Shown here: in pieces, positions 1-64,000 of the stretch | Numbering within the stretch: position 1 is the stretch's first letter | How the letters are laid out: the number at the start of each line of letters is the position of its first letter | Assembly (NCBI GenBank): GCA_032128875.1 | Contig: JAVLKG010000009.1 | Location: 64,001-128,000, forward strand | DNA from: Candidatus Melainabacteria bacterium 17Bon1m | Lineage (GTDB): Bacteria > Cyanobacteriota > Vampirovibrionia > Obscuribacterales > Obscuribacteraceae | Direction: 5' to 3' | Length of the DNA stretch: 64,000 nucleotides | Made by a program: the position numbers and the translations under genes | Notes under the pieces: generated by a model | Database searches by the model: none | What the model was told of the DNA's origin: nothing | The model's input: the letters and a program-made list of their open reading frames with translations, nothing else

Positions 1-1688
1 TGGTCTGAATATTCAGGTTGAGCGTATGCTTGTTCTGCGCTGCCGTCTTCTGCGTATGCGGTGGCCGCTTGGTCGGGCGCTGCCTCGCTGTATGCTTCGG
101 CTTCAGGAGCGGCGGCTTGCGGTTGTGTGTATTCTGTATATTCTTGATACGCCTCCGCCGGTGGTGCCTCCGGTTCGGGGGCGGCGTATTCTGCTGCCGG
201 TTCAGGCTCTGGAGCAGCCGGTTGAGCGGGCTCGGGCTTCTTGGGAGGTGCGCCGAATTGCTGGTAGATGCCTGTCTCGACTTGGAAAGCCACAGGATCT
301 CCGCCGCTTTGCGGACGGATTGCTTGTGGGCGAATTTGCTGCGGTTGTCCACCACTTTTCACCGGTGGTGGCAAGAATGGCTGGCTGGGGGTGCCGATCG
401 GCATCCATGGTTGTTCGCTCGCTTCGGCTGCCGGTGCCGCATTTGCTGACGTGTCGTTGCCTGCTGCGGAGGCGGCGAATGCAGCTGCCGCCGCTTGCGC
501 CATATCCTGTACAGGTAATGCCGGTTGCTGTCCTGATGATGGTGCTGCGTTGTCGAACTTTCTAAAAGTGCCTGTATCCTCTACCGCCTTAAAGCCGGTC
601 ATAGACTGACGTGGTGACTGACCGAGCGGTGCCGGGCGTGGCATATCGATTGCCGGCGGTGTTGCTGGTGGTGGCGCATCGAATGCTGAAGTCGCTTGCG
701 GGAAATCAGGAACTTGCACCGGTGCATCAGGATTGAGGAAGGACGCGGCGGCTTGATCCATGCTGCCGGGCGCGGTCCATTGAGATGGTTGATTTGGAAA
801 TGGTATTTCTTGTGCAGGTGGCTGCCACGTTTCAGGTATTGCGGCTTCGGGCACTTGCGGCTCGACCCATTGAGTCGGGTCGGACCAACCGCTGCCTGCT
901 TCCACGCCTGCTTGTGGTGTTACATCTTCGTACTTCATTTGAGGCGGTGCCGAAGCCGCAGGCGATGCTGCAGCGCCTTCCGGACCCTGTCCCTCATTCG
1001 CGGCCACAGCCGGGTCACCAGGCAGTGGTTGGAAGCAAGTCTTCATCAGGACTTTATTTTTGTCTTCCTGGCGCCCTTCCGGAGCGAAAAGCAAATGGCA
1101 GACATTGCCGATATCGAGCACATGCTTCGTGGGCCCGCCTGTATTAATCGTCACGCCCAGGGCGGCAAGTAATGCTTGCGCTGGTTCCATCGCGCCAGTG
1201 TCGCCTGCTGCCAGGGTACGGCGCGAGCCGCCTTGCGTGTACTGAGTCGTGGCCATGGTGTCGAGCACCTGGGCTACTTGCGGATCGAGAGGTTGTGCGG
1301 TATTAGCTGCTACATATAAAAAGTCCCGACCATCCAAAATTGCTTTTCTTGCTTTTTCGAGCATCAACTGATCGACAAAGCGAGCATCGAATGCACTGGA
1401 TGTGATGTTGACTGCAAGCGGCTTGCCATCGGTAAAGTTGACGACAACAGACATATCTTTGACGCGATAGGTCTCGCCTTCATTGCCGGCTTCTTTCTTG
1501 CTGAACTGAGCCAACCCCGGCGGCGCGGCGATTGAATCCAGGCAGAAGATCAGCATGCCCGGAGCATACATCTTGCTCTCCTGAATCGCCCATTCTTCGG
1601 GCGTCTGGGGCTTGTTGGTACCATAACCGCGCAGGAAACCTTTTAGGTCCTGCAGGCGAATATGATGTTGTTTGAGCATCGAGTTCAT
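1..1688 (-). CDS. Hypothetical protein, N-terminal globular region plus long Pro/Ala/Gln/Glu-rich disordered region (partial, runs off window start)
   Basis: Not in the ORF track. Manual translation from ATG at 1688 (MNSMLKQHHIRLQDLKGFLRGYG...) stays open to base 1. AGGAAAG lies upstream, 14 bp after the previous stop. Confidence 0.85.
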   Translation of the reverse strand, partial: MNSMLKQHHIRLQDLKGFLRGYGTNKPQTPEEWAIQESKMYAPGMLIFCLDSIAAPPGLAQFSKKEAGNEGETYRVKDMSVVVNFTDGKPLAVNITSSAFDARFVDQLMLEKARKAILDGRDFLYVAANTAQPLDPQVAQVLDTMATTQYTQGGSRRTLAAGDTGAMEPAQALLAALGVTINTGGPTKHVLDIGNVCHLLFAPEGRQEDKNKVLMKTCFQPLPGDPAVAANEGQGPEGAAASPAASAPPQMKYEDVTPQAGVEAGSGWSDPTQWVEPQVPEAAIPETWQPPAQEIPFPNQPSQWTAPGSMDQAAASFLNPDAPVQVPDFPQATSAFDAPPPATPPAIDMPRPAPLGQSPRQSMTGFKAVEDTGTFRKFDNAAPSSGQQPALPVQDMAQAAAAAFAASAAGNDTSANAAPAAEASEQPWMPIGTPSQPFLPPPVKSGGQPQQIRPQAIRPQSGGDPVAFQVETGIYQQFGAPPKKPEPAQPAAPEPEPAAEYAAPEPEAPPAEAYQEYTEYTQPQAAAPEAEAYSEAAPDQAATAYAEDGSAEQAYAQPEYSD

Positions 1689-1702
1689 GTGCTAAGGCTT
1701 TC

Positions 1703-3127
1703 CTATTGGTTTTCGCGTTTTACGCGTCGGACGCGTGCCGACTCCTGACCTGGGTCGGGAGTGGCTGGTGTAGCAGCAGGTTCGGGGGGAGCAGGGGTTT
1801 TGCCGGCAGCGATCTCGATTTCATCGAGAGCATTCTTTTTATGTTGTGCCAGCTGGGTGAGGAAATTCTGGATGGAGCGTTGCAGTTCATCTGCTACCGC
1901 TTGCGCATCTGCCGTCATCTTGGTCTTCAGGCTTTCACCCATAGTGACGACTTCTCTTTCGGTGTCCTGGACAATTGTCTGGACACGATTGAGCGAGTCA
2001 TCTTTTAGCGTCATCAGTTTGCCTTCAAAAGTATCTCTGATGGTGTTGAGTTCGGTTTGAATGGTGGCAAAAATGGAGTCTTTCTCTGATTCTAGTTGTT
2101 CTCTTGAAGTCATTGTCTGCTTCATTTTGTCGTCGAGGCGCTTATTGAATTCGACCATTTGCGTATCGACTTGAGTGCGAATCTGCTCGCACTTCGCCTT
2201 GAGCGCTTCTTGAGCTTCGCCTGAAGCGACAACAAGAGCCGTTGACAGCTCTCTTGTTTCCTCTGTGAGTCTCATCGTGTTTGTTTCGTGCGTGCGACCC
2301 AAACCTTCCGTTACTGTAATTAGAGAATTCTTGAGGGTTTCAGCGTGCTCTGCAGATGTTTTTTCAAAGTCCCCTTTGAGATTTTGTTCGGTTTCTTTGC
2401 CGCGCGAATCAATTTCTCCCAGCACTCTTTCCATATCGCCGTCGAGAGCTTGCTCAGCATTTTGCGCTGCGGTCTCCAATGTTTTGTAATGAGCTTGCCC
2501 TTCAGCTTGGAGTTTTTGCATATGCTGAGAAAACTGCGTGTCAATGCCGGCTGCTCTCTGCATGTAGGTTTTGAACAAAGCACCGCTGAACTGTTTTTCA
2601 TCGCCTCTCGATTCCCAGAGGCAATGGTCCAATTTTTGCTGCAGTGAATTCATCACGAAAGTGCCGTGTGCTTTCAAATGCTTTGATGCGGAATTGTCTT
2701 GCTTTTCAATCTCCAGCTGCGACTCTTCGACGGATGCTTCAAATTCGTCTGTAGCTGTTTCGGAAATGAAATTGACTGACGCTTCATGGGTGCGCTTCAA
2801 TTCGACGATGGTTCCACGCAGTTTATCGGCAACCATTTTGAGGTCGCCATTTAAGACTTCAACATGCTTTTCGGTCTCTGTTATTTCTTCTTGCATCGTG
2901 TCTTTGATGCGCTGTACGATGCTATCCATAACTTTTCGCAAGTCTGCTTCAAACTCGGCGAAGCGCTCTTCAACCTTTCCGACAGCTTTCTCTTCGTCGC
3001 TGCGCCGGCCTTCGGCATGACTGTCAACGAGCTGTTTCAGCTTGGCTTTCAGTTCCGCCTCGAGCTCCGTCATCGACTTGGAGCCGCCATCGTAAACTTC
3101 CTGCAGATTCTTGCCGCCGAATGTCAT
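1703..3127 (-). CDS. Long coiled-coil / apolipoprotein-like helical protein
   Basis: 474-aa ORF rich in E/K/Q/L/A, proline only in the C-terminal tail, no TM segment. AGGAG RBS upstream. Confidence 0.85.
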   Translation of the reverse strand: MTFGGKNLQEVYDGGSKSMTELEAELKAKLKQLVDSHAEGRRSDEEKAVGKVEERFAEFEADLRKVMDSIVQRIKDTMQEEITETEKHVEVLNGDLKMVADKLRGTIVELKRTHEASVNFISETATDEFEASVEESQLEIEKQDNSASKHLKAHGTFVMNSLQQKLDHCLWESRGDEKQFSGALFKTYMQRAAGIDTQFSQHMQKLQAEGQAHYKTLETAAQNAEQALDGDMERVLGEIDSRGKETEQNLKGDFEKTSAEHAETLKNSLITVTEGLGRTHETNTMRLTEETRELSTALVVASGEAQEALKAKCEQIRTQVDTQMVEFNKRLDDKMKQTMTSREQLESEKDSIFATIQTELNTIRDTFEGKLMTLKDDSLNRVQTIVQDTEREVVTMGESLKTKMTADAQAVADELQRSIQNFLTQLAQHKKNALDEIEIAAGKTPAPPEPAATPATPDPGQESARVRRVKRENQ

Positions 3128-3182
3128 CTATCACTCCTTACTTCTTTATCGCAAATTCTGGCATCAATTCCGTCACGTTTCT

Positions 3183-4592
3183 CTAGTCGTCGCCTTCCAG
3201 GGAGAGCATGGCGCTGCGATAAGCTTTCACTGCCAGGGCTGCCGCTTTTCCGCGTTCGGAAATTTGCGGCAACTCGATATTCAAATCTGACAAACCATTA
3301 TTGAAGTTGCGCGTAACGCGATCCATTTCCTGATTCATCGTTTTTACTTGTTTTTCCATCGCCTCAACGGCGGCGTTCCTGATGTTTTCTATGCGCTCGT
3401 GATATCCGGCGCTCGAGCGCGAATACTCCGTCTCAATTTGTTCGACGTGGCGCTGGAATGACTTGATGACTTCATCGCCTCTGGCTTGCAGGCGCGATGA
3501 AAGCAATGTTCTCAATTCGCTCGTCGCAGCCGGTTTTGACCCGGAAGCCAAATTGCCTTCTTGCGCCAGAGCTGATTCATAACGCGAAAAGAGTCGGTCC
3601 ATGCGGTCGAAGTACTTCTTCTCCAGGCGTTTGAGAGAGCTGTAAAACAACTTGTGGCTGGCAGCGATCTTTGTAGATGCATCACCAGAAATATGTTCGA
3701 TTTCTTCGCGCACTTCCTGCGCTTTGCGATCGAGCTTCGTCTTGTGGACGCCCTCTTGTACTTCTTTGTCGGATTTGAGTTGCTCGGCGAATGTCGAATG
3801 AATTTCTTCCAGCGCTTTGCTGTATTCCTTCAAATTGGCAAAGAGGCGGTCGCGACCTTTTTCGGTGGCGGCGTCTACTTTCTGGCGACCCTCATGGGCT
3901 TTGTCTTTGAGGTCATCGCTGGCGGCCGTTACAGCATCTGTGAGATTGGTTATGACCGTTTGAATTTTGGTTTCGAACTGGCGGTTGTGCTCATCCAGCT
4001 TGTCTTCCACTGCGTGCTTGGACTCTTCGACAACCGATGAGATGCTGCGGTCAAATTCTTCGGCGCGCTCGGAGATGACCTTTTCCAGTCCTGATTCAGA
4101 TTCCTCTATTTTGTCTTTGCTGGCGCGTCCGATTTCTTTCACCACTTCCAATCTCGCATCGACGATTTCGTGCAAAATCGGTTTTGGCTCATTCATGTAG
4201 GATTTCAGCTCAGCAACTTGCTCTTCCACTAAGCGATTAATGGAATCGGTAGCCTGTTGGGCTTTTGCGTTGATTTGTTGGCGTATTTCTTTGGCTGTGG
4301 CGGTCAAAGTCTCAAGCTCTGTGCGCTCAAACTCCATCAACCGCTCGATAAACTCTTCTTTTTTGTTCGAAAGATCATCTACGTGACCGTCCAGCAAATT
4401 GCCGGATTGCTCGAAAAACTTCTTCAGGCGCCCCGCTAGAGCCTTTTCCAATCCTTCGGAATGCTCTTTGACTTGCGAAAGGCAGTCGCTGACTGTCCCT
4501 TCCAGCTCTTTGCTGGCTTTGTCCAGTGCCTCGATCATCAAATGCGCGGCAGAGCCAAAGTTCTCGGACTTGCCGGCCTCTTCGCTAGACAT
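3183..4592 (-). CDS. Long coiled-coil / apolipoprotein-like helical protein
   Basis: 469-aa ORF rich in E/K/A/L/S with amphipathic helical periodicity. AGGAG RBS upstream. Confidence 0.85.
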   Translation of the reverse strand: MSSEEAGKSENFGSAAHLMIEALDKASKELEGTVSDCLSQVKEHSEGLEKALAGRLKKFFEQSGNLLDGHVDDLSNKKEEFIERLMEFERTELETLTATAKEIRQQINAKAQQATDSINRLVEEQVAELKSYMNEPKPILHEIVDARLEVVKEIGRASKDKIEESESGLEKVISERAEEFDRSISSVVEESKHAVEDKLDEHNRQFETKIQTVITNLTDAVTAASDDLKDKAHEGRQKVDAATEKGRDRLFANLKEYSKALEEIHSTFAEQLKSDKEVQEGVHKTKLDRKAQEVREEIEHISGDASTKIAASHKLFYSSLKRLEKKYFDRMDRLFSRYESALAQEGNLASGSKPAATSELRTLLSSRLQARGDEVIKSFQRHVEQIETEYSRSSAGYHERIENIRNAAVEAMEKQVKTMNQEMDRVTRNFNNGLSDLNIELPQISERGKAAALAVKAYRSAMLSLEGDD

Positions 4593-4814
4593 GCATGCTC
4601 CTTCCCGAAAGGATTTCCAAGGGCTTACCCGCCCAAACGCCTACAAGGTTATGCCCCCTTTGAAAAATGACTAAGCATTTCTATAAACAAAGCTATGGCT
4701 GATAATTTCAGCCTTTTTAGGGCAGGGCACCCAGCACTTAAATATAACCGCTTGGCTGAACCGCTGGGGGCAACTAGCCTAGCGGGACAAGTATTTTCAC
4801 AACTGCCCGCGAAG

Positions 4815-4838
4815 CGTGGGGGCGCGTTGCACGCGTCC
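4815..4838. repeat. REP-like palindrome
   Basis: CGTGGGGGCGCGTTGCACGCGTCC, reverse-orientation near-copy of the 9023 and 58706 elements. Confidence 0.7.
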
Positions 4839-4969
4839 AAAATTCTCTAAGACCGAAAGCCCATAGCGTGCTCTCCAGTTTTCAAGCGAAGCTGGGAGCC
4901 AAGCTGTCGCTGCAGTGTGGAATCTGCTTTTGCCTTGGTTCTCGACTCAATTTTTAAAGGAGCTGTCGG

Positions 4970-6427
4970 CTATTTGCCGGCCTTTTCCATGTCACGGGCA
5001 GCTTTGCGCTCGATGCGGCTGATGGCAGCCATCGACGCTTCCATTACCGTTTCCGACAGTGTCGGGTGCGGGTGAATGGCAACGACGAGGTCTTCGAGCA
5101 CCGCGCCCATCTCAATGGCGACTACCGCTTCGGCAATCAATTCGCCGGCCCGAGGTCCGACCATGCCGATGCCCAATACCTGGGTGGTTTCGGGATCGTA
5201 GATGACTTTGGTTTGCCCGATCGGTTCTGCCAGAGTCATGGCGCGACCCGATGCAGACCATGGGAATTTCGCGGCGCCGACTTCCTTGCCCTGTGCTTTG
5301 GCTTCGGTTTCGGTAATGCCGGCCCAGGCGATTTCAGGCTCGGTGAAAACAACCGCAGGGATGGCGCGATTGTCGAATGCCGAGGAGCGTCCAGCCAAAA
5401 CTTCCGCAGCCACCATGCCCTGGCGCATGGCTCTGTGTGCCAGCATCGGCTGACCGCTGACGTCGCCGATTGCCAGGATTTTCTTATCGGACGTGCGGCA
5501 TTGCGCGTCGACAGTGACAAATCCTTGGGCGTCAATGGTGACTTGAGTGTTTTCCAGTCCGATATTGTCGGAGTTGGGACGTCGACCGACGGCAATCAAG
5601 ACTTTCTCGAAAGTCATTTTTTCTGGAACATCTTTGCCTTCGAGCGTGACTTCAACGCCGTTTTTGACTTCTTCCAGGCTAAGAACTTTAGTCGAAAGGA
5701 AGATGTTTTTGAACTTGCCTGACAGATGTGTTGCCAGCGGTTTGACCAAGTCGCGGTCAACGCCTGGCAAGAGTCCATCGGTCATTTCAACTACCGTTAC
5801 TTCTGCACCGAGTGCATCATATACGGTGCCCATTTCCAATCCTATATAACCGCCACCAACGACGAGTAATGATTTAGGAACGGCGTCCAGCGCAAGTGCG
5901 CCCGTTGAATCGACGATGCGCGAAGACTGTTGATCCTTCTCGCTCTTGAACAGTTTTGGAATTACTGTCGGTCTGGAGCCGGTGGCCAGAATGCAGTGCT
6001 TGAACTTGATGCGCATGGCGCTTTCGCCAGGGCAATCGACACGCAAGCTCTTCGAGTCATTGAACTTCGCTTGCCCATGAACGATTTCCACTCCGCCTGA
6101 TTTGCACATGCCTACGATGCCTTGTGCAAGTTTGTCGGTGACGGAAGTCTTCCATGTGCGCAATTCTTCGACGTTCAATTTCGGCTCTGCAAAGTGCAGA
6201 CCGAATTTGCTTGCGCCTTTTGCCGTGTTGATTACCTCTGCTGCGTGGAGCAATGCCTTAGAAGGAATACAGCCCATATGGAGGCAAACGCCGCCTGGCT
6301 TGGGCATGGCATCAACAAGAATAGTCTTGATTCCGAGTTCTGCTGCTCTCAATGCTGCGGTGTATCCGCCTGGTCCCGCGCCGAGTACGACGAGGTCAAC
6401 CTCTTGCACCATCTCGCCTACAACCAT
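4970..6427 (-). CDS. lpdA: Dihydrolipoyl dehydrogenase (E3)
   Basis: GAGPGGY FAD motif, GGVCLHMGCIPSK redox disulfide, GGGYIGLE NAD motif, HPHPTLSE C-terminal motif. Confidence 0.97.
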   Translation of the reverse strand: MVVGEMVQEVDLVVLGAGPGGYTAALRAAELGIKTILVDAMPKPGGVCLHMGCIPSKALLHAAEVINTAKGASKFGLHFAEPKLNVEELRTWKTSVTDKLAQGIVGMCKSGGVEIVHGQAKFNDSKSLRVDCPGESAMRIKFKHCILATGSRPTVIPKLFKSEKDQQSSRIVDSTGALALDAVPKSLLVVGGGYIGLEMGTVYDALGAEVTVVEMTDGLLPGVDRDLVKPLATHLSGKFKNIFLSTKVLSLEEVKNGVEVTLEGKDVPEKMTFEKVLIAVGRRPNSDNIGLENTQVTIDAQGFVTVDAQCRTSDKKILAIGDVSGQPMLAHRAMRQGMVAAEVLAGRSSAFDNRAIPAVVFTEPEIAWAGITETEAKAQGKEVGAAKFPWSASGRAMTLAEPIGQTKVIYDPETTQVLGIGMVGPRAGELIAEAVVAIEMGAVLEDLVVAIHPHPTLSETVMEASMAAISRIERKAARDMEKAGK

Positions 6428-6430
6428 TGT

Positions 6431-7849
6431 CTATGCCTCCAGAAGCAGTGTGAATGGGTCTTCGAGTCTTTCGATGATGTGGCGGACAAAGTATGCCGCT
6501 TCGGCACCATCGGCGATGCGGTGGTCGAAAGACAAAGCCAAAGGCATGATTGTGCCGATTTCGATTTTGCCCTGTCTGACTACCGGCTTGTCGGCTGCTC
6601 TCGCCATGCCGAGAATCGCGCACTCAGGATAATTGATCATTGGTGACATACTGGTTCCACCGATGGCACCGATATTGGTGATGGTGAAGGTTCCGCCTTG
6701 CAGGCGATCGAGTTCGATCTTGCCGCTGCGGGTCTTTTCAGCGATGTCTTTCAATTCGCGAGCCAATTCGATGATCGACTTTTGGTCGACGTTCTTAATT
6801 ACCGGGACGATCAATCCACGCTCGGTCGCCACTGCAATACCGATATTGAAGTAGTGCTTGAAGACGATCTCGCCATTCTTTTCATCAAGGCTGGCATTGA
6901 ATTGAGGAAATTTCTTCAATCCGCTCACCACAGCTTTCAGAGTCAACACTGTCAGTGTCAAACGTCCGCCTTGCTCGTTTACCTTCGGATCGTGCTTGAC
7001 TCTCAAAGGTTCAAACGATGTTACGTCAGCTTCGTCAAAGTGCGTGACGTGCGGAATACGCGACCAAGAGATAGTCATGTTTTCTGCAATCTTTCGTCTG
7101 ATTGATTTGAGTGGAACTCTCTCTACCGCACCGTATTTGGTGAAGTCAGGCAAATCAGCAGCCGGTAATCCGCCACCACCGCCGAGGTCAAGCGGCTTTC
7201 TTTCTCCGTTTGTGTCTCCGTACTTGTCCTTCAAAGAGCAAGGCGGGACGCCCGTTGCCTTTGCCGGAGCCGAAGACGTTTGAGCTGTGGAAGTCGATGA
7301 AGTAGAACTCTGTGCTGTTGATGTTTGATGTCCGCTTTGGAAATGTCCTTCCAATTTGCCTGCCGCATAGCTGCGAACGTCTTCGTTTAAAACACGTCCA
7401 GCCGGACCGGACCCAGGCACTTGAGTGAGGTCTATGCCCAATTCTCTTGCTAGTCTGCGAACCGCAGGTGCTGCCGGAACCTTGCCGTTACCAATAGTGG
7501 TGCCACCAGAAGAACGAGCTTGAGGTGAGGAACTTACACCTGCGCCGACTACTTGTTTTTGCTCAGCTTTAGCTTCGGCCTTCGCTTCTTCTTTCGCTGG
7601 AGCCTTGGCGCCATCAGTGATGAAGGACATCATCACTTGTCCTGTTTTTACCGTTTGTCCGGCTTGGACGTTGACCTTCTCTACGACGCCTGCCACCGGG
7701 CATGGTATCTCTACCACGGCCTTGTCTGTTTCGACTTCCAAGATCGGTTGGTCTTCTTTGACCGTTTCGCCCTCTTTCACTTTCACGGCGATTACTTCCG
7801 CTTCGTGAATGCCTTCTCCAAGGTCCGGTAGTTTGAACTCAACTGACAT
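6431..7849 (-). CDS. pdhC: Dihydrolipoamide acyltransferase (E2) with one lipoyl domain
   Basis: Lipoyl motif EVETDKA, subunit-binding domain PAVRRLARELGIDL, catalytic FDHRIADG. Confidence 0.93.
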   Translation of the reverse strand: MSVEFKLPDLGEGIHEAEVIAVKVKEGETVKEDQPILEVETDKAVVEIPCPVAGVVEKVNVQAGQTVKTGQVMMSFITDGAKAPAKEEAKAEAKAEQKQVVGAGVSSSPQARSSGGTTIGNGKVPAAPAVRRLARELGIDLTQVPGSGPAGRVLNEDVRSYAAGKLEGHFQSGHQTSTAQSSTSSTSTAQTSSAPAKATGVPPCSLKDKYGDTNGERKPLDLGGGGGLPAADLPDFTKYGAVERVPLKSIRRKIAENMTISWSRIPHVTHFDEADVTSFEPLRVKHDPKVNEQGGRLTLTVLTLKAVVSGLKKFPQFNASLDEKNGEIVFKHYFNIGIAVATERGLIVPVIKNVDQKSIIELARELKDIAEKTRSGKIELDRLQGGTFTITNIGAIGGTSMSPMINYPECAILGMARAADKPVVRQGKIEIGTIMPLALSFDHRIADGAEAAYFVRHIIERLEDPFTLLLEA

Positions 7850-7928
7850 TTAGCTTTGTCCTTTTCTGGTTGATTGTCCGTAAAACTGATGGTGAACCAA
7901 TTCTGAGTTGTTCTGAATAAAGCAGAAA

Positions 7929-7952
7929 GGGCGCATGCAATGCGCCCCCACG
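7929..7952. repeat. REP-like palindrome
   Basis: GGGCGCATGCAATGCGCCCCCACG between E1-beta and E2. Confidence 0.75.
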
Positions 7953-7966
7953 CTAATACTCAATGC

Positions 7967-8947
7967 TTAGAAACTCAATGTTGCTCTTGCTGCATTGAGC
8001 ACTTTGTCCGAATCCGGCAAGAAGGCTTGTTCCTTCGAGAAGTACGGGATCGGCACATCGTAGCCGGTGACGCGCACGACCGGTGCTTCCAGGTACATCA
8101 GAACCTTTTCATTGATTCTGGCGATAACCTCGGCAGCCAAGCCACAGGTACGAGGACCTTCGTGGATGACGACTGCACGCCCTGTCTTCTTGACCGACTC
8201 GATGATGGTGTCTGTATCGAGCGGGCAGATGGACAAGAGGTCGATTATTTCCGGTTTGACGCCGTCATCTTCTTCCAACGTTTCGGCAGCTTCGAGAGTT
8301 GCTCTCATGCTGGCGCCGTAGGAGATGAGGGTGATGTCCTTACCTTGCTTCACTACTTGTGCTTTGCCGATGGGCAGTGTTTCCATTGTTTCTGGAACGT
8401 CTTCGCGGAACAAGCGGTAGCATGCTTTTGGTTCGTAATAGATGACTGGATCCGGATCTTGGATAGCGCTGTGAAGCAGTGCTCTCGCGTTTCTCGGTCC
8501 AGATGGAATTACAACTTTCAAGCCTGGGGTGTGAGCGTAAATCGCTTCGCGGCTTTCAGAGTGGTGTTCCAACGCGCGAATGCCGCCGCCGTAAGGAGCG
8601 CGCATTACCATCGGCACTGTCAGTCTGCCGCGGGTGCGGTTTCTGAAACGTGCTGCGTGGCTTTCCAGTTGGTGATAGTTGTAATAGTCGAATCCTGAGA
8701 ACTGAATCTCGCAGACCGGCTTCATACCGTAGATTGCCATGCCGATTGCTGTGCCGATGATGCCGGACTCAGCAAGCGGTGTGTCGATGACGCGGTCGCC
8801 GCCGAACTTGGCAAACAGACCTTCGGTAATACGGAAAACGCCTTCATCAGGACCGACGTCTTCGCCCATTACGATGACTTTGGGGTCTTTGGTCATGGCT
8901 TCCAGAAGTGCGAGGTTAATCGCCTTAGCCATATTCATCTCAACCAT
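7967..8947 (-). CDS. pdhB: 2-oxoacid (pyruvate-type) dehydrogenase E1 beta subunit
   Basis: GEDVG, DTPLAESGIIG, EIQF and EHHSES motifs; operon context. Confidence 0.93.
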   Translation of the reverse strand: MVEMNMAKAINLALLEAMTKDPKVIVMGEDVGPDEGVFRITEGLFAKFGGDRVIDTPLAESGIIGTAIGMAIYGMKPVCEIQFSGFDYYNYHQLESHAARFRNRTRGRLTVPMVMRAPYGGGIRALEHHSESREAIYAHTPGLKVVIPSGPRNARALLHSAIQDPDPVIYYEPKACYRLFREDVPETMETLPIGKAQVVKQGKDITLISYGASMRATLEAAETLEEDDGVKPEIIDLLSICPLDTDTIIESVKKTGRAVVIHEGPRTCGLAAEVIARINEKVLMYLEAPVVRVTGYDVPIPYFSKEQAFLPDSDKVLNAARATLSF

Positions 8948-9022
8948 TTTGAATCTCTCCTAATTGAAAACTGCAGGGGAAAAGCTTTTGCCTGGGAGCG
9001 CCGGCGGCTCGCCGGCATATTA

Positions 9023-9045
9023 GGCGCGTGCAACGCGCCCCCACG
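9023..9045. repeat. REP-like palindrome
   Basis: GGCGCGTGCAACGCGCCCCCACG between E1-alpha and E1-beta, preceded by a second GC hairpin GCCGGCGGCTCGCCGGC. Confidence 0.75.
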
Positions 9046-9051
9046 AGCTCG

Positions 9052-10224
9052 CTACTTGCGAGAACTCGCCGGTGCCTTGGTGCTCTTCTTCTGAGGATTG
9101 GACCAATCTTTTCCTTTGGTTTTGAAATGGTCGCGCAGTTCGTCTTTCTGCTCTTGCAGGTAAGGCGGGATATCTTCGAACAAGTGATCAAACATCGCTA
9201 GCGGGTTGAGCAACTCTTCCGATTTGAACATCTCTTCGGCGTTTGCAACCGCTGCTTTGATTTGGGTGTCGATTTCTTCTTCGAGAGCAGCGAGCTGTTT
9301 CTCGTTCATGACGCCCTTTTGTTGGAGGTATTTGGCAAAACGCGGCAGCGAATCACGCAAGACCCACTCTTTGGTTTGCTCTTCGTCGCGGTAGCGCTTC
9401 GGATCGTCAGCCGTGGTGTGCGGGGTGACGCGATAGGTGAGGCACTCGATCAGTGTCGGACCTTCGCCGCGGCGAGCGCGGTCAACGGCTTCTTTGGCTG
9501 CTTGATAAACAGCGAGCACATCATTGCCATCTACCTTGATGCCTGGGATGCCGTAAGCAACGGCGCGTTGTGCGATGGTTTCGTTTCTCATCTGCTTGGA
9601 GAGCGGAACCGAAATTGCATATTGATTGTTCAAGCACATGAACACAACCGGCGCATTGAATACCGCTGCGAAGTTGAGTGCTTCGTGGCAGTCGCCTTCA
9701 GAAGAAGCGCCGTCGCCGAAGTAAGTCATTACAACTTTCTTCTCTTTCTTCTTGTCGCCGCCTTCTCTTTCTTCGATGTTCATTGCCATGCCAATACCGG
9801 CAGCATGGAGCAATTGTGTAGCGATAGGTACGCAAACCGGCAAGTCATTAACGCCTTCGGGCGGGCTGGCACCTTCTTCGAAGCCATTCCAGTAAAGAAG
9901 AATATGCTCAAGCGGCCAACCGCGGTACAGCAACCCTGCCAATTCCCGGTACGCCGGCACATGCCAGTCGTCTTTATTGATATTGAAGATTGAGCCCATC
10001 GAGATGGCTTCGTGTCCAGAGGACTGCGGGAAGGTTCCGCAACGACCCTGGCGCTGCATGAGGAGCATCCGCTCATCGGTGCGGCGTGCGAGCAGCATGT
10101 ACCGATACATCTCGATCAAACCCTTCGGGTCGATCTTCGGCTCAAGTGCCTTGTCGAGTTCGCCATGCTCGTTGAGGATGGACAAATACTCAATTTTGGG
10201 CAGTTCGATTGGTGTTCTGGGCAT
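9052..10224 (-). CDS. pdhA: 2-oxoacid (pyruvate-type) dehydrogenase E1 alpha subunit
   Basis: TPP motif GDGASSEG...NNQYAIS and HTTADDP..YR loop. Pyruvate versus branched-chain specificity cannot be fixed from sequence alone. Confidence 0.9.
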   Translation of the reverse strand: MPRTPIELPKIEYLSILNEHGELDKALEPKIDPKGLIEMYRYMLLARRTDERMLLMQRQGRCGTFPQSSGHEAISMGSIFNINKDDWHVPAYRELAGLLYRGWPLEHILLYWNGFEEGASPPEGVNDLPVCVPIATQLLHAAGIGMAMNIEEREGGDKKKEKKVVMTYFGDGASSEGDCHEALNFAAVFNAPVVFMCLNNQYAISVPLSKQMRNETIAQRAVAYGIPGIKVDGNDVLAVYQAAKEAVDRARRGEGPTLIECLTYRVTPHTTADDPKRYRDEEQTKEWVLRDSLPRFAKYLQQKGVMNEKQLAALEEEIDTQIKAAVANAEEMFKSEELLNPLAMFDHLFEDIPPYLQEQKDELRDHFKTKGKDWSNPQKKSTKAPASSRK

Positions 10225-10480
10225 GGTCTTTCTACCGCGTCCTTATGCTGTAGCCGGGGTCACATTTATTACGGTCAACCTTGAAGTCGTTTAATGACGG
10301 CATCTCTAGCCTGAAAGCTGCTAGAATTCCGCCTGCTTGACGATCCTCACTTAGACATCTAGCCTAAGGCCTAGAAGTATGTCATATAGAGGACCGCCGC
10401 CGCAATAAAATGGCGCGTGAAGAAAAGGCTAAGAACGCTGTTTCTGAGCGGAAACTTGAACGAAAGATAAAGGCGCGATT

Positions 10481-11359
10481 GTGACTTCAGCAGACGGAAC
10501 CCAGATCAAACCATCCAAGCCAGAGTGGCTCAAAGTCAAGCTTCCCACGGGAGCTGGCTATAAGAACGTCAAAAGTTTGATCGAAGAACACGACCTGCAC
10601 ACGGTCTGTGAGTCCGCCGCCTGCCCCAATCGCGGCGAATGCTGGTCGCGATCCACAGCCACCTTCATGATCCTCGGCAACATTTGCACCCGCAGCTGTG
10701 GCTTCTGCAACGTCATTACCGGCAAGCCCACCGAGCTAGACCTCGACGAACCGCGCCGCGTCGCGCAAGCTGTCAGCAAGCTCAACCTCAAATATGCAGT
10801 CATCACCTCGGTCAATCGCGACGAGCTGAAAGATGGCGGTGCTTCAGTCTGGGCCGAGACCATCCGCGAGTGCCGCGCTGCCAGCCCTGAAACAAAGATA
10901 GAAGTTTTGATACCCGACTTCTGCGGAAATTGGGATGCGCTGCAGACAGTCCTCGATGCGCGCCCCGATGTTCTCAACCACAATATTGAAACTGTGCCGC
11001 GTCTCTATTTGCAAGTTCGCCCTCAGGGGAAATTCGAGCGCAGTTTGGAATTGCTTAGACGCGCTAAAGATTTCGGTATGACTACTAAGTCCGGATTGAT
11101 GATGGGCTTGGGTGAAACTGACGAAGAAGTGATTGAAGTATTGAAAGAGTGGCGCAAAGTCGATTGCGATCTTGTCACTCTGGGCCAGTACATGCAACCA
11201 ACGATGAACCACTTGCCAGTCGCACGCTGGGTTCACCCGGATATCTTCAAACGCATGCACGACATCGGCATGGAGATGGGCTTCGTCAATGTCTTCTCTG
11301 GTCCGCTAGTTCGCTCCAGCTACCACGCCGAAGAACAAGCCGCTTCAGTCGTTTCGTGA
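10481..11359 (+). CDS. lipA: Lipoyl synthase
   Basis: CESAACPNRGEC and CTRSCGFC clusters plus C-terminal RSSY; divergent from the dehydrogenase operon. Confidence 0.97.
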   Translation: MTSADGTQIKPSKPEWLKVKLPTGAGYKNVKSLIEEHDLHTVCESAACPNRGECWSRSTATFMILGNICTRSCGFCNVITGKPTELDLDEPRRVAQAVSKLNLKYAVITSVNRDELKDGGASVWAETIRECRAASPETKIEVLIPDFCGNWDALQTVLDARPDVLNHNIETVPRLYLQVRPQGKFERSLELLRRAKDFGMTTKSGLMMGLGETDEEVIEVLKEWRKVDCDLVTLGQYMQPTMNHLPVARWVHPDIFKRMHDIGMEMGFVNVFSGPLVRSSYHAEEQAASVVS

Positions 11360-11571
11360 CCACGGTTATCTATGTTTGTTTGTTAGATGAAGGAACAGAC
11401 TGCTGGCGTCCTGTAAATGCCTTGCACCAAAGAGAAAGCGTCTACTTGATTGTTGAAGAAAACAATACAGATGGCGATGAGATCTGGCAGTTTTCGAAAG
11501 GCGATCTAGTGCGGTGCGAATTGCGAAAACTGAGCGGCGGCGAACATCTTGTTGCTGTCGAAAAGCTTTAG
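11356..11571 (+). CDS. Small hypothetical protein (71 aa, IYVCLLDEGTDCWRPV)
   Basis: GTG start overlaps the lipA stop (GTGA). The ORF-track N-terminal extension lies inside lipA and is discarded. Confidence 0.7.
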   Translation: MTTVIYVCLLDEGTDCWRPVNALHQRESVYLIVEENNTDGDEIWQFSKGDLVRCELRKLSGGEHLVAVEKL

Positions 11572-12590
11572 TAAAAACTGTATTTAGCTGCCCAATAAGG
11601 TGGCGGAAAGGCTAAGTCTATTTCTATGGTTTTAGTGACAGATGTGCGTTTTGAAAATGACGGAAATGGGTTTAGCGGTTTTTCCAATCTGCTTGTGATT
11701 TCGTCTAATACAATTTGATCAAACTTAGGATTGCTGCTGCTTTTGCGCAAGGTAATATTCCTTACTTTTCCTTGATTCGATACGACGAAACTAACTTTGC
11801 AAGGCAGTGGAATGTCTGGTTTCTTTACTCCATCCTGTCCGCACCGTTTGCTCACTGCGCTGTAAATTTCATCGTCCAGAGCAAGCGACCATCTCCACCA
11901 TTTGTAGCCATAACCTTCGTCGGGATCAGGATTGGGCAAGACATCACTGATGCTTTCCACCGTCATGAAGTCTTTGTGGCTGCGCCGCTTCTCGATGCTG
12001 GAATTTAGCTGTGTAATCTGCCGTTCCATTTCCTTTTCTTTTGATTTGTCTGAATTCTTGTAGACATAAAATTCGCAGCTTCCATCCATAAATTTGGTCC
12101 ATGACTTGCCTGTGCACTCTTCTGCATTTGCCATGATAGGCTCTAAAATTGCTCGTTTCCCAACCGAATGTCTTCTGCTTGCTATCGGAAACAAAAGCAA
12201 GAATTTTCCTGACATGCTTTTAGCTGATTCAACTGCAAGTGCATCAAATTTTTCGTTGAAACTACTTTTCTCCACCATGGCGCACACAACTTTTCCGTTA
12301 GCAACGAGAAACCATAATTTTGCATCAGAAGGAATTCTTCCAATTGGCTCGGGAAGCGCGCGAATCCGTTGCTCCAGATCGCTGCGCAGGTAATCATCGA
12401 TAGTTCGACTCCATCGCCTCCACTCGTTGTCTAGCGGAGTTATATAGCGATCAAAATCAAAACCGTCGGCTGAACTAACATCTGCGCAACCTCCATTCAA
12501 ATACGCCTGAGCCGCTGCTGGAGATTCGTTAATTAGCATCATCGAGATCAATATTAGATGTCGATGAGCAGATAACCTCGTCTTTCTCAT
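11568..12590 (-). CDS. Exported protein with two TonB C-terminal-like domains
   Basis: Signal-peptide-like N-terminus. Two repeats, F.V..GKV....V.KSS.N.KFD and FVVSNQGKVRNITLRKSSSNPKFD, each followed by FP..S.R.SV. Confidence 0.7.
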   Translation of the reverse strand: MRKTRLSAHRHLILISMMLINESPAAAQAYLNGGCADVSSADGFDFDRYITPLDNEWRRWSRTIDDYLRSDLEQRIRALPEPIGRIPSDAKLWFLVANGKVVCAMVEKSSFNEKFDALAVESAKSMSGKFLLLFPIASRRHSVGKRAILEPIMANAEECTGKSWTKFMDGSCEFYVYKNSDKSKEKEMERQITQLNSSIEKRRSHKDFMTVESISDVLPNPDPDEGYGYKWWRWSLALDDEIYSAVSKRCGQDGVKKPDIPLPCKVSFVVSNQGKVRNITLRKSSSNPKFDQIVLDEITSRLEKPLNPFPSFSKRTSVTKTIEIDLAFPPPYWAAKYSFY

Positions 12591-12596
12591 TCTGTC

Positions 12597-13220
12597 TTAC
12601 TTCGCGGCAGGGTTCGGCTCCTGTTGCTTTTGCTCACGCGGTGCGAATATTGGTATGTCGCGCTGGGGCGAATCGAAATCACCAGTGTACGGACTAAACC
12701 TGCTGCGGAATTCTCTATTGAACAGTGGATTTGTACTTCCTTCTGGTCCATACAGATTCCATGGACGTCCACCAGCCTCTGGCGATAACGGTACAAATTG
12801 TGCGGATCCCTCACCACCCCATGCTGGCGGCAACTTTCCATTTCCACGTTCATATGGTCTTACGTCGAACCCGTGCAATTTGTTGCACTTGCCTTTCAGA
12901 AAATCGTCGACAGAGCTGCCATTGCACCCTGGATCTTCAGAACTGTTGAGTTTGACCGGAACTAGACCCTTTTGCGAGAGCCCTCGCTCGATGCTATTGA
13001 TGGGTGTGAACTCAATGAATGGCGAAATTGAGTAAGTTTTTGCTATCTCCTGATTGAGCAAAGAGCCAGGCGGATCAATGCCGAAAAGACTGTTGGTGCG
13101 CCCCTGTAAAAACTCCGTTGTTGCACTACCGTTCATACGGGAAGCAGTCTCGGCGGCAACAGCAACAATGGGACAAAATAGCAAAGATCCTACAGCAAAA
13201 GCGACAGCCAATTTAAGCAT
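12597..13220 (-). CDS. Secreted hypothetical protein
   Basis: Signal peptide MLKLAVAFAVGSLLFCPIVAVAA; GAGG upstream; 6 bp from the next gene. Confidence 0.7.
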   Translation of the reverse strand: MLKLAVAFAVGSLLFCPIVAVAAETASRMNGSATTEFLQGRTNSLFGIDPPGSLLNQEIAKTYSISPFIEFTPINSIERGLSQKGLVPVKLNSSEDPGCNGSSVDDFLKGKCNKLHGFDVRPYERGNGKLPPAWGGEGSAQFVPLSPEAGGRPWNLYGPEGSTNPLFNREFRSRFSPYTGDFDSPQRDIPIFAPREQKQQEPNPAAK

Positions 13221-13442
13221 CGACAGTTTCCTCGGAGCGTCTGTGAAAATTTGAGCTTAACCAGGATACCGGTGGGATTTCTTTCGATATATGGGTTATT
13301 CCCTGAAGTTTCTGTTGCTATTTTAGTAAAAGAGAATCAGTCGGAAACCTTGCCTGTTGGCGCTAGTCATTCTAATTGCAGCCTGACGGTGTGCCAAACT
13401 GGAACTGTCTAATTAAGCAGATCCACTCGCGAGGAAGTTTTC

Positions 13443-13970
13443 GTGAAAACCAGGAAAGCTCTCGCACTGTTTACCATCGGGCATTCGACGCGCTCAGTTG
13501 CCGAGTTCGTCGAGTTGCTGAAATTAAACGAAATAGAGCTGTTAGTCGACGTTCGCACTGTGCCGAAGTCGCGAACCAACCCGCAATTCAACAAAGACAC
13601 CTTTGGCGATGATCTCGAAAAGGCAGGAATCGAATATTTGCATATGACAGATCTCGGCGGTTTGCGCCATGCTAAAAGAGACTCGAAGAACACTGTGTGG
13701 GAAAACGCTTCATTCCGGGGTTATGCAGACTACATGGAGACTGAGGAATTCCGCAATGCAGTGAAGGATTTATTGAAACTCGCTGAAAAGAAACGGCTGG
13801 CAATCATGTGTTCCGAAGCTGTTTGGTGGCGGTGCCATCGCTCGATGATCGCAGACGAATTGGTAGCCGAAGGTTTCGAAGTGCGCCACATCATGGGCGA
13901 CAAAAAGCCCGCTGAGCACAAGCTTCGCTCATTCGCTCACGTTGCGCGCGGGCATGTTTCCTATAGATGA
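13443..13970 (+). CDS. DUF488 family protein
   Basis: FTIGHSTR, LVDVRTVPKSR.NPQFN, LGGLR and CSEAVWWRCHRS motifs. Confidence 0.92.
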   Translation: MKTRKALALFTIGHSTRSVAEFVELLKLNEIELLVDVRTVPKSRTNPQFNKDTFGDDLEKAGIEYLHMTDLGGLRHAKRDSKNTVWENASFRGYADYMETEEFRNAVKDLLKLAEKKRLAIMCSEAVWWRCHRSMIADELVAEGFEVRHIMGDKKPAEHKLRSFAHVARGHVSYR

Positions 13971-13982
13971 TCTTCTAATCTC

Positions 13983-14900
13983 TCAGCGAATCTCTTCAAC
14001 GCTCTCTGCAATTCCGCGCATGTAGCTCTCAACTTTCTCCACATCCCACTTGCTGAACGGGGACTTCCGCATTGCGAGCAGGTCATTGATTTGGTGCTGA
14101 ATGTCCTGTCTAATGTTGTGCGCGATTTGCGTGGTGAGGTTGTAATCTTCTGCGTTTTCCGGTGCGTAGTCGAGCTTGAATGGCTTGCCTACACAAATAA
14201 GTAGTTTTACCGGCAGTGGGATAGCGTTGAATGGAAATGGCAGCAGTGGATAAAAAGGGGTCACAGGCCAATACGGCGCACCCATCAGGTCGGCAACAGG
14301 TTTTAAATTCGCAAGAAGGGGATAGATTTCATCGCCCCCGATGGTGATGACCGGTACAAGCGGAGAATTAGTTTCAATCGCAGCTCTCACGAAGCCTTGA
14401 TGAAACTCTTGAAGGCGATAGCGATCCTTAAATAACTTTCCCGTCCCTGCTTCCGCTTCGGGATAGAAGCAGACTAATTCTTCTGTTTCAAGTAATCTCT
14501 TCGAAAGTTCGTAGTCAGCGGCGACTCCTCCGAAGCCTCGAATGACTGTGCCCAATACGGGCGACTTTCGAATGAATTCGTTGACCAAAAACCTAATTCT
14601 TCGAGGATCAGGATGATGATTGAGAATCCCGTCATAAAGCATCATTCCGTCTACAGGAAGGACGCCTGAATGATTGCCGAAGAGCACAGCGCGCCCTTCT
14701 GCAGGAATGTTTTCCAACCCAACCATTGTTACGCCGAACCACTTTTCATAGAGAAAGCGAAACAGCACTTCGCTCTGTTTGCACTTATTGAGGTCGAACC
14801 CGAAGCTGTCCTCGTCATCGCGATATCGGGCGAAAAACTTGTCGCGCGGAGTGACTTCGTTTTGAGTTTCGGGCTGTGAATTTTGTTCCGCTGCCTGCAT
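13983..14900 (-). CDS. Lysophospholipid acyltransferase family protein (PlsC/MGAT-like)
   Basis: GNHSGVLPVD catalytic block, FYPEAEAG block, GFVRAAI..PLVPV. Confidence 0.88.
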   Translation of the reverse strand: MQAAEQNSQPETQNEVTPRDKFFARYRDDEDSFGFDLNKCKQSEVLFRFLYEKWFGVTMVGLENIPAEGRAVLFGNHSGVLPVDGMMLYDGILNHHPDPRRIRFLVNEFIRKSPVLGTVIRGFGGVAADYELSKRLLETEELVCFYPEAEAGTGKLFKDRYRLQEFHQGFVRAAIETNSPLVPVITIGGDEIYPLLANLKPVADLMGAPYWPVTPFYPLLPFPFNAIPLPVKLLICVGKPFKLDYAPENAEDYNLTTQIAHNIRQDIQHQINDLLAMRKSPFSKWDVEKVESYMRGIAESVEEIR

Positions 14901-15048
14901 ATATCCTGATTTTACGATTGAATTTGGATTTCCGAAAAGGAAAAATAGTTGATTGAGCGATACCTATGGATTGGATAGGCTTCCTATTTGTTCCAAGTCT
15001 GGGCAATATTAATGAACCCGGCGCTCAAAAGCGTCAAATCGAAGTGGT

Positions 15049-16155
15049 CTAAGCGGCCAGCGGAAGGCGAACGGTGAAAGTTGTGCCTTTGCTTTCTTCT
15101 GCTTCGCAGGAGATTGTTCCTTTATGCGCTTCTATTATTTGCTGGCACAGATAAAGCCCCAGCCCTGTGCCTGAATTAGTAGCGCGCGTTATGCGGCTGC
15201 GCCAAAAACGTTGAAAGACGTAAGGGTGTTCTTCTTTTGGAATTCCCGGACCGCTGTCCGAAACCTGCAAAAGAACCTCATGCCTATCTTGTTTTTCCAG
15301 CTTTACCAGGATAGTGCCACCGTCAGGCACAAACTTGATTGCGTTTCCGATTAGATTGTCCAAGACGCGAGTGATTGAGCATTTGTCTGCGCGTACATGA
15401 ACTTCCTCATTGGAGAGTTCTGCACTTAATGTGATGCCTCGATCTTCGATTAGTGGAAGAAGTCCGCGCAAATGCTTTGCTGTAATTGCACGCATATCGA
15501 TGACTTCGAGACTGATGTCGTGTATTTCTTTTTCATTGCGGTAAACATCGAGGAAATTGCAAATCATCTCGAGCAGCACATCATTGCTGTTCTTCACTGC
15601 TCCAAGAATTTCTATCTGCTGATCGCTCAAGCTGCCGAGCTTTTGATTGACCAGTAATTCAAGTATGCGATTAGATCCAATGATCGGGTTTTTTAAATCA
15701 TGCGTGAGCGTAGCCATGAAGTCTTCTCGCTCCTCGTATGTTCGCAGGCGCTCGGACTCTGCCGTCTTCATCTTTAATCTGGCACGCGCGCGTGAAAGGG
15801 CGCGGCGGAGGACTGTCGGAGTGACTTCCTCTTTCAGTAAATACTCCTGCGCGCCGAGTTCAATCGCTTCTTCTACCTCATCAATCGCGGACAGAACAAC
15901 GATGGGAATTGCCGGCGCGCAATTCCTCACGGCGACTAAGGTATCCAGTCCATGACTGTCCGAAAGGGTGAGGTCGAGCAAAATAGCGTCGAAATCTTTT
16001 TCCGCAAGTTTTAGCAACCCGGAGGCTAATGAGGTAGCCACCACAGCATCTACAGGAATAGCGTTCAACATCGACTTTATCGCTAGAGCTTGCGCCCGTG
16101 AGTCTTCAATTAATAAAACCGAAGGTGCCGAGTTTTCCAATTCCTGTAGCGACAT
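15049..16155 (-). CDS. Hybrid response regulator / sensor histidine kinase (REC-HisKA-HATPase)
   Basis: REC motifs LLIEDS, LLDLTL and YLLK; H-box THDLKNP; NAIKF, DSGPGI and GTGLGL boxes; no TM segment. Confidence 0.93.
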   Translation of the reverse strand: MSLQELENSAPSVLLIEDSRAQALAIKSMLNAIPVDAVVATSLASGLLKLAEKDFDAILLDLTLSDSHGLDTLVAVRNCAPAIPIVVLSAIDEVEEAIELGAQEYLLKEEVTPTVLRRALSRARARLKMKTAESERLRTYEEREDFMATLTHDLKNPIIGSNRILELLVNQKLGSLSDQQIEILGAVKNSNDVLLEMICNFLDVYRNEKEIHDISLEVIDMRAITAKHLRGLLPLIEDRGITLSAELSNEEVHVRADKCSITRVLDNLIGNAIKFVPDGGTILVKLEKQDRHEVLLQVSDSGPGIPKEEHPYVFQRFWRSRITRATNSGTGLGLYLCQQIIEAHKGTISCEAEESKGTTFTVRLPLAA

Positions 16156-16419
16156 GGTTATACCAGGGGGGGAGGGTCAAAAGTCACCGGGTCGCCGCAA
16201 CTGTAAGAGCCCGCCAGTAAACGAAAGTTCCCACCAGGATACCTTAACTTTGGCTAGCGGGAAAATGTTAACGACTGGATACAGCCGCAGATTTGCGCAA
16301 GCACCTGATTTCTAGTGTGCTAACACTTTGAAAATTTTTTGCTCGTAGACGAATATTAGTCGTAACGAAAACGCCTCTTTCGCGATGAAAGTTTGTGCCC
16401 AATGAATTATTTCGTCCAG

Positions 16420-19400
16420 CTAAATGAGGATTGCCACAGCAAAAACGCCGTCGAATTCGTCCCTTTCGAATACAGTCAGTTGGAATTCTTGTCCTGTGAT
16501 TTTGCTTGGGGATAGAACAGATGCGACCCAACCGTCATTATTTCGTTGCATGCTCTGGACTGTCCATTTTGTAGGATTGCCACCAATGCCGGTGCCGCAT
16601 GCTTTTGCAGACGCTTCCTTTGCTGCCCAGATTCGTGTCAAAATCTGATTGCGGGCATCTGCTGTTACACCGCTCAGAAAGTGCTTCTCATCGTCATTTA
16701 GTATCAAGCGCTCGATGCCTTCTTCCCTCACGGAATAAGGTTCGTAATCGATACCAATACCAAAATTGGAAGCGTTGCCTTTTACAAATCGAGCAATACC
16801 AATCGCGTATCCGTCTTTGTGTGTAATCGAGACTTGCGTCGAAATGCCACGCATCTGCAAGTAATGAGATTGCACGCAAGGTGCGCCGTTTTGAGCGGGA
16901 AGAACATTCAATTCTAGCGGCGGCAATGATGCTCCGAATGTCGTTTGATAAAGTCTGCGCATAGCATCTTTGGCAGCAATTCTTCCGAGCAGCCATTCGC
17001 GTTTGCGTTCTCTTCGTGTAATGAAATCGCCCATGTATTGCTGTTCTACGCCAGTGAGGAAATAGTCGGACAACCAAGTTGCGACCGTTTCATCATCTGG
17101 GATATCGCCGTTTTTGATATATGCCACACCGATCTCGGATGCGATTTGGGCAGGCAGGGACGGTGGATTCAATGGCGCGGCAACGAGATTTTGCCCTGGT
17201 TCTCTGACGAAGTCTTTCAACGTTTGCGACAGAGCAATTCTGCGGCTTGATATTGATTCGAACTCAGCTATCAGTTGACCATCAAGGGTGGAAATTTCCA
17301 CATCTGCTTCTGTGCCTCTGTCACTTATAGAGCGCAGTTTTGCAAAAACGCGTACATCTCCTTGCACTTCTCCCAAAGGTTTGTAGAGAGTAAGAGACTG
17401 AACGTGGAAGGGCAACAGCGCAGTGCAATTCTCTTGATGCTCGTACAAGTGGAAGAGGACCAGTTGTGTGGAATTGTCCAGCAAAAGCGGGTCTGCAATG
17501 AAAGGCGGGTTCATTCTCGTTGCATATGGAATTGTTTGACCAAACCAATCTTCTGCAACTCTGGAAGAAACAATGCCGGTAATCTCGCGTTTTCCCACGG
17601 ATTCTATTCGCACAACCGATTGCATGCGCGGTCCGTGGAACATGTTTCCTTCTACATATAATTGTTTTTCTGAAATAATCGGCGGTCGCCCGTCAGCCGG
17701 CGCAGGGTTTTTGGACATACCTGATGAGCGTTCTCTTCCGAGCACAATTTGCGCTGTCATGTCTGCGGTGTCCAGGCGATGCTGCCCGCTGTAGTGTTCA
17801 CCGCCGCCAGCCAGACTCAACCACTCATCTTGCCTAACAACCTTCAAACCTGCCGTAGTGCCTTTTGCCTCGCGTTTTGCAAAAACCAGCAACCATACAC
17901 CTTCTTGTCCAACACGAATACGGCGCATGGCCCGAATGTTTTCCACCGCGGTGACAATCTGACCACCGCTCACGAGCGATGCCGCCTCGCACATCATCTC
18001 GATTGCCACGGTCAATGGCAGGAGGTGTACCCGTTCGTCCTCGCTTTGAGGATTGTTCAAACTAGGTCCCATGCCAAAGCGCACTGGGCCACCAATTGCA
18101 TGGTCCTTCAAATAGCGATGAGAATCCAAAGTAAGAGGTAACAGAATTTCGATTTCATCAGGCGCGCAATTGATTATGTATGACGACTCCATGAATGCCG
18201 GCAGCCGGGAGAACATGTGACTCGTCAATTGATACGACCCTGGCATCAATGGCGGCGTTGTTTCAAAACCCGCAGGCGCAGTCGGATTTTGATTGCTATC
18301 GGTCACATCGTGCACGTCGTATTCGATGAGATTGGGATCTTTGTGCTCTTTTGTCGTGAAGAACTGCGAAAAGATTTGCGCTTGCACCTGCATGATATTG
18401 GTGTGAAAACTTTCGAGCGTCTTTATGTAGTTGTCCATAACCGCATCAATCACGGCAAATGGATCTTCTTCCAGTGGCTGCGCCTGTACTTCGGCCGGCT
18501 GGTCTGCCTGCGGCATTTCGCCTGGGTACGGGAGGTCTGGCGTATTGATATCTTCTGTGCGCGAGCTTGCGAAATATTCATTGGCGCGACTCGTATCATG
18601 CTGAATCGAGGGCAGGTTGGGGCGCTCAGAAAGCTCGATTTCTGGGTATTTCAAGGACAGATGCATGCTCGTCGATTTTGCCGGTTTGCTGTCCGGATTC
18701 AAATCTATGAGCTCTGCACGACGCGAGAAGAGATAGTCGAGCGTCAGTGGTACGGCGTGACAATAGAGGCTTGCAAGCGTGCGGTTGAGCTGCGTGATGC
18801 CTGATTCATTCTGCAAGTTAGACGCGATAGCGACATATTCTCTGCCTTCCAAGACCTCGTCTATAACAGGCGTCATGCCGCCACGCGGCCCGACTTCGAC
18901 AAAGATGCGAGTGCCTTCGTCGTGCATCGCTCGGATGGTTTTTTTGAAGTGAATCGGGTGCGTGAAGAGTTCGGTAGTGATTTTGCGAATCGCTTCAGTG
19001 TCGTCAGGATACTTGTCGATAAGCGAGCATGCCCAAGTTGGAATTTTGGGTTTGGAAACAGTCACAGCCTTCACTGCATCGTCGCCGGCGCTGACTTTCC
19101 CTTCGACCAGAGGTGTGTGATAAGGAATGGCAATCGGTAAAGGCAGAACTTCGTAGCCTGCTTCTTGAATGGCTTTCTTGGCAGCGACGATAGCGTCTAC
19201 TGTTCCTGAGAGCAGCATTTGTTTCGGTGACAAGTCTGCGCCCAGATAGACTGTATGTGGCAATGATTTGATGATGGGCTCAATTTTGTCCCAGTCGCCT
19301 GTCACTTTGATAGAACGCAATTTTGCCAGCTCTGCGATTGGCACGGCATTGGCGACGCCTGTGCTGAGACGGTAGAAGACTGGCGCTGTCTCCAATACAT

Positions 19401-21660
19401 CGGCAGCTCCGTTAATGAGCAAGGCCGCAAATTCGCCTGTGCTTACGCCGACAATTGACGATGGTTCGACACCAAGATTTTTCAGCAGTTGATACATCGA
19501 CCATTCAGCAAGAAGCACCGTAACAACTGCGCTGTCCATGCTGGCAAGCAGCGCTGCCGTGACCTGCGGACCCGGGCGACCTGGCTTTGTGACGCCGAAC
19601 AATTTTGTGCTCGGCAATATTGAATGAAGCTCGCTGAATGGACGCGTTTGCTTGTCAGGATGCGAATAAGTCAACGACATCTGATCGATGTAGTCGAATG
19701 CCATGCGCACATCAGGGAAGTGCATGCACAAGTCTTTGAGCATGTTGGGATAGGCGGCGCCAAGCCCCGGCAGGACATAGGACAACTTGCCCTGGGTAAT
19801 GGTGTTTTTGCCGGTGAGGTAAATATTGTCGGTGACCTGACCGGTCGAATGGGCATGCAAATGACCTATCGCTGTGAGAAGCTCTTCTCGCAAGTCGCGT
19901 ACAGATTTTGCGACAATCGCCAGGCGATAGGGTTTTGCCTCGGCTTTTTTACTCAGGCTGTAAGCCAGGTCACGCAAGAATAGCGGTCTTTTCTCATTAG
20001 ACAGACGGCTGTCGATCAATTTGATTGTGTTTTGCACCTGAGAAATCAAATCGTCGTTGTTGTTGCCGCTGAAAACGACCAACTCAGTGTCCCACTCTTT
20101 GATCAGTGCAGGACGTTGGCTTTCGTCTTTGTCATCGTGTTCTTCGACGATGACGTGTGCGTTGACGCCCCCAAAACCGAAGGCGCTTACAGCAGCGCGA
20201 CGCGGTTCTACGGTGGTTTTTAAATCTGAATCTTCAACGCTCACACTGGGATGAACTTTCGGGTGAATCCAAGGGCGAGTCTGCGTGCTGATGTGGCAGG
20301 GGTGTTTCGTCCAATCGGTTGTTTTACTCTCAGACATGACATTGAGGGTCGGGGGCAAAACACGATGATAGAGCGAGAGTGCTGCTTTGATTAAGCCCGC
20401 CATGCCACTGGCTGCTTGGGTGTGCCCGATTTGAGATTTGACGGAACCAAGGGCGATCCAGCCAGCTTCTTTGCCGCTTTCTTTGCCTGTCTCTTTGCCT
20501 GCATTTTTACCGCCTTCGCCAGTCATTAGCTCGCCTGCGGCGCCGTAAGTCTCTCTTATCGCCTGCAATTCTGCTGAATCACCGGCGGGGGTGCCTGTGC
20601 CGTGTGCTTCAATCAAGCCGATTGTTTTGGGCGAAATCTGTGCATCTTCGAATGCACGTCGAATTGCCAGGCTTTCGCCTTCGTGCGATGGTGCCAGGAG
20701 ACTGGTTCCGTGTCCGTCGCTGGATGAGCCGACGCCGCGAATGATGGCGTAAATGCGATCGTTGTTTGCCAGAGCTTCTGAATAGCGTTTTAAAACAACG
20801 GCGCCGATACCTTCACCGAGTATGGTGCCATCGGCATTTTGATCGAAAGGGCGAATTTCTTGACTGGGCGATAGTGCTGTCAGCGCGCAGAACATCTGGT
20901 AAAAACACGCGAACGAATTGATGTGAATTCCACCGGCAAGCGCCACGTCGCAAGCGCCGGTGCGCAAGTCGCGCACTGCTGTTTCTACTGCAATGAGTGA
21001 CGAAGCGCAGGCCGCGTCGAGCAGTAAGTTTTTTCCTTTGAATCCCAGGCGTTGTGCAATTCGTCCAGCCAGCAAGTTTGGCATGACACCAGGTACGGTG
21101 TCTGAATTGGTGGGCGGCAGCGAGCCGTGAAGTAATTCTGCAAGATGGCGAATATCGTCGTGAGATATTTCCGGATGCAATTTTTTTACTAGCGACAACA
21201 TCTGATCAACAGTCTGACCCTGCTGGATCATTGTCATCGCGCCTTGTCCGGGGGCCGATGTTCTTCCGAGGATGACCTCGCCCTTTTCTAAAGCAGTCGG
21301 TAAATTCTCGTACCCTGCGTCCGCCATCGCTTCTACAGCGACGCGTAAAGCGAGAAACTGATCAGGGTCGGCGCCGTGAACAGCGCGTGGCATGACGCCA
21401 TATTTCAGAGGATCGAAGTCGGCCAGTTCGGTGACAAAACCACCGCGCACGCAATAGATTTTCTTGAAGTCCGATCCGGCAGGATTTTGATATCTGATCG
21501 TCTCCCACTCTTGCTCGTTGGGCTCCCTCAGGCAGTCGCGACCGGCAAGAATATTGCCAAAGAAAGGCGCCAAACCCGGCGCCATCGGAAATAAGCAGGA
21601 CATGCCGACGATTGCGATTGGTTCCGTCTGCTTATGAGTATCGTTTTTTGTCTCAGGCAT
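16420..21660 (-). CDS. PUFA-synthase-like type I PKS subunit B: KS-AT-DH-PPTase
   Basis: KS motifs DAACASS, EAHGTGT and KSQIGHT; AT GVSTGE and PYHTP; DH LKDHAIG and DPLLLD; C-terminal Sfp-type PPTase (WLLGRIAAK, SITH, GIDYE, WAAKEA..KA.GTG). No ACP motif seen. Confidence 0.92.
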   Translation of the reverse strand: MPETKNDTHKQTEPIAIVGMSCLFPMAPGLAPFFGNILAGRDCLREPNEQEWETIRYQNPAGSDFKKIYCVRGGFVTELADFDPLKYGVMPRAVHGADPDQFLALRVAVEAMADAGYENLPTALEKGEVILGRTSAPGQGAMTMIQQGQTVDQMLSLVKKLHPEISHDDIRHLAELLHGSLPPTNSDTVPGVMPNLLAGRIAQRLGFKGKNLLLDAACASSLIAVETAVRDLRTGACDVALAGGIHINSFACFYQMFCALTALSPSQEIRPFDQNADGTILGEGIGAVVLKRYSEALANNDRIYAIIRGVGSSSDGHGTSLLAPSHEGESLAIRRAFEDAQISPKTIGLIEAHGTGTPAGDSAELQAIRETYGAAGELMTGEGGKNAGKETGKESGKEAGWIALGSVKSQIGHTQAASGMAGLIKAALSLYHRVLPPTLNVMSESKTTDWTKHPCHISTQTRPWIHPKVHPSVSVEDSDLKTTVEPRRAAVSAFGFGGVNAHVIVEEHDDKDESQRPALIKEWDTELVVFSGNNNDDLISQVQNTIKLIDSRLSNEKRPLFLRDLAYSLSKKAEAKPYRLAIVAKSVRDLREELLTAIGHLHAHSTGQVTDNIYLTGKNTITQGKLSYVLPGLGAAYPNMLKDLCMHFPDVRMAFDYIDQMSLTYSHPDKQTRPFSELHSILPSTKLFGVTKPGRPGPQVTAALLASMDSAVVTVLLAEWSMYQLLKNLGVEPSSIVGVSTGEFAALLINGAADVLETAPVFYRLSTGVANAVPIAELAKLRSIKVTGDWDKIEPIIKSLPHTVYLGADLSPKQMLLSGTVDAIVAAKKAIQEAGYEVLPLPIAIPYHTPLVEGKVSAGDDAVKAVTVSKPKIPTWACSLIDKYPDDTEAIRKITTELFTHPIHFKKTIRAMHDEGTRIFVEVGPRGGMTPVIDEVLEGREYVAIASNLQNESGITQLNRTLASLYCHAVPLTLDYLFSRRAELIDLNPDSKPAKSTSMHLSLKYPEIELSERPNLPSIQHDTSRANEYFASSRTEDINTPDLPYPGEMPQADQPAEVQAQPLEEDPFAVIDAVMDNYIKTLESFHTNIMQVQAQIFSQFFTTKEHKDPNLIEYDVHDVTDSNQNPTAPAGFETTPPLMPGSYQLTSHMFSRLPAFMESSYIINCAPDEIEILLPLTLDSHRYLKDHAIGGPVRFGMGPSLNNPQSEDERVHLLPLTVAIEMMCEAASLVSGGQIVTAVENIRAMRRIRVGQEGVWLLVFAKREAKGTTAGLKVVRQDEWLSLAGGGEHYSGQHRLDTADMTAQIVLGRERSSGMSKNPAPADGRPPIISEKQLYVEGNMFHGPRMQSVVRIESVGKREITGIVSSRVAEDWFGQTIPYATRMNPPFIADPLLLDNSTQLVLFHLYEHQENCTALLPFHVQSLTLYKPLGEVQGDVRVFAKLRSISDRGTEADVEISTLDGQLIAEFESISSRRIALSQTLKDFVREPGQNLVAAPLNPPSLPAQIASEIGVAYIKNGDIPDDETVATWLSDYFLTGVEQQYMGDFITRRERKREWLLGRIAAKDAMRRLYQTTFGASLPPLELNVLPAQNGAPCVQSHYLQMRGISTQVSITHKDGYAIGIARFVKGNASNFGIGIDYEPYSVREEGIERLILNDDEKHFLSGVTADARNQILTRIWAAKEASAKACGTGIGGNPTKWTVQSMQRNNDGWVASVLSPSKITGQEFQLTVFERDEFDGVFAVAILI

Positions 21661-21694
21661 TTTTCGCTCCAGGTACTACCTGGTACGCAAGCGC

Positions 21695-21744
21695 GTAAGG
21701 GCGATGCCATACATCGCGCTGGCGACGCATGGCGTCGCCCCTAC
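21695..21744. repeat. Paired REP-like palindromes between the two PKS genes
   Basis: GTAAGGGCGATGCCATACATCGCGCT followed by GGCGACGCATGGCGTCGCCCCTAC. Confidence 0.7.
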
Positions 21745-21752
21745 AGGTGAAC

Positions 21753-24700
21753 TTACTTGGGAATAGCTGCACTTGCGGATTGATTAGCAAGGCGATTGAG
21801 GGATTTGCTTCCGATGCCGCCCAGTCCTTCGATTACGAAGGCGAGGACACCAGATTTAGTATAGACCGCAACGTCGCATGTCAGCTCGCGCGCGGTTGTG
21901 CCGGGCGTGATGAACACTCTTGCGAAGTAGCTGTCTTGCAGGAGCAGGTCGCGATCGCCGATGTGCAGCTTCTTGAAGCCGGTCGGCAAAACGGTTATAT
22001 CAAGGAATTGACGTGCCCAGACTCCCGCCAGTTGCATGGCGCTGTCCAAGAGAATCGGGTCGATGGTCCACTCGTTGCTGCCGGTGCTTCTGCTCAAGCA
22101 CTCTTGCGGGCGGGATGCTTTCAGTTCGCCAACGATGCCTTCTTCGCCGAGCGCTGTGATGCTGGTGATGCCCTGGAAGCGCGGACCGTGGAACATGAAG
22201 TCCTTATAGACGATCTGGCGAGTTGGCAATGGCGAAATCGACTTGATGTCCTGTCCGATGCCGGCCAAGGTTGCGGTGCTCGGGACAAACGCTGGAATAT
22301 TGATCAAACCGCTCAAGCGGTGAGCAACACCATTGCCGTTTGCGGGCAGGCTGCTCAATTCAAAAGACGTTTTGAAGTGTTGGCGCTTGTTGCCGGTGAT
22401 GACGGTAGTTTCGACTGTCGTTGTTTGACCGACGGTTTCAACCTTGCGAGCACTTACTGTGAGCGTTTTGGAGGCACTGTCGAAAACAATACCTGCGGGA
22501 ATTTCCAGGCGGTTGACGCCGGTCATTTTCGCGTCAGGGCATACCGACTGCGCTGCCTCAGCCATCATCTCCAGCGCCATCGCCATCGGCATCACAGGGA
22601 CGCTGTCGAAAGTGTGGTCCTGAAGGTAGAGGTCGACGTCGGGACTGAGAACAGACTCGAATTCATAAGACGCGTCGTCGATTTGTCGAGTGAAAGCGTC
22701 AGACAGGCGAACCATCTTATCTGTGGGGATGCCCTTAGATACTGGCAGTTGCGCCACAATCACCAACTCGGCTTCGTCCTTGCGACCATACAGAAGATCG
22801 TCGACAAAGGCTTTGCGTCCGGCTGCAGGCGCAATCATCGCCCAGCCGTACTTGGCAAAGAGCGATTCTAATTCGGGCTGTGCCATACCTGCGTTCCATG
22901 GTCCCCACATAAGCGAGGCCACGCGGGCGTTGGATTTCTTGTTGAGCCAAACAGCAAGTTTGTTAAGCGTTTCATTCGCGCTTACATAATCGGATTGACC
23001 AGCATTACCGGTACGTCCGACCACAGAGGAGAAAAGGAAGAAGAACTTCAAATCAGGCTGTGCTGCCAGTTTGCTCAATGTCTTAGCGCTGTTGATTTTG
23101 GTCGTGAAAACGCGTTCGAAAGATGCCTGTTGTTTCTCTTTTACAAATGCATCTTCAATAACTCCGGCACCGTGGATGATGCCATCGATTTTGCCGAACT
23201 CTGCATTTATAAGATCGATCGCTTCTTCGAGTGCGGATTCATTGCGGACATCTACAGGCAAGTACTCAACCTTGGAGCCTGCTGCACGCATGGCTTGCAG
23301 GTTATCTCTGATTTCGCGATCGCGAATCAGCTTTTGATATTGCTGTTCGACTATCGCAATGCTGACTTGCTCGCCTTTGTCTTTCAAATGACTCATGATG
23401 GCGGCCTTGATGTCGCGCATCGAAGTCAAACCAGCCGTATAGTCCGGCTCTGCTTCAGGCTCTGGCGTGCGACCGAGCAATACCAGTTGTGGCTGGAATT
23501 TTTCCGCGAGGTCCAATGCGATTTCCGCTGTGATACCGCGAGCACCACCGGTGATGACTATAACCGTAGACGAGTCGATGGTTATTTGTTGTTGGCGGTG
23601 CTCTGTGTCTGAGTCAGAATCGATGTTTGTGATTTTGACATCAAGCCCGATGCGGGTCGTGCCGTTGTTGACATAACCAATCTCGACGCGCTTGTTGGCG
23701 GCAACTGCTGTGTTAGAATCGCCGCCGTCGTTGGCTTCGAATTCTTCTTGCGCGTCCATTTCGCGAATAACGATGGATGCAATCTGCGAGCCAGTCATCG
23801 ACTCTTCAAAGTCGATAGCTTTGGCGCGCACGATCGGCCATTCCTTGGCCAGGCACTTCATAAACCCTGAGATGCCGGCTCCCCAGATGCGGTCTGGTGA
23901 GGTGGAAGTCTCGATGTTTAGTCCTGCGGAATTCGATCCGAAGGCTCCACCCAATTTGCTGGCGCTTGTGATTGTCGCGATGCCCTTGTGTGCGGGATCG
24001 TTCAAATCAGCATAAGCAGCCTTTGCAAAGTTGAGCAAAGTCATAGTCGCGGCCGGCGGGGTGCTGCCGGTGATTGCGACATCAGCCTTGTTGAGAGGCT
24101 GGAGGTTGATAATCCTGGCGACCTTGCCGTGGCTCTTTCTTACCGATTCGAGCACCGACTTAACTGCATCAAACGAGGTGGCATCCAGCTCGCATGCGCC
24201 GTTGTTGATCTTCAATCCGTCTTTAGTGTTGGCGACGTGGCGAATTACTACGCACTTTTCACCGCGCGCCGTCAGGGACTTTCCCACTTCCTGCCAGGCG
24301 TCTCCTTCATCAGCGATGATCAAGTCGATGCTCCCGGCGGGTACCTTTGTTGGTTGCAGAACGGCTGCGGCGAGTTCGGAAACTTCAACCGTGGCGCGCT
24401 GGATATTGTGCCCGCTGGCACTTTCCTTGCGGGTAGAGAACGCTGTTTGGGCTGTTTGCGTAGCGGCAGCAGCGACCAAAACCGGTGCTTTTTCTACCGC
24501 GCCATGCCCGTTGCCGTTTCCATTTCCGTGTCCATTGCTGCCGTTGCCAGTTTCTATAATGCCGGCTGTAGCATGAATGATGTCGAGGTTGTGACCGGCA
24601 CCATTGCCATTTCCATTGGCTCCGTTGGAACTAATAGATCCATTCGAACCGTTTCCATTCAAACCGGCAGTATGCGCTCCGTTGGAACCATTAGTTCCAG

Positions 24701-27700
24701 CTACTTCTGCCAGTTCTGCCATTATTGCGGCACCATTGACGTTCGCATCGGATTTCGCGGCTGGCACGCTGGTTTCTGTGCCGGTATCGCCGGTCGCTTC
24801 TGAATTGATCCAGTCGATAATCCCCTTGAGGGTCTTAGTTCCAGCCAACTGCTCCAGTCCGCCTTCCAACTCGCGCTGTTTGGCTTCAGGCAAAATCTTG
24901 CGGAAACTGTTGAGGATTTCTACTCTCTTAATTGAATCAATACCGAGGTCGGCTTCGAGGTCCAGCTCGGGGTCGAGCATTTCAGGCGGGTAGCCTGTGC
25001 GCTGACTGACAATCTCGAGCAGCTCTTCAACGAGCTTTTCGTTAGAAATAGTCTCGACTGGCGCTGCCGCTTCAACGGGTGAAGCAGAACCATTTACTGG
25101 CGCTGCTGTCGCAACGGCATCAGCGGTGACCGCAGCGACAGGCAATTCGGAATGAGAATTGTTGTGTGCGATGTGTCCGTTGTTTCCGTTATGTCCGTTA
25201 TGTCCGTTATGTCCGTAGTGTCCATTATTGCCGTTGCCATTGCTCTCGATTGTGAGTGGCGCGGTTTCAAGAATTTGCGGTGCTACATGTCCATTGCCCT
25301 GCGTGTACTCGGGTTGAGCATATTGGGCTTGGACAGCGGGTTGAACGTACTCGGTGTACTGCGCTTGCGTGTATGGTTGCTGAGCAAATTGCTGTTGAGC
25401 AAATTGCGGCTGACCATATTGCGGTGGCGCAATCGGTTGTCCAAACTGCGGCTGAACATATTGCTGCGGCGCGTAAGGCTGTTGGAATTGAGGCTGCGCG
25501 AACTGTTGAGGCGGCACAACGCCCGCTTTTGTCGCCAGGTAAGCGCTCATCACTTGCTGCTGAGTGCGCAGGAAGCTGTTGGTCATCTCCAACATTGTTT
25601 GTTGGAATTGAACCATCACCTGGTCCATATTGCCGTTGGCAGCCGGTCTCGGCATCGCTTGAGGCTGCGGATAACCTTGCGGAGCGTTGTAAGCCGCTGG
25701 GGCTTGCGGCGCTCTTGGTGCTTGGTTGGTCGGTGGGATAGGAGGGGTAGATGCAGTCATTCTGGTTGCGGATTCCTTCGCTGCCGGATTTACTGGTTTG
25801 GCGCCACTTCCGTTAAATGGATTTGGTGCCTGGGTCTGATTGAGTTGACCCGATTGAGAGGTTGTATGAGTTTGTGGTTGAGAAACTGGTGGTTGCGCCG
25901 CAGGACGAGCTTGCGGTTGACCGGCCGATTGGGTTTGTGCAGTTTGCGACGGCTTGAGAGCCGGTGCAGAACCTCCTTGTGCTGCCGTATTTATTGAACC
26001 TGCCGCAGAAATGGAAGCGGTTGGTGCTGGTGCTGCGCTTGAAGGAGCGAGAGTTGATGGTTTTGGAGCGACTCCATAGCGCGTGATGTTGGCGCTGTCG
26101 ATCGAGTAGAGCAGTTTTGGCTTGCCGTTGGCGCCGGTAGTCGATTGATCTGCCAGTGCTGGAAGTTGTTCGATGCGACCTTCGTAAAGAACGCGAGCAT
26201 CGAAGTCCACGCCGTGAGCCCAGAGTTGAGCGAGCGTGTTGAGCAATTGCGTGATGCCGTTTTTGCCAGAGCGGTCGATTGCGACTGCCAGGTGTGGGCT
26301 GTCTTGAAGAATTGAAGATGTGAGGTTTGTCAGCACTGAGCCTGGACCAACTTCGATGAAGTAGTAGGCACCATCGGCATGCATGCGTTTGATTTCCGAC
26401 ACGAAATCCACAGGTTTGACGATGTGCTCAGCCAGGCGATTGACGAATTCTTCCGCCGAATCCGTGTAGGTACTGGCGTCGCTATTTGAATAGACAGGAA
26501 TTTTGGGAGCGCTGAAGGCAATCTGTTGCAGAGCTTCTTTGAGCGGCTGCTTGGCGTGTTCCATATATTGAGAGTGGAACGCTTGCGAAACAGCGATCGT
26601 GCGAGCTGCAATTTTTTGGTTTTTAAACTGCGAGACAGCATCGTTGACGGCATCAGTCGCGCCGGAGATAACACACTGATTTGGTGCGTTGATATTGGCA
26701 AGGGTGATACCACGCATGGTGCCGAGCAGTTTTTCAACTTCCTGACGTTCTGCGGTTACGGCTGCCATCGTGCCATCATTCTCAACCTTGGCGGTGAGCA
26801 AGCGACCACGCAATTCGGAAATACGAATCAAGTCTTTTAGATTGAGCGCACCAGCCGCATAGAGAGCAACATACTCTCCGTAGCTGTGTCCGGCGGCGCA
26901 GTCGGCTTTGATTCCGAGTTGGCTCATTAAATTGAATGCGGCGACTCCAGCAGCACCAACGGCCGGTTGGGCAATGCGGGTATCGGTGAGTTCTTGTTGA
27001 TACTTCTCTTCTGCTTCTTTCGTAAATGCCGGCGGCGGGAAAATGTACGATTTGAGGGAGCGAGGCAGAACACCTTGCAATGCTTCGTTTGCTTGCTCGA
27101 ATGTTTTGCGCACGGTTGGAAATGCAACCGAAAGATCGGACAGCATATTGATTTGCTGCGAACCTTGACCCGGGAAAAGGAAGGCTATCTTCTTTGTGCT
27201 CTGGTTCGAACTCTGGCTGTTTTCGCCTGGGGGCGATTCTTCGGTCTTCTCTTTAAAGAAGATGCCGCGAGGATCTTTGAATTCTGTTTTTTGCGGGCTG
27301 AGCAAGTCGCTTTGTGCACGCTTCAGTTTTTCGATCAAATCGTTGTAGCCGTCTGCGACTACAGTGAGGCGGCAAGTATTGGCAGCCGACTTAGCCGAAG
27401 GTTTGACTTGCGATTTGAGGAATTCTTTGTGGGCAAACCTGGTGAAACCGCCGGGCGTATTTGATGCCGCATCGGCTTGCGCGCGTTTTACTTGTTCTAA
27501 AAGCTGCTGAACGGACTTGACCATGTCCATTCTTGCTGCTGTAGATAAGGTGAATAACTCTGACGGCCACTCGGTTTTGCAAGGCTCTTCTTTAATAGCA
27601 ACAGCAGGCTCGTACTCTTCCAAAACACAGTGGAAGTTTGTGCCACCAAAACCGAATGCGCTCACGCCGGCGCGGCGCTGATGCTGCTCTGTACCAGGCG

Positions 27701-30700
27701 CATGCAGCCACGGGCGCACTTCGCTATTAATATAGAACGGGCTGTTTTCGAAGTCGCAGCTCGGGTTTGGAACAGTGACGCCGTTTGTCGGTGGCAAAAC
27801 TTTGTGGTGCAAAGCTTTAGCAACCTTGATCATGGAAGCCAATCCGGCGGCCGCTTTTGTGTGACCGATCATTGTCTTCACGGAGCCGACTGCGCAATTG
27901 CGTTTTTCGGCGCCGGAGCGCTCGAACACTTGTTTTAACGCTTCAATCTCGGCCCTGTCTCCGGCTACAGTACCAGTACCGTGGGCTTCGACCAGACCGA
28001 CTGTGGAGGGGTTGACTCCGGCATCTTCGTAGGCGCGATTGAGAGCAAGCATTTGACCTTCCGGTCTTGGTGCGGTCAAGCTGAGATCGCGACCGTCGCT
28101 GGAGCCGCCCACGCCTTTGATGAGAGCATAGATTCTGTCTCCATCACGCTCCGCGTCTTCAAGACGTTTTAGCACGAGCATGGCAACGCCTTCGCTGATG
28201 ACGATACCATCGGCGTTGGCGTCGAATGTGCGGCATCTTCCTTGTTTGGAGAAAGCATGTGTCTTGCTGAAGCTCAAGAAGTCGCCTGGTTGATTGTGCG
28301 TATCAACGGCGGTGAGGAAGACTACATCGCTGGTTCCGGAGCGCAATTCTTGCACTGAAGTGTAGAGCGCGGCGAGCGAAGAAGCGCATGCAGCGTCGAT
28401 AGAGAAGTTGACTCCACCCAGGTCGAAGCGGTTAGCAACACGACCGGCGGCGACGTTGCCGAGATATCCTGCGAACGAATCTTCGGTCCATTCGGGCAAG
28501 ATGTCGGCGATTTGATTCTTCGCTTTTTCATCGAGGTGAGCGAGTTTCCAGCCCAACATCGAGCGCAGTGACATCAGCGCTGTCACTGGACCGTGACCGG
28601 CATTGGCGAGAATTACAGATGTTTTCTTTCGGCCGAAGGCGCGGTTTTTGTAACCGGCATCTTCGAGCGCGCGGTCTGTGATCTCCAAAAGCATAAGTTG
28701 CATTGGATCGATCGAATTCAAACTGCTTGGCGGAATGCCGTACTTCGTAGGATCGAAAGTAATTGGTTGGAGGAAGCCGCCCCATTTCGAGACAATTCTG
28801 TCGCGAGCAAGCGGATTTTCGTCGTAGTAGTTGCGCCAATCCCATTGCTCGATGGGCACTTCTTCGATGGCGTCTACCTTGTTGAGGATGTTATTCCAAT
28901 ATTCGTTAAGGTCTTTTGCCTTGGGGAACATGCAAGACATGCCGACAATGGCGATATTGTCCCAACCGTCGCGGCGTGGTCTCGGGTTTTCTCCGACCGC
29001 TACATGAACTGATTTTTCTTCTGTCGAACCAGAAACAGCTGCAAAACCTTGAGTTGATTCGGCATCAGCAGTCACAGTTGCTTGTTTCAAGATTTCCAGG
29101 CCGCCTTTCGAAACAGACTGGTGCAATTCTTCAATCGACAAAACGCGCTCATGCATCGAGGCGACTTGCCCGATCATGTACATGCCGTCTTGCCATTGCT
29201 CGTCTTTGGAAACTTCAACCAATTTTTTGCTGGACGCAATTTCTTTGTTTTGCTCTTCTGAGTCCGCAACTTCTTTAGGGCCGGATTCAGCAGTAGATTC
29301 ATTTTGAATTTCTGTGAGAAGCAACTGGCGAGTCACTGTTTTTTCGCTCGGACGCGTTACGCCTTTGCTTGCGATACGCAGTCTGCCGAGGTTCATCAGC
29401 TCTAGTTCTTCGCGGACTTCGTCTTTTGTTTTATTCGCTAAAACCAGCTCCACTCGTTTGTCATCAAAAATACGCTTGTAAGGCGAGTTGATGCATCGGA
29501 TCGCGTGTCCGGGGCCAGTCTCCAACAAAACAGTTTCGTTGCAGGCAAGCGCAGCTTCCTGGAATTTTTCGACGATGGCACCGCTCTCGACTGCTTCTTT
29601 TGTAAAAAGATACGCAGTGCCGATGAGAACTCCGACTTTCATGCCGCGCTCGGTGAGCGGGGCCGTCATTGCTGCGACCATTGCAGCGGAAAGTCCATCG
29701 TGAATGCCGCCGGCCATAAGAATATGCAGCTTGGCGATTTCAGCTTTGGGCAATTGAACATTGGAGAGAATGTCCACCATCTGTTCCCAAAGAACGAAGC
29801 TAGAACGCGGACCAACGTGGCCGCCGCACTCTCTGCCTTCGAAGATGAAGCGGCGAGCGCCCATCTCGATGAATGAGGAGAGCAGAATTGGAGACGGAAC
29901 GTGCAAGTAAGTAGCGATGCCCGTATCTTCGAGCGACTTCGCTTGATCCGGTCTGCCGCCGGCAATAAGAGCGAACGGCGGTTTATGCCTGTTGATGACG
30001 GCAAATTGCTCTTGTCTCAACTCTTGCGGAACGAAGCCCAAAACCCCGACACCCCAGGGTTTGTCTGCGAGCAATTCTTTGGTTTTTGCAACAAGCACTT
30101 CTGCTTCGTCGCCGCGCATGAGCGCTAAGGCGAGGAAAGGAAGTCCGCCACCCTCGGCGACTTTGAGTGCGAATTCCGCGGTGTCGCTGACACGGGTCAT
30201 GGCACCTTGGACAATCGGATACTGAGTTTTATGTGACTCGGCAAGACCACCGTTTGGCTTGAATGCTTCTTGCTCAGCGGCGAGAGCACTCAGTCTGGCT
30301 GCGGATTCTTTGATAGCTTCGATGATACCGGCGGTCGAAACATATTTTTCTGCAAGACCTTTCGCCAGAGTGATGTCCTGACCAACTGCCAGAATGATGT
30401 CTTCGCGCTTGAGTTCAGCTGCGTTTTCATCACGCTTTTGACCTGGCGCAGGCAAGTATTTGCTCAAGTCGCAAAGCGAGGTGAGCGTCGAATGGTCATC
30501 GTTGATTGGGTGACCCTGACGAGCGAAAAATCTGATTTTCTTGCCGCCTTCTGCGGGCATGCTGGAGATCTCGGTACCATCCATGGTGGCAATGCGTTGT
30601 TTGGTCTCGGTGGACAATGCTGACTCGCGTGAGAGCAGCAATTGAGAATCGAGGACTACGCCACTGGCGCCGGCTGCGTAGCAAGCAGCTGCCGAGTAGA

Positions 30701-31307
30701 GACCGATGCCGCCCTGCACCCAGACCGGCAACTCCGTAACTCTTCTGATTTCCTGAAGCAGAATGTAGGCTGTCGTCTCGGAGGTTACGCCTCCCGATTC
30801 GCTGCCTTTTGCAATCAGCCCGTCAACCGGCAGCTCTTTGACTGCGAGTGTTTCTCTCAGGCTGGTTACTTCGACAAGAACTGTGGCGCCCAATGACTTT
30901 GCGTTGCCGACTGCTTGTGAGAGCGTTTCAAAAGACGTGGTCACGTCCGAGCTGATGATGACCAGCGGACGAGCATTGCTGCTGTTGGTTGCGTTGAGCG
31001 CAGCAGACGAGAGAATGCTCAGGGCTTCGTCGCTCTGTCTGGCACTGTATTTGATACCATAGCGCCCGCCCGGCTTGCGGGAGAGTTTTACAACGGCTGT
31101 CGAGACGGCTTGAGAAACTGCCGAATCGGAAAGCTCATGCAATTCGAGGTTGAGCAAACCGGCTTCGCCGGCCAGCTTGGCGGCAAATGCCACGCCATAA
31201 TGCGGTGAGGTCGGCGCCGAGCCAGCCTCTTCGGGTCTGCCGACAATTGCGTCTGTATCGCCGGGGAATGAAACCGCGGTGAGAGCAATGATTCCAAAAC
31301 TCGCCAT
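21753..31307 (-). CDS. PUFA-synthase-like iterative type I PKS subunit A: tandem FabK/nitronate-monooxygenase-type enoyl reductase domains-KS-AT-ACP-KR-DH
   Basis: ER-like GSESGGV and EGRECGGH; KS DAACASS, EAHGTGT and KTMIGHT; AT FPGQGSQ, GHSYG and AFHS; ACP LGIDSIKRVEI; KR TGGARGI, HGAG and GQSDY; DH LQDH....PVMP and DPILLD. ATG at 31307 with GAGG RBS is preferred over the TTG at 31424. Confidence 0.93.
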   Translation of the reverse strand: MASFGIIALTAVSFPGDTDAIVGRPEEAGSAPTSPHYGVAFAAKLAGEAGLLNLELHELSDSAVSQAVSTAVVKLSRKPGGRYGIKYSARQSDEALSILSSAALNATNSSNARPLVIISSDVTTSFETLSQAVGNAKSLGATVLVEVTSLRETLAVKELPVDGLIAKGSESGGVTSETTAYILLQEIRRVTELPVWVQGGIGLYSAAACYAAGASGVVLDSQLLLSRESALSTETKQRIATMDGTEISSMPAEGGKKIRFFARQGHPINDDHSTLTSLCDLSKYLPAPGQKRDENAAELKREDIILAVGQDITLAKGLAEKYVSTAGIIEAIKESAARLSALAAEQEAFKPNGGLAESHKTQYPIVQGAMTRVSDTAEFALKVAEGGGLPFLALALMRGDEAEVLVAKTKELLADKPWGVGVLGFVPQELRQEQFAVINRHKPPFALIAGGRPDQAKSLEDTGIATYLHVPSPILLSSFIEMGARRFIFEGRECGGHVGPRSSFVLWEQMVDILSNVQLPKAEIAKLHILMAGGIHDGLSAAMVAAMTAPLTERGMKVGVLIGTAYLFTKEAVESGAIVEKFQEAALACNETVLLETGPGHAIRCINSPYKRIFDDKRVELVLANKTKDEVREELELMNLGRLRIASKGVTRPSEKTVTRQLLLTEIQNESTAESGPKEVADSEEQNKEIASSKKLVEVSKDEQWQDGMYMIGQVASMHERVLSIEELHQSVSKGGLEILKQATVTADAESTQGFAAVSGSTEEKSVHVAVGENPRPRRDGWDNIAIVGMSCMFPKAKDLNEYWNNILNKVDAIEEVPIEQWDWRNYYDENPLARDRIVSKWGGFLQPITFDPTKYGIPPSSLNSIDPMQLMLLEITDRALEDAGYKNRAFGRKKTSVILANAGHGPVTALMSLRSMLGWKLAHLDEKAKNQIADILPEWTEDSFAGYLGNVAAGRVANRFDLGGVNFSIDAACASSLAALYTSVQELRSGTSDVVFLTAVDTHNQPGDFLSFSKTHAFSKQGRCRTFDANADGIVISEGVAMLVLKRLEDAERDGDRIYALIKGVGGSSDGRDLSLTAPRPEGQMLALNRAYEDAGVNPSTVGLVEAHGTGTVAGDRAEIEALKQVFERSGAEKRNCAVGSVKTMIGHTKAAAGLASMIKVAKALHHKVLPPTNGVTVPNPSCDFENSPFYINSEVRPWLHAPGTEQHQRRAGVSAFGFGGTNFHCVLEEYEPAVAIKEEPCKTEWPSELFTLSTAARMDMVKSVQQLLEQVKRAQADAASNTPGGFTRFAHKEFLKSQVKPSAKSAANTCRLTVVADGYNDLIEKLKRAQSDLLSPQKTEFKDPRGIFFKEKTEESPPGENSQSSNQSTKKIAFLFPGQGSQQINMLSDLSVAFPTVRKTFEQANEALQGVLPRSLKSYIFPPPAFTKEAEEKYQQELTDTRIAQPAVGAAGVAAFNLMSQLGIKADCAAGHSYGEYVALYAAGALNLKDLIRISELRGRLLTAKVENDGTMAAVTAERQEVEKLLGTMRGITLANINAPNQCVISGATDAVNDAVSQFKNQKIAARTIAVSQAFHSQYMEHAKQPLKEALQQIAFSAPKIPVYSNSDASTYTDSAEEFVNRLAEHIVKPVDFVSEIKRMHADGAYYFIEVGPGSVLTNLTSSILQDSPHLAVAIDRSGKNGITQLLNTLAQLWAHGVDFDARVLYEGRIEQLPALADQSTTGANGKPKLLYSIDSANITRYGVAPKPSTLAPSSAAPAPTASISAAGSINTAAQGGSAPALKPSQTAQTQSAGQPQARPAAQPPVSQPQTHTTSQSGQLNQTQAPNPFNGSGAKPVNPAAKESATRMTASTPPIPPTNQAPRAPQAPAAYNAPQGYPQPQAMPRPAANGNMDQVMVQFQQTMLEMTNSFLRTQQQVMSAYLATKAGVVPPQQFAQPQFQQPYAPQQYVQPQFGQPIAPPQYGQPQFAQQQFAQQPYTQAQYTEYVQPAVQAQYAQPEYTQGNGHVAPQILETAPLTIESNGNGNNGHYGHNGHNGHNGNNGHIAHNNSHSELPVAAVTADAVATAAPVNGSASPVEAAAPVETISNEKLVEELLEIVSQRTGYPPEMLDPELDLEADLGIDSIKRVEILNSFRKILPEAKQRELEGGLEQLAGTKTLKGIIDWINSEATGDTGTETSVPAAKSDANVNGAAIMAELAEVAGTNGSNGAHTAGLNGNGSNGSISSNGANGNGNGAGHNLDIIHATAGIIETGNGSNGHGNGNGNGHGAVEKAPVLVAAAATQTAQTAFSTRKESASGHNIQRATVEVSELAAAVLQPTKVPAGSIDLIIADEGDAWQEVGKSLTARGEKCVVIRHVANTKDGLKINNGACELDATSFDAVKSVLESVRKSHGKVARIINLQPLNKADVAITGSTPPAATMTLLNFAKAAYADLNDPAHKGIATITSASKLGGAFGSNSAGLNIETSTSPDRIWGAGISGFMKCLAKEWPIVRAKAIDFEESMTGSQIASIVIREMDAQEEFEANDGGDSNTAVAANKRVEIGYVNNGTTRIGLDVKITNIDSDSDTEHRQQQITIDSSTVIVITGGARGITAEIALDLAEKFQPQLVLLGRTPEPEAEPDYTAGLTSMRDIKAAIMSHLKDKGEQVSIAIVEQQYQKLIRDREIRDNLQAMRAAGSKVEYLPVDVRNESALEEAIDLINAEFGKIDGIIHGAGVIEDAFVKEKQQASFERVFTTKINSAKTLSKLAAQPDLKFFFLFSSVVGRTGNAGQSDYVSANETLNKLAVWLNKKSNARVASLMWGPWNAGMAQPELESLFAKYGWAMIAPAAGRKAFVDDLLYGRKDEAELVIVAQLPVSKGIPTDKMVRLSDAFTRQIDDASYEFESVLSPDVDLYLQDHTFDSVPVMPMAMALEMMAEAAQSVCPDAKMTGVNRLEIPAGIVFDSASKTLTVSARKVETVGQTTTVETTVITGNKRQHFKTSFELSSLPANGNGVAHRLSGLINIPAFVPSTATLAGIGQDIKSISPLPTRQIVYKDFMFHGPRFQGITSITALGEEGIVGELKASRPQECLSRSTGSNEWTIDPILLDSAMQLAGVWARQFLDITVLPTGFKKLHIGDRDLLLQDSYFARVFITPGTTARELTCDVAVYTKSGVLAFVIEGLGGIGSKSLNRLANQSASAAIPK

Positions 31308-31434
31308 GTACGAAGTGCCTCGGCAGAAGTTGGACGGATGGGTGCAATCTCGTCCCTTAGAAACACGCGCCACTGGAGAAGACGTTTCTCTTTCGGGCGG
31401 GGGTTGACCCTCAAAAACCTGCAAAAGCCAATCA

Positions 31435-31468
31435 CAGACTAGGCCAGACTAGGTTATAGAGAAGTATA
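31435..31468 (-). promoter_or_regulatory. Candidate PKS promoter with direct-repeat operator
   Basis: Perfect 9-bp direct repeat CAGACTAGG (31435-31443, 31445-31453) next to minus-strand TATAAC and TATACT hexamers. Confidence 0.35.
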
Positions 31469-31557
31469 TAAGGGCGGGAAAGGTTCGCCATTGGACAGGT
31501 TTTAACAACTCTCTTGTTACGAACTTATTGCATATGCAATAAGCAGCAAGAATGCCG

Positions 31558-32799
31558 CTAAACGACTACTGTTTCGGTCGGACTCTTGAGCTCGTACCTC
31601 ACACCGCGCCATTTGATACGGTTTGTAAGGACTGAGTAAAGAGTGACAAAGGGCAAAACCAGGTGGGCCAGTGGTATGGCCATGACGCTGCGCAGGAGCG
31701 TTTTGTCGAATGCCGCCTGCAGCTCCTTTTCGTCGTCCGTTGCCGGGGTCGGCAGGTTGGCCAGAAGGACGCGTTTCCAAAGCCCCTGGGCTTTTACGAG
31801 GAAAAACAATTCGACTGGTATGAGTGAAAGCCCCGCCATAAGCGACAGAAGCCATTCATTGTTGCCTGAGGCGATATATGCGAAAAGCGAGAAGAGCACG
31901 GCTCCGAGCCAGAAGGAAAGCAAAATTGCGCGATAGATTGCTCTCAGCCAGAGTTCGCGGTAGTAAACCTTAGTTAATATGAGCTGTCGATTAGTCCACT
32001 CGACAATCTCTTCTAAAGAGCCGTCGCCGTGGCTGGCAACGAGGCATTGCGGGACGAAGCGCACTTGCAGCCCCAGCGCTTTGACACTGGTCGTTAAGGA
32101 GAGATCATCATCGGCTGCGCGGTCCCAGCTTTCGGCGACTCGCGCCTGCTTGAAAGTGTCACGTTTGATAGCCATCGCCCCGCCCCAGGCAAAGGCATAT
32201 TTCTCGCTGCCCATCTCCCAGGCCGTGACGCGGTTCCACATGGAGCGCAGCACGGAGGGCAAATCGCCTTTGAATGGTATGTAAAAACGATATCCAGTTG
32301 TTGCACCCACACCGGGTTGCGACAGGGGGGCGACCAGATAGCGCAGCATATTGTTGCGGGCAATAACGTCCGAATCCACGAATACGATTGCTTCTGTGCG
32401 ATCGCTGATGACCTGAAGTGCTGCCAGCTGGTTATTGATTTTCTGTCCGCGTTGGCTATTGACGCCGGCTACGACGATTTTTGTCTCGACTAAGTCGATG
32501 GTCTTACGTATCTCTTCTATCGCCCCGTAAGCCGGGTCGTCAGCCGAAGCGACCGTGAAGATCACTTCAAACTGCGCCTTTCCATCTTTCACATAGTCCT
32601 GGTCGAGCAGTTTGCGCAGGTTGTCTTTGAAGCCCGGATCAAGTCCTTTGCACGGCAGAATCACCGATATAGGCGGCAGGTAGTCGGCCGGCGGCTTGTC
32701 GATTTCTTTCAGGACATAGCTGAAAAGCTGATTGAAAGCCTTTGTCTGGACAACGAGCGCGACAACGGTGATAAGGCAAAGGATGACGACTAAGATCAT
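31558..32799 (-). CDS. GT2 glycosyltransferase, ceramide glucosyltransferase/HpnI-like (GT21-type)
   Basis: N-terminal TM, SVILPCKGLD, KINN, FVDSD, WGGAMA, ADDDLSL, WTNRQ and C-terminal TMs ending I.WRG..Y. Confidence 0.88.
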   Translation of the reverse strand: MILVVILCLITVVALVVQTKAFNQLFSYVLKEIDKPPADYLPPISVILPCKGLDPGFKDNLRKLLDQDYVKDGKAQFEVIFTVASADDPAYGAIEEIRKTIDLVETKIVVAGVNSQRGQKINNQLAALQVISDRTEAIVFVDSDVIARNNMLRYLVAPLSQPGVGATTGYRFYIPFKGDLPSVLRSMWNRVTAWEMGSEKYAFAWGGAMAIKRDTFKQARVAESWDRAADDDLSLTTSVKALGLQVRFVPQCLVASHGDGSLEEIVEWTNRQLILTKVYYRELWLRAIYRAILLSFWLGAVLFSLFAYIASGNNEWLLSLMAGLSLIPVELFFLVKAQGLWKRVLLANLPTPATDDEKELQAAFDKTLLRSVMAIPLAHLVLPFVTLYSVLTNRIKWRGVRYELKSPTETVVV

Positions 32800-32822
32800 G
32801 ATGCTGGACTAGACCGGTCTTT

Positions 32823-32847
32823 GTGGGGACGACGCAAGGCGTCGCCC
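32823..32847. repeat. REP-like palindrome
   Basis: GTGGGGACGACGCAAGGCGTCGCCC in the divergent GT/GH3 gap. Confidence 0.65.
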
Positions 32848-32933
32848 GATTTGATCATCCAGGTAATGCGGCCCATCACCTGTTTTAAATAACCGAGCAA
32901 GTATAGTGCTAGACTTGCCCTGCTTTCCAGCCG

Positions 32934-34625
32934 GTGGCAGTCATGTTTCGTCCACTTTTGTATAAAACGTTCTACACGCTCGGCAAGCGGGAAGTCGCAA
33001 GATTTGACCGCGACTCTCAAGCTGTCGATGCAACCCAAAGCCGCCACCTGCTTGATATTATCCAGCGCAATGCGGCAAGCGCTTTCGGCAAGAAGCACGG
33101 TTTCAGCAGCATTCAGTCGGTCAGTGACTTTCAAAATGCAGTGGCAATTAATGATTATGATTCGCTAAGCGAATACGTCAATCGCGCCGCAGCAGGAGAG
33201 AAGAGTCAGCTCACAGTCGAAGATCCTTTCATGTTTGCGACGACCAGCGGTACCGCAGGCGAGCGCAAAATGATTCCCGTCACGAGATCCTACATAAAGG
33301 AATTTCGCCGTGCGTCTGTGGTTTCGGGTTTCAATCTACTAAAGAGCCATCCGAATCTTACTAAGGGAATTGCTCTGTCGGTTTTTTCCCCGGCAGAAGA
33401 AGGACGTACCGAGGGAGGCATTCCTTACGGCGCCATTTCCGGCCGCCTATATATGGAAGAGCCAAAACTAATCAAACGATTCATTTCGCCGATCCCCTAC
33501 GAAGTGTTTATCATCAAACATTATGAAAGCCGCTACTACGCGCTTTTGCGTCTGGCTTTGGCCTTGCCGGTGACGGTTATATATACACTCAATCCCAGTA
33601 CGATAGTCATGCTGGGCAAGCGATTGAAAATCTATGGCGAGCAACTTGTGCGTGATATCGCAGATGGTGCTATCAATCCGCCGCAGGCATTGCCGCATCA
33701 AGTTATGGAAGCCATCAAACCGTTTCTCAAGCCTAATCCCAAGCGTGCGGCCGAACTGGCAAAACTCCTGGAGCAAGACAAGTTTGACGCACAGAGTATT
33801 TGGCCAGATCTGTCATTGATATCGTGCTGGACCAAGGCCGCGGCATCGTTTTACCTACAGGACCTGCCGGCATACTTTGGTTCGACTCCCGTAGCTGACA
33901 TTACATATGGTGCCAGCGAAGGAAGAGGAACCGTCAATCTGGGCGAGGGGCGGCAGGCGCTTTCCATTCGTTCTCACTTTTTCGAATTCGTCGCAGTCGA
34001 CGATTGGGAAGCCGGCAATAAGAAAGCTCTGCTGTGCCACGAGCTGGAAGTCGGGCGCGAGTACTACATTCTCTTCACCACGTCGGGTGGACTCTATCGC
34101 TATCACATCAACGACATCGTCAAAGTGGTCGGCTGGTACAACCGCACCCCATTAATCGAGTTTCTCCATAAAGGCGGCAATATTTCTTCGTTTACCGGGG
34201 AGAAGCTTACCGAATCGCAAGTGACCGAAGCTATGCTCGCGGCTCAAAAGGAGCTGAGCTTCAGGGCGCGTTTCTTCACTCTCATCCCTGTTTTTCGTCC
34301 AGAGCCTCATTACGAGCTTTATTTGGAGTTCGATGGTCCGGCCGTATCTGACGAAACGGCACTGGCGAAGGCTTTTGACCGCCATTTGAGTCGCCTCAAT
34401 ATCGAATACGAGGCGAAAAGAGAATCCCATCGACTGACTGACATTAAGGTAGTCAGGCTTCCGGCCGAATCATATGAGCGCCTGCGCAAAGAACTGGTCG
34501 GTCAAGGAGTGCCCGATGCCCAGATCAAAGTTAGCCACTTGAACCCGAAGGACCAGATCCGGCAAATGATTCAGGGGTTTGAAGAACTCGGCTCAACGGC
34601 TGTAAGCCCCATGGGCTCACATTAA
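32934..34625 (+). CDS. GH3 family acyl-acid amido synthetase (ANL adenylating superfamily)
   Basis: TTSGTAG..K.IP, YGASEG, TTSGGLYRY.INDIV and GEKLTE motifs. Start is GTG at 32934 or ATG at 32943. Confidence 0.92.
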   Translation: MAVMFRPLLYKTFYTLGKREVARFDRDSQAVDATQSRHLLDIIQRNAASAFGKKHGFSSIQSVSDFQNAVAINDYDSLSEYVNRAAAGEKSQLTVEDPFMFATTSGTAGERKMIPVTRSYIKEFRRASVVSGFNLLKSHPNLTKGIALSVFSPAEEGRTEGGIPYGAISGRLYMEEPKLIKRFISPIPYEVFIIKHYESRYYALLRLALALPVTVIYTLNPSTIVMLGKRLKIYGEQLVRDIADGAINPPQALPHQVMEAIKPFLKPNPKRAAELAKLLEQDKFDAQSIWPDLSLISCWTKAAASFYLQDLPAYFGSTPVADITYGASEGRGTVNLGEGRQALSIRSHFFEFVAVDDWEAGNKKALLCHELEVGREYYILFTTSGGLYRYHINDIVKVVGWYNRTPLIEFLHKGGNISSFTGEKLTESQVTEAMLAAQKELSFRARFFTLIPVFRPEPHYELYLEFDGPAVSDETALAKAFDRHLSRLNIEYEAKRESHRLTDIKVVRLPAESYERLRKELVGQGVPDAQIKVSHLNPKDQIRQMIQGFEELGSTAVSPMGSH

Positions 34626-34730
34626 TCGCACTTAAGTATCCAACCTCCTAAGTAGTTTTCCCAGTGACTTGTCAGGTGGAGTACTTAATAATGATCATGC
34701 TTGGGCTTCCGTATAAGAAATTGAATACCT

Positions 34731-36638
34731 ATGAAACGAGTATCCGACTTGGAATCAAAGGAAACTCTCGGGGATACAGATATTGCATCCTCGGAAACAA
34801 AGGTTGTGGGCCTTTTTAAATCGCGTTCGACTCAAGAGCCGATCACAGAATGCTCTCCGCCGCCACTCTTCTCTTCACCGCCTCCTGGTAGTGAGCCTGA
34901 AGTTCAGTCAGGTTCGCCCCCCGGCAAGGCCGTGGGAAATTTCCTGCTGTGGCGAGCGAAGGGACTGCCCCCACTGACCACGGGCGACGAATTGCCGGAC
35001 GACACGGTCTATGTCGGTCCGCTCAATAAATTGCCGAGTCGCTCGGATTCGTCCGATTCGATTCGCGAAATCGACCCTGATTTTCTTGCTGCCGAAATCA
35101 AGGCGAAGCGCAAAGAGAAAGCTAAAGAAAGAATTGCCGGCTTGTCGTCGAATTTGACGCCTGCCACCACAGATAGTGACCAACCCGAAGACCAAAAGAG
35201 TTGGCGTCAAGCCCTTGCTGGGGGTGTTTCCTCACGCAGAGCGGCGGCGCGCTGGTGGACATTGTCGGAGGAAAACGCTCGCTATCTTTCGAGCGACCCG
35301 GAAGTCTCGGTCCGTGAAGCTGTTGCCGGCAACCCGAGTTGCCCTCCAGAAGCTCTAGGGCGACTTGCGCAGGATCGCGTGGTCAATATTCGCAGGATGG
35401 TTGCTTCGAATCTGAGTACGACACCTGAGCTATTGGTTCTCCTCGCCTATGACGTGGAATCAGCGGTTCGATTGGAAGTGGCGAAACATCCACTCTCGCC
35501 GCCGCCTGCTTTGCATACGCTGGCAGCAGATTCAGATGCGTCAATTCGAGAAGCTATAGCCATGCATCCGATGGCCGATGTGCATTTGTTGAATGCTCTG
35601 GCATCCGATGACAGTTTGCGCGTCAGGCGCGCTGTGGCGATGAACGCTTCTTTGCCGAAGAACGCAGCCGAAAAGCTTTCTCAAGACAATGAAGTGAGCG
35701 TCAAACAACTTTTGTCGTCTAATGCAACGGTCGATCAGGACACTCTGTATCGTTTGACCTTTGAAAAGGATCTATACGTCCGGCGCAACCTGGCTGACAA
35801 TCCGGGTTTGGCACCTGAGGCTTTGAACAGGCTGAGCGATGATGCCGATCGTTTGATCAAAATTATGCTCATTCTCAATCCTTCTCGAACGCCGCATATA
35901 GTCGACAAATTGTCGAGAGATAGCGACCAAGACATTCGCATATTGTGCGCTCGCTGCGAAGATGCATCTGCTGAAGTGCTCGAGGCGCTAAGCTCGGATA
36001 CGAGCATGGAAGTGCGATTGTGGGTGGCGCGAAATTTTTCGACGCCGCTAAAGACTCTGGAAAAACTCGCTAAAGATCCGCATGTGGAAGTTCGTCAGGC
36101 AGTCGCGGACAATCGCGCAGTCTGGGAATCCGCCGCAACGCGCAGTGCGGTGCTCGGGTACTTAAGCGGAGACAAGTCGGTGTTTGTGCGTCGCGTGAAG
36201 CGAAGCCGCTCACCGCTGGCTGAGGAGATGCTCAATAATCTTTGCGATGACAGCAATAAATTTGTGCGCATGGTTGTAGCGCAAGACACAAATGCATCCG
36301 ATGATGCGCTGACAAAGCTTGCATCTGACGAGCTTGTCGATGTCAGAATGCGGGTCGCTGCCAATCACGGCGCGTCACCGAAAACGCTGGCTCGACTGGC
36401 GCAGGATAAGGAGTTTCGCGTGAGAGTGCAAGTTGCTGCAAACAATTATGCACCGATGGTGGCACTGCGAATTCTAGCGAAAGACGCTGATCCGTATATT
36501 CGACTTGTGGCGGCAGACAATCGCTGCATTCCTGACGATTCGCTCGAAGCACTCTGCCTCGATTATGATCGCTGGGTGCGCAAAGCGGCGCGCGCCGAAT
36601 TCGATCGCCGCGTTCAGTTACGCAGTCAGATTATTTAG
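34731..36638 (+). CDS. Leucine-rich-repeat-variant / HEAT-like repeat protein
   Basis: Many ~24-aa repeats L..LA.D....VR..VA.N after a disordered N-terminus. Confidence 0.85.
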   Translation: MKRVSDLESKETLGDTDIASSETKVVGLFKSRSTQEPITECSPPPLFSSPPPGSEPEVQSGSPPGKAVGNFLLWRAKGLPPLTTGDELPDDTVYVGPLNKLPSRSDSSDSIREIDPDFLAAEIKAKRKEKAKERIAGLSSNLTPATTDSDQPEDQKSWRQALAGGVSSRRAAARWWTLSEENARYLSSDPEVSVREAVAGNPSCPPEALGRLAQDRVVNIRRMVASNLSTTPELLVLLAYDVESAVRLEVAKHPLSPPPALHTLAADSDASIREAIAMHPMADVHLLNALASDDSLRVRRAVAMNASLPKNAAEKLSQDNEVSVKQLLSSNATVDQDTLYRLTFEKDLYVRRNLADNPGLAPEALNRLSDDADRLIKIMLILNPSRTPHIVDKLSRDSDQDIRILCARCEDASAEVLEALSSDTSMEVRLWVARNFSTPLKTLEKLAKDPHVEVRQAVADNRAVWESAATRSAVLGYLSGDKSVFVRRVKRSRSPLAEEMLNNLCDDSNKFVRMVVAQDTNASDDALTKLASDELVDVRMRVAANHGASPKTLARLAQDKEFRVRVQVAANNYAPMVALRILAKDADPYIRLVAADNRCIPDDSLEALCLDYDRWVRKAARAEFDRRVQLRSQII

Positions 36639-36644
36639 CGCAGC

Positions 36645-36754
36645 GTGTGGTCGCATTGCATGCGACCAAAAGTATTCATCGGTCGACGCATGGCGTCGAG
36701 CCTACACTAAAAGCGCAGTTCCACCGAAAAGGGCGTGTGCAACACGCTCCCACG
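36645..36754. repeat. Cluster of three REP-like palindromes between convergent genes
   Basis: GTGTGGTCGCATTGCATGCGACC, GGTCGACGCATGGCGTCGAGCCTAC and GGGCGTGTGCAACACGCTCCCACG. Confidence 0.75.
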
Positions 36755-36761
36755 ATCTTTA

Positions 36762-37880
36762 TTAGCTTTGCAGACCCAGTACGTTCTTGATGCCGTACGC
36801 GATTATGTTCGGATTGTTCTTCAAGCGGCGGCGGCAGTATGGACCAGCCACTTTATCTTTGCCGTATGGCAAATACATGCGAACAATCGCGCCGGTTTGA
36901 GCAAGTTGTAATGCGTGCTTCTCGTCTTCGCCGGTAAGTCCGATCGACAGTTCGCTAAAGTAAGAACCGTTGACCAACGCATCTTGCAGCTTTGCCCGCG
37001 GGACGCCGAGCAAGAATTGAAACTCGAATTGAGATGACTTCAACTTGAGCGGCAACACCACTTTGTTGACAAAGTTGTCGACGCACTTAGTGTCGTGTGA
37101 GGCGAGTTCTAAATAGACGCCTTGATGCGCCAATTCGCGGCTGTAGCGCACTGCCAGTTCTTTCATGATTGGCTTTTCTGTGTGCGCAATTGCGGCCGGT
37201 TCTTGATAGATGCCTATGACCATGCGCACGCGCATGCCTTCTTCAAAGCGCGCGATATCCTTTTCCGTACGGAACATGCGCGATTGAATTACCGTGCCGA
37301 GGTTCTTATATCCGGCTTTATACAGAGCGAAGTAAGACTCGAGATGGAAATTAGTCCAACGATGATCTTCTGCTTCCAGCGTCATGTCGACGCCACGTTG
37401 GAATGCGTAGTCGACGATTTTGTTGATGCGATCGAACGCGGCTTCCAAAGCTTTTTCGCTTTCTTTGCCCGGCGCCGGTGGCATCGTGCTGAACATGGAT
37501 GGTTTGAATGAGATGGTCATGCGCTCGCGGCGGTTCGTCGCGTGCAGTTGGTTGGCGTTTACTTCGTCAACCAGGCTCATGTAGGTGGTGACGTAGCGCT
37601 CGCAGTCTTCGACTGTCGTGGCATCTTCACCAAGAATGTCGAGGGTGCCCGTGAATTTGCGGGACTTATAGATTTCGTGCGCTTTCTTGATAGCGTCTGC
37701 GGATGTTTGACCAGCCAGATATGGCTTTGCCAGGAACATAACCAGAGGCAATGGGATGGTGTCGAATAACGACTTCTTTTGATTAATGGCTGGGGTTACC
37801 GGTTGAGTAGTATGCAAGTTTAAGTGTAAGTCTGAGCCCGATACGAGTTTTTCTGGTCTTACAGGCAATTTTACTGTCAT
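36762..37880 (-). CDS. Proline dehydrogenase family protein (monofunctional)
   Basis: LDILGE, LEAED, GTVIQS, ASHD, FEFQFLLGV, RMYLPYG and Y..RRL motifs. ATG at 37880 is preferred as start. Confidence 0.85.
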   Translation of the reverse strand: MTVKLPVRPEKLVSGSDLHLNLHTTQPVTPAINQKKSLFDTIPLPLVMFLAKPYLAGQTSADAIKKAHEIYKSRKFTGTLDILGEDATTVEDCERYVTTYMSLVDEVNANQLHATNRRERMTISFKPSMFSTMPPAPGKESEKALEAAFDRINKIVDYAFQRGVDMTLEAEDHRWTNFHLESYFALYKAGYKNLGTVIQSRMFRTEKDIARFEEGMRVRMVIGIYQEPAAIAHTEKPIMKELAVRYSRELAHQGVYLELASHDTKCVDNFVNKVVLPLKLKSSQFEFQFLLGVPRAKLQDALVNGSYFSELSIGLTGEDEKHALQLAQTGAIVRMYLPYGKDKVAGPYCRRRLKNNPNIIAYGIKNVLGLQS

Positions 37881-38144
37881 AGGTTTTCCGGGCGCTCCTA
37901 ATTTGAAGAGGCGACAAAGGTGAAAACGGCATACGGGCTTGGGCTGGCGAATTTTTTCAACCCGTGTGAAGAGGTGAATGAACACGCCGTCCGAGAATTA
38001 TAGGATCTCAAGTAGTCTTTCTGTGGTTATGTATCAAAAGAGTTTATTTATTGATCAGTTAATGAGTTTGATTCGAGCCAAAGAATTACCAGTCCTTAGA
38101 CCGGGTGGCGGAAAAACCTCACGGGCGCCGGAAAAGCTCAAAAA

Positions 38145-39491
38145 TTAGTTGGACGTGTCTATCCCGGCAAACGGCCCATAGACCGAAAGCATAGGCACCC
38201 GTCTGGCTTGAGCGGCTAACAAGTTGTCCAAATCGTCCGGCAGACGTGTGAGCTGAATCAAATAGTTGTTCTCATTGCCGATCTGTCCGCGCGGGAAAAA
38301 TATAGCGCCGCGGCAGCCTGTCCCTGATAAAGCACCCACCTGCACGCGACCGGACGGCAAATAGCGCACCGAATAGGTCGGACCTTTCAAGCGATCGGTC
38401 TTGTGCTTCTTATATAGGAGTTGCGCCAGAGATATGATCTGCGAGTCTTGGCTGACGAGAAATTGCGGAATGACCGCCAGGATTATGTCCGCCTTGCCGG
38501 TCCGTCCTTTTGAGCCGACTATGATTTCAACTCCATCGGCGTCAGGTACGAATTTTGCCCAGGTGTACGCTACATCTTTTGCATCGGTTTCTCGAGGGCG
38601 TTTGAAGGCCTGCTCGAAAGCGAAGAAGTCATCGCCAAGTCCAGCGACATTAGTTTGAGCAAGAAGGCGGCTCAGCCCCGTTCGATTGATGGTTGTCGGC
38701 GTTTTCGGAGGAGCCGGTCTGTCCGGTGCTCTGTCTGGCTTGAGAGAACCCGCAGTGGCGACCAGAGGTTTGACTGGTTCTCTGCGTGTTTCTTTTGTTT
38801 CCTTCGTCTCTTTGGGACGCTTGGACGGCTCATTCTGCGCAGCCGTTTGCCGCGAAATAATCCTGCGCCCCTGGTCGTTGCGCAGTTTTTCCATGGCCTC
38901 TTCGTCAGTCATCGTGATGCGATCGATACGCGTCACGACCAAATCCTGAGTCGCGTCGTCATTGCTGGTTCCGGCACGGCACATCACTTTGCACTCGATG
39001 CGCGGCCATTGATCCTTATCAATTGGAAGCTCGTAGGGAGTGGGTCCACGCAGTTTGATGAACTTCTGCTGGTTGCGGTGAAACTCTCCATCCCACTCGT
39101 CACGAGCCACTTGCGTGTAGCCGTTGCGAAGATCCAGAAAGCGTCCTTGAAACCGAATAAGCACTCCACTCAAGTCTCGGCTGCTGGAGTTTTCAATCAA
39201 AAGACCGACAGCCGGATGATAACCAGTCGCGTCGTGCGACCACCACGTCAAAACAGATTGCGGGCTCAGGCGCGCCACGCGCTGCTCTGCGTAGCCATCA
39301 TCGGAGCCACCGTAAGAAAATGCCTTCTGTCCTTCAGGAGCAACAGAAGCAAAGAAGCCAGTTAGTACCGAAAGTGAAAGAGCGACTAAGCTATGGAATC
39401 GCTTATTATGGCTAGGTTTGCGCATTTTTGATGTGTGCGATTGCGCACTGAGCATGTGGGCAAAAACTCCTGGACGCTGGCTGGAATCCAA
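38145..39491 (-). CDS. Exported/membrane-anchored hypothetical protein, two domains joined by a charged Pro-rich linker
   Basis: 448-aa ORF with hydrophobic segment LVALSLSVLTGFFASVA; start uncertain. Confidence 0.75.
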   Translation of the reverse strand: MDSSQRPGVFAHMLSAQSHTSKMRKPSHNKRFHSLVALSLSVLTGFFASVAPEGQKAFSYGGSDDGYAEQRVARLSPQSVLTWWSHDATGYHPAVGLLIENSSSRDLSGVLIRFQGRFLDLRNGYTQVARDEWDGEFHRNQQKFIKLRGPTPYELPIDKDQWPRIECKVMCRAGTSNDDATQDLVVTRIDRITMTDEEAMEKLRNDQGRRIISRQTAAQNEPSKRPKETKETKETRREPVKPLVATAGSLKPDRAPDRPAPPKTPTTINRTGLSRLLAQTNVAGLGDDFFAFEQAFKRPRETDAKDVAYTWAKFVPDADGVEIIVGSKGRTGKADIILAVIPQFLVSQDSQIISLAQLLYKKHKTDRLKGPTYSVRYLPSGRVQVGALSGTGCRGAIFFPRGQIGNENNYLIQLTRLPDDLDNLLAAQARRVPMLSVYGPFAGIDTSN

Positions 39492-39548
39492 CCGAGTCTA
39501 TTGTGGCACACACTGAAGGGGCGGTGCTACGCAGGGGTTGTCACAAGT

Positions 39549-41177
39549 TCAGGCGGCAGCGATTTCTTGCAATGAAAGGGCTTTTCTAACTTGCGAAGCG
39601 CTGTCAATTCTCATCTCGGTGTCCTGGTAAGTCAGGCGTTCGACGAGTGAATTGAGCGTCGAGGAAATATGAGGACTTACAGACTTGGGCGAGCAAACCG
39701 TGAGCGGCTCCGGGTCTTGTCCCGTGAGAATGAAGTGCAGCAGCGCTCCCATTGAGTAAAAATCGCTCGCCGGCTCGGGGCGACCTCTAACTTGCTCGGG
39801 AGCCATATAAGGCGGTTTACCGACGCACATGGCATTGTCATTGAAATTTGGGACTTTAGCCAGATTGAAGTCGATTAACTTCAAGTTGCCGCTGTCATCA
39901 ATAATCAAATTGTCGGGTGTGAAATCTCGGTGCACTACTTGCGGTGCATGACCATGCAAATACTCAAGGATGGAACACATTTGCGTTGCAAGTTCTATAG
40001 CTCTCGATTCTTTGATTGGACCATTCGATGTAACGAACTCTCTGAGCGATGTGCCTGATACATGTTCGATCACTAGATAGCCACGAAAATCTTCAATGAA
40101 TGCGTCAACAACTCTGACTATCTGCCTGTGATTCAGTGACTTGAGCAACAGCGCTTCATGTTGAATTCGGGCGACTAATTCGCTCAGCAGCGCCGGGTTT
40201 TCAAATCCTGGAAGAATGAATTCTTTGAGAACCACGGTTTCGACGGCGCCATTATTTCCTTCGTTCAAAACCTTGTCGCACAAATATTGTACAGTCGCCA
40301 AATAGGCTGTTCCTTGCCCGCCTGATCCCAGTTTTTTCACAACCTGAAATCTCTCGCTGGCCAGAGATGCGCCGCGAGTCAGCTCGCCATCCCGCTTGCG
40401 GAGCTGCCGCTGATGCAGTGTGTCCATCCAGATGTCTGCATAACTTGTCGATTCAAGGAAGAAATTCTTTTCTTCAAGTTCGTTCGAGAGCGCATTGGGC
40501 GCGTGGCGTTTTATCATGGCAATTAAATTTGTCCGCAGTCTCTCATCGTTGAGGCAGCCTGCATCAAGTTCTATCTTCTTACCGTCGGTCGTTGCGAATG
40601 CAAGCAATTGCTCCTCTTTTCCATCAACAATGTTTCTTTTGATCGAAACCATCGCCAGTTCATACCATCTGATTGTTTTTTCGAAGGTGAAGACATTCAA
40701 CCAATTCTTTCTGACGATGATCGAATATTGGCTGATGCGCGCGGATGTTTGACCGTTTTTGATAAAACGCAATTTGAATACTTTGATCGCAGCAACAAAA
40801 GTCACCAGGATCGCAAAACACAGAATGGCTGCTTGCGGACCAGTAAACCAATAGGTCACGACCTCTGCAATGACTAAAAGGTTTATGAAGACGCTGGTTA
40901 TTACAAGAGCGAACCCAGTGATGGGACCTGGTGAGTGTCCATAACCTTTAGGTGTCAAAAGAGACATGATGAAGAAAATCTGAGCGCATGCAAACAAAAC
41001 ACCGCACATAAGCATCAAGACATTTCCCAAATACGGCAGTACTTTGCGCTGCCAAACATGCGTGAGGACAGCCATTGATTTATTCTCGTGCAGAGTAATA
41101 GCCAGCTCGCGTGGGGCTGACTGCTCGACAGTGTAGAGAGTTTCATTCGCGTTATCGCTTGACTGATTTTGCTTCAC
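39549..41177 (-). CDS. Membrane-anchored Ser/Thr protein kinase
   Basis: Three N-terminal TMs; GSGGQG, VLKE, HRDFTPDN, DFN and APE motifs. GTG at 41177 overlaps the upstream stop (GTGA). Confidence 0.88.
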   Translation of the reverse strand: MKQNQSSDNANETLYTVEQSAPRELAITLHENKSMAVLTHVWQRKVLPYLGNVLMLMCGVLFACAQIFFIMSLLTPKGYGHSPGPITGFALVITSVFINLLVIAEVVTYWFTGPQAAILCFAILVTFVAAIKVFKLRFIKNGQTSARISQYSIIVRKNWLNVFTFEKTIRWYELAMVSIKRNIVDGKEEQLLAFATTDGKKIELDAGCLNDERLRTNLIAMIKRHAPNALSNELEEKNFFLESTSYADIWMDTLHQRQLRKRDGELTRGASLASERFQVVKKLGSGGQGTAYLATVQYLCDKVLNEGNNGAVETVVLKEFILPGFENPALLSELVARIQHEALLLKSLNHRQIVRVVDAFIEDFRGYLVIEHVSGTSLREFVTSNGPIKESRAIELATQMCSILEYLHGHAPQVVHRDFTPDNLIIDDSGNLKLIDFNLAKVPNFNDNAMCVGKPPYMAPEQVRGRPEPASDFYSMGALLHFILTGQDPEPLTVCSPKSVSPHISSTLNSLVERLTYQDTEMRIDSASQVRKALSLQEIAAA

Positions 41178-42610
41178 ACTTCGCCTTCTCTGTAATAGCC
41201 AAGCATTTCGATGGTGCGCAAAGCTTGCTCGACCGACGGTCTTTCCTCTGAATGCTGGCTGGTCATCTGCATGATCAAATCGTTCATGTTGTCTGTGATT
41301 TGTGTGTTCAATAATTTTGGACAAGATTGCGTCAATGCTACCGGCTCTTTTCCGGTAAGCAGAAAGTGTGCCGTGCAGCCTAGCGAATAAATGTCGCTCT
41401 TCAATTCAGCTTTGCCCCGAAATTGCTCAGGCGCAATGTAGCCTTGCTTGCCTACTACTGTTCCTGTTGCGGTGCCGATAAACTCATTTGCCGCACCGAA
41501 ATCAATCAAAGCCAAAGTACCTTTCGGTCTAAAAACAATATTTTCAGGAGTCAGATCTCTGTGCACTACGGGTGGTGATTGTTCTTCCAAGTACCGCAAA
41601 ATTTCCAGAAGCTGACGCATCCATTGCGCAACTCTTCTTTCGGAAATAAAACCGCGCCGCGCAACCAGCCTGCGCAAGTCTTCACCCTGAATGTATTGCA
41701 AGGTCATGTAATGACGACCGTCTTCGACGAAGTGGTCGTAAATTCTTGCGATGTCCTGATGATTCAGTTTGGAAAGCAGCGCCGCTTCTTTTTTGAACAT
41801 TGCCAATGCTTTCGTTCTTGCGTCTTCGCTCAAACTATCCGCAACGACAAACTCTTTCAAAACAACAGGAGATCCATCCTGTTTCCTGGCCAGATATATT
41901 GCCGCCGAGCCGCCATAAGAGAGCGCTTTCTCGATTATGATTCCGGCGTTCAAGATTCGTCCCGGAAGCAGTGGAACATAAGTCGTCGCTCGATAACGCA
42001 GAGTCATTTCTGATTCCCAGAGCGAAGTGAAAGTGGAAATATCAATTGGAAATTTGGCTGCGTTTTCTGGGTTTCCCAGATCTTCCTTGTCTCTTTCGTC
42101 TGTCGGCGCTAACGTGCGAGACGCGATGAGCAGCTTATTCAGGTCGTCCTCAGACATTTCATCAGCTTCAAAAACCACAAAATTACCGTCGTGGAAATTT
42201 AGTTTTAGGCAGACGTTTTGCCCATCTCTTTTTATGAGCACTGACTTCTTCAATTCGCTCCACATTCTATTGCGGTGGCAGTAAAACTGAACACACAGTG
42301 AAAGCGGCAGCACGAGACCTTGCCGAGATACGATAATGCGATCGTCTAAGAAAATGAGCAACAGCAGGCAGCCGGCGAGTATCGTTGCAATCGGTGCTAC
42401 CACCCGTGAAGCAAGAGTGAGCAGAGCTTCCTCTATCGACCAGAAGGCATGGGCGGTAGGCAGGGCTTGGACCAATGTCAGAACAAAAGGACCGAGGCAA
42501 GCAAAAATCCACACGACGGGGATTGCGCACCAGATTACTGCGCTGGCTTTGAGCACGCGAACCAGGGTTCTGCTCACCGATGTCGAGTAGCGAATAGAAA
42601 CAGTCTGCAC
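41174..42610 (-). CDS. Membrane-anchored Ser/Thr protein kinase
   Basis: Two N-terminal TMs; VLKE, HRDLTPEN, DFG, APE and SDIYSLG motifs. Confidence 0.9.
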   Translation of the reverse strand: MQTVSIRYSTSVSRTLVRVLKASAVIWCAIPVVWIFACLGPFVLTLVQALPTAHAFWSIEEALLTLASRVVAPIATILAGCLLLLIFLDDRIIVSRQGLVLPLSLCVQFYCHRNRMWSELKKSVLIKRDGQNVCLKLNFHDGNFVVFEADEMSEDDLNKLLIASRTLAPTDERDKEDLGNPENAAKFPIDISTFTSLWESEMTLRYRATTYVPLLPGRILNAGIIIEKALSYGGSAAIYLARKQDGSPVVLKEFVVADSLSEDARTKALAMFKKEAALLSKLNHQDIARIYDHFVEDGRHYMTLQYIQGEDLRRLVARRGFISERRVAQWMRQLLEILRYLEEQSPPVVHRDLTPENIVFRPKGTLALIDFGAANEFIGTATGTVVGKQGYIAPEQFRGKAELKSDIYSLGCTAHFLLTGKEPVALTQSCPKLLNTQITDNMNDLIMQMTSQHSEERPSVEQALRTIEMLGYYREGEV

Positions 42611-42741
42611 GGAAGAACCCCCACAGGAGGACCGCCTTCAGGCTTATAACGAGACTTGCAATCAGTCAAAAATGGCTCACCCGATTGTGCTGGAAACAGC
42701 CAACCGGGTAAAGCGGGTTTTGCCTAGTTTTTTTAAGTCGA

Positions 42742-43587
42742 CTAAACTCTTTCTTTCGTCTCGTCAGTTACTTGGATGCTTTCGCCCTTGGACTTAAGCG
42801 CTTGGGCGGCGGCGGGCAAGAAGTGCATCGCTTTCTCGACCACCCCAGGGTTCTTGCCTAAATTGCCCATCAACTCTATAGGTATAGGGAAGATTAGAGT
42901 GCTGTTCTTCTCCGCCGAAACCTCAACCATGGTCTGTAACTGCCTGAGCTGCATGGCGCCCGGCTGGCTGGCTATGACGGCTGCTGCTTGAGCAAGTTTT
43001 TCTGCCGCCTGCAATTCGCCTTCTGCTGCGACAACTTTGGCGCGGCGTTCTCTTTCCGCCTCTGCTTGCCGTGCCATTGCTCGCTGCATCTGCTGCGGGA
43101 TTTCGACGTCTTTGATTTCGACTGCGTTGACTTTGATGCCCCAACCTTCTGTCTGGCGGTCGATTATCGACTGAAGTTTGGCGTTGATTTTGTCGCGCTC
43201 TGTGAGAATGTCGTCCAGCTCATACTGCCCGATGACGCTGCGCAAGGTGGTTTGCGCCACCTGGCTTGTCGCTGCCATGGCGTCTTCGATTTTGGTGACT
43301 GCTTTTCTGGAATCGATAATTTGGTAGAAGCAAACGGCGGCGATTTTGACCGAGATGTTGTCGCGAGTGATGGCTTCCTGCATGGGAATCGACATCGTGA
43401 CAATCCTGAGGTCGACCTTCTGCGAACGCTCTATTAAAGGAACGACGAAAGCGACGCCCGGTCCGCGCTCACCGGTGACTCTTCCGAGTCTGAAAACGAC
43501 CAGCCTGTCGTATTCATTGACGAACTTGATAGATGAAAAAGCCAGCAAGAGTCCGAAGAATAAAAGGAACCCGCCTATCTCAAACAT
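42742..43587 (-). CDS. SPFH / slipin (stomatin-like) protein
   Basis: N-terminal TM, VVFRLGR, QTTLRSVIG and MARQAEAERERRAK; AAGGAG RBS. Confidence 0.95.
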   Translation of the reverse strand: MFEIGGFLLFFGLLLAFSSIKFVNEYDRLVVFRLGRVTGERGPGVAFVVPLIERSQKVDLRIVTMSIPMQEAITRDNISVKIAAVCFYQIIDSRKAVTKIEDAMAATSQVAQTTLRSVIGQYELDDILTERDKINAKLQSIIDRQTEGWGIKVNAVEIKDVEIPQQMQRAMARQAEAERERRAKVVAAEGELQAAEKLAQAAAVIASQPGAMQLRQLQTMVEVSAEKNSTLIFPIPIELMGNLGKNPGVVEKAMHFLPAAAQALKSKGESIQVTDETKERV

Positions 43588-43870
43588 TCTTTGCTCCTTA
43601 CTGCTACTGCAGCGTGACGTTCTTCGATTAACCCATTAAAGCTGTCGAGTGAATACCGGACTTCCTAGCCCTTTCTTCCATCGTTTAACCATGGTGAATC
43701 TCAGGGAAATTACTGTACAAGACCGGTATCTCCTTCAGATAGCATAAGAAAGCACGCTAAGCGAGCAAGTCTGACGCCAAATTTGGTCGAAAAACACCAA
43801 ATAATCGCCAACATTAAATGTAGGCTGGCGCCTGGAAGCCCACGGGTTAGTAATTCGAGGAGAGCGGCGC

Positions 43871-46800
43871 ATGGTTTGGACCTCAGAGTATCCGGAAGGC
43901 AGGGCTGGATCTAAATCCGGCGGTGGCTCGGGGGCGAAAACAGGAAACGGCGGGTCAGGCGCGTCAAATACCTCCGGAGCGTCAGGTTCCTCCGGCTCCT
44001 CGGGCTCCTCTGGCTCCTCAGGTTCTTCAAGTTCCTCCGGCTCCTCCGTCTCAAGCAAGGCGGGGACGGCTGTAGTAACTAAGGATTCAGGTTCCAAAGG
44101 AAAGAGTGCGGGGGCGAACTCTGGAAGTTCAAGCGGTAAAAATTCAAGCCCTGACTCGAGTTCAAAACCCAACGTAAATCCGATCTCCGGCGGAAATTCA
44201 AAAGAAAAGCCGAAAGGCAAACCGCCCGGAAAACCAGGCGTGTTTTTGCTTCTCGCCGGTGTTGTTTTGCCATTCTCGGCAATTGTATTTGAACTTACCA
44301 CGCACCTTTGCGCCAAAAGTTTCTTCGATCCGTTTCCCACGCCTGCGCACGTCTTGTTGTTTGCGCTCATTCCTGTTTCCAACCTCCTTGTCTGGGTTGC
44401 TTCTCGCCGCAATTTGTCGGACCTGCTTGGGGTATTGACGCTCGGCACCGGAATGTCTATGGGTGTGGCGATCCTCTATTCGCTTATGTTTTTGCCGATT
44501 GTGCCACTGTCTGTAGTGGCGATACTTTGGTGTGGCTTCGGCTTGCTGGCGCTATCTCCTCTCCTTGCCGTACCTGCCGTTTGGAAAGCCAGCAAGTACG
44601 CGATTCACTTGTCAGAGAATCAGAAGACCTATTTTGATGGGCATCAGTTGGAGCACATTGGACACCTGATCATATTGTGCACAGTTGTGGCAGTCGAATT
44701 GCCATCAACAATGACGCGTATGCACATCGGCGAAGCTGCTCATTCTGCAAAGCCTGCGATGGCAATTGACTGGTTGCGCCAATGGGGCAATCAGGAAGTT
44801 ATGTTGCGCGCTTGCTATGAGCGCTCCGGTCGGGCGACGGACATACTCGGGTCGCTATATGAAGTAAAAAATCCGACTAGCGTCGAGGAAGCACGCGCGA
44901 TTTTCTACAAAGTCACTGGCAAACCTTTTAATAGTGTACCGTTGCCGGCGGCTTTGCGCGCGACGCGGCAGAATCAAGGCTTGCTTTCAGACAATGAAAA
45001 TGAAGAGCCGAATGTAGAGGATGAATTCGATCGCGACCCTGACATTGCCGGCGAAGCTGTGAGCGGTGTCGCGCGCGGTTTGAGTATGAACGAGTCTAAG
45101 CTGTCCGGGCATATCGACGGTAACCTGTGCATCGCAAACATTATGTGGAATGTCACTTTTGGAAACACGTCCAAGTACGATCGTGAGGTTCGCTCAAAGA
45201 TTCTTTTGCCACCAGGCGCGGTGGTCACGAATGCATTTTTGATTGTGGATGGAACAGAGCGAGAAGCGACTGTGATGGGCCGAAGCCTTGCACGCAGAAA
45301 ATATCGCGCCGCTGTAGCCGACAAGAAAGACCCGTTGCTTGTAAGCACCTGCGGTGCAGACCGTGTGTTGCTGCAGTTGTTTCCCGTCGCTCCCGAAAGC
45401 AAGATTGGTGTGCGCTTGCACATCATTGCACCGCTGGCGGTGACCGCGATGGATAAGGCTGAACTGGCTTTGCCAACTTTCGAAGAGAGAAACTTCCAAG
45501 TTGAAATCCCAACTAATATTAGTTTGAAATCGCAAGAACAGCTTCTATCGTCAGTCAAGACCCTGCATCTCGATAAGTTTGATCAAACAAAGGTGCTTCA
45601 GGGTGACATCACCACTCCTGAGCTAGCGAGATTTGGTGCTGTGGTTGTTGCTGAAAGAAATCCCAACATCACACACATTCAAGGCTTGCATGATGGAGCT
45701 TTGATAGGTGAGGACATACGGAAGATCAACTATCCGCGCCCGACTAAGTTGTTTGTCGTTATAGATGGTTCCAACGGCATGTCGCCGCACATGGATGCTG
45801 TCCTGAAGAAGTTGAAGCAACTTCCTAGCGATATGGATGTCAAAATAAGTTATGTTCGAGATGGTCTACTTCCGGCATTGGAAGTTAGCGCTGGCGATGC
45901 TAAAGCGCTCGACAGCGCGGTTTCTTCCATCGCGAAAATACCCTGCGCCGGTGGGCAAGACAACCTGTCTGATTTGAGAACCGCGCTGAAGGAGGCCGCG
46001 AATACTAATGCTTCAGCGGTTCTTTGGGTTCACTCGGCGCAACCTCTTCCTGGAAAGCTTGGAAAAGAATGGGAACTCTTCGTTCGTCAATCGCCTAGGC
46101 CATTACTTTATGATTTTGCTGTCGCCGCCGGTCCCAATGAAATTCTTTCAGGGCTGTACAACTGCCCAGGGCTCGTTCGTGTCAATCGCGGCAGCTATGT
46201 TGAATCTGATATGCACCAGCTTTTTGACACATGGCAAAACGCTTCCCCCTCAACTGCTGTCGGCGGAATTCAGTATGTTCGCAAGAGTCTGGCGAATCTC
46301 GATGTTGAAAAAGGCGCCCTTAAGCCAGCCGAAACAGCTCTTGCGAAGCTAGTAGCCTTTGACGAAATTTCGAGAATTCAAACAGTCCACAGCAATCATC
46401 GTTGCAAGGCTGCTCGCAAAGCCGTGGCAATTTCGAATGCGTATCATCTGGTCACTTCCTTCTCCAGCGCGATAATCACAGAGCCAATTCCTGTGCGAAG
46501 AACGCACGCGCAAAACATTGAGCCGCCTAAGTTCAGCCTGATCAATCCCCAACCCACATTAGGTCATTTAGGCCCTTCGCCCCGGAGAGGACCGGTTTTC
46601 GGTCATTTTGATGGCAGTCGCCTTCAAGGTAAGTCATTGCGAGTGGATTCTGCTCCAGGTAGTGATGTGTTCTTATCGCGCGGCAATGAAGGACAATATT
46701 CTTCCAGCGTTCAGGCCAACACCGGCTCTCAAACCCGCCAGGAGTTAGACGCCGCTCGCCCTGTTTTGCAAGGCGCGACCAACGGTACGATCAATCCGGA

Positions 46801-47215
46801 ATCTATGTCTGCACCAATGTCTGCACCAATGGCTCCTGCCGCTGCGTTGAAAGAGGCTTCGGCTGATTACAAATTCGAAAGTAAGGCAGAAGAAATGTCT
46901 TCGTACAATTCTAGCGAGCGAGCACTTGCGAAAGAAGACTCACGTGCGGATTTCTCGAAGTCCAAAGTGTTGTTTGCGGAGAAGAAGCAAATCGCATCGA
47001 GAGACAAAGATGTGAGTGACTTCAATGACGACGAAGCCGGCGGCGACGAAGGAGTTGTAGATGAATTTGCACAATCTACAGCTGGTGAAGCCAACTCTAG
47101 CGCATTGTCACCGGTCGTTCCTGAATCAGACACTTACATTCTGTTCGGAGTCGGCATGCTCATTCTCGGGTACGCACTTCAAACCAGGAAGAAAGTGAGT
47201 ATTAAGAAGGCATGA
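43871..47215 (+). CDS. Integral-membrane VIT/vWA-like domain protein with C-terminal PEP-CTERM-like sorting signal
   Basis: Gly/Ser-rich N-terminus, about five TMs, VIT-like region (REVR..ILLPPGAVV...KDPLLV), IDGS MIDAS-like motif, C-terminal VPES-TM-basic tail. Confidence 0.82.
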   Translation: MVWTSEYPEGRAGSKSGGGSGAKTGNGGSGASNTSGASGSSGSSGSSGSSGSSSSSGSSVSSKAGTAVVTKDSGSKGKSAGANSGSSSGKNSSPDSSSKPNVNPISGGNSKEKPKGKPPGKPGVFLLLAGVVLPFSAIVFELTTHLCAKSFFDPFPTPAHVLLFALIPVSNLLVWVASRRNLSDLLGVLTLGTGMSMGVAILYSLMFLPIVPLSVVAILWCGFGLLALSPLLAVPAVWKASKYAIHLSENQKTYFDGHQLEHIGHLIILCTVVAVELPSTMTRMHIGEAAHSAKPAMAIDWLRQWGNQEVMLRACYERSGRATDILGSLYEVKNPTSVEEARAIFYKVTGKPFNSVPLPAALRATRQNQGLLSDNENEEPNVEDEFDRDPDIAGEAVSGVARGLSMNESKLSGHIDGNLCIANIMWNVTFGNTSKYDREVRSKILLPPGAVVTNAFLIVDGTEREATVMGRSLARRKYRAAVADKKDPLLVSTCGADRVLLQLFPVAPESKIGVRLHIIAPLAVTAMDKAELALPTFEERNFQVEIPTNISLKSQEQLLSSVKTLHLDKFDQTKVLQGDITTPELARFGAVVVAERNPNITHIQGLHDGALIGEDIRKINYPRPTKLFVVIDGSNGMSPHMDAVLKKLKQLPSDMDVKISYVRDGLLPALEVSAGDAKALDSAVSSIAKIPCAGGQDNLSDLRTALKEAANTNASAVLWVHSAQPLPGKLGKEWELFVRQSPRPLLYDFAVAAGPNEILSGLYNCPGLVRVNRGSYVESDMHQLFDTWQNASPSTAVGGIQYVRKSLANLDVEKGALKPAETALAKLVAFDEISRIQTVHSNHRCKAARKAVAISNAYHLVTSFSSAIITEPIPVRRTHAQNIEPPKFSLINPQPTLGHLGPSPRRGPVFGHFDGSRLQGKSLRVDSAPGSDVFLSRGNEGQYSSSVQANTGSQTRQELDAARPVLQGATNGTINPESMSAPMSAPMAPAAALKEASADYKFESKAEEMSSYNSSERALAKEDSRADFSKSKVLFAEKKQIASRDKDVSDFNDDEAGGDEGVVDEFAQSTAGEANSSALSPVVPESDTYILFGVGMLILGYALQTRKKVSIKKA
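43985..44047 (+). repeat. Degenerate 9-bp tandem repeat encoding (GSS)n
   Basis: GGTTCCTCC GGCTCCTCG GGCTCCTCT GGCTCCTCA GGTTCTTCA AGTTCCTCC GGCTCCTCC. Confidence 0.8.
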
Positions 47216-48711
47216 TAATTCCAGGCTTAATGGCGCTCTGCTTTTGCGTCTTCTGGCCTGTCACAGCATGGTATGTCGAGAGACTTTTGGATAAGTCGGA
47301 TGAGCCATTGGGCGTGGTTAGTTTGATTGCCTTTATCGCAATCTTGCTTACTCGTCACGGTTCGAGAAAAGCGCACGCTGAGCTACATATACCTGTTGTA
47401 GCGATAGCCTGTTTTCTTCTTTATGCCATTACTTGGCCGATTGCCCCAAACCTTCTGAGCGCTCTCATTGCGGTGGTCGCGGTCGGTTGTTTGATTAACG
47501 CGCAAGGAGGTAAATTCAGGCTTGGTCTCGGCAGTTGGCTGTTGCTTTTATTTTCTCTGCCGATTGTTTCTTCCCTCAACTTTTACAGCGGCTATCCTCT
47601 GCGTTTGGTTGTTGGAAAAATTGCTGCGCCACTTATTTCGATGGTTGGCTTTCCAACCATCGCTGATGGGACCGCCCTCATTTGGAACAGTCAAATGATC
47701 CAGATAGACGCACCATGCAGCGGAATAAAGATGCTCTGGTTTGCGCTCTTCATCGGAGCGGTGCTTACTTCCATTATGGAGTTGAGTCTCTTGCAGAGTG
47801 TAATGGTTCTCTCGTCCGCCGTCCTTGCTGCGCTCTTGGGAAATGTTTTGCGAATCACATCACTGTTCTTTATCGAGGCAAAGATTTTGCCTATTGATCC
47901 ATTGCAAGAGCAGTTTGTCCACCAGGCTGTTGGTGCCGTAGCTTTTGCAATTGCGGCTGGAGGAACAGTTCTGATTGCGAAAGTGATTTCGAAGAGAAGC
48001 GCGCGCGAGTCGGTTTCGGAACAAACCGATGGGAAGCCCGCCAACGGAACAGTTCCGGATTTTGCGAAGACTGTTGTCGAACTTGAGGAGAATGCACATG
48101 CGTCGATGAGAGAGAAACCGCTGTTAAATGCGCGCTCGGTGGCGTTCCTGATCTCTGCACTAATCGCATCCTTTACTCCATTGGCGTTTTCGCGAACACT
48201 AGATAACTCTGTTGCGACTCGCGACTTTCCTGGCTGGCCTCATCGATATAAAGGCTCCAACATCGAGCCGGTCGTGCCTAGCAAAGCTGATATCGCTTTC
48301 TACCAGGAGTTTCCAGGAAAAATTCAATGTTTCTCTCTTGGAGCAAAACGAGTAATCATGCGCTGGGTCGCGAAGCCGACTCGCCAACTGCATCCATCGT
48401 CTGATTGCTTTCGCGGCGTTGGTTATGACATTACCTGGCAGCCACTCATTACTGAGAAGGACGGCAGCAGGTGGTCATCTTTTATCGCTAGAAAAGGTGA
48501 GCATTCATTTGTGGTTAAGGAGCGAATCTATGACGGGCGCGGTGAAAACTGGACCGACATCTCCTCCTGGTACTGGGCTGCGCTACTAGGAAAAACACAC
48601 GGACCATGGTGGTCAGCTGTTGAAATTAGTCCTATATCCGGTGCTGTAGCTATTCCTGCAACCGCTCCCGGGACCTTCGGCGCGGGCGCTGGAGAACCTT
48701 CCTCAGAGTAG
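47212..48711 (+). CDS. Exosortase/archaeosortase family protein with EpsI-like C-terminal domain
   Basis: Multi-TM; APCSG (Cys), NVLRI (Arg) and VHQAVG (His) catalytic triad; LHPSSDCFRGVG in the soluble domain; ATGA overlap with the upstream gene. Confidence 0.88.
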   Translation: MIIPGLMALCFCVFWPVTAWYVERLLDKSDEPLGVVSLIAFIAILLTRHGSRKAHAELHIPVVAIACFLLYAITWPIAPNLLSALIAVVAVGCLINAQGGKFRLGLGSWLLLLFSLPIVSSLNFYSGYPLRLVVGKIAAPLISMVGFPTIADGTALIWNSQMIQIDAPCSGIKMLWFALFIGAVLTSIMELSLLQSVMVLSSAVLAALLGNVLRITSLFFIEAKILPIDPLQEQFVHQAVGAVAFAIAAGGTVLIAKVISKRSARESVSEQTDGKPANGTVPDFAKTVVELEENAHASMREKPLLNARSVAFLISALIASFTPLAFSRTLDNSVATRDFPGWPHRYKGSNIEPVVPSKADIAFYQEFPGKIQCFSLGAKRVIMRWVAKPTRQLHPSSDCFRGVGYDITWQPLITEKDGSRWSSFIARKGEHSFVVKERIYDGRGENWTDISSWYWAALLGKTHGPWWSAVEISPISGAVAIPATAPGTFGAGAGEPSSE

Positions 48712-49051
48712 AACGATTTTGCTTATATAAAAGGTTGGAGTTTTTTGTGAGGACGAACATGCCAAATTTGCCCAGCAAGTATAAAAACCCCTAGGTAAAC
48801 CCTATATCTCTTCCCGAAATAAAACTTCATAATTCCATAACCTGCCGTATTTCAACGGATTACGGAATGCTAGGCGGCGAAATCGAGGGTGCTTCCACTA
48901 GTGAAAACCCGTGTTGTCGCTCCCTACCGGTTTTGGCAAAATGACAGAGTAAGGCAACGAAAGATTTTTCCAACTGAATAGCGCTGTTGCGCTCCCAGCG
49001 CACCTTTAAGGTGTGGCATCGCTGTGCAAAATTAATAGGAGATCCAGAAAA

Positions 49052-49720
49052 ATGAACGGCAACGTAAAACCTCTTTTCACCAAGTCCACCGGTAAGAGCC
49101 ACTTGAGTCTCGTCGGACCAGAGAAGAAGTTTTCTGAGATGACAGATGAAGAACTCATCCTCGCCTGTCAGGCAGACAGAAAAGGTGCAATTGATGTGCT
49201 CCTGAAGCGCCACCAATCCACCCTTACTGCTATGGTTCGCAAGCGTTTTCCTGAACTGCATGATCTCTCTGACGTTGTTCAAGAAGCTCAAATCAGAATG
49301 TGGAAATCAATTGGACAACTCCGCAGCGCCGGCGCCTTCAAAGGCTGGCTTAGCCAGATTGTCACCAACCTTTGCTATGACGAACTGAGAAGAAAAGTTC
49401 GCAACCAAGATTTGGTATCGCTCGACGAAACCTACGAGTCGGAAGATGGCAACAAAATGGAACGCTTCGTTGCTGACACGAAGCACCAACCAGACACCGA
49501 TCTGCAACGCAAAGAACTTGTTGCAGCTCTCGAAAGCGCACTGGAAAAGATTCCGCAAGAGTTCAGACAATCAGTCCTGCTGCGCGAAGTTGATGGTTTG
49601 TCCTACGAAGAAATTGCAGCCATCACCAACGTTGAATTGGGCACGGTCAAGTCACGCATCTCGCGTGCTCGCACCAAAATCCAAAAACAAATGAGCGGCT
49701 ACTTGAAAGAAGTTGCCTAA
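49052..49720 (+). CDS. ECF RNA polymerase sigma-70 factor (cyanobacterial SigG-like)
   Basis: FKGWLSQIVTNLCYDELRR and GLSYEEIA...GTVKSRISRAR; AGGAGA precedes the ATG at 49052. Confidence 0.93.
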   Translation: MNGNVKPLFTKSTGKSHLSLVGPEKKFSEMTDEELILACQADRKGAIDVLLKRHQSTLTAMVRKRFPELHDLSDVVQEAQIRMWKSIGQLRSAGAFKGWLSQIVTNLCYDELRRKVRNQDLVSLDETYESEDGNKMERFVADTKHQPDTDLQRKELVAALESALEKIPQEFRQSVLLREVDGLSYEEIAAITNVELGTVKSRISRARTKIQKQMSGYLKEVA

Positions 49721-49767
49721 GATAGAACATAGGTTTTTTCCAGAGCAGAGATGCTGTGGAGAAAAAG

Positions 49768-49799
49768 AGAGAGCAAATGCGAAAGCGTTTGCTCTCTTT
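49768..49799 (+). terminator. Probable intrinsic terminator
   Basis: 13-bp stem AGAGAGCAAATGC/GCGTTTGCTCTCT with a GAAA loop just after the sigma stop. Confidence 0.65.
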
Positions 49800-50167
49800 G
49801 TCATGCATCGAACCATCGCTTCGCCGTGCCGAAACTTACCACCTCGCCCGCATAGGGACCTGAGCTGTTGTTTGAAGATCTTGCAACGAATTTAGAAGTC
49901 GCAAATGAGTGATTCCGCAGGTCGGAAATTAGTAACTGCGTGACTCTTTGAGCGCTCACTGAGCCGATTTGCCCACCACAAACCGTTGTCAAGTGATTGT
50001 TCTCTAATTGGAGATATATAGACCTTTTGGTACTCTTTTAGTCTGGGATTTGGGCTGTGACTGGATTCTGACTCGCCATCAGGACCTTCTTCAGACTTTC
50101 ATCCGCTGTGCAAGCCGTGGCTTGTATTGCTAACTTTGGGCAACTCGGAATCAGGAGATGTGCATAT

Positions 50168-53100
50168 ATGCAAACCAACAACGACTCGAAGCTTTGGAAC
50201 CGCCGTTCAATCTTCGGGAGAGTTTACGTTTCGCTTACGGTGCCGATGTTGCTTGCGTCAAATTTGACAACAGCAGCTCTGGCGAATGACGGAAAGGGTG
50301 CAGCCTGGCAACAATTTCGACTTGATAATCCAGATCTGCGTGGAAAGGAACTCAACAGTGCGTTCAAAGATCACTGGCAGGACGTTCGCGATGTGCACGG
50401 TAACGACGGAGCGAACGCTGCATCTCAAAATGCAGTCAATCAAGCAATTAACAACGCTGCTTCCAACGTAGCTGCCGGTGCCGCATCGCATTTGAACGTA
50501 CATGACTTTGCCACTAAAGCCGAGTTCAAAGCCTACAAAGAGTCGCTCAAACAGCAAAACATTGCACACCAGATAAATCAATCAATTCAGCAGATTGATG
50601 GTCAGCAAGTTCTGAAGGTCAACGGTGGCTTCAACCTCGATCTAACTTCCGCGGTTGAAACCATTACGCTAGGCAACAATCTTTTTAAAGAACAGTCGTC
50701 GGTCAACATCAATGTTGGCGGCGAAAGTAAGACTGTTCAAGCTGGATCAAAAGTGACTGCTGCCGAGTACGTCGCAGCAAAACAAGCTCTGGTTGCGGGT
50801 GGGCAAACAGTCACACTAGATGGAGATGGACGAGCAACCGGTGGTTCTGTAGATCTTTCAGCTCTGACTAGCGGCAACGGCAAAATGAAAGTCGATGATC
50901 TAGTCGTTCCTGTTTCCGTTGTCGCCTCCGGTGATTTCGGCAGAGGCGGAGACGTTCGCATCAAAGGCGATCTGATCAACTCAGGCTCCATAAACGCGTT
51001 TTCTTCGAGCGGCAATGTGAATGCAATAATCCGAGCCGACAACATAACCAACAATATCGGCGCAGATATTACCTCAACAGCCAGCGATTTGACTTTGCAA
51101 GCTGACAAAGCGCTCAAGAATTTTGGCACTATCAATGCAACCGGCAACTTGACTCTTTCGGCAGAAAAATCGCTGACCAATTCTGGCACAGTTTCCGCTG
51201 CAGGAAATCTCAACATTCAAGCTGCGAATGTCACAAATACAGGCACTCTTGCATCGACAGATGCCAATGTGAATTTTGGGACAACGGGTGCAGACAACCT
51301 TCTAGTGAACAATTATGGTGGCACCATTGCAGCTCTAAATGGTGCGATCAATCTGCGTGATGCTGCTTATGAAGGCCTTAAAGATACCACCGTTGTTGGT
51401 GGAGACTTGCTATCTCAAGAGGTGAATGTTTACACCGGAGGCGGCACGGCAAATGTTTATGTCAACGAGCTTACAGGTGTAGTTAACTCGAGTGGCAGCG
51501 CTGCTCACGTTAGTGCTAATACCGACACACTAACCATCGGAGAGCAGTGTCTGACAGGTGATCCAACTTACTTCAACACTGGCAATATAAGTATCGCCGG
51601 CAACATTATAGTTGGCGAGGATCTGGCGATTATCGCCGGACGCAACATAATCCAGACTGCAGCAAACCTGACGATTCGTGCTGTTGATTCTAACGGAGAT
51701 GGTCGGGACATCATAATAGTGGCGGGAGCCAATGTCACCGGTACTGGTTCGCAATATCCCGGAGCTGCAACCACAGCTAGCTTTTCCGGCGGGTCCGCGC
51801 AGGGTGGACAGGTCCTACTTTCTCAAGGGGGCTTGGTCGATGCGTCAGGCAATGTACCCGGCTCTAAGGCCGGAAACATCACGATTGCTGCCTACAGTGA
51901 CGGTATTTCCAATGATCCCGGCAAGATCATTATGTCAAATTGGGATATTAAGGCTAATGGAAATGGTACTGCTGCTGGTGACACGAATGGCAACATCAGT
52001 CTCATCTCCGGCTCCATTGATCTTGCAACAATCTCAGTTCGAAACCTACAGAATACCGGCGGAACGGGGTCTGGCACTATTTCTCTAGTGTCGGCTGCAC
52101 CCACGTTTGATGTTGGATCTGCGATGACTTTTGGTGCCAACGGAAACGTTACGTCAGGCAATAAGCTTGTTGCTGGTACTGTCGGAAATGGAGTAGGAGT
52201 AATTCAAGTCAGCGACATAGATTCATCTGGCGATGTTTTCGTATTGTCTAATGGAGCTGTTCAAGCGGGAAGTATCAAAGCGACCAATTCTAGCACCGTG
52301 ACTTTGAGAGCGAATACTTTAAATAATACTGTTTCTGTCGGTCTCATCGACGTCTCATCAAACCAAGCAGGCGTTGATGCGGGCTCTGTCGTTATTAATG
52401 CCGCTCGTGTCAATGTCAACATCATTAACCTTAGTGGTGCAGGAGGCAGAAGTGCAGGCACTTTGGTTGCTGAGTTAAACAGTGCAAATACTGTCACTTT
52501 GAATGGCAGCATGGGCGTCAATTACATCGGGCAAATCTTATCAAATCCGGGAAGTGGAGATGGTGCAATTGTCGACGTCACGAACAATGGCACCGGCGGC
52601 ATTCGTGTAGCCAATGTAATCGTGTTAGCTGCTGGTGTTTCAAGGACCACAGGCTCTCTTAAATTGACCGCTCCGAATGGAAATTTGGATTTGTCCGCTT
52701 ATACCAATGGTATTAACGTCAGCGGATCTGCACTCAACGGAGGTAATGCTGGCGACGTTTCATTAATCTATGATTCTTTGACTGTGAACCCGGCGGTCGC
52801 TTTTGCTGTGAGCGCCAACGCGGGATTTAATGGCACCGCGGGGACCATCAATATTGAGAGAACTGGCACGGGTACTGTTTCAATAGGGACAACCGCTGGT
52901 AATTTCAATTTGTCAGCGACGGGATCGGGCGGCACTATCAATGCAAGTGCCGGTGGATTGCTTACTGCTACGGGCTCGGCACTGTCCGCCGATAACATAA
53001 ATCTTGAGTCTGGAACTGGTGGCGTATTTGGTATGAATCTTGCGGGAGCATTCACAGGCAAGAACATGTCTCTGCGCAGCCCGAACTCAATATTCAACAC

Positions 53101-56100
53101 CGCAGGCACAACTCTAAACTTCACTGGGAATCTCTCGCTCATCACTCCTTCGGTGACGTTTAATGGTGCCACCTACACTGCTCAAAATCTTTCGATAGAC
53201 AGTCTGTCTGCAACTGGCAGTGATTTAGCTCTTTCAGGTGGAGCTGCCGCAACGCTAAACGCCAATTTGATCAATATCGGCGCGGTGGATACGCTCTCCT
53301 TCTCAGGCAACTTCCTTTATAACGGACAAACCATTTTGAGTGGTCAGTCTATCTCTGCTACCGGTTCAACTCAGACCATGCAAAACGGCAACACTGGTTA
53401 CATAGTGACGCCTAATCTTAATGGTGGCACTTTCAATGGAACTTGGGTCTCTACTGCAACACCACTCTCCGGCATTTCGGTAGTAAATAATCCAGGCTCA
53501 GTAGTAATGAGCGGAGACATAGTTATTGCAGGTAACTTCGCAATCGTCGCCTCTGGTAATGTCGACCTGACGGGTGCGAGTATCAATTTGAGCGGGCCTA
53601 CTGCTGGTAGCCTCTCGATATTCGCAGGCTACAACAGCAACATTGTGACCAATGGAACTCAAACTCCCACCGACCAAACGATCAATAACCTCACTGCAAG
53701 TACCGATGGTGGTTCTGTAATTGGTGGAGCAAACATCAATGTGAGCGGCACCGGTAGTGGTGGTCATGCCGGTAGTGTGACCGTAGTTGCTAGAAAGGGT
53801 TCGATAGATCTCGGTGACATCCTGGCGACTGGAGACTTAAATGACGGCTTTGTCAAATTGATAGGAGAGACAGGCGTCACCGTCGGTGACATAAATACCA
53901 CCGCTTCTGGAGGTCTCGGCGGCGGCGTCTCGATATCGGTAGGGCAGGCAGGTCTTGCCGGCGTTAGCATAACGAATGGTGCGTTGAGCGGCACTGTTTT
54001 TACAGCCATCGTTACTTCAGGGAATATCAAAACCGGCGCGATAACCGCGGGTATACGAAATTTGGTTCTAAATGGAGCGTTTGGTGCCAATGACAAAATC
54101 GAAGTCGAATCGCTGAACGCGCAATTTTTGGACGTTAATACCGTTGCCGGCAGCACCACTTTTGGTGTGTCAAACGTACAAAATGTTTCGGGCTCTGGTG
54201 GAGGAAGCTTCAAGCTCGTAAACACTGGTGACGTTGCATTTTCTGTGGCAAACAACTCCTGGGATGTTGATGTTACCAGCACAAACGGTGCTCTCAGTTT
54301 CAACAGCGTTTCATTCAATAGCTTGAAAGCGACGTCGTTTGGAGATATGTACTTCTACAATCCAAGCAGTACTCCAAGTGTGTCTACAAATGCTGACTTA
54401 ACTACTACGGGCTCAGGCAGTATATTTGGCGTGTTCAATGTTGGCGTCGGCGGAACGTTGAAGATGGTATCTGCAAATGACATTGGGGATTCCAATAATG
54501 AATTCACTACCGGTGCAGGGTCAATTGATGCTTACGCAGCAAACAATGCTTTTCTCAATGTGACAAATAGTGCAGTTAACTTTACTGGTGGTGGTGCAGG
54601 ATACTTATTCAGAATAGGTACAACTGCGACAGATGCCGTTTTGACCACGAGCTCCAGCGGAATCAACGCGCCAACAGTAGTTTTTCTGCCATCTGCTGCT
54701 GCGTCAATTGGAACCTCATCCAATTTCTTTAAGGTCAACAATAATGGTGCTGGTGTTAATGTTCAGCTAAGTGCACAAAATGGCAGTGCTGATGAAACTG
54801 ACGTGTTTGTTGAGTATTTGGGAAATTCGATTTTGAGCTATACAACTTCTGACGGAGGCAATACCAGTCTGCGCACGCCAGATGCGAACGCTCAGGTTTT
54901 ATTGAATGGCACAGTAACTGGTGTTGCTGGGAATCTAGACATTACGACAAATTATCTGACTATTGATACCAGAGTCCAAGCCGATGGAAATATTTCAATC
55001 CAAAGCAATGCAGGTTCAGGGCTCATCGTTGAGAGTTTGGCGCCAACCACGTCATTCAATTCGGACGGTACAATTGAAATCCGTGCCAATACAGGGACAT
55101 TGACTCTCACTGGTTCTCAAATTCGTTATTACTCTTCGGTTGATCTTTTTGGCGAGACAGTCCTAGTAGATTCAGTTCAGGTTGCACAGGCACCATCTCG
55201 CATATTTACGGGCAACCTGATCATAGGTGGAGGCGGCGCTCTCGTTACCTACAACGATCCACCACAACCCGGCGATACGTGGACTCTCATCAATGGTGGC
55301 ACATATGCAAATGGTACCGGCGATATCACTCTGACCGGACCGCTAAACTTTGGCGACCTTGCGATCATTGCTGCAGGCAACATCACAATAAATGGTGACA
55401 TTGATCTTTCAGGAAGTCAGGGCGGCGATTTGACCATGTTCGCTGGATACAATTTCACGCCAAGCCCTAGCACAACCACATTTGATCCACTCGGCACATA
55501 CACAGACTTTACGCCAAACGCCAATGGTGGCTCAATCACTGTAACCGGCAACATCAACACAACTGCCACCAATGGTAATGGTGGTAATGTGATTGCAGTC
55601 GCAAACAACGGCGCTATATCACTTCAAAATATTGACACCACCGCCACCGGTGGCACCGCAGGAAAAGTTCTCTTAATTGGTGGTACCGGTGTAACCCTTA
55701 ACAACGTAAACGCTGATGGTGCTTCTTCGACTACTATAGCCGTAGCGGACGCGCAGTTGTTTCCGCAAGGATCCACACCGTTCCAAATCCAAGGCGGGGT
55801 TGTTGTTGGTGACGTCGGAGTGGGAGCACTGCGCAATGGCACGATTAGCGTAAATGACGTGAACGTTGGTACGACTCAATATTCAAGCTTGAAATTTCAA
55901 ACAGCCGAGACTGGAACAGTAAATATTGGTGGTTCCATTACATCTAACCAAATTGAAATCCAAAGCGGCAATCTGACTGTTGCCGGTTCGCAACTGAGCA
56001 CAGCAGGAAGCGCTGGCTCCTTGCGTATAAATGTAAGTACGGCATCTCCGCTAGCGATGTCAGCTTTAGGGCTCGGTAATGACAACGGCGGGCAAATCGA

Positions 56101-58690
56101 CTTCACACTCAGATCTACCAACGCTGTTACCCTCGGGCTATCAGGACAATACACCTTTGATGTGAGTTCCCAAGGCACCGGAAATGGTGGCATTGTGCAA
56201 GGCACATTCGGAGGCGACGTGACATTGGCAGCTGGGTCAGTAGTAGCTAATGGTACCGGCGGCACTTCCGTCGGTATACAAAGTGATGGCAATATTACAG
56301 TCAATGCCGCCGCATTCAGTGTTAGAAATCAAAACGGAAATGGCTCTGGCATTGGATTGTCAGCCGGACGAGATGGTACTGGAGTACTGACGCTTAACGA
56401 CCTGGCCTTCTTCCAGGAAGCAAATGGAAACGGCACGGATTCAAACGGTGGATCTTTATCACTAGTAGGAAACGGCATTGTCACTCCAGGTATTGGAAAC
56501 TCTGTAAACAACCCGCTCGTTCTTACTGCGGCAGGAACAGGCAACGGTAACGGTGGGAGCGTTAGCTATGTCAACTCGTCTTCCACGCCCATATTTGTCG
56601 GCACACCCCCAAAAGCACCAAAGGGAAACTCGATCTTTATCGAAGTAGAGGCCTCTGCTGGTGATGCTGTTGGCAGTACTGGACGCGGTGGCTCTGCCAT
56701 CATACGTAGTGGCGGCAATTTGACTGTTAGCAACACTTCGCTCATAAATATTGCTCGCGGTGAGAACGGCACTATCGGTTCCAGCTATAACCTCGGTGCC
56801 GGTTTTGGAGATGGCAAGGGACAGCTCATAGTCAATGGAAGTCTTTCAACTAATGGAAACCAGGGCGATATCACTCTTGAGTCTGACAGCAAGACTGCAT
56901 TCGTGCTAAATGGTAGTAATGTCAAAAATGGCATCACGGGAACATTAGATGCTGGCAACGGAATCATCGAAATTATCAACTCAAGCGGCGGCATAGTTGT
57001 CCAGACAAACAGCGCAATTGCTGCCGCCAACGTCTTGGAGCTGACTTCCCTCGGCACGAAGGGCAAGATCACAGCCGCAAGTGATGTAACTCTTGATGTA
57101 CGTGAGATTCATTTCGAAACTCTCGGAGGGGCGATCGGCAGTAAGAATTCACCGATCAATGTCGAATCAGATTTTGTTAGAGCAATAACCGCTGGAAAGG
57201 GTTCTGTTTTCATAAACAACCTTAACCTCGGAGACTCTGGTTTCTTCGGGCGGTCCGGTGGCTCTCTGACGCTGACCACTGCCGGTTCTGTCGAGCTAGA
57301 CGGATTTACAACACAGAAAGGAAACATTCTGGTTGTGACTAACGGAAGCACGTTGTCTGTTTCGAACGACTCAGAAATTACGGCAAACAATGGTTCATTA
57401 ACCTTGCAGAATGCAAATGTCGCTGGACAGATTCAAATTGGAGACGGTGCTACGGTTGAAACGCAGCAGAAGGGGGGTAATACCATTCTTGCAGTTGGTG
57501 CGGTTCCAAAGCGAGGAACAAATCCAGTCTCAGCCGACGGCATTTACAACAATATAAATGTAAATGTAGAAGGTAAGAAAGGCATCGCATATTTCGGAGG
57601 TCCGCCGAATGCAGTCGTTGCAACCACGACGGCGAACGTCAATGCGATAAACAAAAGCGTCATATTCTCAGGACCTTCTGGTTCGATCGTCCTTGGCGAT
57701 GGCGCGACAGTCACGGCCGATCCACCCGTCAAGGCAAGTGCCCCTTTGGTGCAATCCTCATTCTCACTCGAGAACTCGTCCATCACTTCGGACCTTTCGG
57801 TTCTATCTATGAGTCCAACGAATCAGGCTCAAGCAGCCAGTAACGAAACTCTCATGACTGCAAGCAGTCAGAATGTGGTCAACACTAGGGATTCGCAACT
57901 TACGTCTCTCGGCTCATTGTCGAATGAATTGGTCACACACAATGCGGCCATCCAGAATGCCAGTCAGCTCGCTTACAATGCGTCGTTACAAACTCCGAAT
58001 CAAATCGCAACCAATAGCGCCTCGCTACCTTTTGTCGATGACGACGATTCATATATTGTTGGTAGCATGGGACGCGGGGGTATGACAGAGGCAGCAATTT
58101 GCAGCGATAGCGAATTTGTCGGTAAGCAACTTGGACTCATGTCTGGTGTGAAAACGATCGGACACAGCGAGCGTGTTGAACTGAAGAGAGGCGTTGTTCT
58201 GTTCGTTCCCTCGAAGGCAACAGCGGTTGAGACACCCAACGGAATCGTGCACATAAGCGCGAATTCTGTAACACTTGTATCGACTTCAGAAGCTGGTTTG
58301 TCCGTATACGATTTGGACGATCAGCATAAAGGATCTGTACGCGTTGAATCGAATGGTCACAACGTAGTTCTTTCGCCAGGGCGACACGTAATGATCACCA
58401 AGCATCACACTGCTGAGTTCGCTCAAATAAATGCTGTCGAAACCATCTCGCACCGTAATGTTCAAAGCACAATTAAGAATGGACATAGAGCCCATACATC
58501 TGAGTTCTCTGTACTTTCGGCGATGGATTCGGTTTCTCCCTTGAAAGCACTTGCTTCGTCGAAGCATGCGGATGCGAAGCATGTCACTGATCGCATGATT
58601 AAGACAACCGCAATCATGTTGCATCTCGGTGGAAGTGGTGGGCAGTATCAGCACTACTTCAAACCACGCCTGACCGCTTACGGACAGTAA
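50168..58690 (+). CDS. Giant secreted beta-helical (filamentous-haemagglutinin-like) exoprotein/adhesin
   Basis: About 2840 aa rich in G/N/S/T/A/V beta-strand repeats, signal peptide ending TAALA, AGGAGA RBS, distinct ~200-aa C-terminal domain. Confidence 0.85.
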   Translation: MQTNNDSKLWNRRSIFGRVYVSLTVPMLLASNLTTAALANDGKGAAWQQFRLDNPDLRGKELNSAFKDHWQDVRDVHGNDGANAASQNAVNQAINNAASNVAAGAASHLNVHDFATKAEFKAYKESLKQQNIAHQINQSIQQIDGQQVLKVNGGFNLDLTSAVETITLGNNLFKEQSSVNINVGGESKTVQAGSKVTAAEYVAAKQALVAGGQTVTLDGDGRATGGSVDLSALTSGNGKMKVDDLVVPVSVVASGDFGRGGDVRIKGDLINSGSINAFSSSGNVNAIIRADNITNNIGADITSTASDLTLQADKALKNFGTINATGNLTLSAEKSLTNSGTVSAAGNLNIQAANVTNTGTLASTDANVNFGTTGADNLLVNNYGGTIAALNGAINLRDAAYEGLKDTTVVGGDLLSQEVNVYTGGGTANVYVNELTGVVNSSGSAAHVSANTDTLTIGEQCLTGDPTYFNTGNISIAGNIIVGEDLAIIAGRNIIQTAANLTIRAVDSNGDGRDIIIVAGANVTGTGSQYPGAATTASFSGGSAQGGQVLLSQGGLVDASGNVPGSKAGNITIAAYSDGISNDPGKIIMSNWDIKANGNGTAAGDTNGNISLISGSIDLATISVRNLQNTGGTGSGTISLVSAAPTFDVGSAMTFGANGNVTSGNKLVAGTVGNGVGVIQVSDIDSSGDVFVLSNGAVQAGSIKATNSSTVTLRANTLNNTVSVGLIDVSSNQAGVDAGSVVINAARVNVNIINLSGAGGRSAGTLVAELNSANTVTLNGSMGVNYIGQILSNPGSGDGAIVDVTNNGTGGIRVANVIVLAAGVSRTTGSLKLTAPNGNLDLSAYTNGINVSGSALNGGNAGDVSLIYDSLTVNPAVAFAVSANAGFNGTAGTINIERTGTGTVSIGTTAGNFNLSATGSGGTINASAGGLLTATGSALSADNINLESGTGGVFGMNLAGAFTGKNMSLRSPNSIFNTAGTTLNFTGNLSLITPSVTFNGATYTAQNLSIDSLSATGSDLALSGGAAATLNANLINIGAVDTLSFSGNFLYNGQTILSGQSISATGSTQTMQNGNTGYIVTPNLNGGTFNGTWVSTATPLSGISVVNNPGSVVMSGDIVIAGNFAIVASGNVDLTGASINLSGPTAGSLSIFAGYNSNIVTNGTQTPTDQTINNLTASTDGGSVIGGANINVSGTGSGGHAGSVTVVARKGSIDLGDILATGDLNDGFVKLIGETGVTVGDINTTASGGLGGGVSISVGQAGLAGVSITNGALSGTVFTAIVTSGNIKTGAITAGIRNLVLNGAFGANDKIEVESLNAQFLDVNTVAGSTTFGVSNVQNVSGSGGGSFKLVNTGDVAFSVANNSWDVDVTSTNGALSFNSVSFNSLKATSFGDMYFYNPSSTPSVSTNADLTTTGSGSIFGVFNVGVGGTLKMVSANDIGDSNNEFTTGAGSIDAYAANNAFLNVTNSAVNFTGGGAGYLFRIGTTATDAVLTTSSSGINAPTVVFLPSAAASIGTSSNFFKVNNNGAGVNVQLSAQNGSADETDVFVEYLGNSILSYTTSDGGNTSLRTPDANAQVLLNGTVTGVAGNLDITTNYLTIDTRVQADGNISIQSNAGSGLIVESLAPTTSFNSDGTIEIRANTGTLTLTGSQIRYYSSVDLFGETVLVDSVQVAQAPSRIFTGNLIIGGGGALVTYNDPPQPGDTWTLINGGTYANGTGDITLTGPLNFGDLAIIAAGNITINGDIDLSGSQGGDLTMFAGYNFTPSPSTTTFDPLGTYTDFTPNANGGSITVTGNINTTATNGNGGNVIAVANNGAISLQNIDTTATGGTAGKVLLIGGTGVTLNNVNADGASSTTIAVADAQLFPQGSTPFQIQGGVVVGDVGVGALRNGTISVNDVNVGTTQYSSLKFQTAETGTVNIGGSITSNQIEIQSGNLTVAGSQLSTAGSAGSLRINVSTASPLAMSALGLGNDNGGQIDFTLRSTNAVTLGLSGQYTFDVSSQGTGNGGIVQGTFGGDVTLAAGSVVANGTGGTSVGIQSDGNITVNAAAFSVRNQNGNGSGIGLSAGRDGTGVLTLNDLAFFQEANGNGTDSNGGSLSLVGNGIVTPGIGNSVNNPLVLTAAGTGNGNGGSVSYVNSSSTPIFVGTPPKAPKGNSIFIEVEASAGDAVGSTGRGGSAIIRSGGNLTVSNTSLINIARGENGTIGSSYNLGAGFGDGKGQLIVNGSLSTNGNQGDITLESDSKTAFVLNGSNVKNGITGTLDAGNGIIEIINSSGGIVVQTNSAIAAANVLELTSLGTKGKITAASDVTLDVREIHFETLGGAIGSKNSPINVESDFVRAITAGKGSVFINNLNLGDSGFFGRSGGSLTLTTAGSVELDGFTTQKGNILVVTNGSTLSVSNDSEITANNGSLTLQNANVAGQIQIGDGATVETQQKGGNTILAVGAVPKRGTNPVSADGIYNNINVNVEGKKGIAYFGGPPNAVVATTTANVNAINKSVIFSGPSGSIVLGDGATVTADPPVKASAPLVQSSFSLENSSITSDLSVLSMSPTNQAQAASNETLMTASSQNVVNTRDSQLTSLGSLSNELVTHNAAIQNASQLAYNASLQTPNQIATNSASLPFVDDDDSYIVGSMGRGGMTEAAICSDSEFVGKQLGLMSGVKTIGHSERVELKRGVVLFVPSKATAVETPNGIVHISANSVTLVSTSEAGLSVYDLDDQHKGSVRVESNGHNVVLSPGRHVMITKHHTAEFAQINAVETISHRNVQSTIKNGHRAHTSEFSVLSAMDSVSPLKALASSKHADAKHVTDRMIKTTAIMLHLGGSGGQYQHYFKPRLTAYGQ

Positions 58691-58705
58691 TTTTCAATCT
58701 CTGCT

Positions 58706-58733
58706 GTAGGAGCGCGTGCAACGCGCCCCCACG
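58706..58733. repeat. REP-like palindrome
   Basis: GTAGGAGCGCGTGCAACGCGCCCCCACG; core identical to the 9023 copy. Confidence 0.75.
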
Positions 58734-58738
58734 ATAAA

Positions 58739-58921
58739 CTATTTGCTTCTGCGAACAGCAAGTCTTCTTTTGTTCGGTACAACAAGATCGCCGAGCATTC
58801 TTGCTGCGAAATAGGCCGCAATTGCACCGGGGTTGCGTTTGACTTTCTGCTTCATCAGTTTGACGCTCGCTTGAGCCGTCTGAGTAATGATGTAATAAAT
58901 AACTTTGCCTTTAAATCTCAT
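58739..58921 (-). CDS. Small basic hypothetical protein (60 aa)
   Basis: ATG preceded by purine-rich AGGGA; fills an otherwise empty gap and ends next to a REP. Confidence 0.45.
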   Translation of the reverse strand: MRFKGKVIYYIITQTAQASVKLMKQKVKRNPGAIAAYFAARMLGDLVVPNKRRLAVRRSK

Positions 58922-59022
58922 GATTCCCTGATTCCGTAGTTCCTAAAGTTGTCGCCACCAAGCGGACTCCCCTTGCGAGCCCTATAATTGGGCGCATACC
59001 GCGCCACTCCTTTCTTTCGCAC

Positions 59023-59050
59023 CTGGAAAGACTTAGAACTGTCTTTCCGG
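59023..59050. terminator. Hairpin downstream of alkA, possible terminator
   Basis: CTGGAAAGAC-N8-GTCTTTCCGG; no clear U-tract. Confidence 0.3.
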
Positions 59051-59187
59051 TTCCTTTCCAAGCTGGTTCAGCCAACAGGTTTTACAGAAGTGCAGTGCAA
59101 AGCTAACAACAATGACTATTTGAAAAAGCCGTTACCTTCCCCAACTTTCGGGAACTTCCAATGAGAGCAAAGGTCCTTACAACAGCC

Positions 59188-59952
59188 CTATACTTTCGCC
59201 ATTCCGGCGGCTCGCCAGAGATACCATGATGCCACTGATCGGTAGGGCTGCCATTTTTCGCCAAATTCTAGCAGCGCTTTTGGTGTTGGCAGATCTGCAG
59301 TTTTATACGTATATGCAAAACCTTTGCGCACACCGTAATCGGTTGAAGGCAAGATATTCAACCGTCCTAATTTGAAAATCAAAAGCATCTCGACTGTCCA
59401 AGGACCGATGCCACGAATGGCGCTGAGTCGTTTAATCAGCTCTTCATCGCTGAGTTGATGCATTTCTTCCAGCGATGGGACTTGACCCTCCATCATCTTT
59501 AGAGACAGATCTTTTATGGCTGCTGTTTTAGCGCGCGATAAACCCGCTGAACGGAGCAGCTCGTCTGACACTTCCAAAAATCGATGGGGTTCTGGGTAGG
59601 TGACAGCGCCGACAAGTGGAGCCGCCGCAATCTTCACTTCTTTAATTTCCTTCTTTGGTCTGTTTCTCGGCAAAGCCTTTTTTACTTCTTTTGCGGCAGC
59701 CTCTTTCAAGCCGTCGTCTAAGAATAAATTTTTGACGCGCTGCGCAATGGTGGCAGCGGCTTTGCCCGTCAACTGCTGATAGATAATTGCCTCGGCGAGC
59801 GATGCAAATGGACTATGCATTTCGTCGAGTTTGAGTGCGCAAGGCCCAACTTGATCGATTATCTTGCCTAATTTCTTGTCGCGCTTTTGAATGTGCTCGG
59901 TGGCAACTATCAGTTCTTCTTCAAAAGGCGTGAGCTTTTTCTTTGGTGCCAT
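59188..59952 (-). CDS. alkA: DNA-3-methyladenine glycosylase II (HhH-GPD family)
   Basis: IIYQQL...AA.TI, GLSRAK, IRGIGPWTVEM, DYGVRKG and WQPYRSVASWYLW. Confidence 0.9.
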   Translation of the reverse strand: MAPKKKLTPFEEELIVATEHIQKRDKKLGKIIDQVGPCALKLDEMHSPFASLAEAIIYQQLTGKAAATIAQRVKNLFLDDGLKEAAAKEVKKALPRNRPKKEIKEVKIAAAPLVGAVTYPEPHRFLEVSDELLRSAGLSRAKTAAIKDLSLKMMEGQVPSLEEMHQLSDEELIKRLSAIRGIGPWTVEMLLIFKLGRLNILPSTDYGVRKGFAYTYKTADLPTPKALLEFGEKWQPYRSVASWYLWRAAGMAKV

Positions 59953-60018
59953 GTCGCTTCCGGTCTACCTGTCGTTCTTCGCGTGCCAACTGTTTGCACT
60001 GTCAGCTGTTTTCCGAAA

Positions 60019-60312
60019 TCATACGACGGTTTGAAACAGCGGTGTGCCACCCAGTGTAAGTCGGACATTCGAGAAGTCTTGAGTGTTTCCTTGTAGATGC
60101 TTGCACATGCGCCTGGTAATCATGACGACTTCAAGCGGCGGTTCTGTTTTCTTTGCGGAGGGAAACATCTTCATGATGCGGGTCTCTGTCGGCCCGGCAT
60201 CAGAGTCAGGAAGGAGGTGTCCACAAATGCCATTCTTTGTCCACGCAATCGCGGCCAAGCCTAGATCGGTGTCGAATAAGTGGTAGTGAATCTCTTCGGA
60301 GAAGTCTGTCAT
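60019..60312 (-). pseudogene. ogt: Truncated methylated-DNA-protein-cysteine methyltransferase (N-terminal domain only)
   Basis: YHLFDTDLG...IAW...GI...LP and DFS.V.L....PLFQ.VV match the Ogt N-terminal half. It stops before the RAVG and PCHR motifs, which are absent in all frames. Confidence 0.65.
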
Positions 60313-60331
60313 TGCATAACCTCCGGTAAGG

Positions 60332-61660
60332 TCAGGCGCTCATGTCGTGCGTGTCTGCGTCGTACAACAACCAACCTTTGCGATTGCTGAATGTCTGCCA
60401 ATCGTAGGCAGTTGTATAAGTCATTCGCTTATTGGTTTTTCTTCGGTAAGCTTCGGTTGCAATTCTGGTCAAGGCGATAAACTCGACGTCCTTTGGCATT
60501 TCCTTTGGATTTTTGAGGACATCGTCGTAAGGCTCTTTGCCATTGGCGATCGCGCAGCAGCGCACACCGAGGAACCAGTCTTTCGAGAAATGGCTTTTGT
60601 TGCCATCAAAGGCTTCCTCTCCGATTTCTCTTGCATATGGTTCGCCATCGAGCGCGAAAAGTTTTTCAGAAAGAATATCTTGGAATTGCATAACGTCTTG
60701 TGTCGACATCGAGGCTAGCTCCTCGACTGCGGGTTCGATGACTTTCTCATCGTCACCTAATTGATCCCAGTCGAGCAATCCAATTATTTCCCAGAATTTG
60801 TTTTCATCCAGCGTTTGACTCGGCGCCGAAAAGTCTAGTATCGGGAAGTCTTCGGAGAGCTTGCGAATTGTCTCCGCATCTTCTTTCACATCGAGTGACC
60901 CGAAGAGTTCTTCGTCGCTCATGTCTTCCATGCTCTTAGGCGGCAACCATTTGATGCGACAACCTGGAAGTTTTCCTTTGAGTGAATCGACGCCCTCTTT
61001 TGTAACCTTCGTGTTGAACAAATAGACACGAATCAAAGACTTGAGCTGTTCGAGCGCGTGCAAACCACCGTCGGAGATTTTCGTTCCGGACAGTCCAAGT
61101 TGCACCAAATCCGGAGGCAATGTCAGACCAGCTAGACCATTGTCATCAATGTCTGTAGAACTCAACCAGAGCTCTCGCAGGTTTTTCAGTTTGGAAAGTA
61201 TCTGCAGACCGTCGTCACTGATGCGGCTGTGGCTGAGACCAAGCGATGTCAGATTGGAGAGAAGCGCGATGTGAGTCATCCCACGATCGCTTACATCTGT
61301 GGACGTCAATTCTAAAACTCTCAAGCCTGAAAGCTTTTCAACATGGAGCAAGCTGAGGTCGGAGAGGTCAGAGTGAGAAAGGTCAAGGGTATGGAAATCG
61401 TCCGGACGCATCTCGGCTATGGGAGCCAGCGAAGAGCCTCTCGGGCTGACCTTGAGCTTCAACTTTGTGTCCGCCGGGATTTTGACGGCGCCGCGAGCCT
61501 CATCCAACACTTCCCACTTGATGGGGTTGTTTTCCGGTGAGACTACAAGCCCGCGAACCACGGTCAGAAGCTCCCACTCCTCTGGCTGGCTTTTCGGTGC
61601 GACGAAAAGCGTTCCAATAGAGCGGCGATGGGGGAAGCGAATTATGCGTTCTTCTGTCAT
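60332..61660 (-). CDS. LRR protein fused to a C-terminal DUF4240-like domain
   Basis: About five L..L.LS.T.ISD.GL repeats; C-terminal FWEII...EL......F...L...L..LD...DWFL..RC..IANG...Y...L.NP. Confidence 0.8.
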   Translation of the reverse strand: MTEERIIRFPHRRSIGTLFVAPKSQPEEWELLTVVRGLVVSPENNPIKWEVLDEARGAVKIPADTKLKLKVSPRGSSLAPIAEMRPDDFHTLDLSHSDLSDLSLLHVEKLSGLRVLELTSTDVSDRGMTHIALLSNLTSLGLSHSRISDDGLQILSKLKNLRELWLSSTDIDDNGLAGLTLPPDLVQLGLSGTKISDGGLHALEQLKSLIRVYLFNTKVTKEGVDSLKGKLPGCRIKWLPPKSMEDMSDEELFGSLDVKEDAETIRKLSEDFPILDFSAPSQTLDENKFWEIIGLLDWDQLGDDEKVIEPAVEELASMSTQDVMQFQDILSEKLFALDGEPYAREIGEEAFDGNKSHFSKDWFLGVRCCAIANGKEPYDDVLKNPKEMPKDVEFIALTRIATEAYRRKTNKRMTYTTAYDWQTFSNRKGWLLYDADTHDMSA

Positions 61661-61898
61661 TGATAAATTATCCGATATGTTGGCGCAAAAAACTTTGCAA
61701 GAAGAATGTGTTTCTCAAAATTCTGTTTCAAAGTAGGTTTTGCCGCCCACGGGCTTGCACTTGAATTCATCAGCTCTTAGTAAATGTCGTCTAAGAAAAG
61801 AGCCAAGTGCTATGCTACCTCTCTAGTGCGCAACATTCTATTACTGCGCAGGCGACTTGTGGCATAGCCACCGCCGGCCAGAGAAAGGGAGACTTCAG

Positions 61899-62360
61899 AT
61901 GGATGAGATTGACGCCCAAGGAAGGCAGTTGCTGATCGACCGCCCTTTGTTGACGCGTGGACGGCTAAGCGTCTATCGCGAGTCTGAAGGGGCTGATCAC
62001 TGGTTTCCCCGGCTCAACGTCACTCTAAAGCGTTCAGGGACGGACGATGTGCTTTGGCAATGGACTACGCACACCTTACCGATCGACTACGAAGAGCCAC
62101 CGCCGTACGGTGATGAGGTTCTTCTCGAGAAGTATTTTGAATTGAGCGCGCCAATCCGCTCACCCCGCGGGCTGGAAGCCGTTTTCTCGCTTGGACCCGG
62201 TGAGTCGAAGCGCGGCTCTGTAACCCAATTTTCAGCGGCCCTTTATCTTTATCCGAATTCTTTCGAAGATAGAGGCGTGCAGGTTGGTGTGCTTGATTTC
62301 ACGCAAGGGCTGACCACAGGCGGCGTTCCGCTGTTCTTCCGCGTCAATTTTCCCTGGTAA
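61899..62360 (+). CDS. Hypothetical protein
   Basis: ATG at 61899 with GGGAG RBS; 153 aa. Confidence 0.7.
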   Translation: MDEIDAQGRQLLIDRPLLTRGRLSVYRESEGADHWFPRLNVTLKRSGTDDVLWQWTTHTLPIDYEEPPPYGDEVLLEKYFELSAPIRSPRGLEAVFSLGPGESKRGSVTQFSAALYLYPNSFEDRGVQVGVLDFTQGLTTGGVPLFFRVNFPW

Positions 62361-62367
62361 CCTTGAC

Positions 62368-62411
62368 GGGCGATTCAATATCGCCCTGGCGACGCGCGGC
62401 GTCAGCCCTAC
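62368..62411. repeat. Paired REP-like palindromes
   Basis: GGGCGATTCAATATCGCCC followed by GGCGACGCGCGGCGTCAGCCCTAC; same layout as 21695-21744. Confidence 0.65.
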
Positions 62412-62449
62412 GCAGAGGGTGGTTTAGAGTGCTGTCATGTTTAGTAAAT

Positions 62450-62522
62450 TGCGTCCGGTGCGACTCGAACGCACGACCAATCGGTTAAAAGCCGAGTGCT
62501 CTACCGGCTGAGCTACGGACGC
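62450..62522 (-). tRNA. tRNA-Lys (anticodon UUU), CCA not encoded
   Basis: GCGTCCG acceptor stem, D arm TAGCTCAGCCGGTAGAGC, anticodon loop CT-TTT-AA, T loop GTTCGAGTC. Confidence 0.95.
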
Positions 62523-62624
62523 ATAGCAGGCGAAGATTCATCCTATCAATCACGCAGACCGCGTGTCAAGAACACTGAATTTCCCCCATTCACATATCAT
62601 GCAACAAGAATGGAGAATTGCTAG

Positions 62625-64000
62625 TTGAAAAGGCTGTTGAACAGCATCGGAGAACAGGCTGGGCGGCTGCCCACGGCAAAGTTCTTTGGTCTGTTAAGAC
62701 AGCCGAACATTTTTCCCATCTTGCTGTTTGCCCTCGCATTAAGCATTAGAGCCTTCTACGTTTTGCACTGCGAGCACCTCGTTTGTGAATTTGGTGACGC
62801 TTATTACTACCTGACGACCGGCGCTGCTCTGGCAAAAGTCTTGTCGACTGCCACTGATTGGGCTGGGCTTTTCCAGCAGATCACCTCCTCTACGCCGATT
62901 TCTCCTGAGGATGGAGGCACTTTTACATCTTCCCAGCTGCCTGTTCGTTTGATGTTGGACGGTCCTATATATCCGGCATATCTTGCGGTGCTGGCTTCTA
63001 TCTTTGGGTTTGCCAGCCAGGCAAAAATGCAGTTCAACAACTATGCGACTCAAATTGCGCTGGCAAACGCATGTATAGATTCTTTCAGTTGCCTGCTGCT
63101 TTATTTTCTAGGCAGTCGGGCTTTCGGCAGAAGAGTCGGAGCGATGGCAGCACTGCTGTTCGTCTTCTATCCCGCAGCATCAATAAATTTGTCCAGAGCT
63201 TACAGCGAAACTTTTTCGTACTTCCTGCTGCTTTCCTTGATGTCCACAGCTGTTATGGCGCGAGTAGAGAAGTTGCGCATCGCTGCACTTTGCGGAATTG
63301 CGTTGCAATTTGGATTTCTCTTTGCTTGCGTAACTTTGGTGCGACCAATTTTTGTGCTTGTTGTTGCATCAATTGTCGCATCGCTTGTGCTTTGTGACGT
63401 TATCTGCAAAACCAATGGCAATTCAAAGTGGTATCAGAGTTGGTTTGGAAAACGCCGCCTTGCCGCTCTTGTTTTGTCCGTGATTGGCGCACTGATTATT
63501 TTTATTCCCTGGAGTCAGATAACTGGGAAGTCTCTCGGACAGCCGACTTTCCTTCTCAGCAGAGCACCGGCATACAATCTTTTTGTCGGCAATCAAGTTA
63601 TGACAGACGGGTGGAAAACTTGGCCCATCGTACCTGGATACTCGGGCGACACAAAAGTCGTAATGAACGGCATCCTCGAAAACTTCCTCAGACAGCCATT
63701 CGAGATGGTCGCTTTGGAGCTGAAAAAGGTGCCTCGGCTCTGGGCTGGAGGCTGGAACGAGTTTCGCTATCCGTTTTTCGGTTTGAGTGTCGAGGGGCAA
63801 AACATCTGGCATGGACTGCTTTTACTCCTGGCATTTATAGGTGTTTGCCTGACCGCAGCAAGAATTCGCTCCGAGCGTCCATTGGTTATGACTTTCGTGG
63901 GCTTGTCGTCGTTTGCAATAATCTGCGTCCATTTTTTCTATGTAGGATTTGAACCTATTTCCAGATACGGTTTGACGGCAATGCCTTTCGTCTGCCTCTT
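62625..64000 (+). CDS. GT-C superfamily (ArnT/PMT, GT39-like) multi-TM glycosyltransferase (partial, runs off window end)
   Basis: Not in the ORF track. Manual translation from TTG at 62625 (GGAG RBS) gives FGDAYYY, DGPIYPAYL, FYPAA..YSETF, YNLFVGN and EPISRY with many TMs. Confidence 0.8.
   Translation, partial: MKRLLNSIGEQAGRLPTAKFFGLLRQPNIFPILLFALALSIRAFYVLHCEHLVCEFGDAYYYLTTGAALAKVLSTATDWAGLFQQITSSTPISPEDGGTFTSSQLPVRLMLDGPIYPAYLAVLASIFGFASQAKMQFNNYATQIALANACIDSFSCLLLYFLGSRAFGRRVGAMAALLFVFYPAASINLSRAYSETFSYFLLLSLMSTAVMARVEKLRIAALCGIALQFGFLFACVTLVRPIFVLVVASIVASLVLCDVICKTNGNSKWYQSWFGKRRLAALVLSVIGALIIFIPWSQITGKSLGQPTFLLSRAPAYNLFVGNQVMTDGWKTWPIVPGYSGDTKVVMNGILENFLRQPFEMVALELKKVPRLWAGGWNEFRYPFFGLSVEGQNIWHGLLLLLAFIGVCLTAARIRSERPLVMTFVGLSSFAIICVHFFYVGFEPISRYGLTAMPFVCL

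Follow-up and report, generated by a model that had tools for sequence, protein, structure and literature searches.

The window analysed here is a stretch of 64,000 nucleotides of Obscuribacterales DNA, from a genome labelled G000 that is 93% complete, and it carries two large polyketide synthase (PKS) genes together with a glycosyltransferase (GT) gene and a GH3 gene. All named open reading frames (ORFs) were confirmed at the positions below, with intact catalytic motifs:

13983-14900, minus strand: PlsC-type acyltransferase, judged to lie outside the conserved unit
15049-16155, minus strand: receiver-histidine kinase (response-regulator type), between PKS-B and the acyltransferase, also judged outside the unit
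16420-21660, minus strand: PKS-B, KS-AT-DH-PPTase, with KS and DH intact here by Pfam and motifs
18811-19803, minus strand: AT domain of PKS-B (AT-B), PfaB-like, proposed to act in chain release or long-chain transfer
21753-31424, minus strand: ORF of PKS-A (probable gene 21753-31307), pseudoER-ER-KS-AT-ACP-KR-DH
31558-32799, minus strand: GT21/HpnI-like membrane glycosyltransferase, by Pfam GT21 and motifs
32800-32933: gap of 134 bp separating the divergently oriented GT and GH3, an arrangement conserved among relatives
32934-34625, plus strand: GH3 acyl-acid amido synthetase of a PKS-linked clade

These positions bear out the first-pass annotation, which had GT, PKS-A and PKS-B running head-to-tail on the minus strand with GH3 diverging across 134 bp, and we infer that one promoter within this gap may be shared by GT and GH3. 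A scan of positions 13000-22500 for promoters and terminators gave results at chance level. In two RNA-labelled runs, which may come from the source sample itself, the whole 20 kb was recovered in one contig at a flat, DNA-like depth, and these runs therefore count neither for nor against expression.

PKS-A begins with a pseudo-ER bearing GGV and an ER bearing GGH (536), followed by a KS with Cys1013 and both His motifs, a malonyl-type AT (GHSYG, Arg1540, AFH) and a single ACP (Ser2164), and then KR and DH. Residues are numbered from the TTG at 31424; the ATG at 31307 is the more probable start codon, as the homologous proteins open with M[AS]SFGIIALT. The synthase had been called PUFA-like, and PKS-A does pass the PfaA subfamily cut-off (1159.9 versus 1010.1), but the label needs refining with regard to the ketosynthase, since KS-A groups with ArsA-type rather than PfaA/Hgl-type domains: by FastTree, whose supports for both the KS and the GH3 trees are SH-like only, it shares a 99-supported clade with the Beijerinckia ArsA-type KS and lies outside the clade containing the Nostoc PfaA-type KS. 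The Hgl heterocyst glycolipid pathway has a terminal reductase, whereas the locus here has none, carries an amide ligase, and has a KS-A outside that Nostoc clade; what the two have in common is a secondary lipid synthase with a glycosyltransferase in the same phylum (PMC3098273, in part). An excerpt of the same source describes the Beijerinckia cluster as Type P, with pseudoER-ER-KS-AT-ACP-KR plus DH-PPTase. PKS-A shares the ER-KS-AT-ACP-KR architecture and the KS clade with this Beijerinckia cluster, and a close known system of the kind is ArsA/ArsD of Azotobacter (Type P), where the ArsA product is given as C23-C25 acids in the available portion of PMC4824345. The present pair differs in that PKS-A carries its own DH, the partner PKS-B adds a KS and an Arg-less AT, and the neighbours are GH3 and GT21 in place of a type III PKS, of which none was found by the family scan of the window and none was recognised among the listed loci of relatives.

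The Renibacterium type (Type M of Shulse and Allen) is also alike in having two genes, an ER fused before PfaA and a PPTase ending the second gene, a likeness drawn from architecture and description rather than from Type M sequences; no chain-length factor domain was detected here. Canonical Pfa PUFA synthases (Types A/B) have tandem ACPs, KS-CLF, a FabA-type DH pair and a separate PfaD, in contrast to the single ACP, PKS-type DHs and fused ER of this pair, in which no CLF or FabA domain was found. The two-gene synthase is thus of a known but uncharacterised type, as fused pfaDA plus pfaBC-PPTase synthases are described in parts of PMC13291983 and PMC3098273. Related PKS pairs from metagenomes have phosphodiesterase, hydrolase and SDR genes, or hydrolase, GT1 and methyltransferase genes, beside them, and not GH3 with GT21.

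The KS and DH of PKS-B are lost in several genera, leaving AT and PPTase as the conserved core: of 21 PKS-B proteins, 12 lack the KS-B triad and 7 lack DH-B, with GH3 retained, and no second KS was found at E<=1e-60 in two genomes (G016 and G063). Against the PDB, DH-B gave only weak PKS dehydratase matches and no product-template match, and a cluster look-up of 10 distant PKS-B matches yielded no names. The losses argue against an alkyl-resorcylic acid product, for which KS-B would add unreduced extensions, DH-B would cyclise and GH3 would conjugate the aromatic acid, the extension and cyclisation being of the kind carried out by the type III PKSs beside ArsA; even though PKS-B sits where ars-type clusters have type III PKS genes and ArsD, and some plant GH3s accept benzoates, we regard such a product as extremely doubtful.

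AT-B carries PGLG, GVSTG with Ser740, and His848, with Leu765 at the FabD Arg position (residue register from FabD alignments). Ser and His are kept in 21/21 PKS-B proteins and Arg occurs at the FabD position in 0/21, and in 2 of the 66 best matches listed. The traits by which the accessible part of PMC12895367 defines PfaB-type domains, namely a Ser-His dyad, a GxSxG without His before the Ser, no malonyl Arg and an altered oxyanion (PGQ) motif, were found in all 21, and as in PfaB, subunit B of PUFA synthases, the domain often stands behind a dead KS. It differs in being fused to DH and PPTase and in its weak score against the PfaB family model TIGR02816 (28.5 versus a cut-off of 144.3 bits), so that the likeness may reflect convergence. 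By analogy, AT-B is likely the unloading domain of the synthase, which would account for the absent thioesterase. In a Thraustochytrium synthase, the AT-like domain of subunit B releases free fatty acids (PMC8003026, in part); for bacterial PfaB, the available text of PMC12895367 reports in vitro acyltransferase activity, with palmitoyl groups loaded onto ACP and long acyl chains transferred, and argues against a hydrolase role. The earlier claim that thioesterase, terminal reductase and standalone ACP are all missing can accordingly be refined: Pfam detected no thioesterase or reductase among the 32 window proteins of at least 167 aa, with AT-B probably replacing the former, whereas a standalone linker-ACP with 61% identity over 80 aa to the PKS-A ACP lies on another contig of the genome (G000:C2:99326-100087), and a small standalone ACP is possible in the window itself, as ORFs below 100 aa were outside the Pfam scan.

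All three domains of GH3 (N, M and C) score above the Pfam cut-off, the three nucleotide-binding motifs are present (TTSGT, YGASE, GLYRYHIND), and the structural model (pLDDT 92.5) superposes on JAR1 with a TM of 0.82; the fold is related to PaaK-type ligases. Judged from fold and motifs, the enzyme would activate an acid as its acyl-AMP and couple it through an amide bond to an amino acid or amine. Ser128 and Ser131, in the helix that follows motif I, are invariant in the PKS-linked clade, at positions that most relatives fill with aromatic or large side chains, and would fit a roomier acyl pocket. A fused fatty-acid hydroxylase domain is present in 13 of 19 long GH3 relatives. In plant GH3s a Lys binds acidic amino acids; the aligned residue here is Ala154, which weakly disfavours Asp or Glu as the amine.

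Amidation of fatty acids by such an enzyme, as had been proposed, now has a precedent in OlsH, the lyso-ornithine lipid synthetase of Singulisphaera, which shares the fold and the three motifs and performs ATP-dependent N-acylation with free fatty acids (PMC12493201); it was the only characterised bacterial GH3 in the literature searched. OlsH requires free fatty acid, which its authors consider possibly scarce in E. coli cells, uses 3-hydroxypalmitate poorly, and is partnered by a separate O-acyltransferase, and the paper mentions neither polyketides nor glycosyltransferases (PMC12493201). The GH3 here differs in scoring 107.8 against the NCBIfam NF052613 cut-off of 620 bits, in having no OlsG/OlsI neighbours, and in being partnered with a megasynthase and GTs. 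Wiring of the OlsH/OlsI kind would have GH3 attach an ordinary fatty acid to the nitrogen of an amino acid, with AT-B moving the PKS chain from the ACP to a hydroxyl of the lyso-lipid or another lipid and no free acid arising; the long-chain transfer by PfaB in vitro (PMC12895367, in part) and the O-acyltransferase partner of OlsH (PMC12493201) speak for it, as does the finding that no other conserved acyltransferase accompanies the cluster. We nevertheless consider this unlikely, given that O-acylation would consume the hydroxyl needed by GT21 and that Ser128/Ser131 would suit a larger acyl group.

To our knowledge no GH3 loads an ACP, and the characterised GH3s compared here form amino-acid conjugates, which makes it very unlikely that GH3 instead acts upstream as an acyl-AMP ligase activating a starter acid for the ACP, with AT-B as starter transacylase and a glycosylated extended acid, devoid of an amide, as product. 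Such a role would agree with the acyl-adenylate chemistry and PaaK-related fold of GH3, an AMP-binding gene downstream of one related PKS pair (L060), and the loading of palmitoyl onto ACP by PfaB in vitro (PMC12895367, in part).

The glycosyltransferase has one N-terminal and three C-terminal hydrophobic segments and the motifs DSD, DDD and WTNRQ, the last in place of the usual GT21 motif (Q/R)xxRW. With HpnI and ceramide glucosyltransferase it shares the Pfam GT21 match, the latter being its nearest solved structure by sequence (E 3e-8), but it misses the HpnI cut-off (TIGR03472, 105.3 versus 310), and neither a squalene-hopene cyclase nor a serine palmitoyltransferase (SPT) was found in G000 at 93% completeness. 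A hopanoid role was therefore rejected for this genome, as was a true ceramide, and GT21 is left without a known acceptor there. Absence of SPT, previously claimed for the window, thus extends to the whole genome searched: the strong oxoamine-synthase match is a glycine C-acetyltransferase (521 versus 460 bits) that falls under all three SPT cut-offs, and a second match is weak (42.6 bits). Of the ceramide-like product first proposed, the glycosylated amide is retained, but nothing indicates a sphingoid base, so that the likelier product is an N-acyl amino acid or amine carrying sugar. PfSgaAB of Pseudomonas fluorescens MYb115 offers a parallel, in that the long chain made by an iterative PKS passes to a partner that installs nitrogen, giving a membrane-type lipid, but there the partner, SgaB, is a PLP-dependent SPT forming a C-C bond (PMC12134224, in part).

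Across Obscuribacterales, PKS-A occurs in 72 of 85 genomes, and by hand count GH3 adjoins it in 60/60 genomes that have both on a single contig. The 13 genomes lacking PKS-A, which comprise three whole genera and five single genomes at 85-90% completeness, likewise have no PKS-linked GH3, GT21 or GT4. GH3 stays beside PKS-A where GT21 has relocated (5 genomes) or was not found (2 genomes), and where PKS-B is reduced to AT-PPTase. Single-copy GT4, a co-occurring gene overlooked in the first reading, was placed by hand count in 61 genomes: in or beside the cluster in 29, beside relocated GT21 in 5, and unlinked or on another contig in 27, with that of G000 (G000:C4:604379-605485) lying on a different contig from the PKS. 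Unlinked orthologues in relatives had been named as evidence against the pathway; GH3 and GT are instead linked to the PKS order-wide and absent together with it. Fisher tests were set aside as evidence, as related genomes are not independent, and joint loss of adjoining genes can equal one deletion or one assembly gap. However, all five PKS-less genomes tested retain a paralogous GH3 and the neighbouring ProDH, so loss of the PKS-linked genes is selective, and the linkage is well beyond chance neighbourhood. No PKS-GH3 pairing was found outside Obscuribacterales or in the literature searched, and a plasmid search gave no record covering 80% of PKS-B. The same PKS pair, its AT also apparently Arg-less, is found in other lineages without GH3, where the synthase must be useful without it.

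This pattern bears on whether the genes are merely co-regulated neighbours serving separate lipids, with the PKS feeding general lipid metabolism and GH3 and the GTs using other acceptors. The relocated GT21 and the unlinked GT4 (27/61) would fit such an arrangement, and local order is partly conserved anyway, including ProDH and a pyruvate dehydrogenase-lipA block in several genera; yet the constant adjacency of GH3 to PKS-A, and the loss of PKS-linked GH3, GT21 and GT4 from genomes that keep ProDH, render it distinctly improbable.

We favour, at a probability of roughly 55%, a pathway by which Obscuribacterales would make a long-chain amide glycolipid rather than a true ceramide. First, the PKS-A ACP would be primed by the PPTase domain of PKS-B. 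PKS-A, carrying a complete reductive cycle, would then iteratively assemble an acyl chain out of malonyl-CoA, long and for the most part saturated, as ArsA does, with KS-B and DH-B as optional modifiers. Arg-less AT-B, if it behaves as PfaB-type ATs suggest, would release this chain from the ACP in free-acid form, for GH3 to adenylate and couple to an amino acid or amine; GT21 may then glycosylate a hydroxyl on either the head group or the chain, with GT4 supplying a second sugar. This would yield an envelope lipid devoid of phosphorus, glycosylceramide-shaped with no sphingoid base, and we counted the FAS II genes of G000 in favour. Compared with what was first proposed, linkage and missing SPT hold, the acyltransferase drops out, and the PUFA-like, thioesterase-free and ceramide-like labels need the refinements given above. 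More tentatively, this may be a major glycosylceramide look-alike, in which the megasynthase and PfaB-like AT would supply a very-long-chain acid with which GH3 amidates a hydroxy-amine, GT21 and GT4 adding a disaccharide head. If so, this would be the first GH3 acting as terminal enzyme of a fatty-acid or polyketide megasynthase, and its product could be a lipid biomarker of this lineage, which is sister to the cyanobacteria and non-photosynthetic and for which no lipid chemistry was found in the literature searched; the presence of the genes in 72/85 genomes suggests a basic envelope lipid of the order. It also offers a candidate function for two poorly understood groups, the widespread two-gene ER-KS-AT-ACP-KR(-DH) / KS-AT-DH-PPTase synthases and the bacterial GH3s, and the deletions seen in nature reduce the unit to GH3, PKS-A and AT-PPTase, a set compact enough to be expressed heterologously.

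Three neighbours were rejected as members of the unit. The acyltransferase lies downstream as first described, but behind the histidine kinase gene, and its place in the pathway did not hold: the nearest homologues adjoin the PKS in G000, G011 and G008 alone, while in G007 the distance is 13 kb and in G017 and G018 it exceeds 100 kb within one contig. The histidine kinase adjoins PKS-B solely within the genus of the window, and there in some genomes only, and ProDH was excluded on its retention in the PKS-less genomes tested (5/5). ProDH and the pyruvate dehydrogenase-lipA block remain nearby in several genera.

GH3, PKS-A and an AT-PPTase protein, usually together with GT21 and GT4 glycosyltransferases, form a real unit across the order Obscuribacterales. 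Open reading frames read in the window lie where the first-pass annotation placed them, and Pfam gives both PKS proteins the domains listed below, with a GT21/GT2 protein and then a full-length GH3 beside the PKS genes, and a kinase gene between PKS-B and the acyltransferase:

13983-14900, minus strand, PlsC-type acyltransferase
15049-16155, minus strand, receiver-histidine kinase
16420-21660, minus strand, PKS-B (KS, AT, DH, PPTase)
21753-31307, minus strand, probable start, PKS-A (NMO/ER, KS, AT, ACP, KR, DH)
31558-32799, minus strand, GT21
32934-34625, plus strand, GH3

We surveyed 85 Obscuribacterales genomes with a completeness of 80% or more. Of the three queries, GH3 (E<=1e-135) matched in 67 genomes, the ER-KS portion of PKS-A in 72 and the GT in 68. 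By a hand count from coordinates, GH3, GT and PKS-A lie in this order on a single contig in 53 of the 72 PKS-A carriers (including G021, where GH3 is split over two frames), GH3 directly precedes PKS-A with the GT relocated in 5 (G017, G041-G044), GH3 precedes PKS-A with the GT not found in 2 (G102, G103), and in 12, with fragmented assemblies, members are on separate contigs or not found. GH3 is thus linked to PKS-A in 60 of 60 genomes with both on the same contig. The PKS-A-linked GH3 type and the GT are absent from all 13 genomes lacking PKS-A (three genera in full, and five single genomes that are 85-90% complete), although joint absence of adjacent genes can stem from one event. In five PKS-A-less genomes picked for high completeness and examined closer, six of six GH3-family genes are the other GH3 paralogue, the PKS-B AT domain (AT-B) has no more than weak matches (E>=2.8e-12, identity about 20%), and all five keep the proline dehydrogenase gene ProDH. 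In several genera, and also in the second family, ProDH (window 36762-37985) converges on GH3.

A GT4 glycosyltransferase recurs near the cluster and divergently adjoins GT21 where the latter is relocated. It is single-copy in 61 of the 85 genomes, all carrying PKS-A, and was not found in the 13 non-carriers, the 2 genomes without GT21 and 9 further PKS-A carriers; by hand count, 29 genomes have it within the cluster or next to it and 5 next to the relocated GT21, whereas in 27 it is unlinked or on a different contig, among them G000, the genome carrying the window (C4:604379-605485). An MFS transporter joins the cluster in some genera. The acyltransferase drops out as a member: its closest homologues adjoin PKS-B only in G000, G011 and G008, and lie >100 kb off in G017 and G018. 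The receiver-histidine kinase was rejected as a member, adjoining PKS-B only within the window's genus.

PKS-A has two ER-like halves, the GGH motif being absent from the first and present in the second, and its KS triad is intact. The AT is of malonyl type (GHSYG, Arg, AFH), and a single ACP serine, the KR tyrosine and the DH His/Asp are present, which makes the reductive cycle complete. FAS II genes lie elsewhere in G000 (plsX-fabH-fabD and a fabG...fabF block, by N-termini and BLAST), and the cluster PKS is therefore a secondary lipid synthase, of an already known kind. A long Gln/Pro/Asn/Gly-rich low-complexity linker joins AT to ACP (window about 25000-26200; PKS-A residues about 1760-2120), and holds a short conserved helix-like segment also found in a G000 orphan ACP.

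Among 21 aligned PKS-B proteins, picked partly for being variable, 8 have a complete KS-B triad, 12 have lost it and in 1 a contig end interrupts it, while 7 have lost DH-B; AT-B Ser and His are present in all 21, and PPTase motifs in 20, the remaining one being cut by a contig end (PKS-B of G013 and G021 has frameshifts, possibly sequence errors). The smallest form of the unit is GH3, PKS-A and a (dead KS)-AT-PPTase protein, and the loss of KS-B and DH-B makes an aromatic product less likely. Certain genomes whose KS-B is dead (G082, G088) have separate ACP and KS-B gene pairs, in which a linker-ACP-type gene accompanies an intact standalone KS-B, in G082 beside plsX-fabH-fabD; the orphan linker-ACP of G000 (G000:C2:99326-100087, L132; akin to L144, L146 and L147) is 61% identical to the PKS-A ACP. 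AT-B has PGLG instead of PGQG, no His preceding Ser, and Leu765 at the position of the FabD malonyl-binding Arg, which is Arg in none of the 21 proteins; of the 77 best database matches, 66 are displayed, and 2 of these have Arg there. The same traits mark PfaB ATs in the available text of PMC12895367, where a bacterial PfaB acted as a long-chain acyltransferase; the equivalent in Thraustochytrium is a thioesterase and yields free acids (PMC8003026, available text). By analogy, AT-B may release free acid or transfer long-chain acyl groups.

GH3 bears all three motifs, and its confident structure model has a TM-score of 0.82 to JAR1. In a FastTree phylogeny, 16 PKS-linked GH3 fall in a single 100-supported branch, which also takes in two additional copies plus two representatives from the database, and from which the second GH3 of G000 stands apart. 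Only three of the 50%-identity GH3 representatives exceed 500 bits, and relatives at 75-98% identity are labelled Melainabacteria, Obscuribacterales or Cyanobacteria. Fusion to a fatty-acid hydroxylase domain in 13 of 19 long relatives (P0350, P0355, P0358, P0360, P0365, P0378, P0389, P0392, P0393, P0396, P0397, P0337, P0386), a recurring family of fusion proteins, links the subfamily at large with lipids. Some genomes have a second copy of the PKS-linked type, 49-54% identical, that lies off the cluster (G004:C192, G005:C174, G064:C3, G067:C58, G070:C238, G071:C2). The second GH3 of G000 (G000:C2:534332-541672, L133; also L020-L025, L158-L163) is part of a conserved operon that also contains an alpha/beta hydrolase, several extended SDRs and an enolase-family epimerase-like gene. 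PKS-less genomes keep this GH3, and Phormidium and a verrucomicrobium have a comparable pairing of epimerase and GH3.

GT21 has membrane segments and GT2-fold motifs, with weak similarity to ceramide glucosyltransferase and to HpnI. A hopanoid or true ceramide is an unlikely acceptor, because squalene-hopene cyclase was not found in G000 (93% complete) and the only strong oxoamine synthase there is a glycine C-acetyltransferase. Serine palmitoyltransferase, noted as lacking from the window in the first-pass annotation, was not found in the whole genome either. As GT21 is still present in genomes without any KS-B (G016, G063), the more likely source of the accepting hydroxyl is the amine, or a final PKS-A cycle that stops short of completion.

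From the observed linkage, joint absence and motifs we infer every chemical step, and we favor, at slightly better than even odds (roughly 0.55), an amide-linked glycolipid whose amide holds the PKS chain. The bacterial GH3 OlsH uses free C14-C18 acids, and hydroxypalmitate only weakly, to N-acylate ornithine (PMC12493201, available text); the cluster GH3 is not an OlsH orthologue (107.8 bits against a cut-off of 620). In an OlsH/OlsI-like wiring, GH3 would N-acylate an amino acid with an ordinary fatty acid and AT-B would add the PKS chain to a hydroxyl. That these genes make an amide glycolipid, by this piggyback wiring or by the favored one, is quite probable.

Metagenomes scanned with 35 distant homologues of PKS-B as queries gave at least 600 pattern matches, from which 80 loci were kept; GH3, GT21 or GT4 was found at one of these 80 (L100), which belongs to the Obscuribacterales clade. 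Both ends of the PKS pair are visible at only 17 loci, with 0-7.7 kb upstream in view, so this is a limited negative outside the order. Flanking tailoring sets (Pfam, 71 of 110 flanking ORFs) comprise phosphodiesterase, hydrolase and SDR; hydrolase, GT1 and methyltransferase; or sulfotransferase. Two sets recur beside the PKS pair in other lineages and represent further undescribed lipid pathways: one has a type I phosphodiesterase, frequently joined by hydrolase and SDR or methyltransferase, and the other hydrolase plus GT1, frequently joined by methyltransferase (L051, L052, L056, L063, L065, L066, L074, L077; L085, L087, L090, L095, L102). Among 200 further genomes from the phylum, 2 have a PKS-A-like gene (E<=1e-150), in neither case with GH3 or cluster-type GTs within about 39 kb. 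G196 and G132 (L154-L157), phylum members outside the class, carry the PKS pair, in one with gene order reversed, beside what we take from N-termini to be sulfotransferase, APS kinase and phosphodiesterase genes.

In the KS tree, Obscuribacterales KS-A and KS-B form one 100-supported clade each, and KS-A joins ArsA-type synthases of Beijerinckia and Methylosinus (support 99), apart from PfaA-type KSs. In the available text of the papers concerned, ArsA products are C23-C25 acids (PMC4824345), fused pfaDA and pfaBC-PPTase pairs are called uncharacterised (PMC13291983, PMC3098273), an iterative PKS feeding SPT makes sphingolipids (PMC12134224), a cyanobacterial glycosylated N-acyl tyrosine has a different proposed route (PMC11959600), polyketides go unmentioned in two aminolipid reviews (PMC12971839, PMC11631085), and a GH3 annotation occurs once in a rubiginones paper (PMC8487521). 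No published account of the cluster, or of a GH3 that works for a synthase of this kind, was found in mostly non-subscription literature.

Elsewhere in the window, a pyruvate dehydrogenase block (E3, E2, E1 beta, E1 alpha) with lipA (4970-11359), which may supply acetyl-CoA, also lies near PKS-B in G013, G016, G021 and G063, and in G018 no more than 10 kb away. At 1-4592 are three helical, apolipoprotein-like or unannotated ORFs, which stay with this block in G013, G016 and G021. Short intergenic segments at 36644-36755 also have matches on several further contigs from the RNA-labelled sequencing runs, and are possibly a dispersed repeat. At 43871-58690, a VIT-domain protein adjoins an exosortase, an ECF sigma factor and, with no Pfam match, an ORF of 2860 aa.
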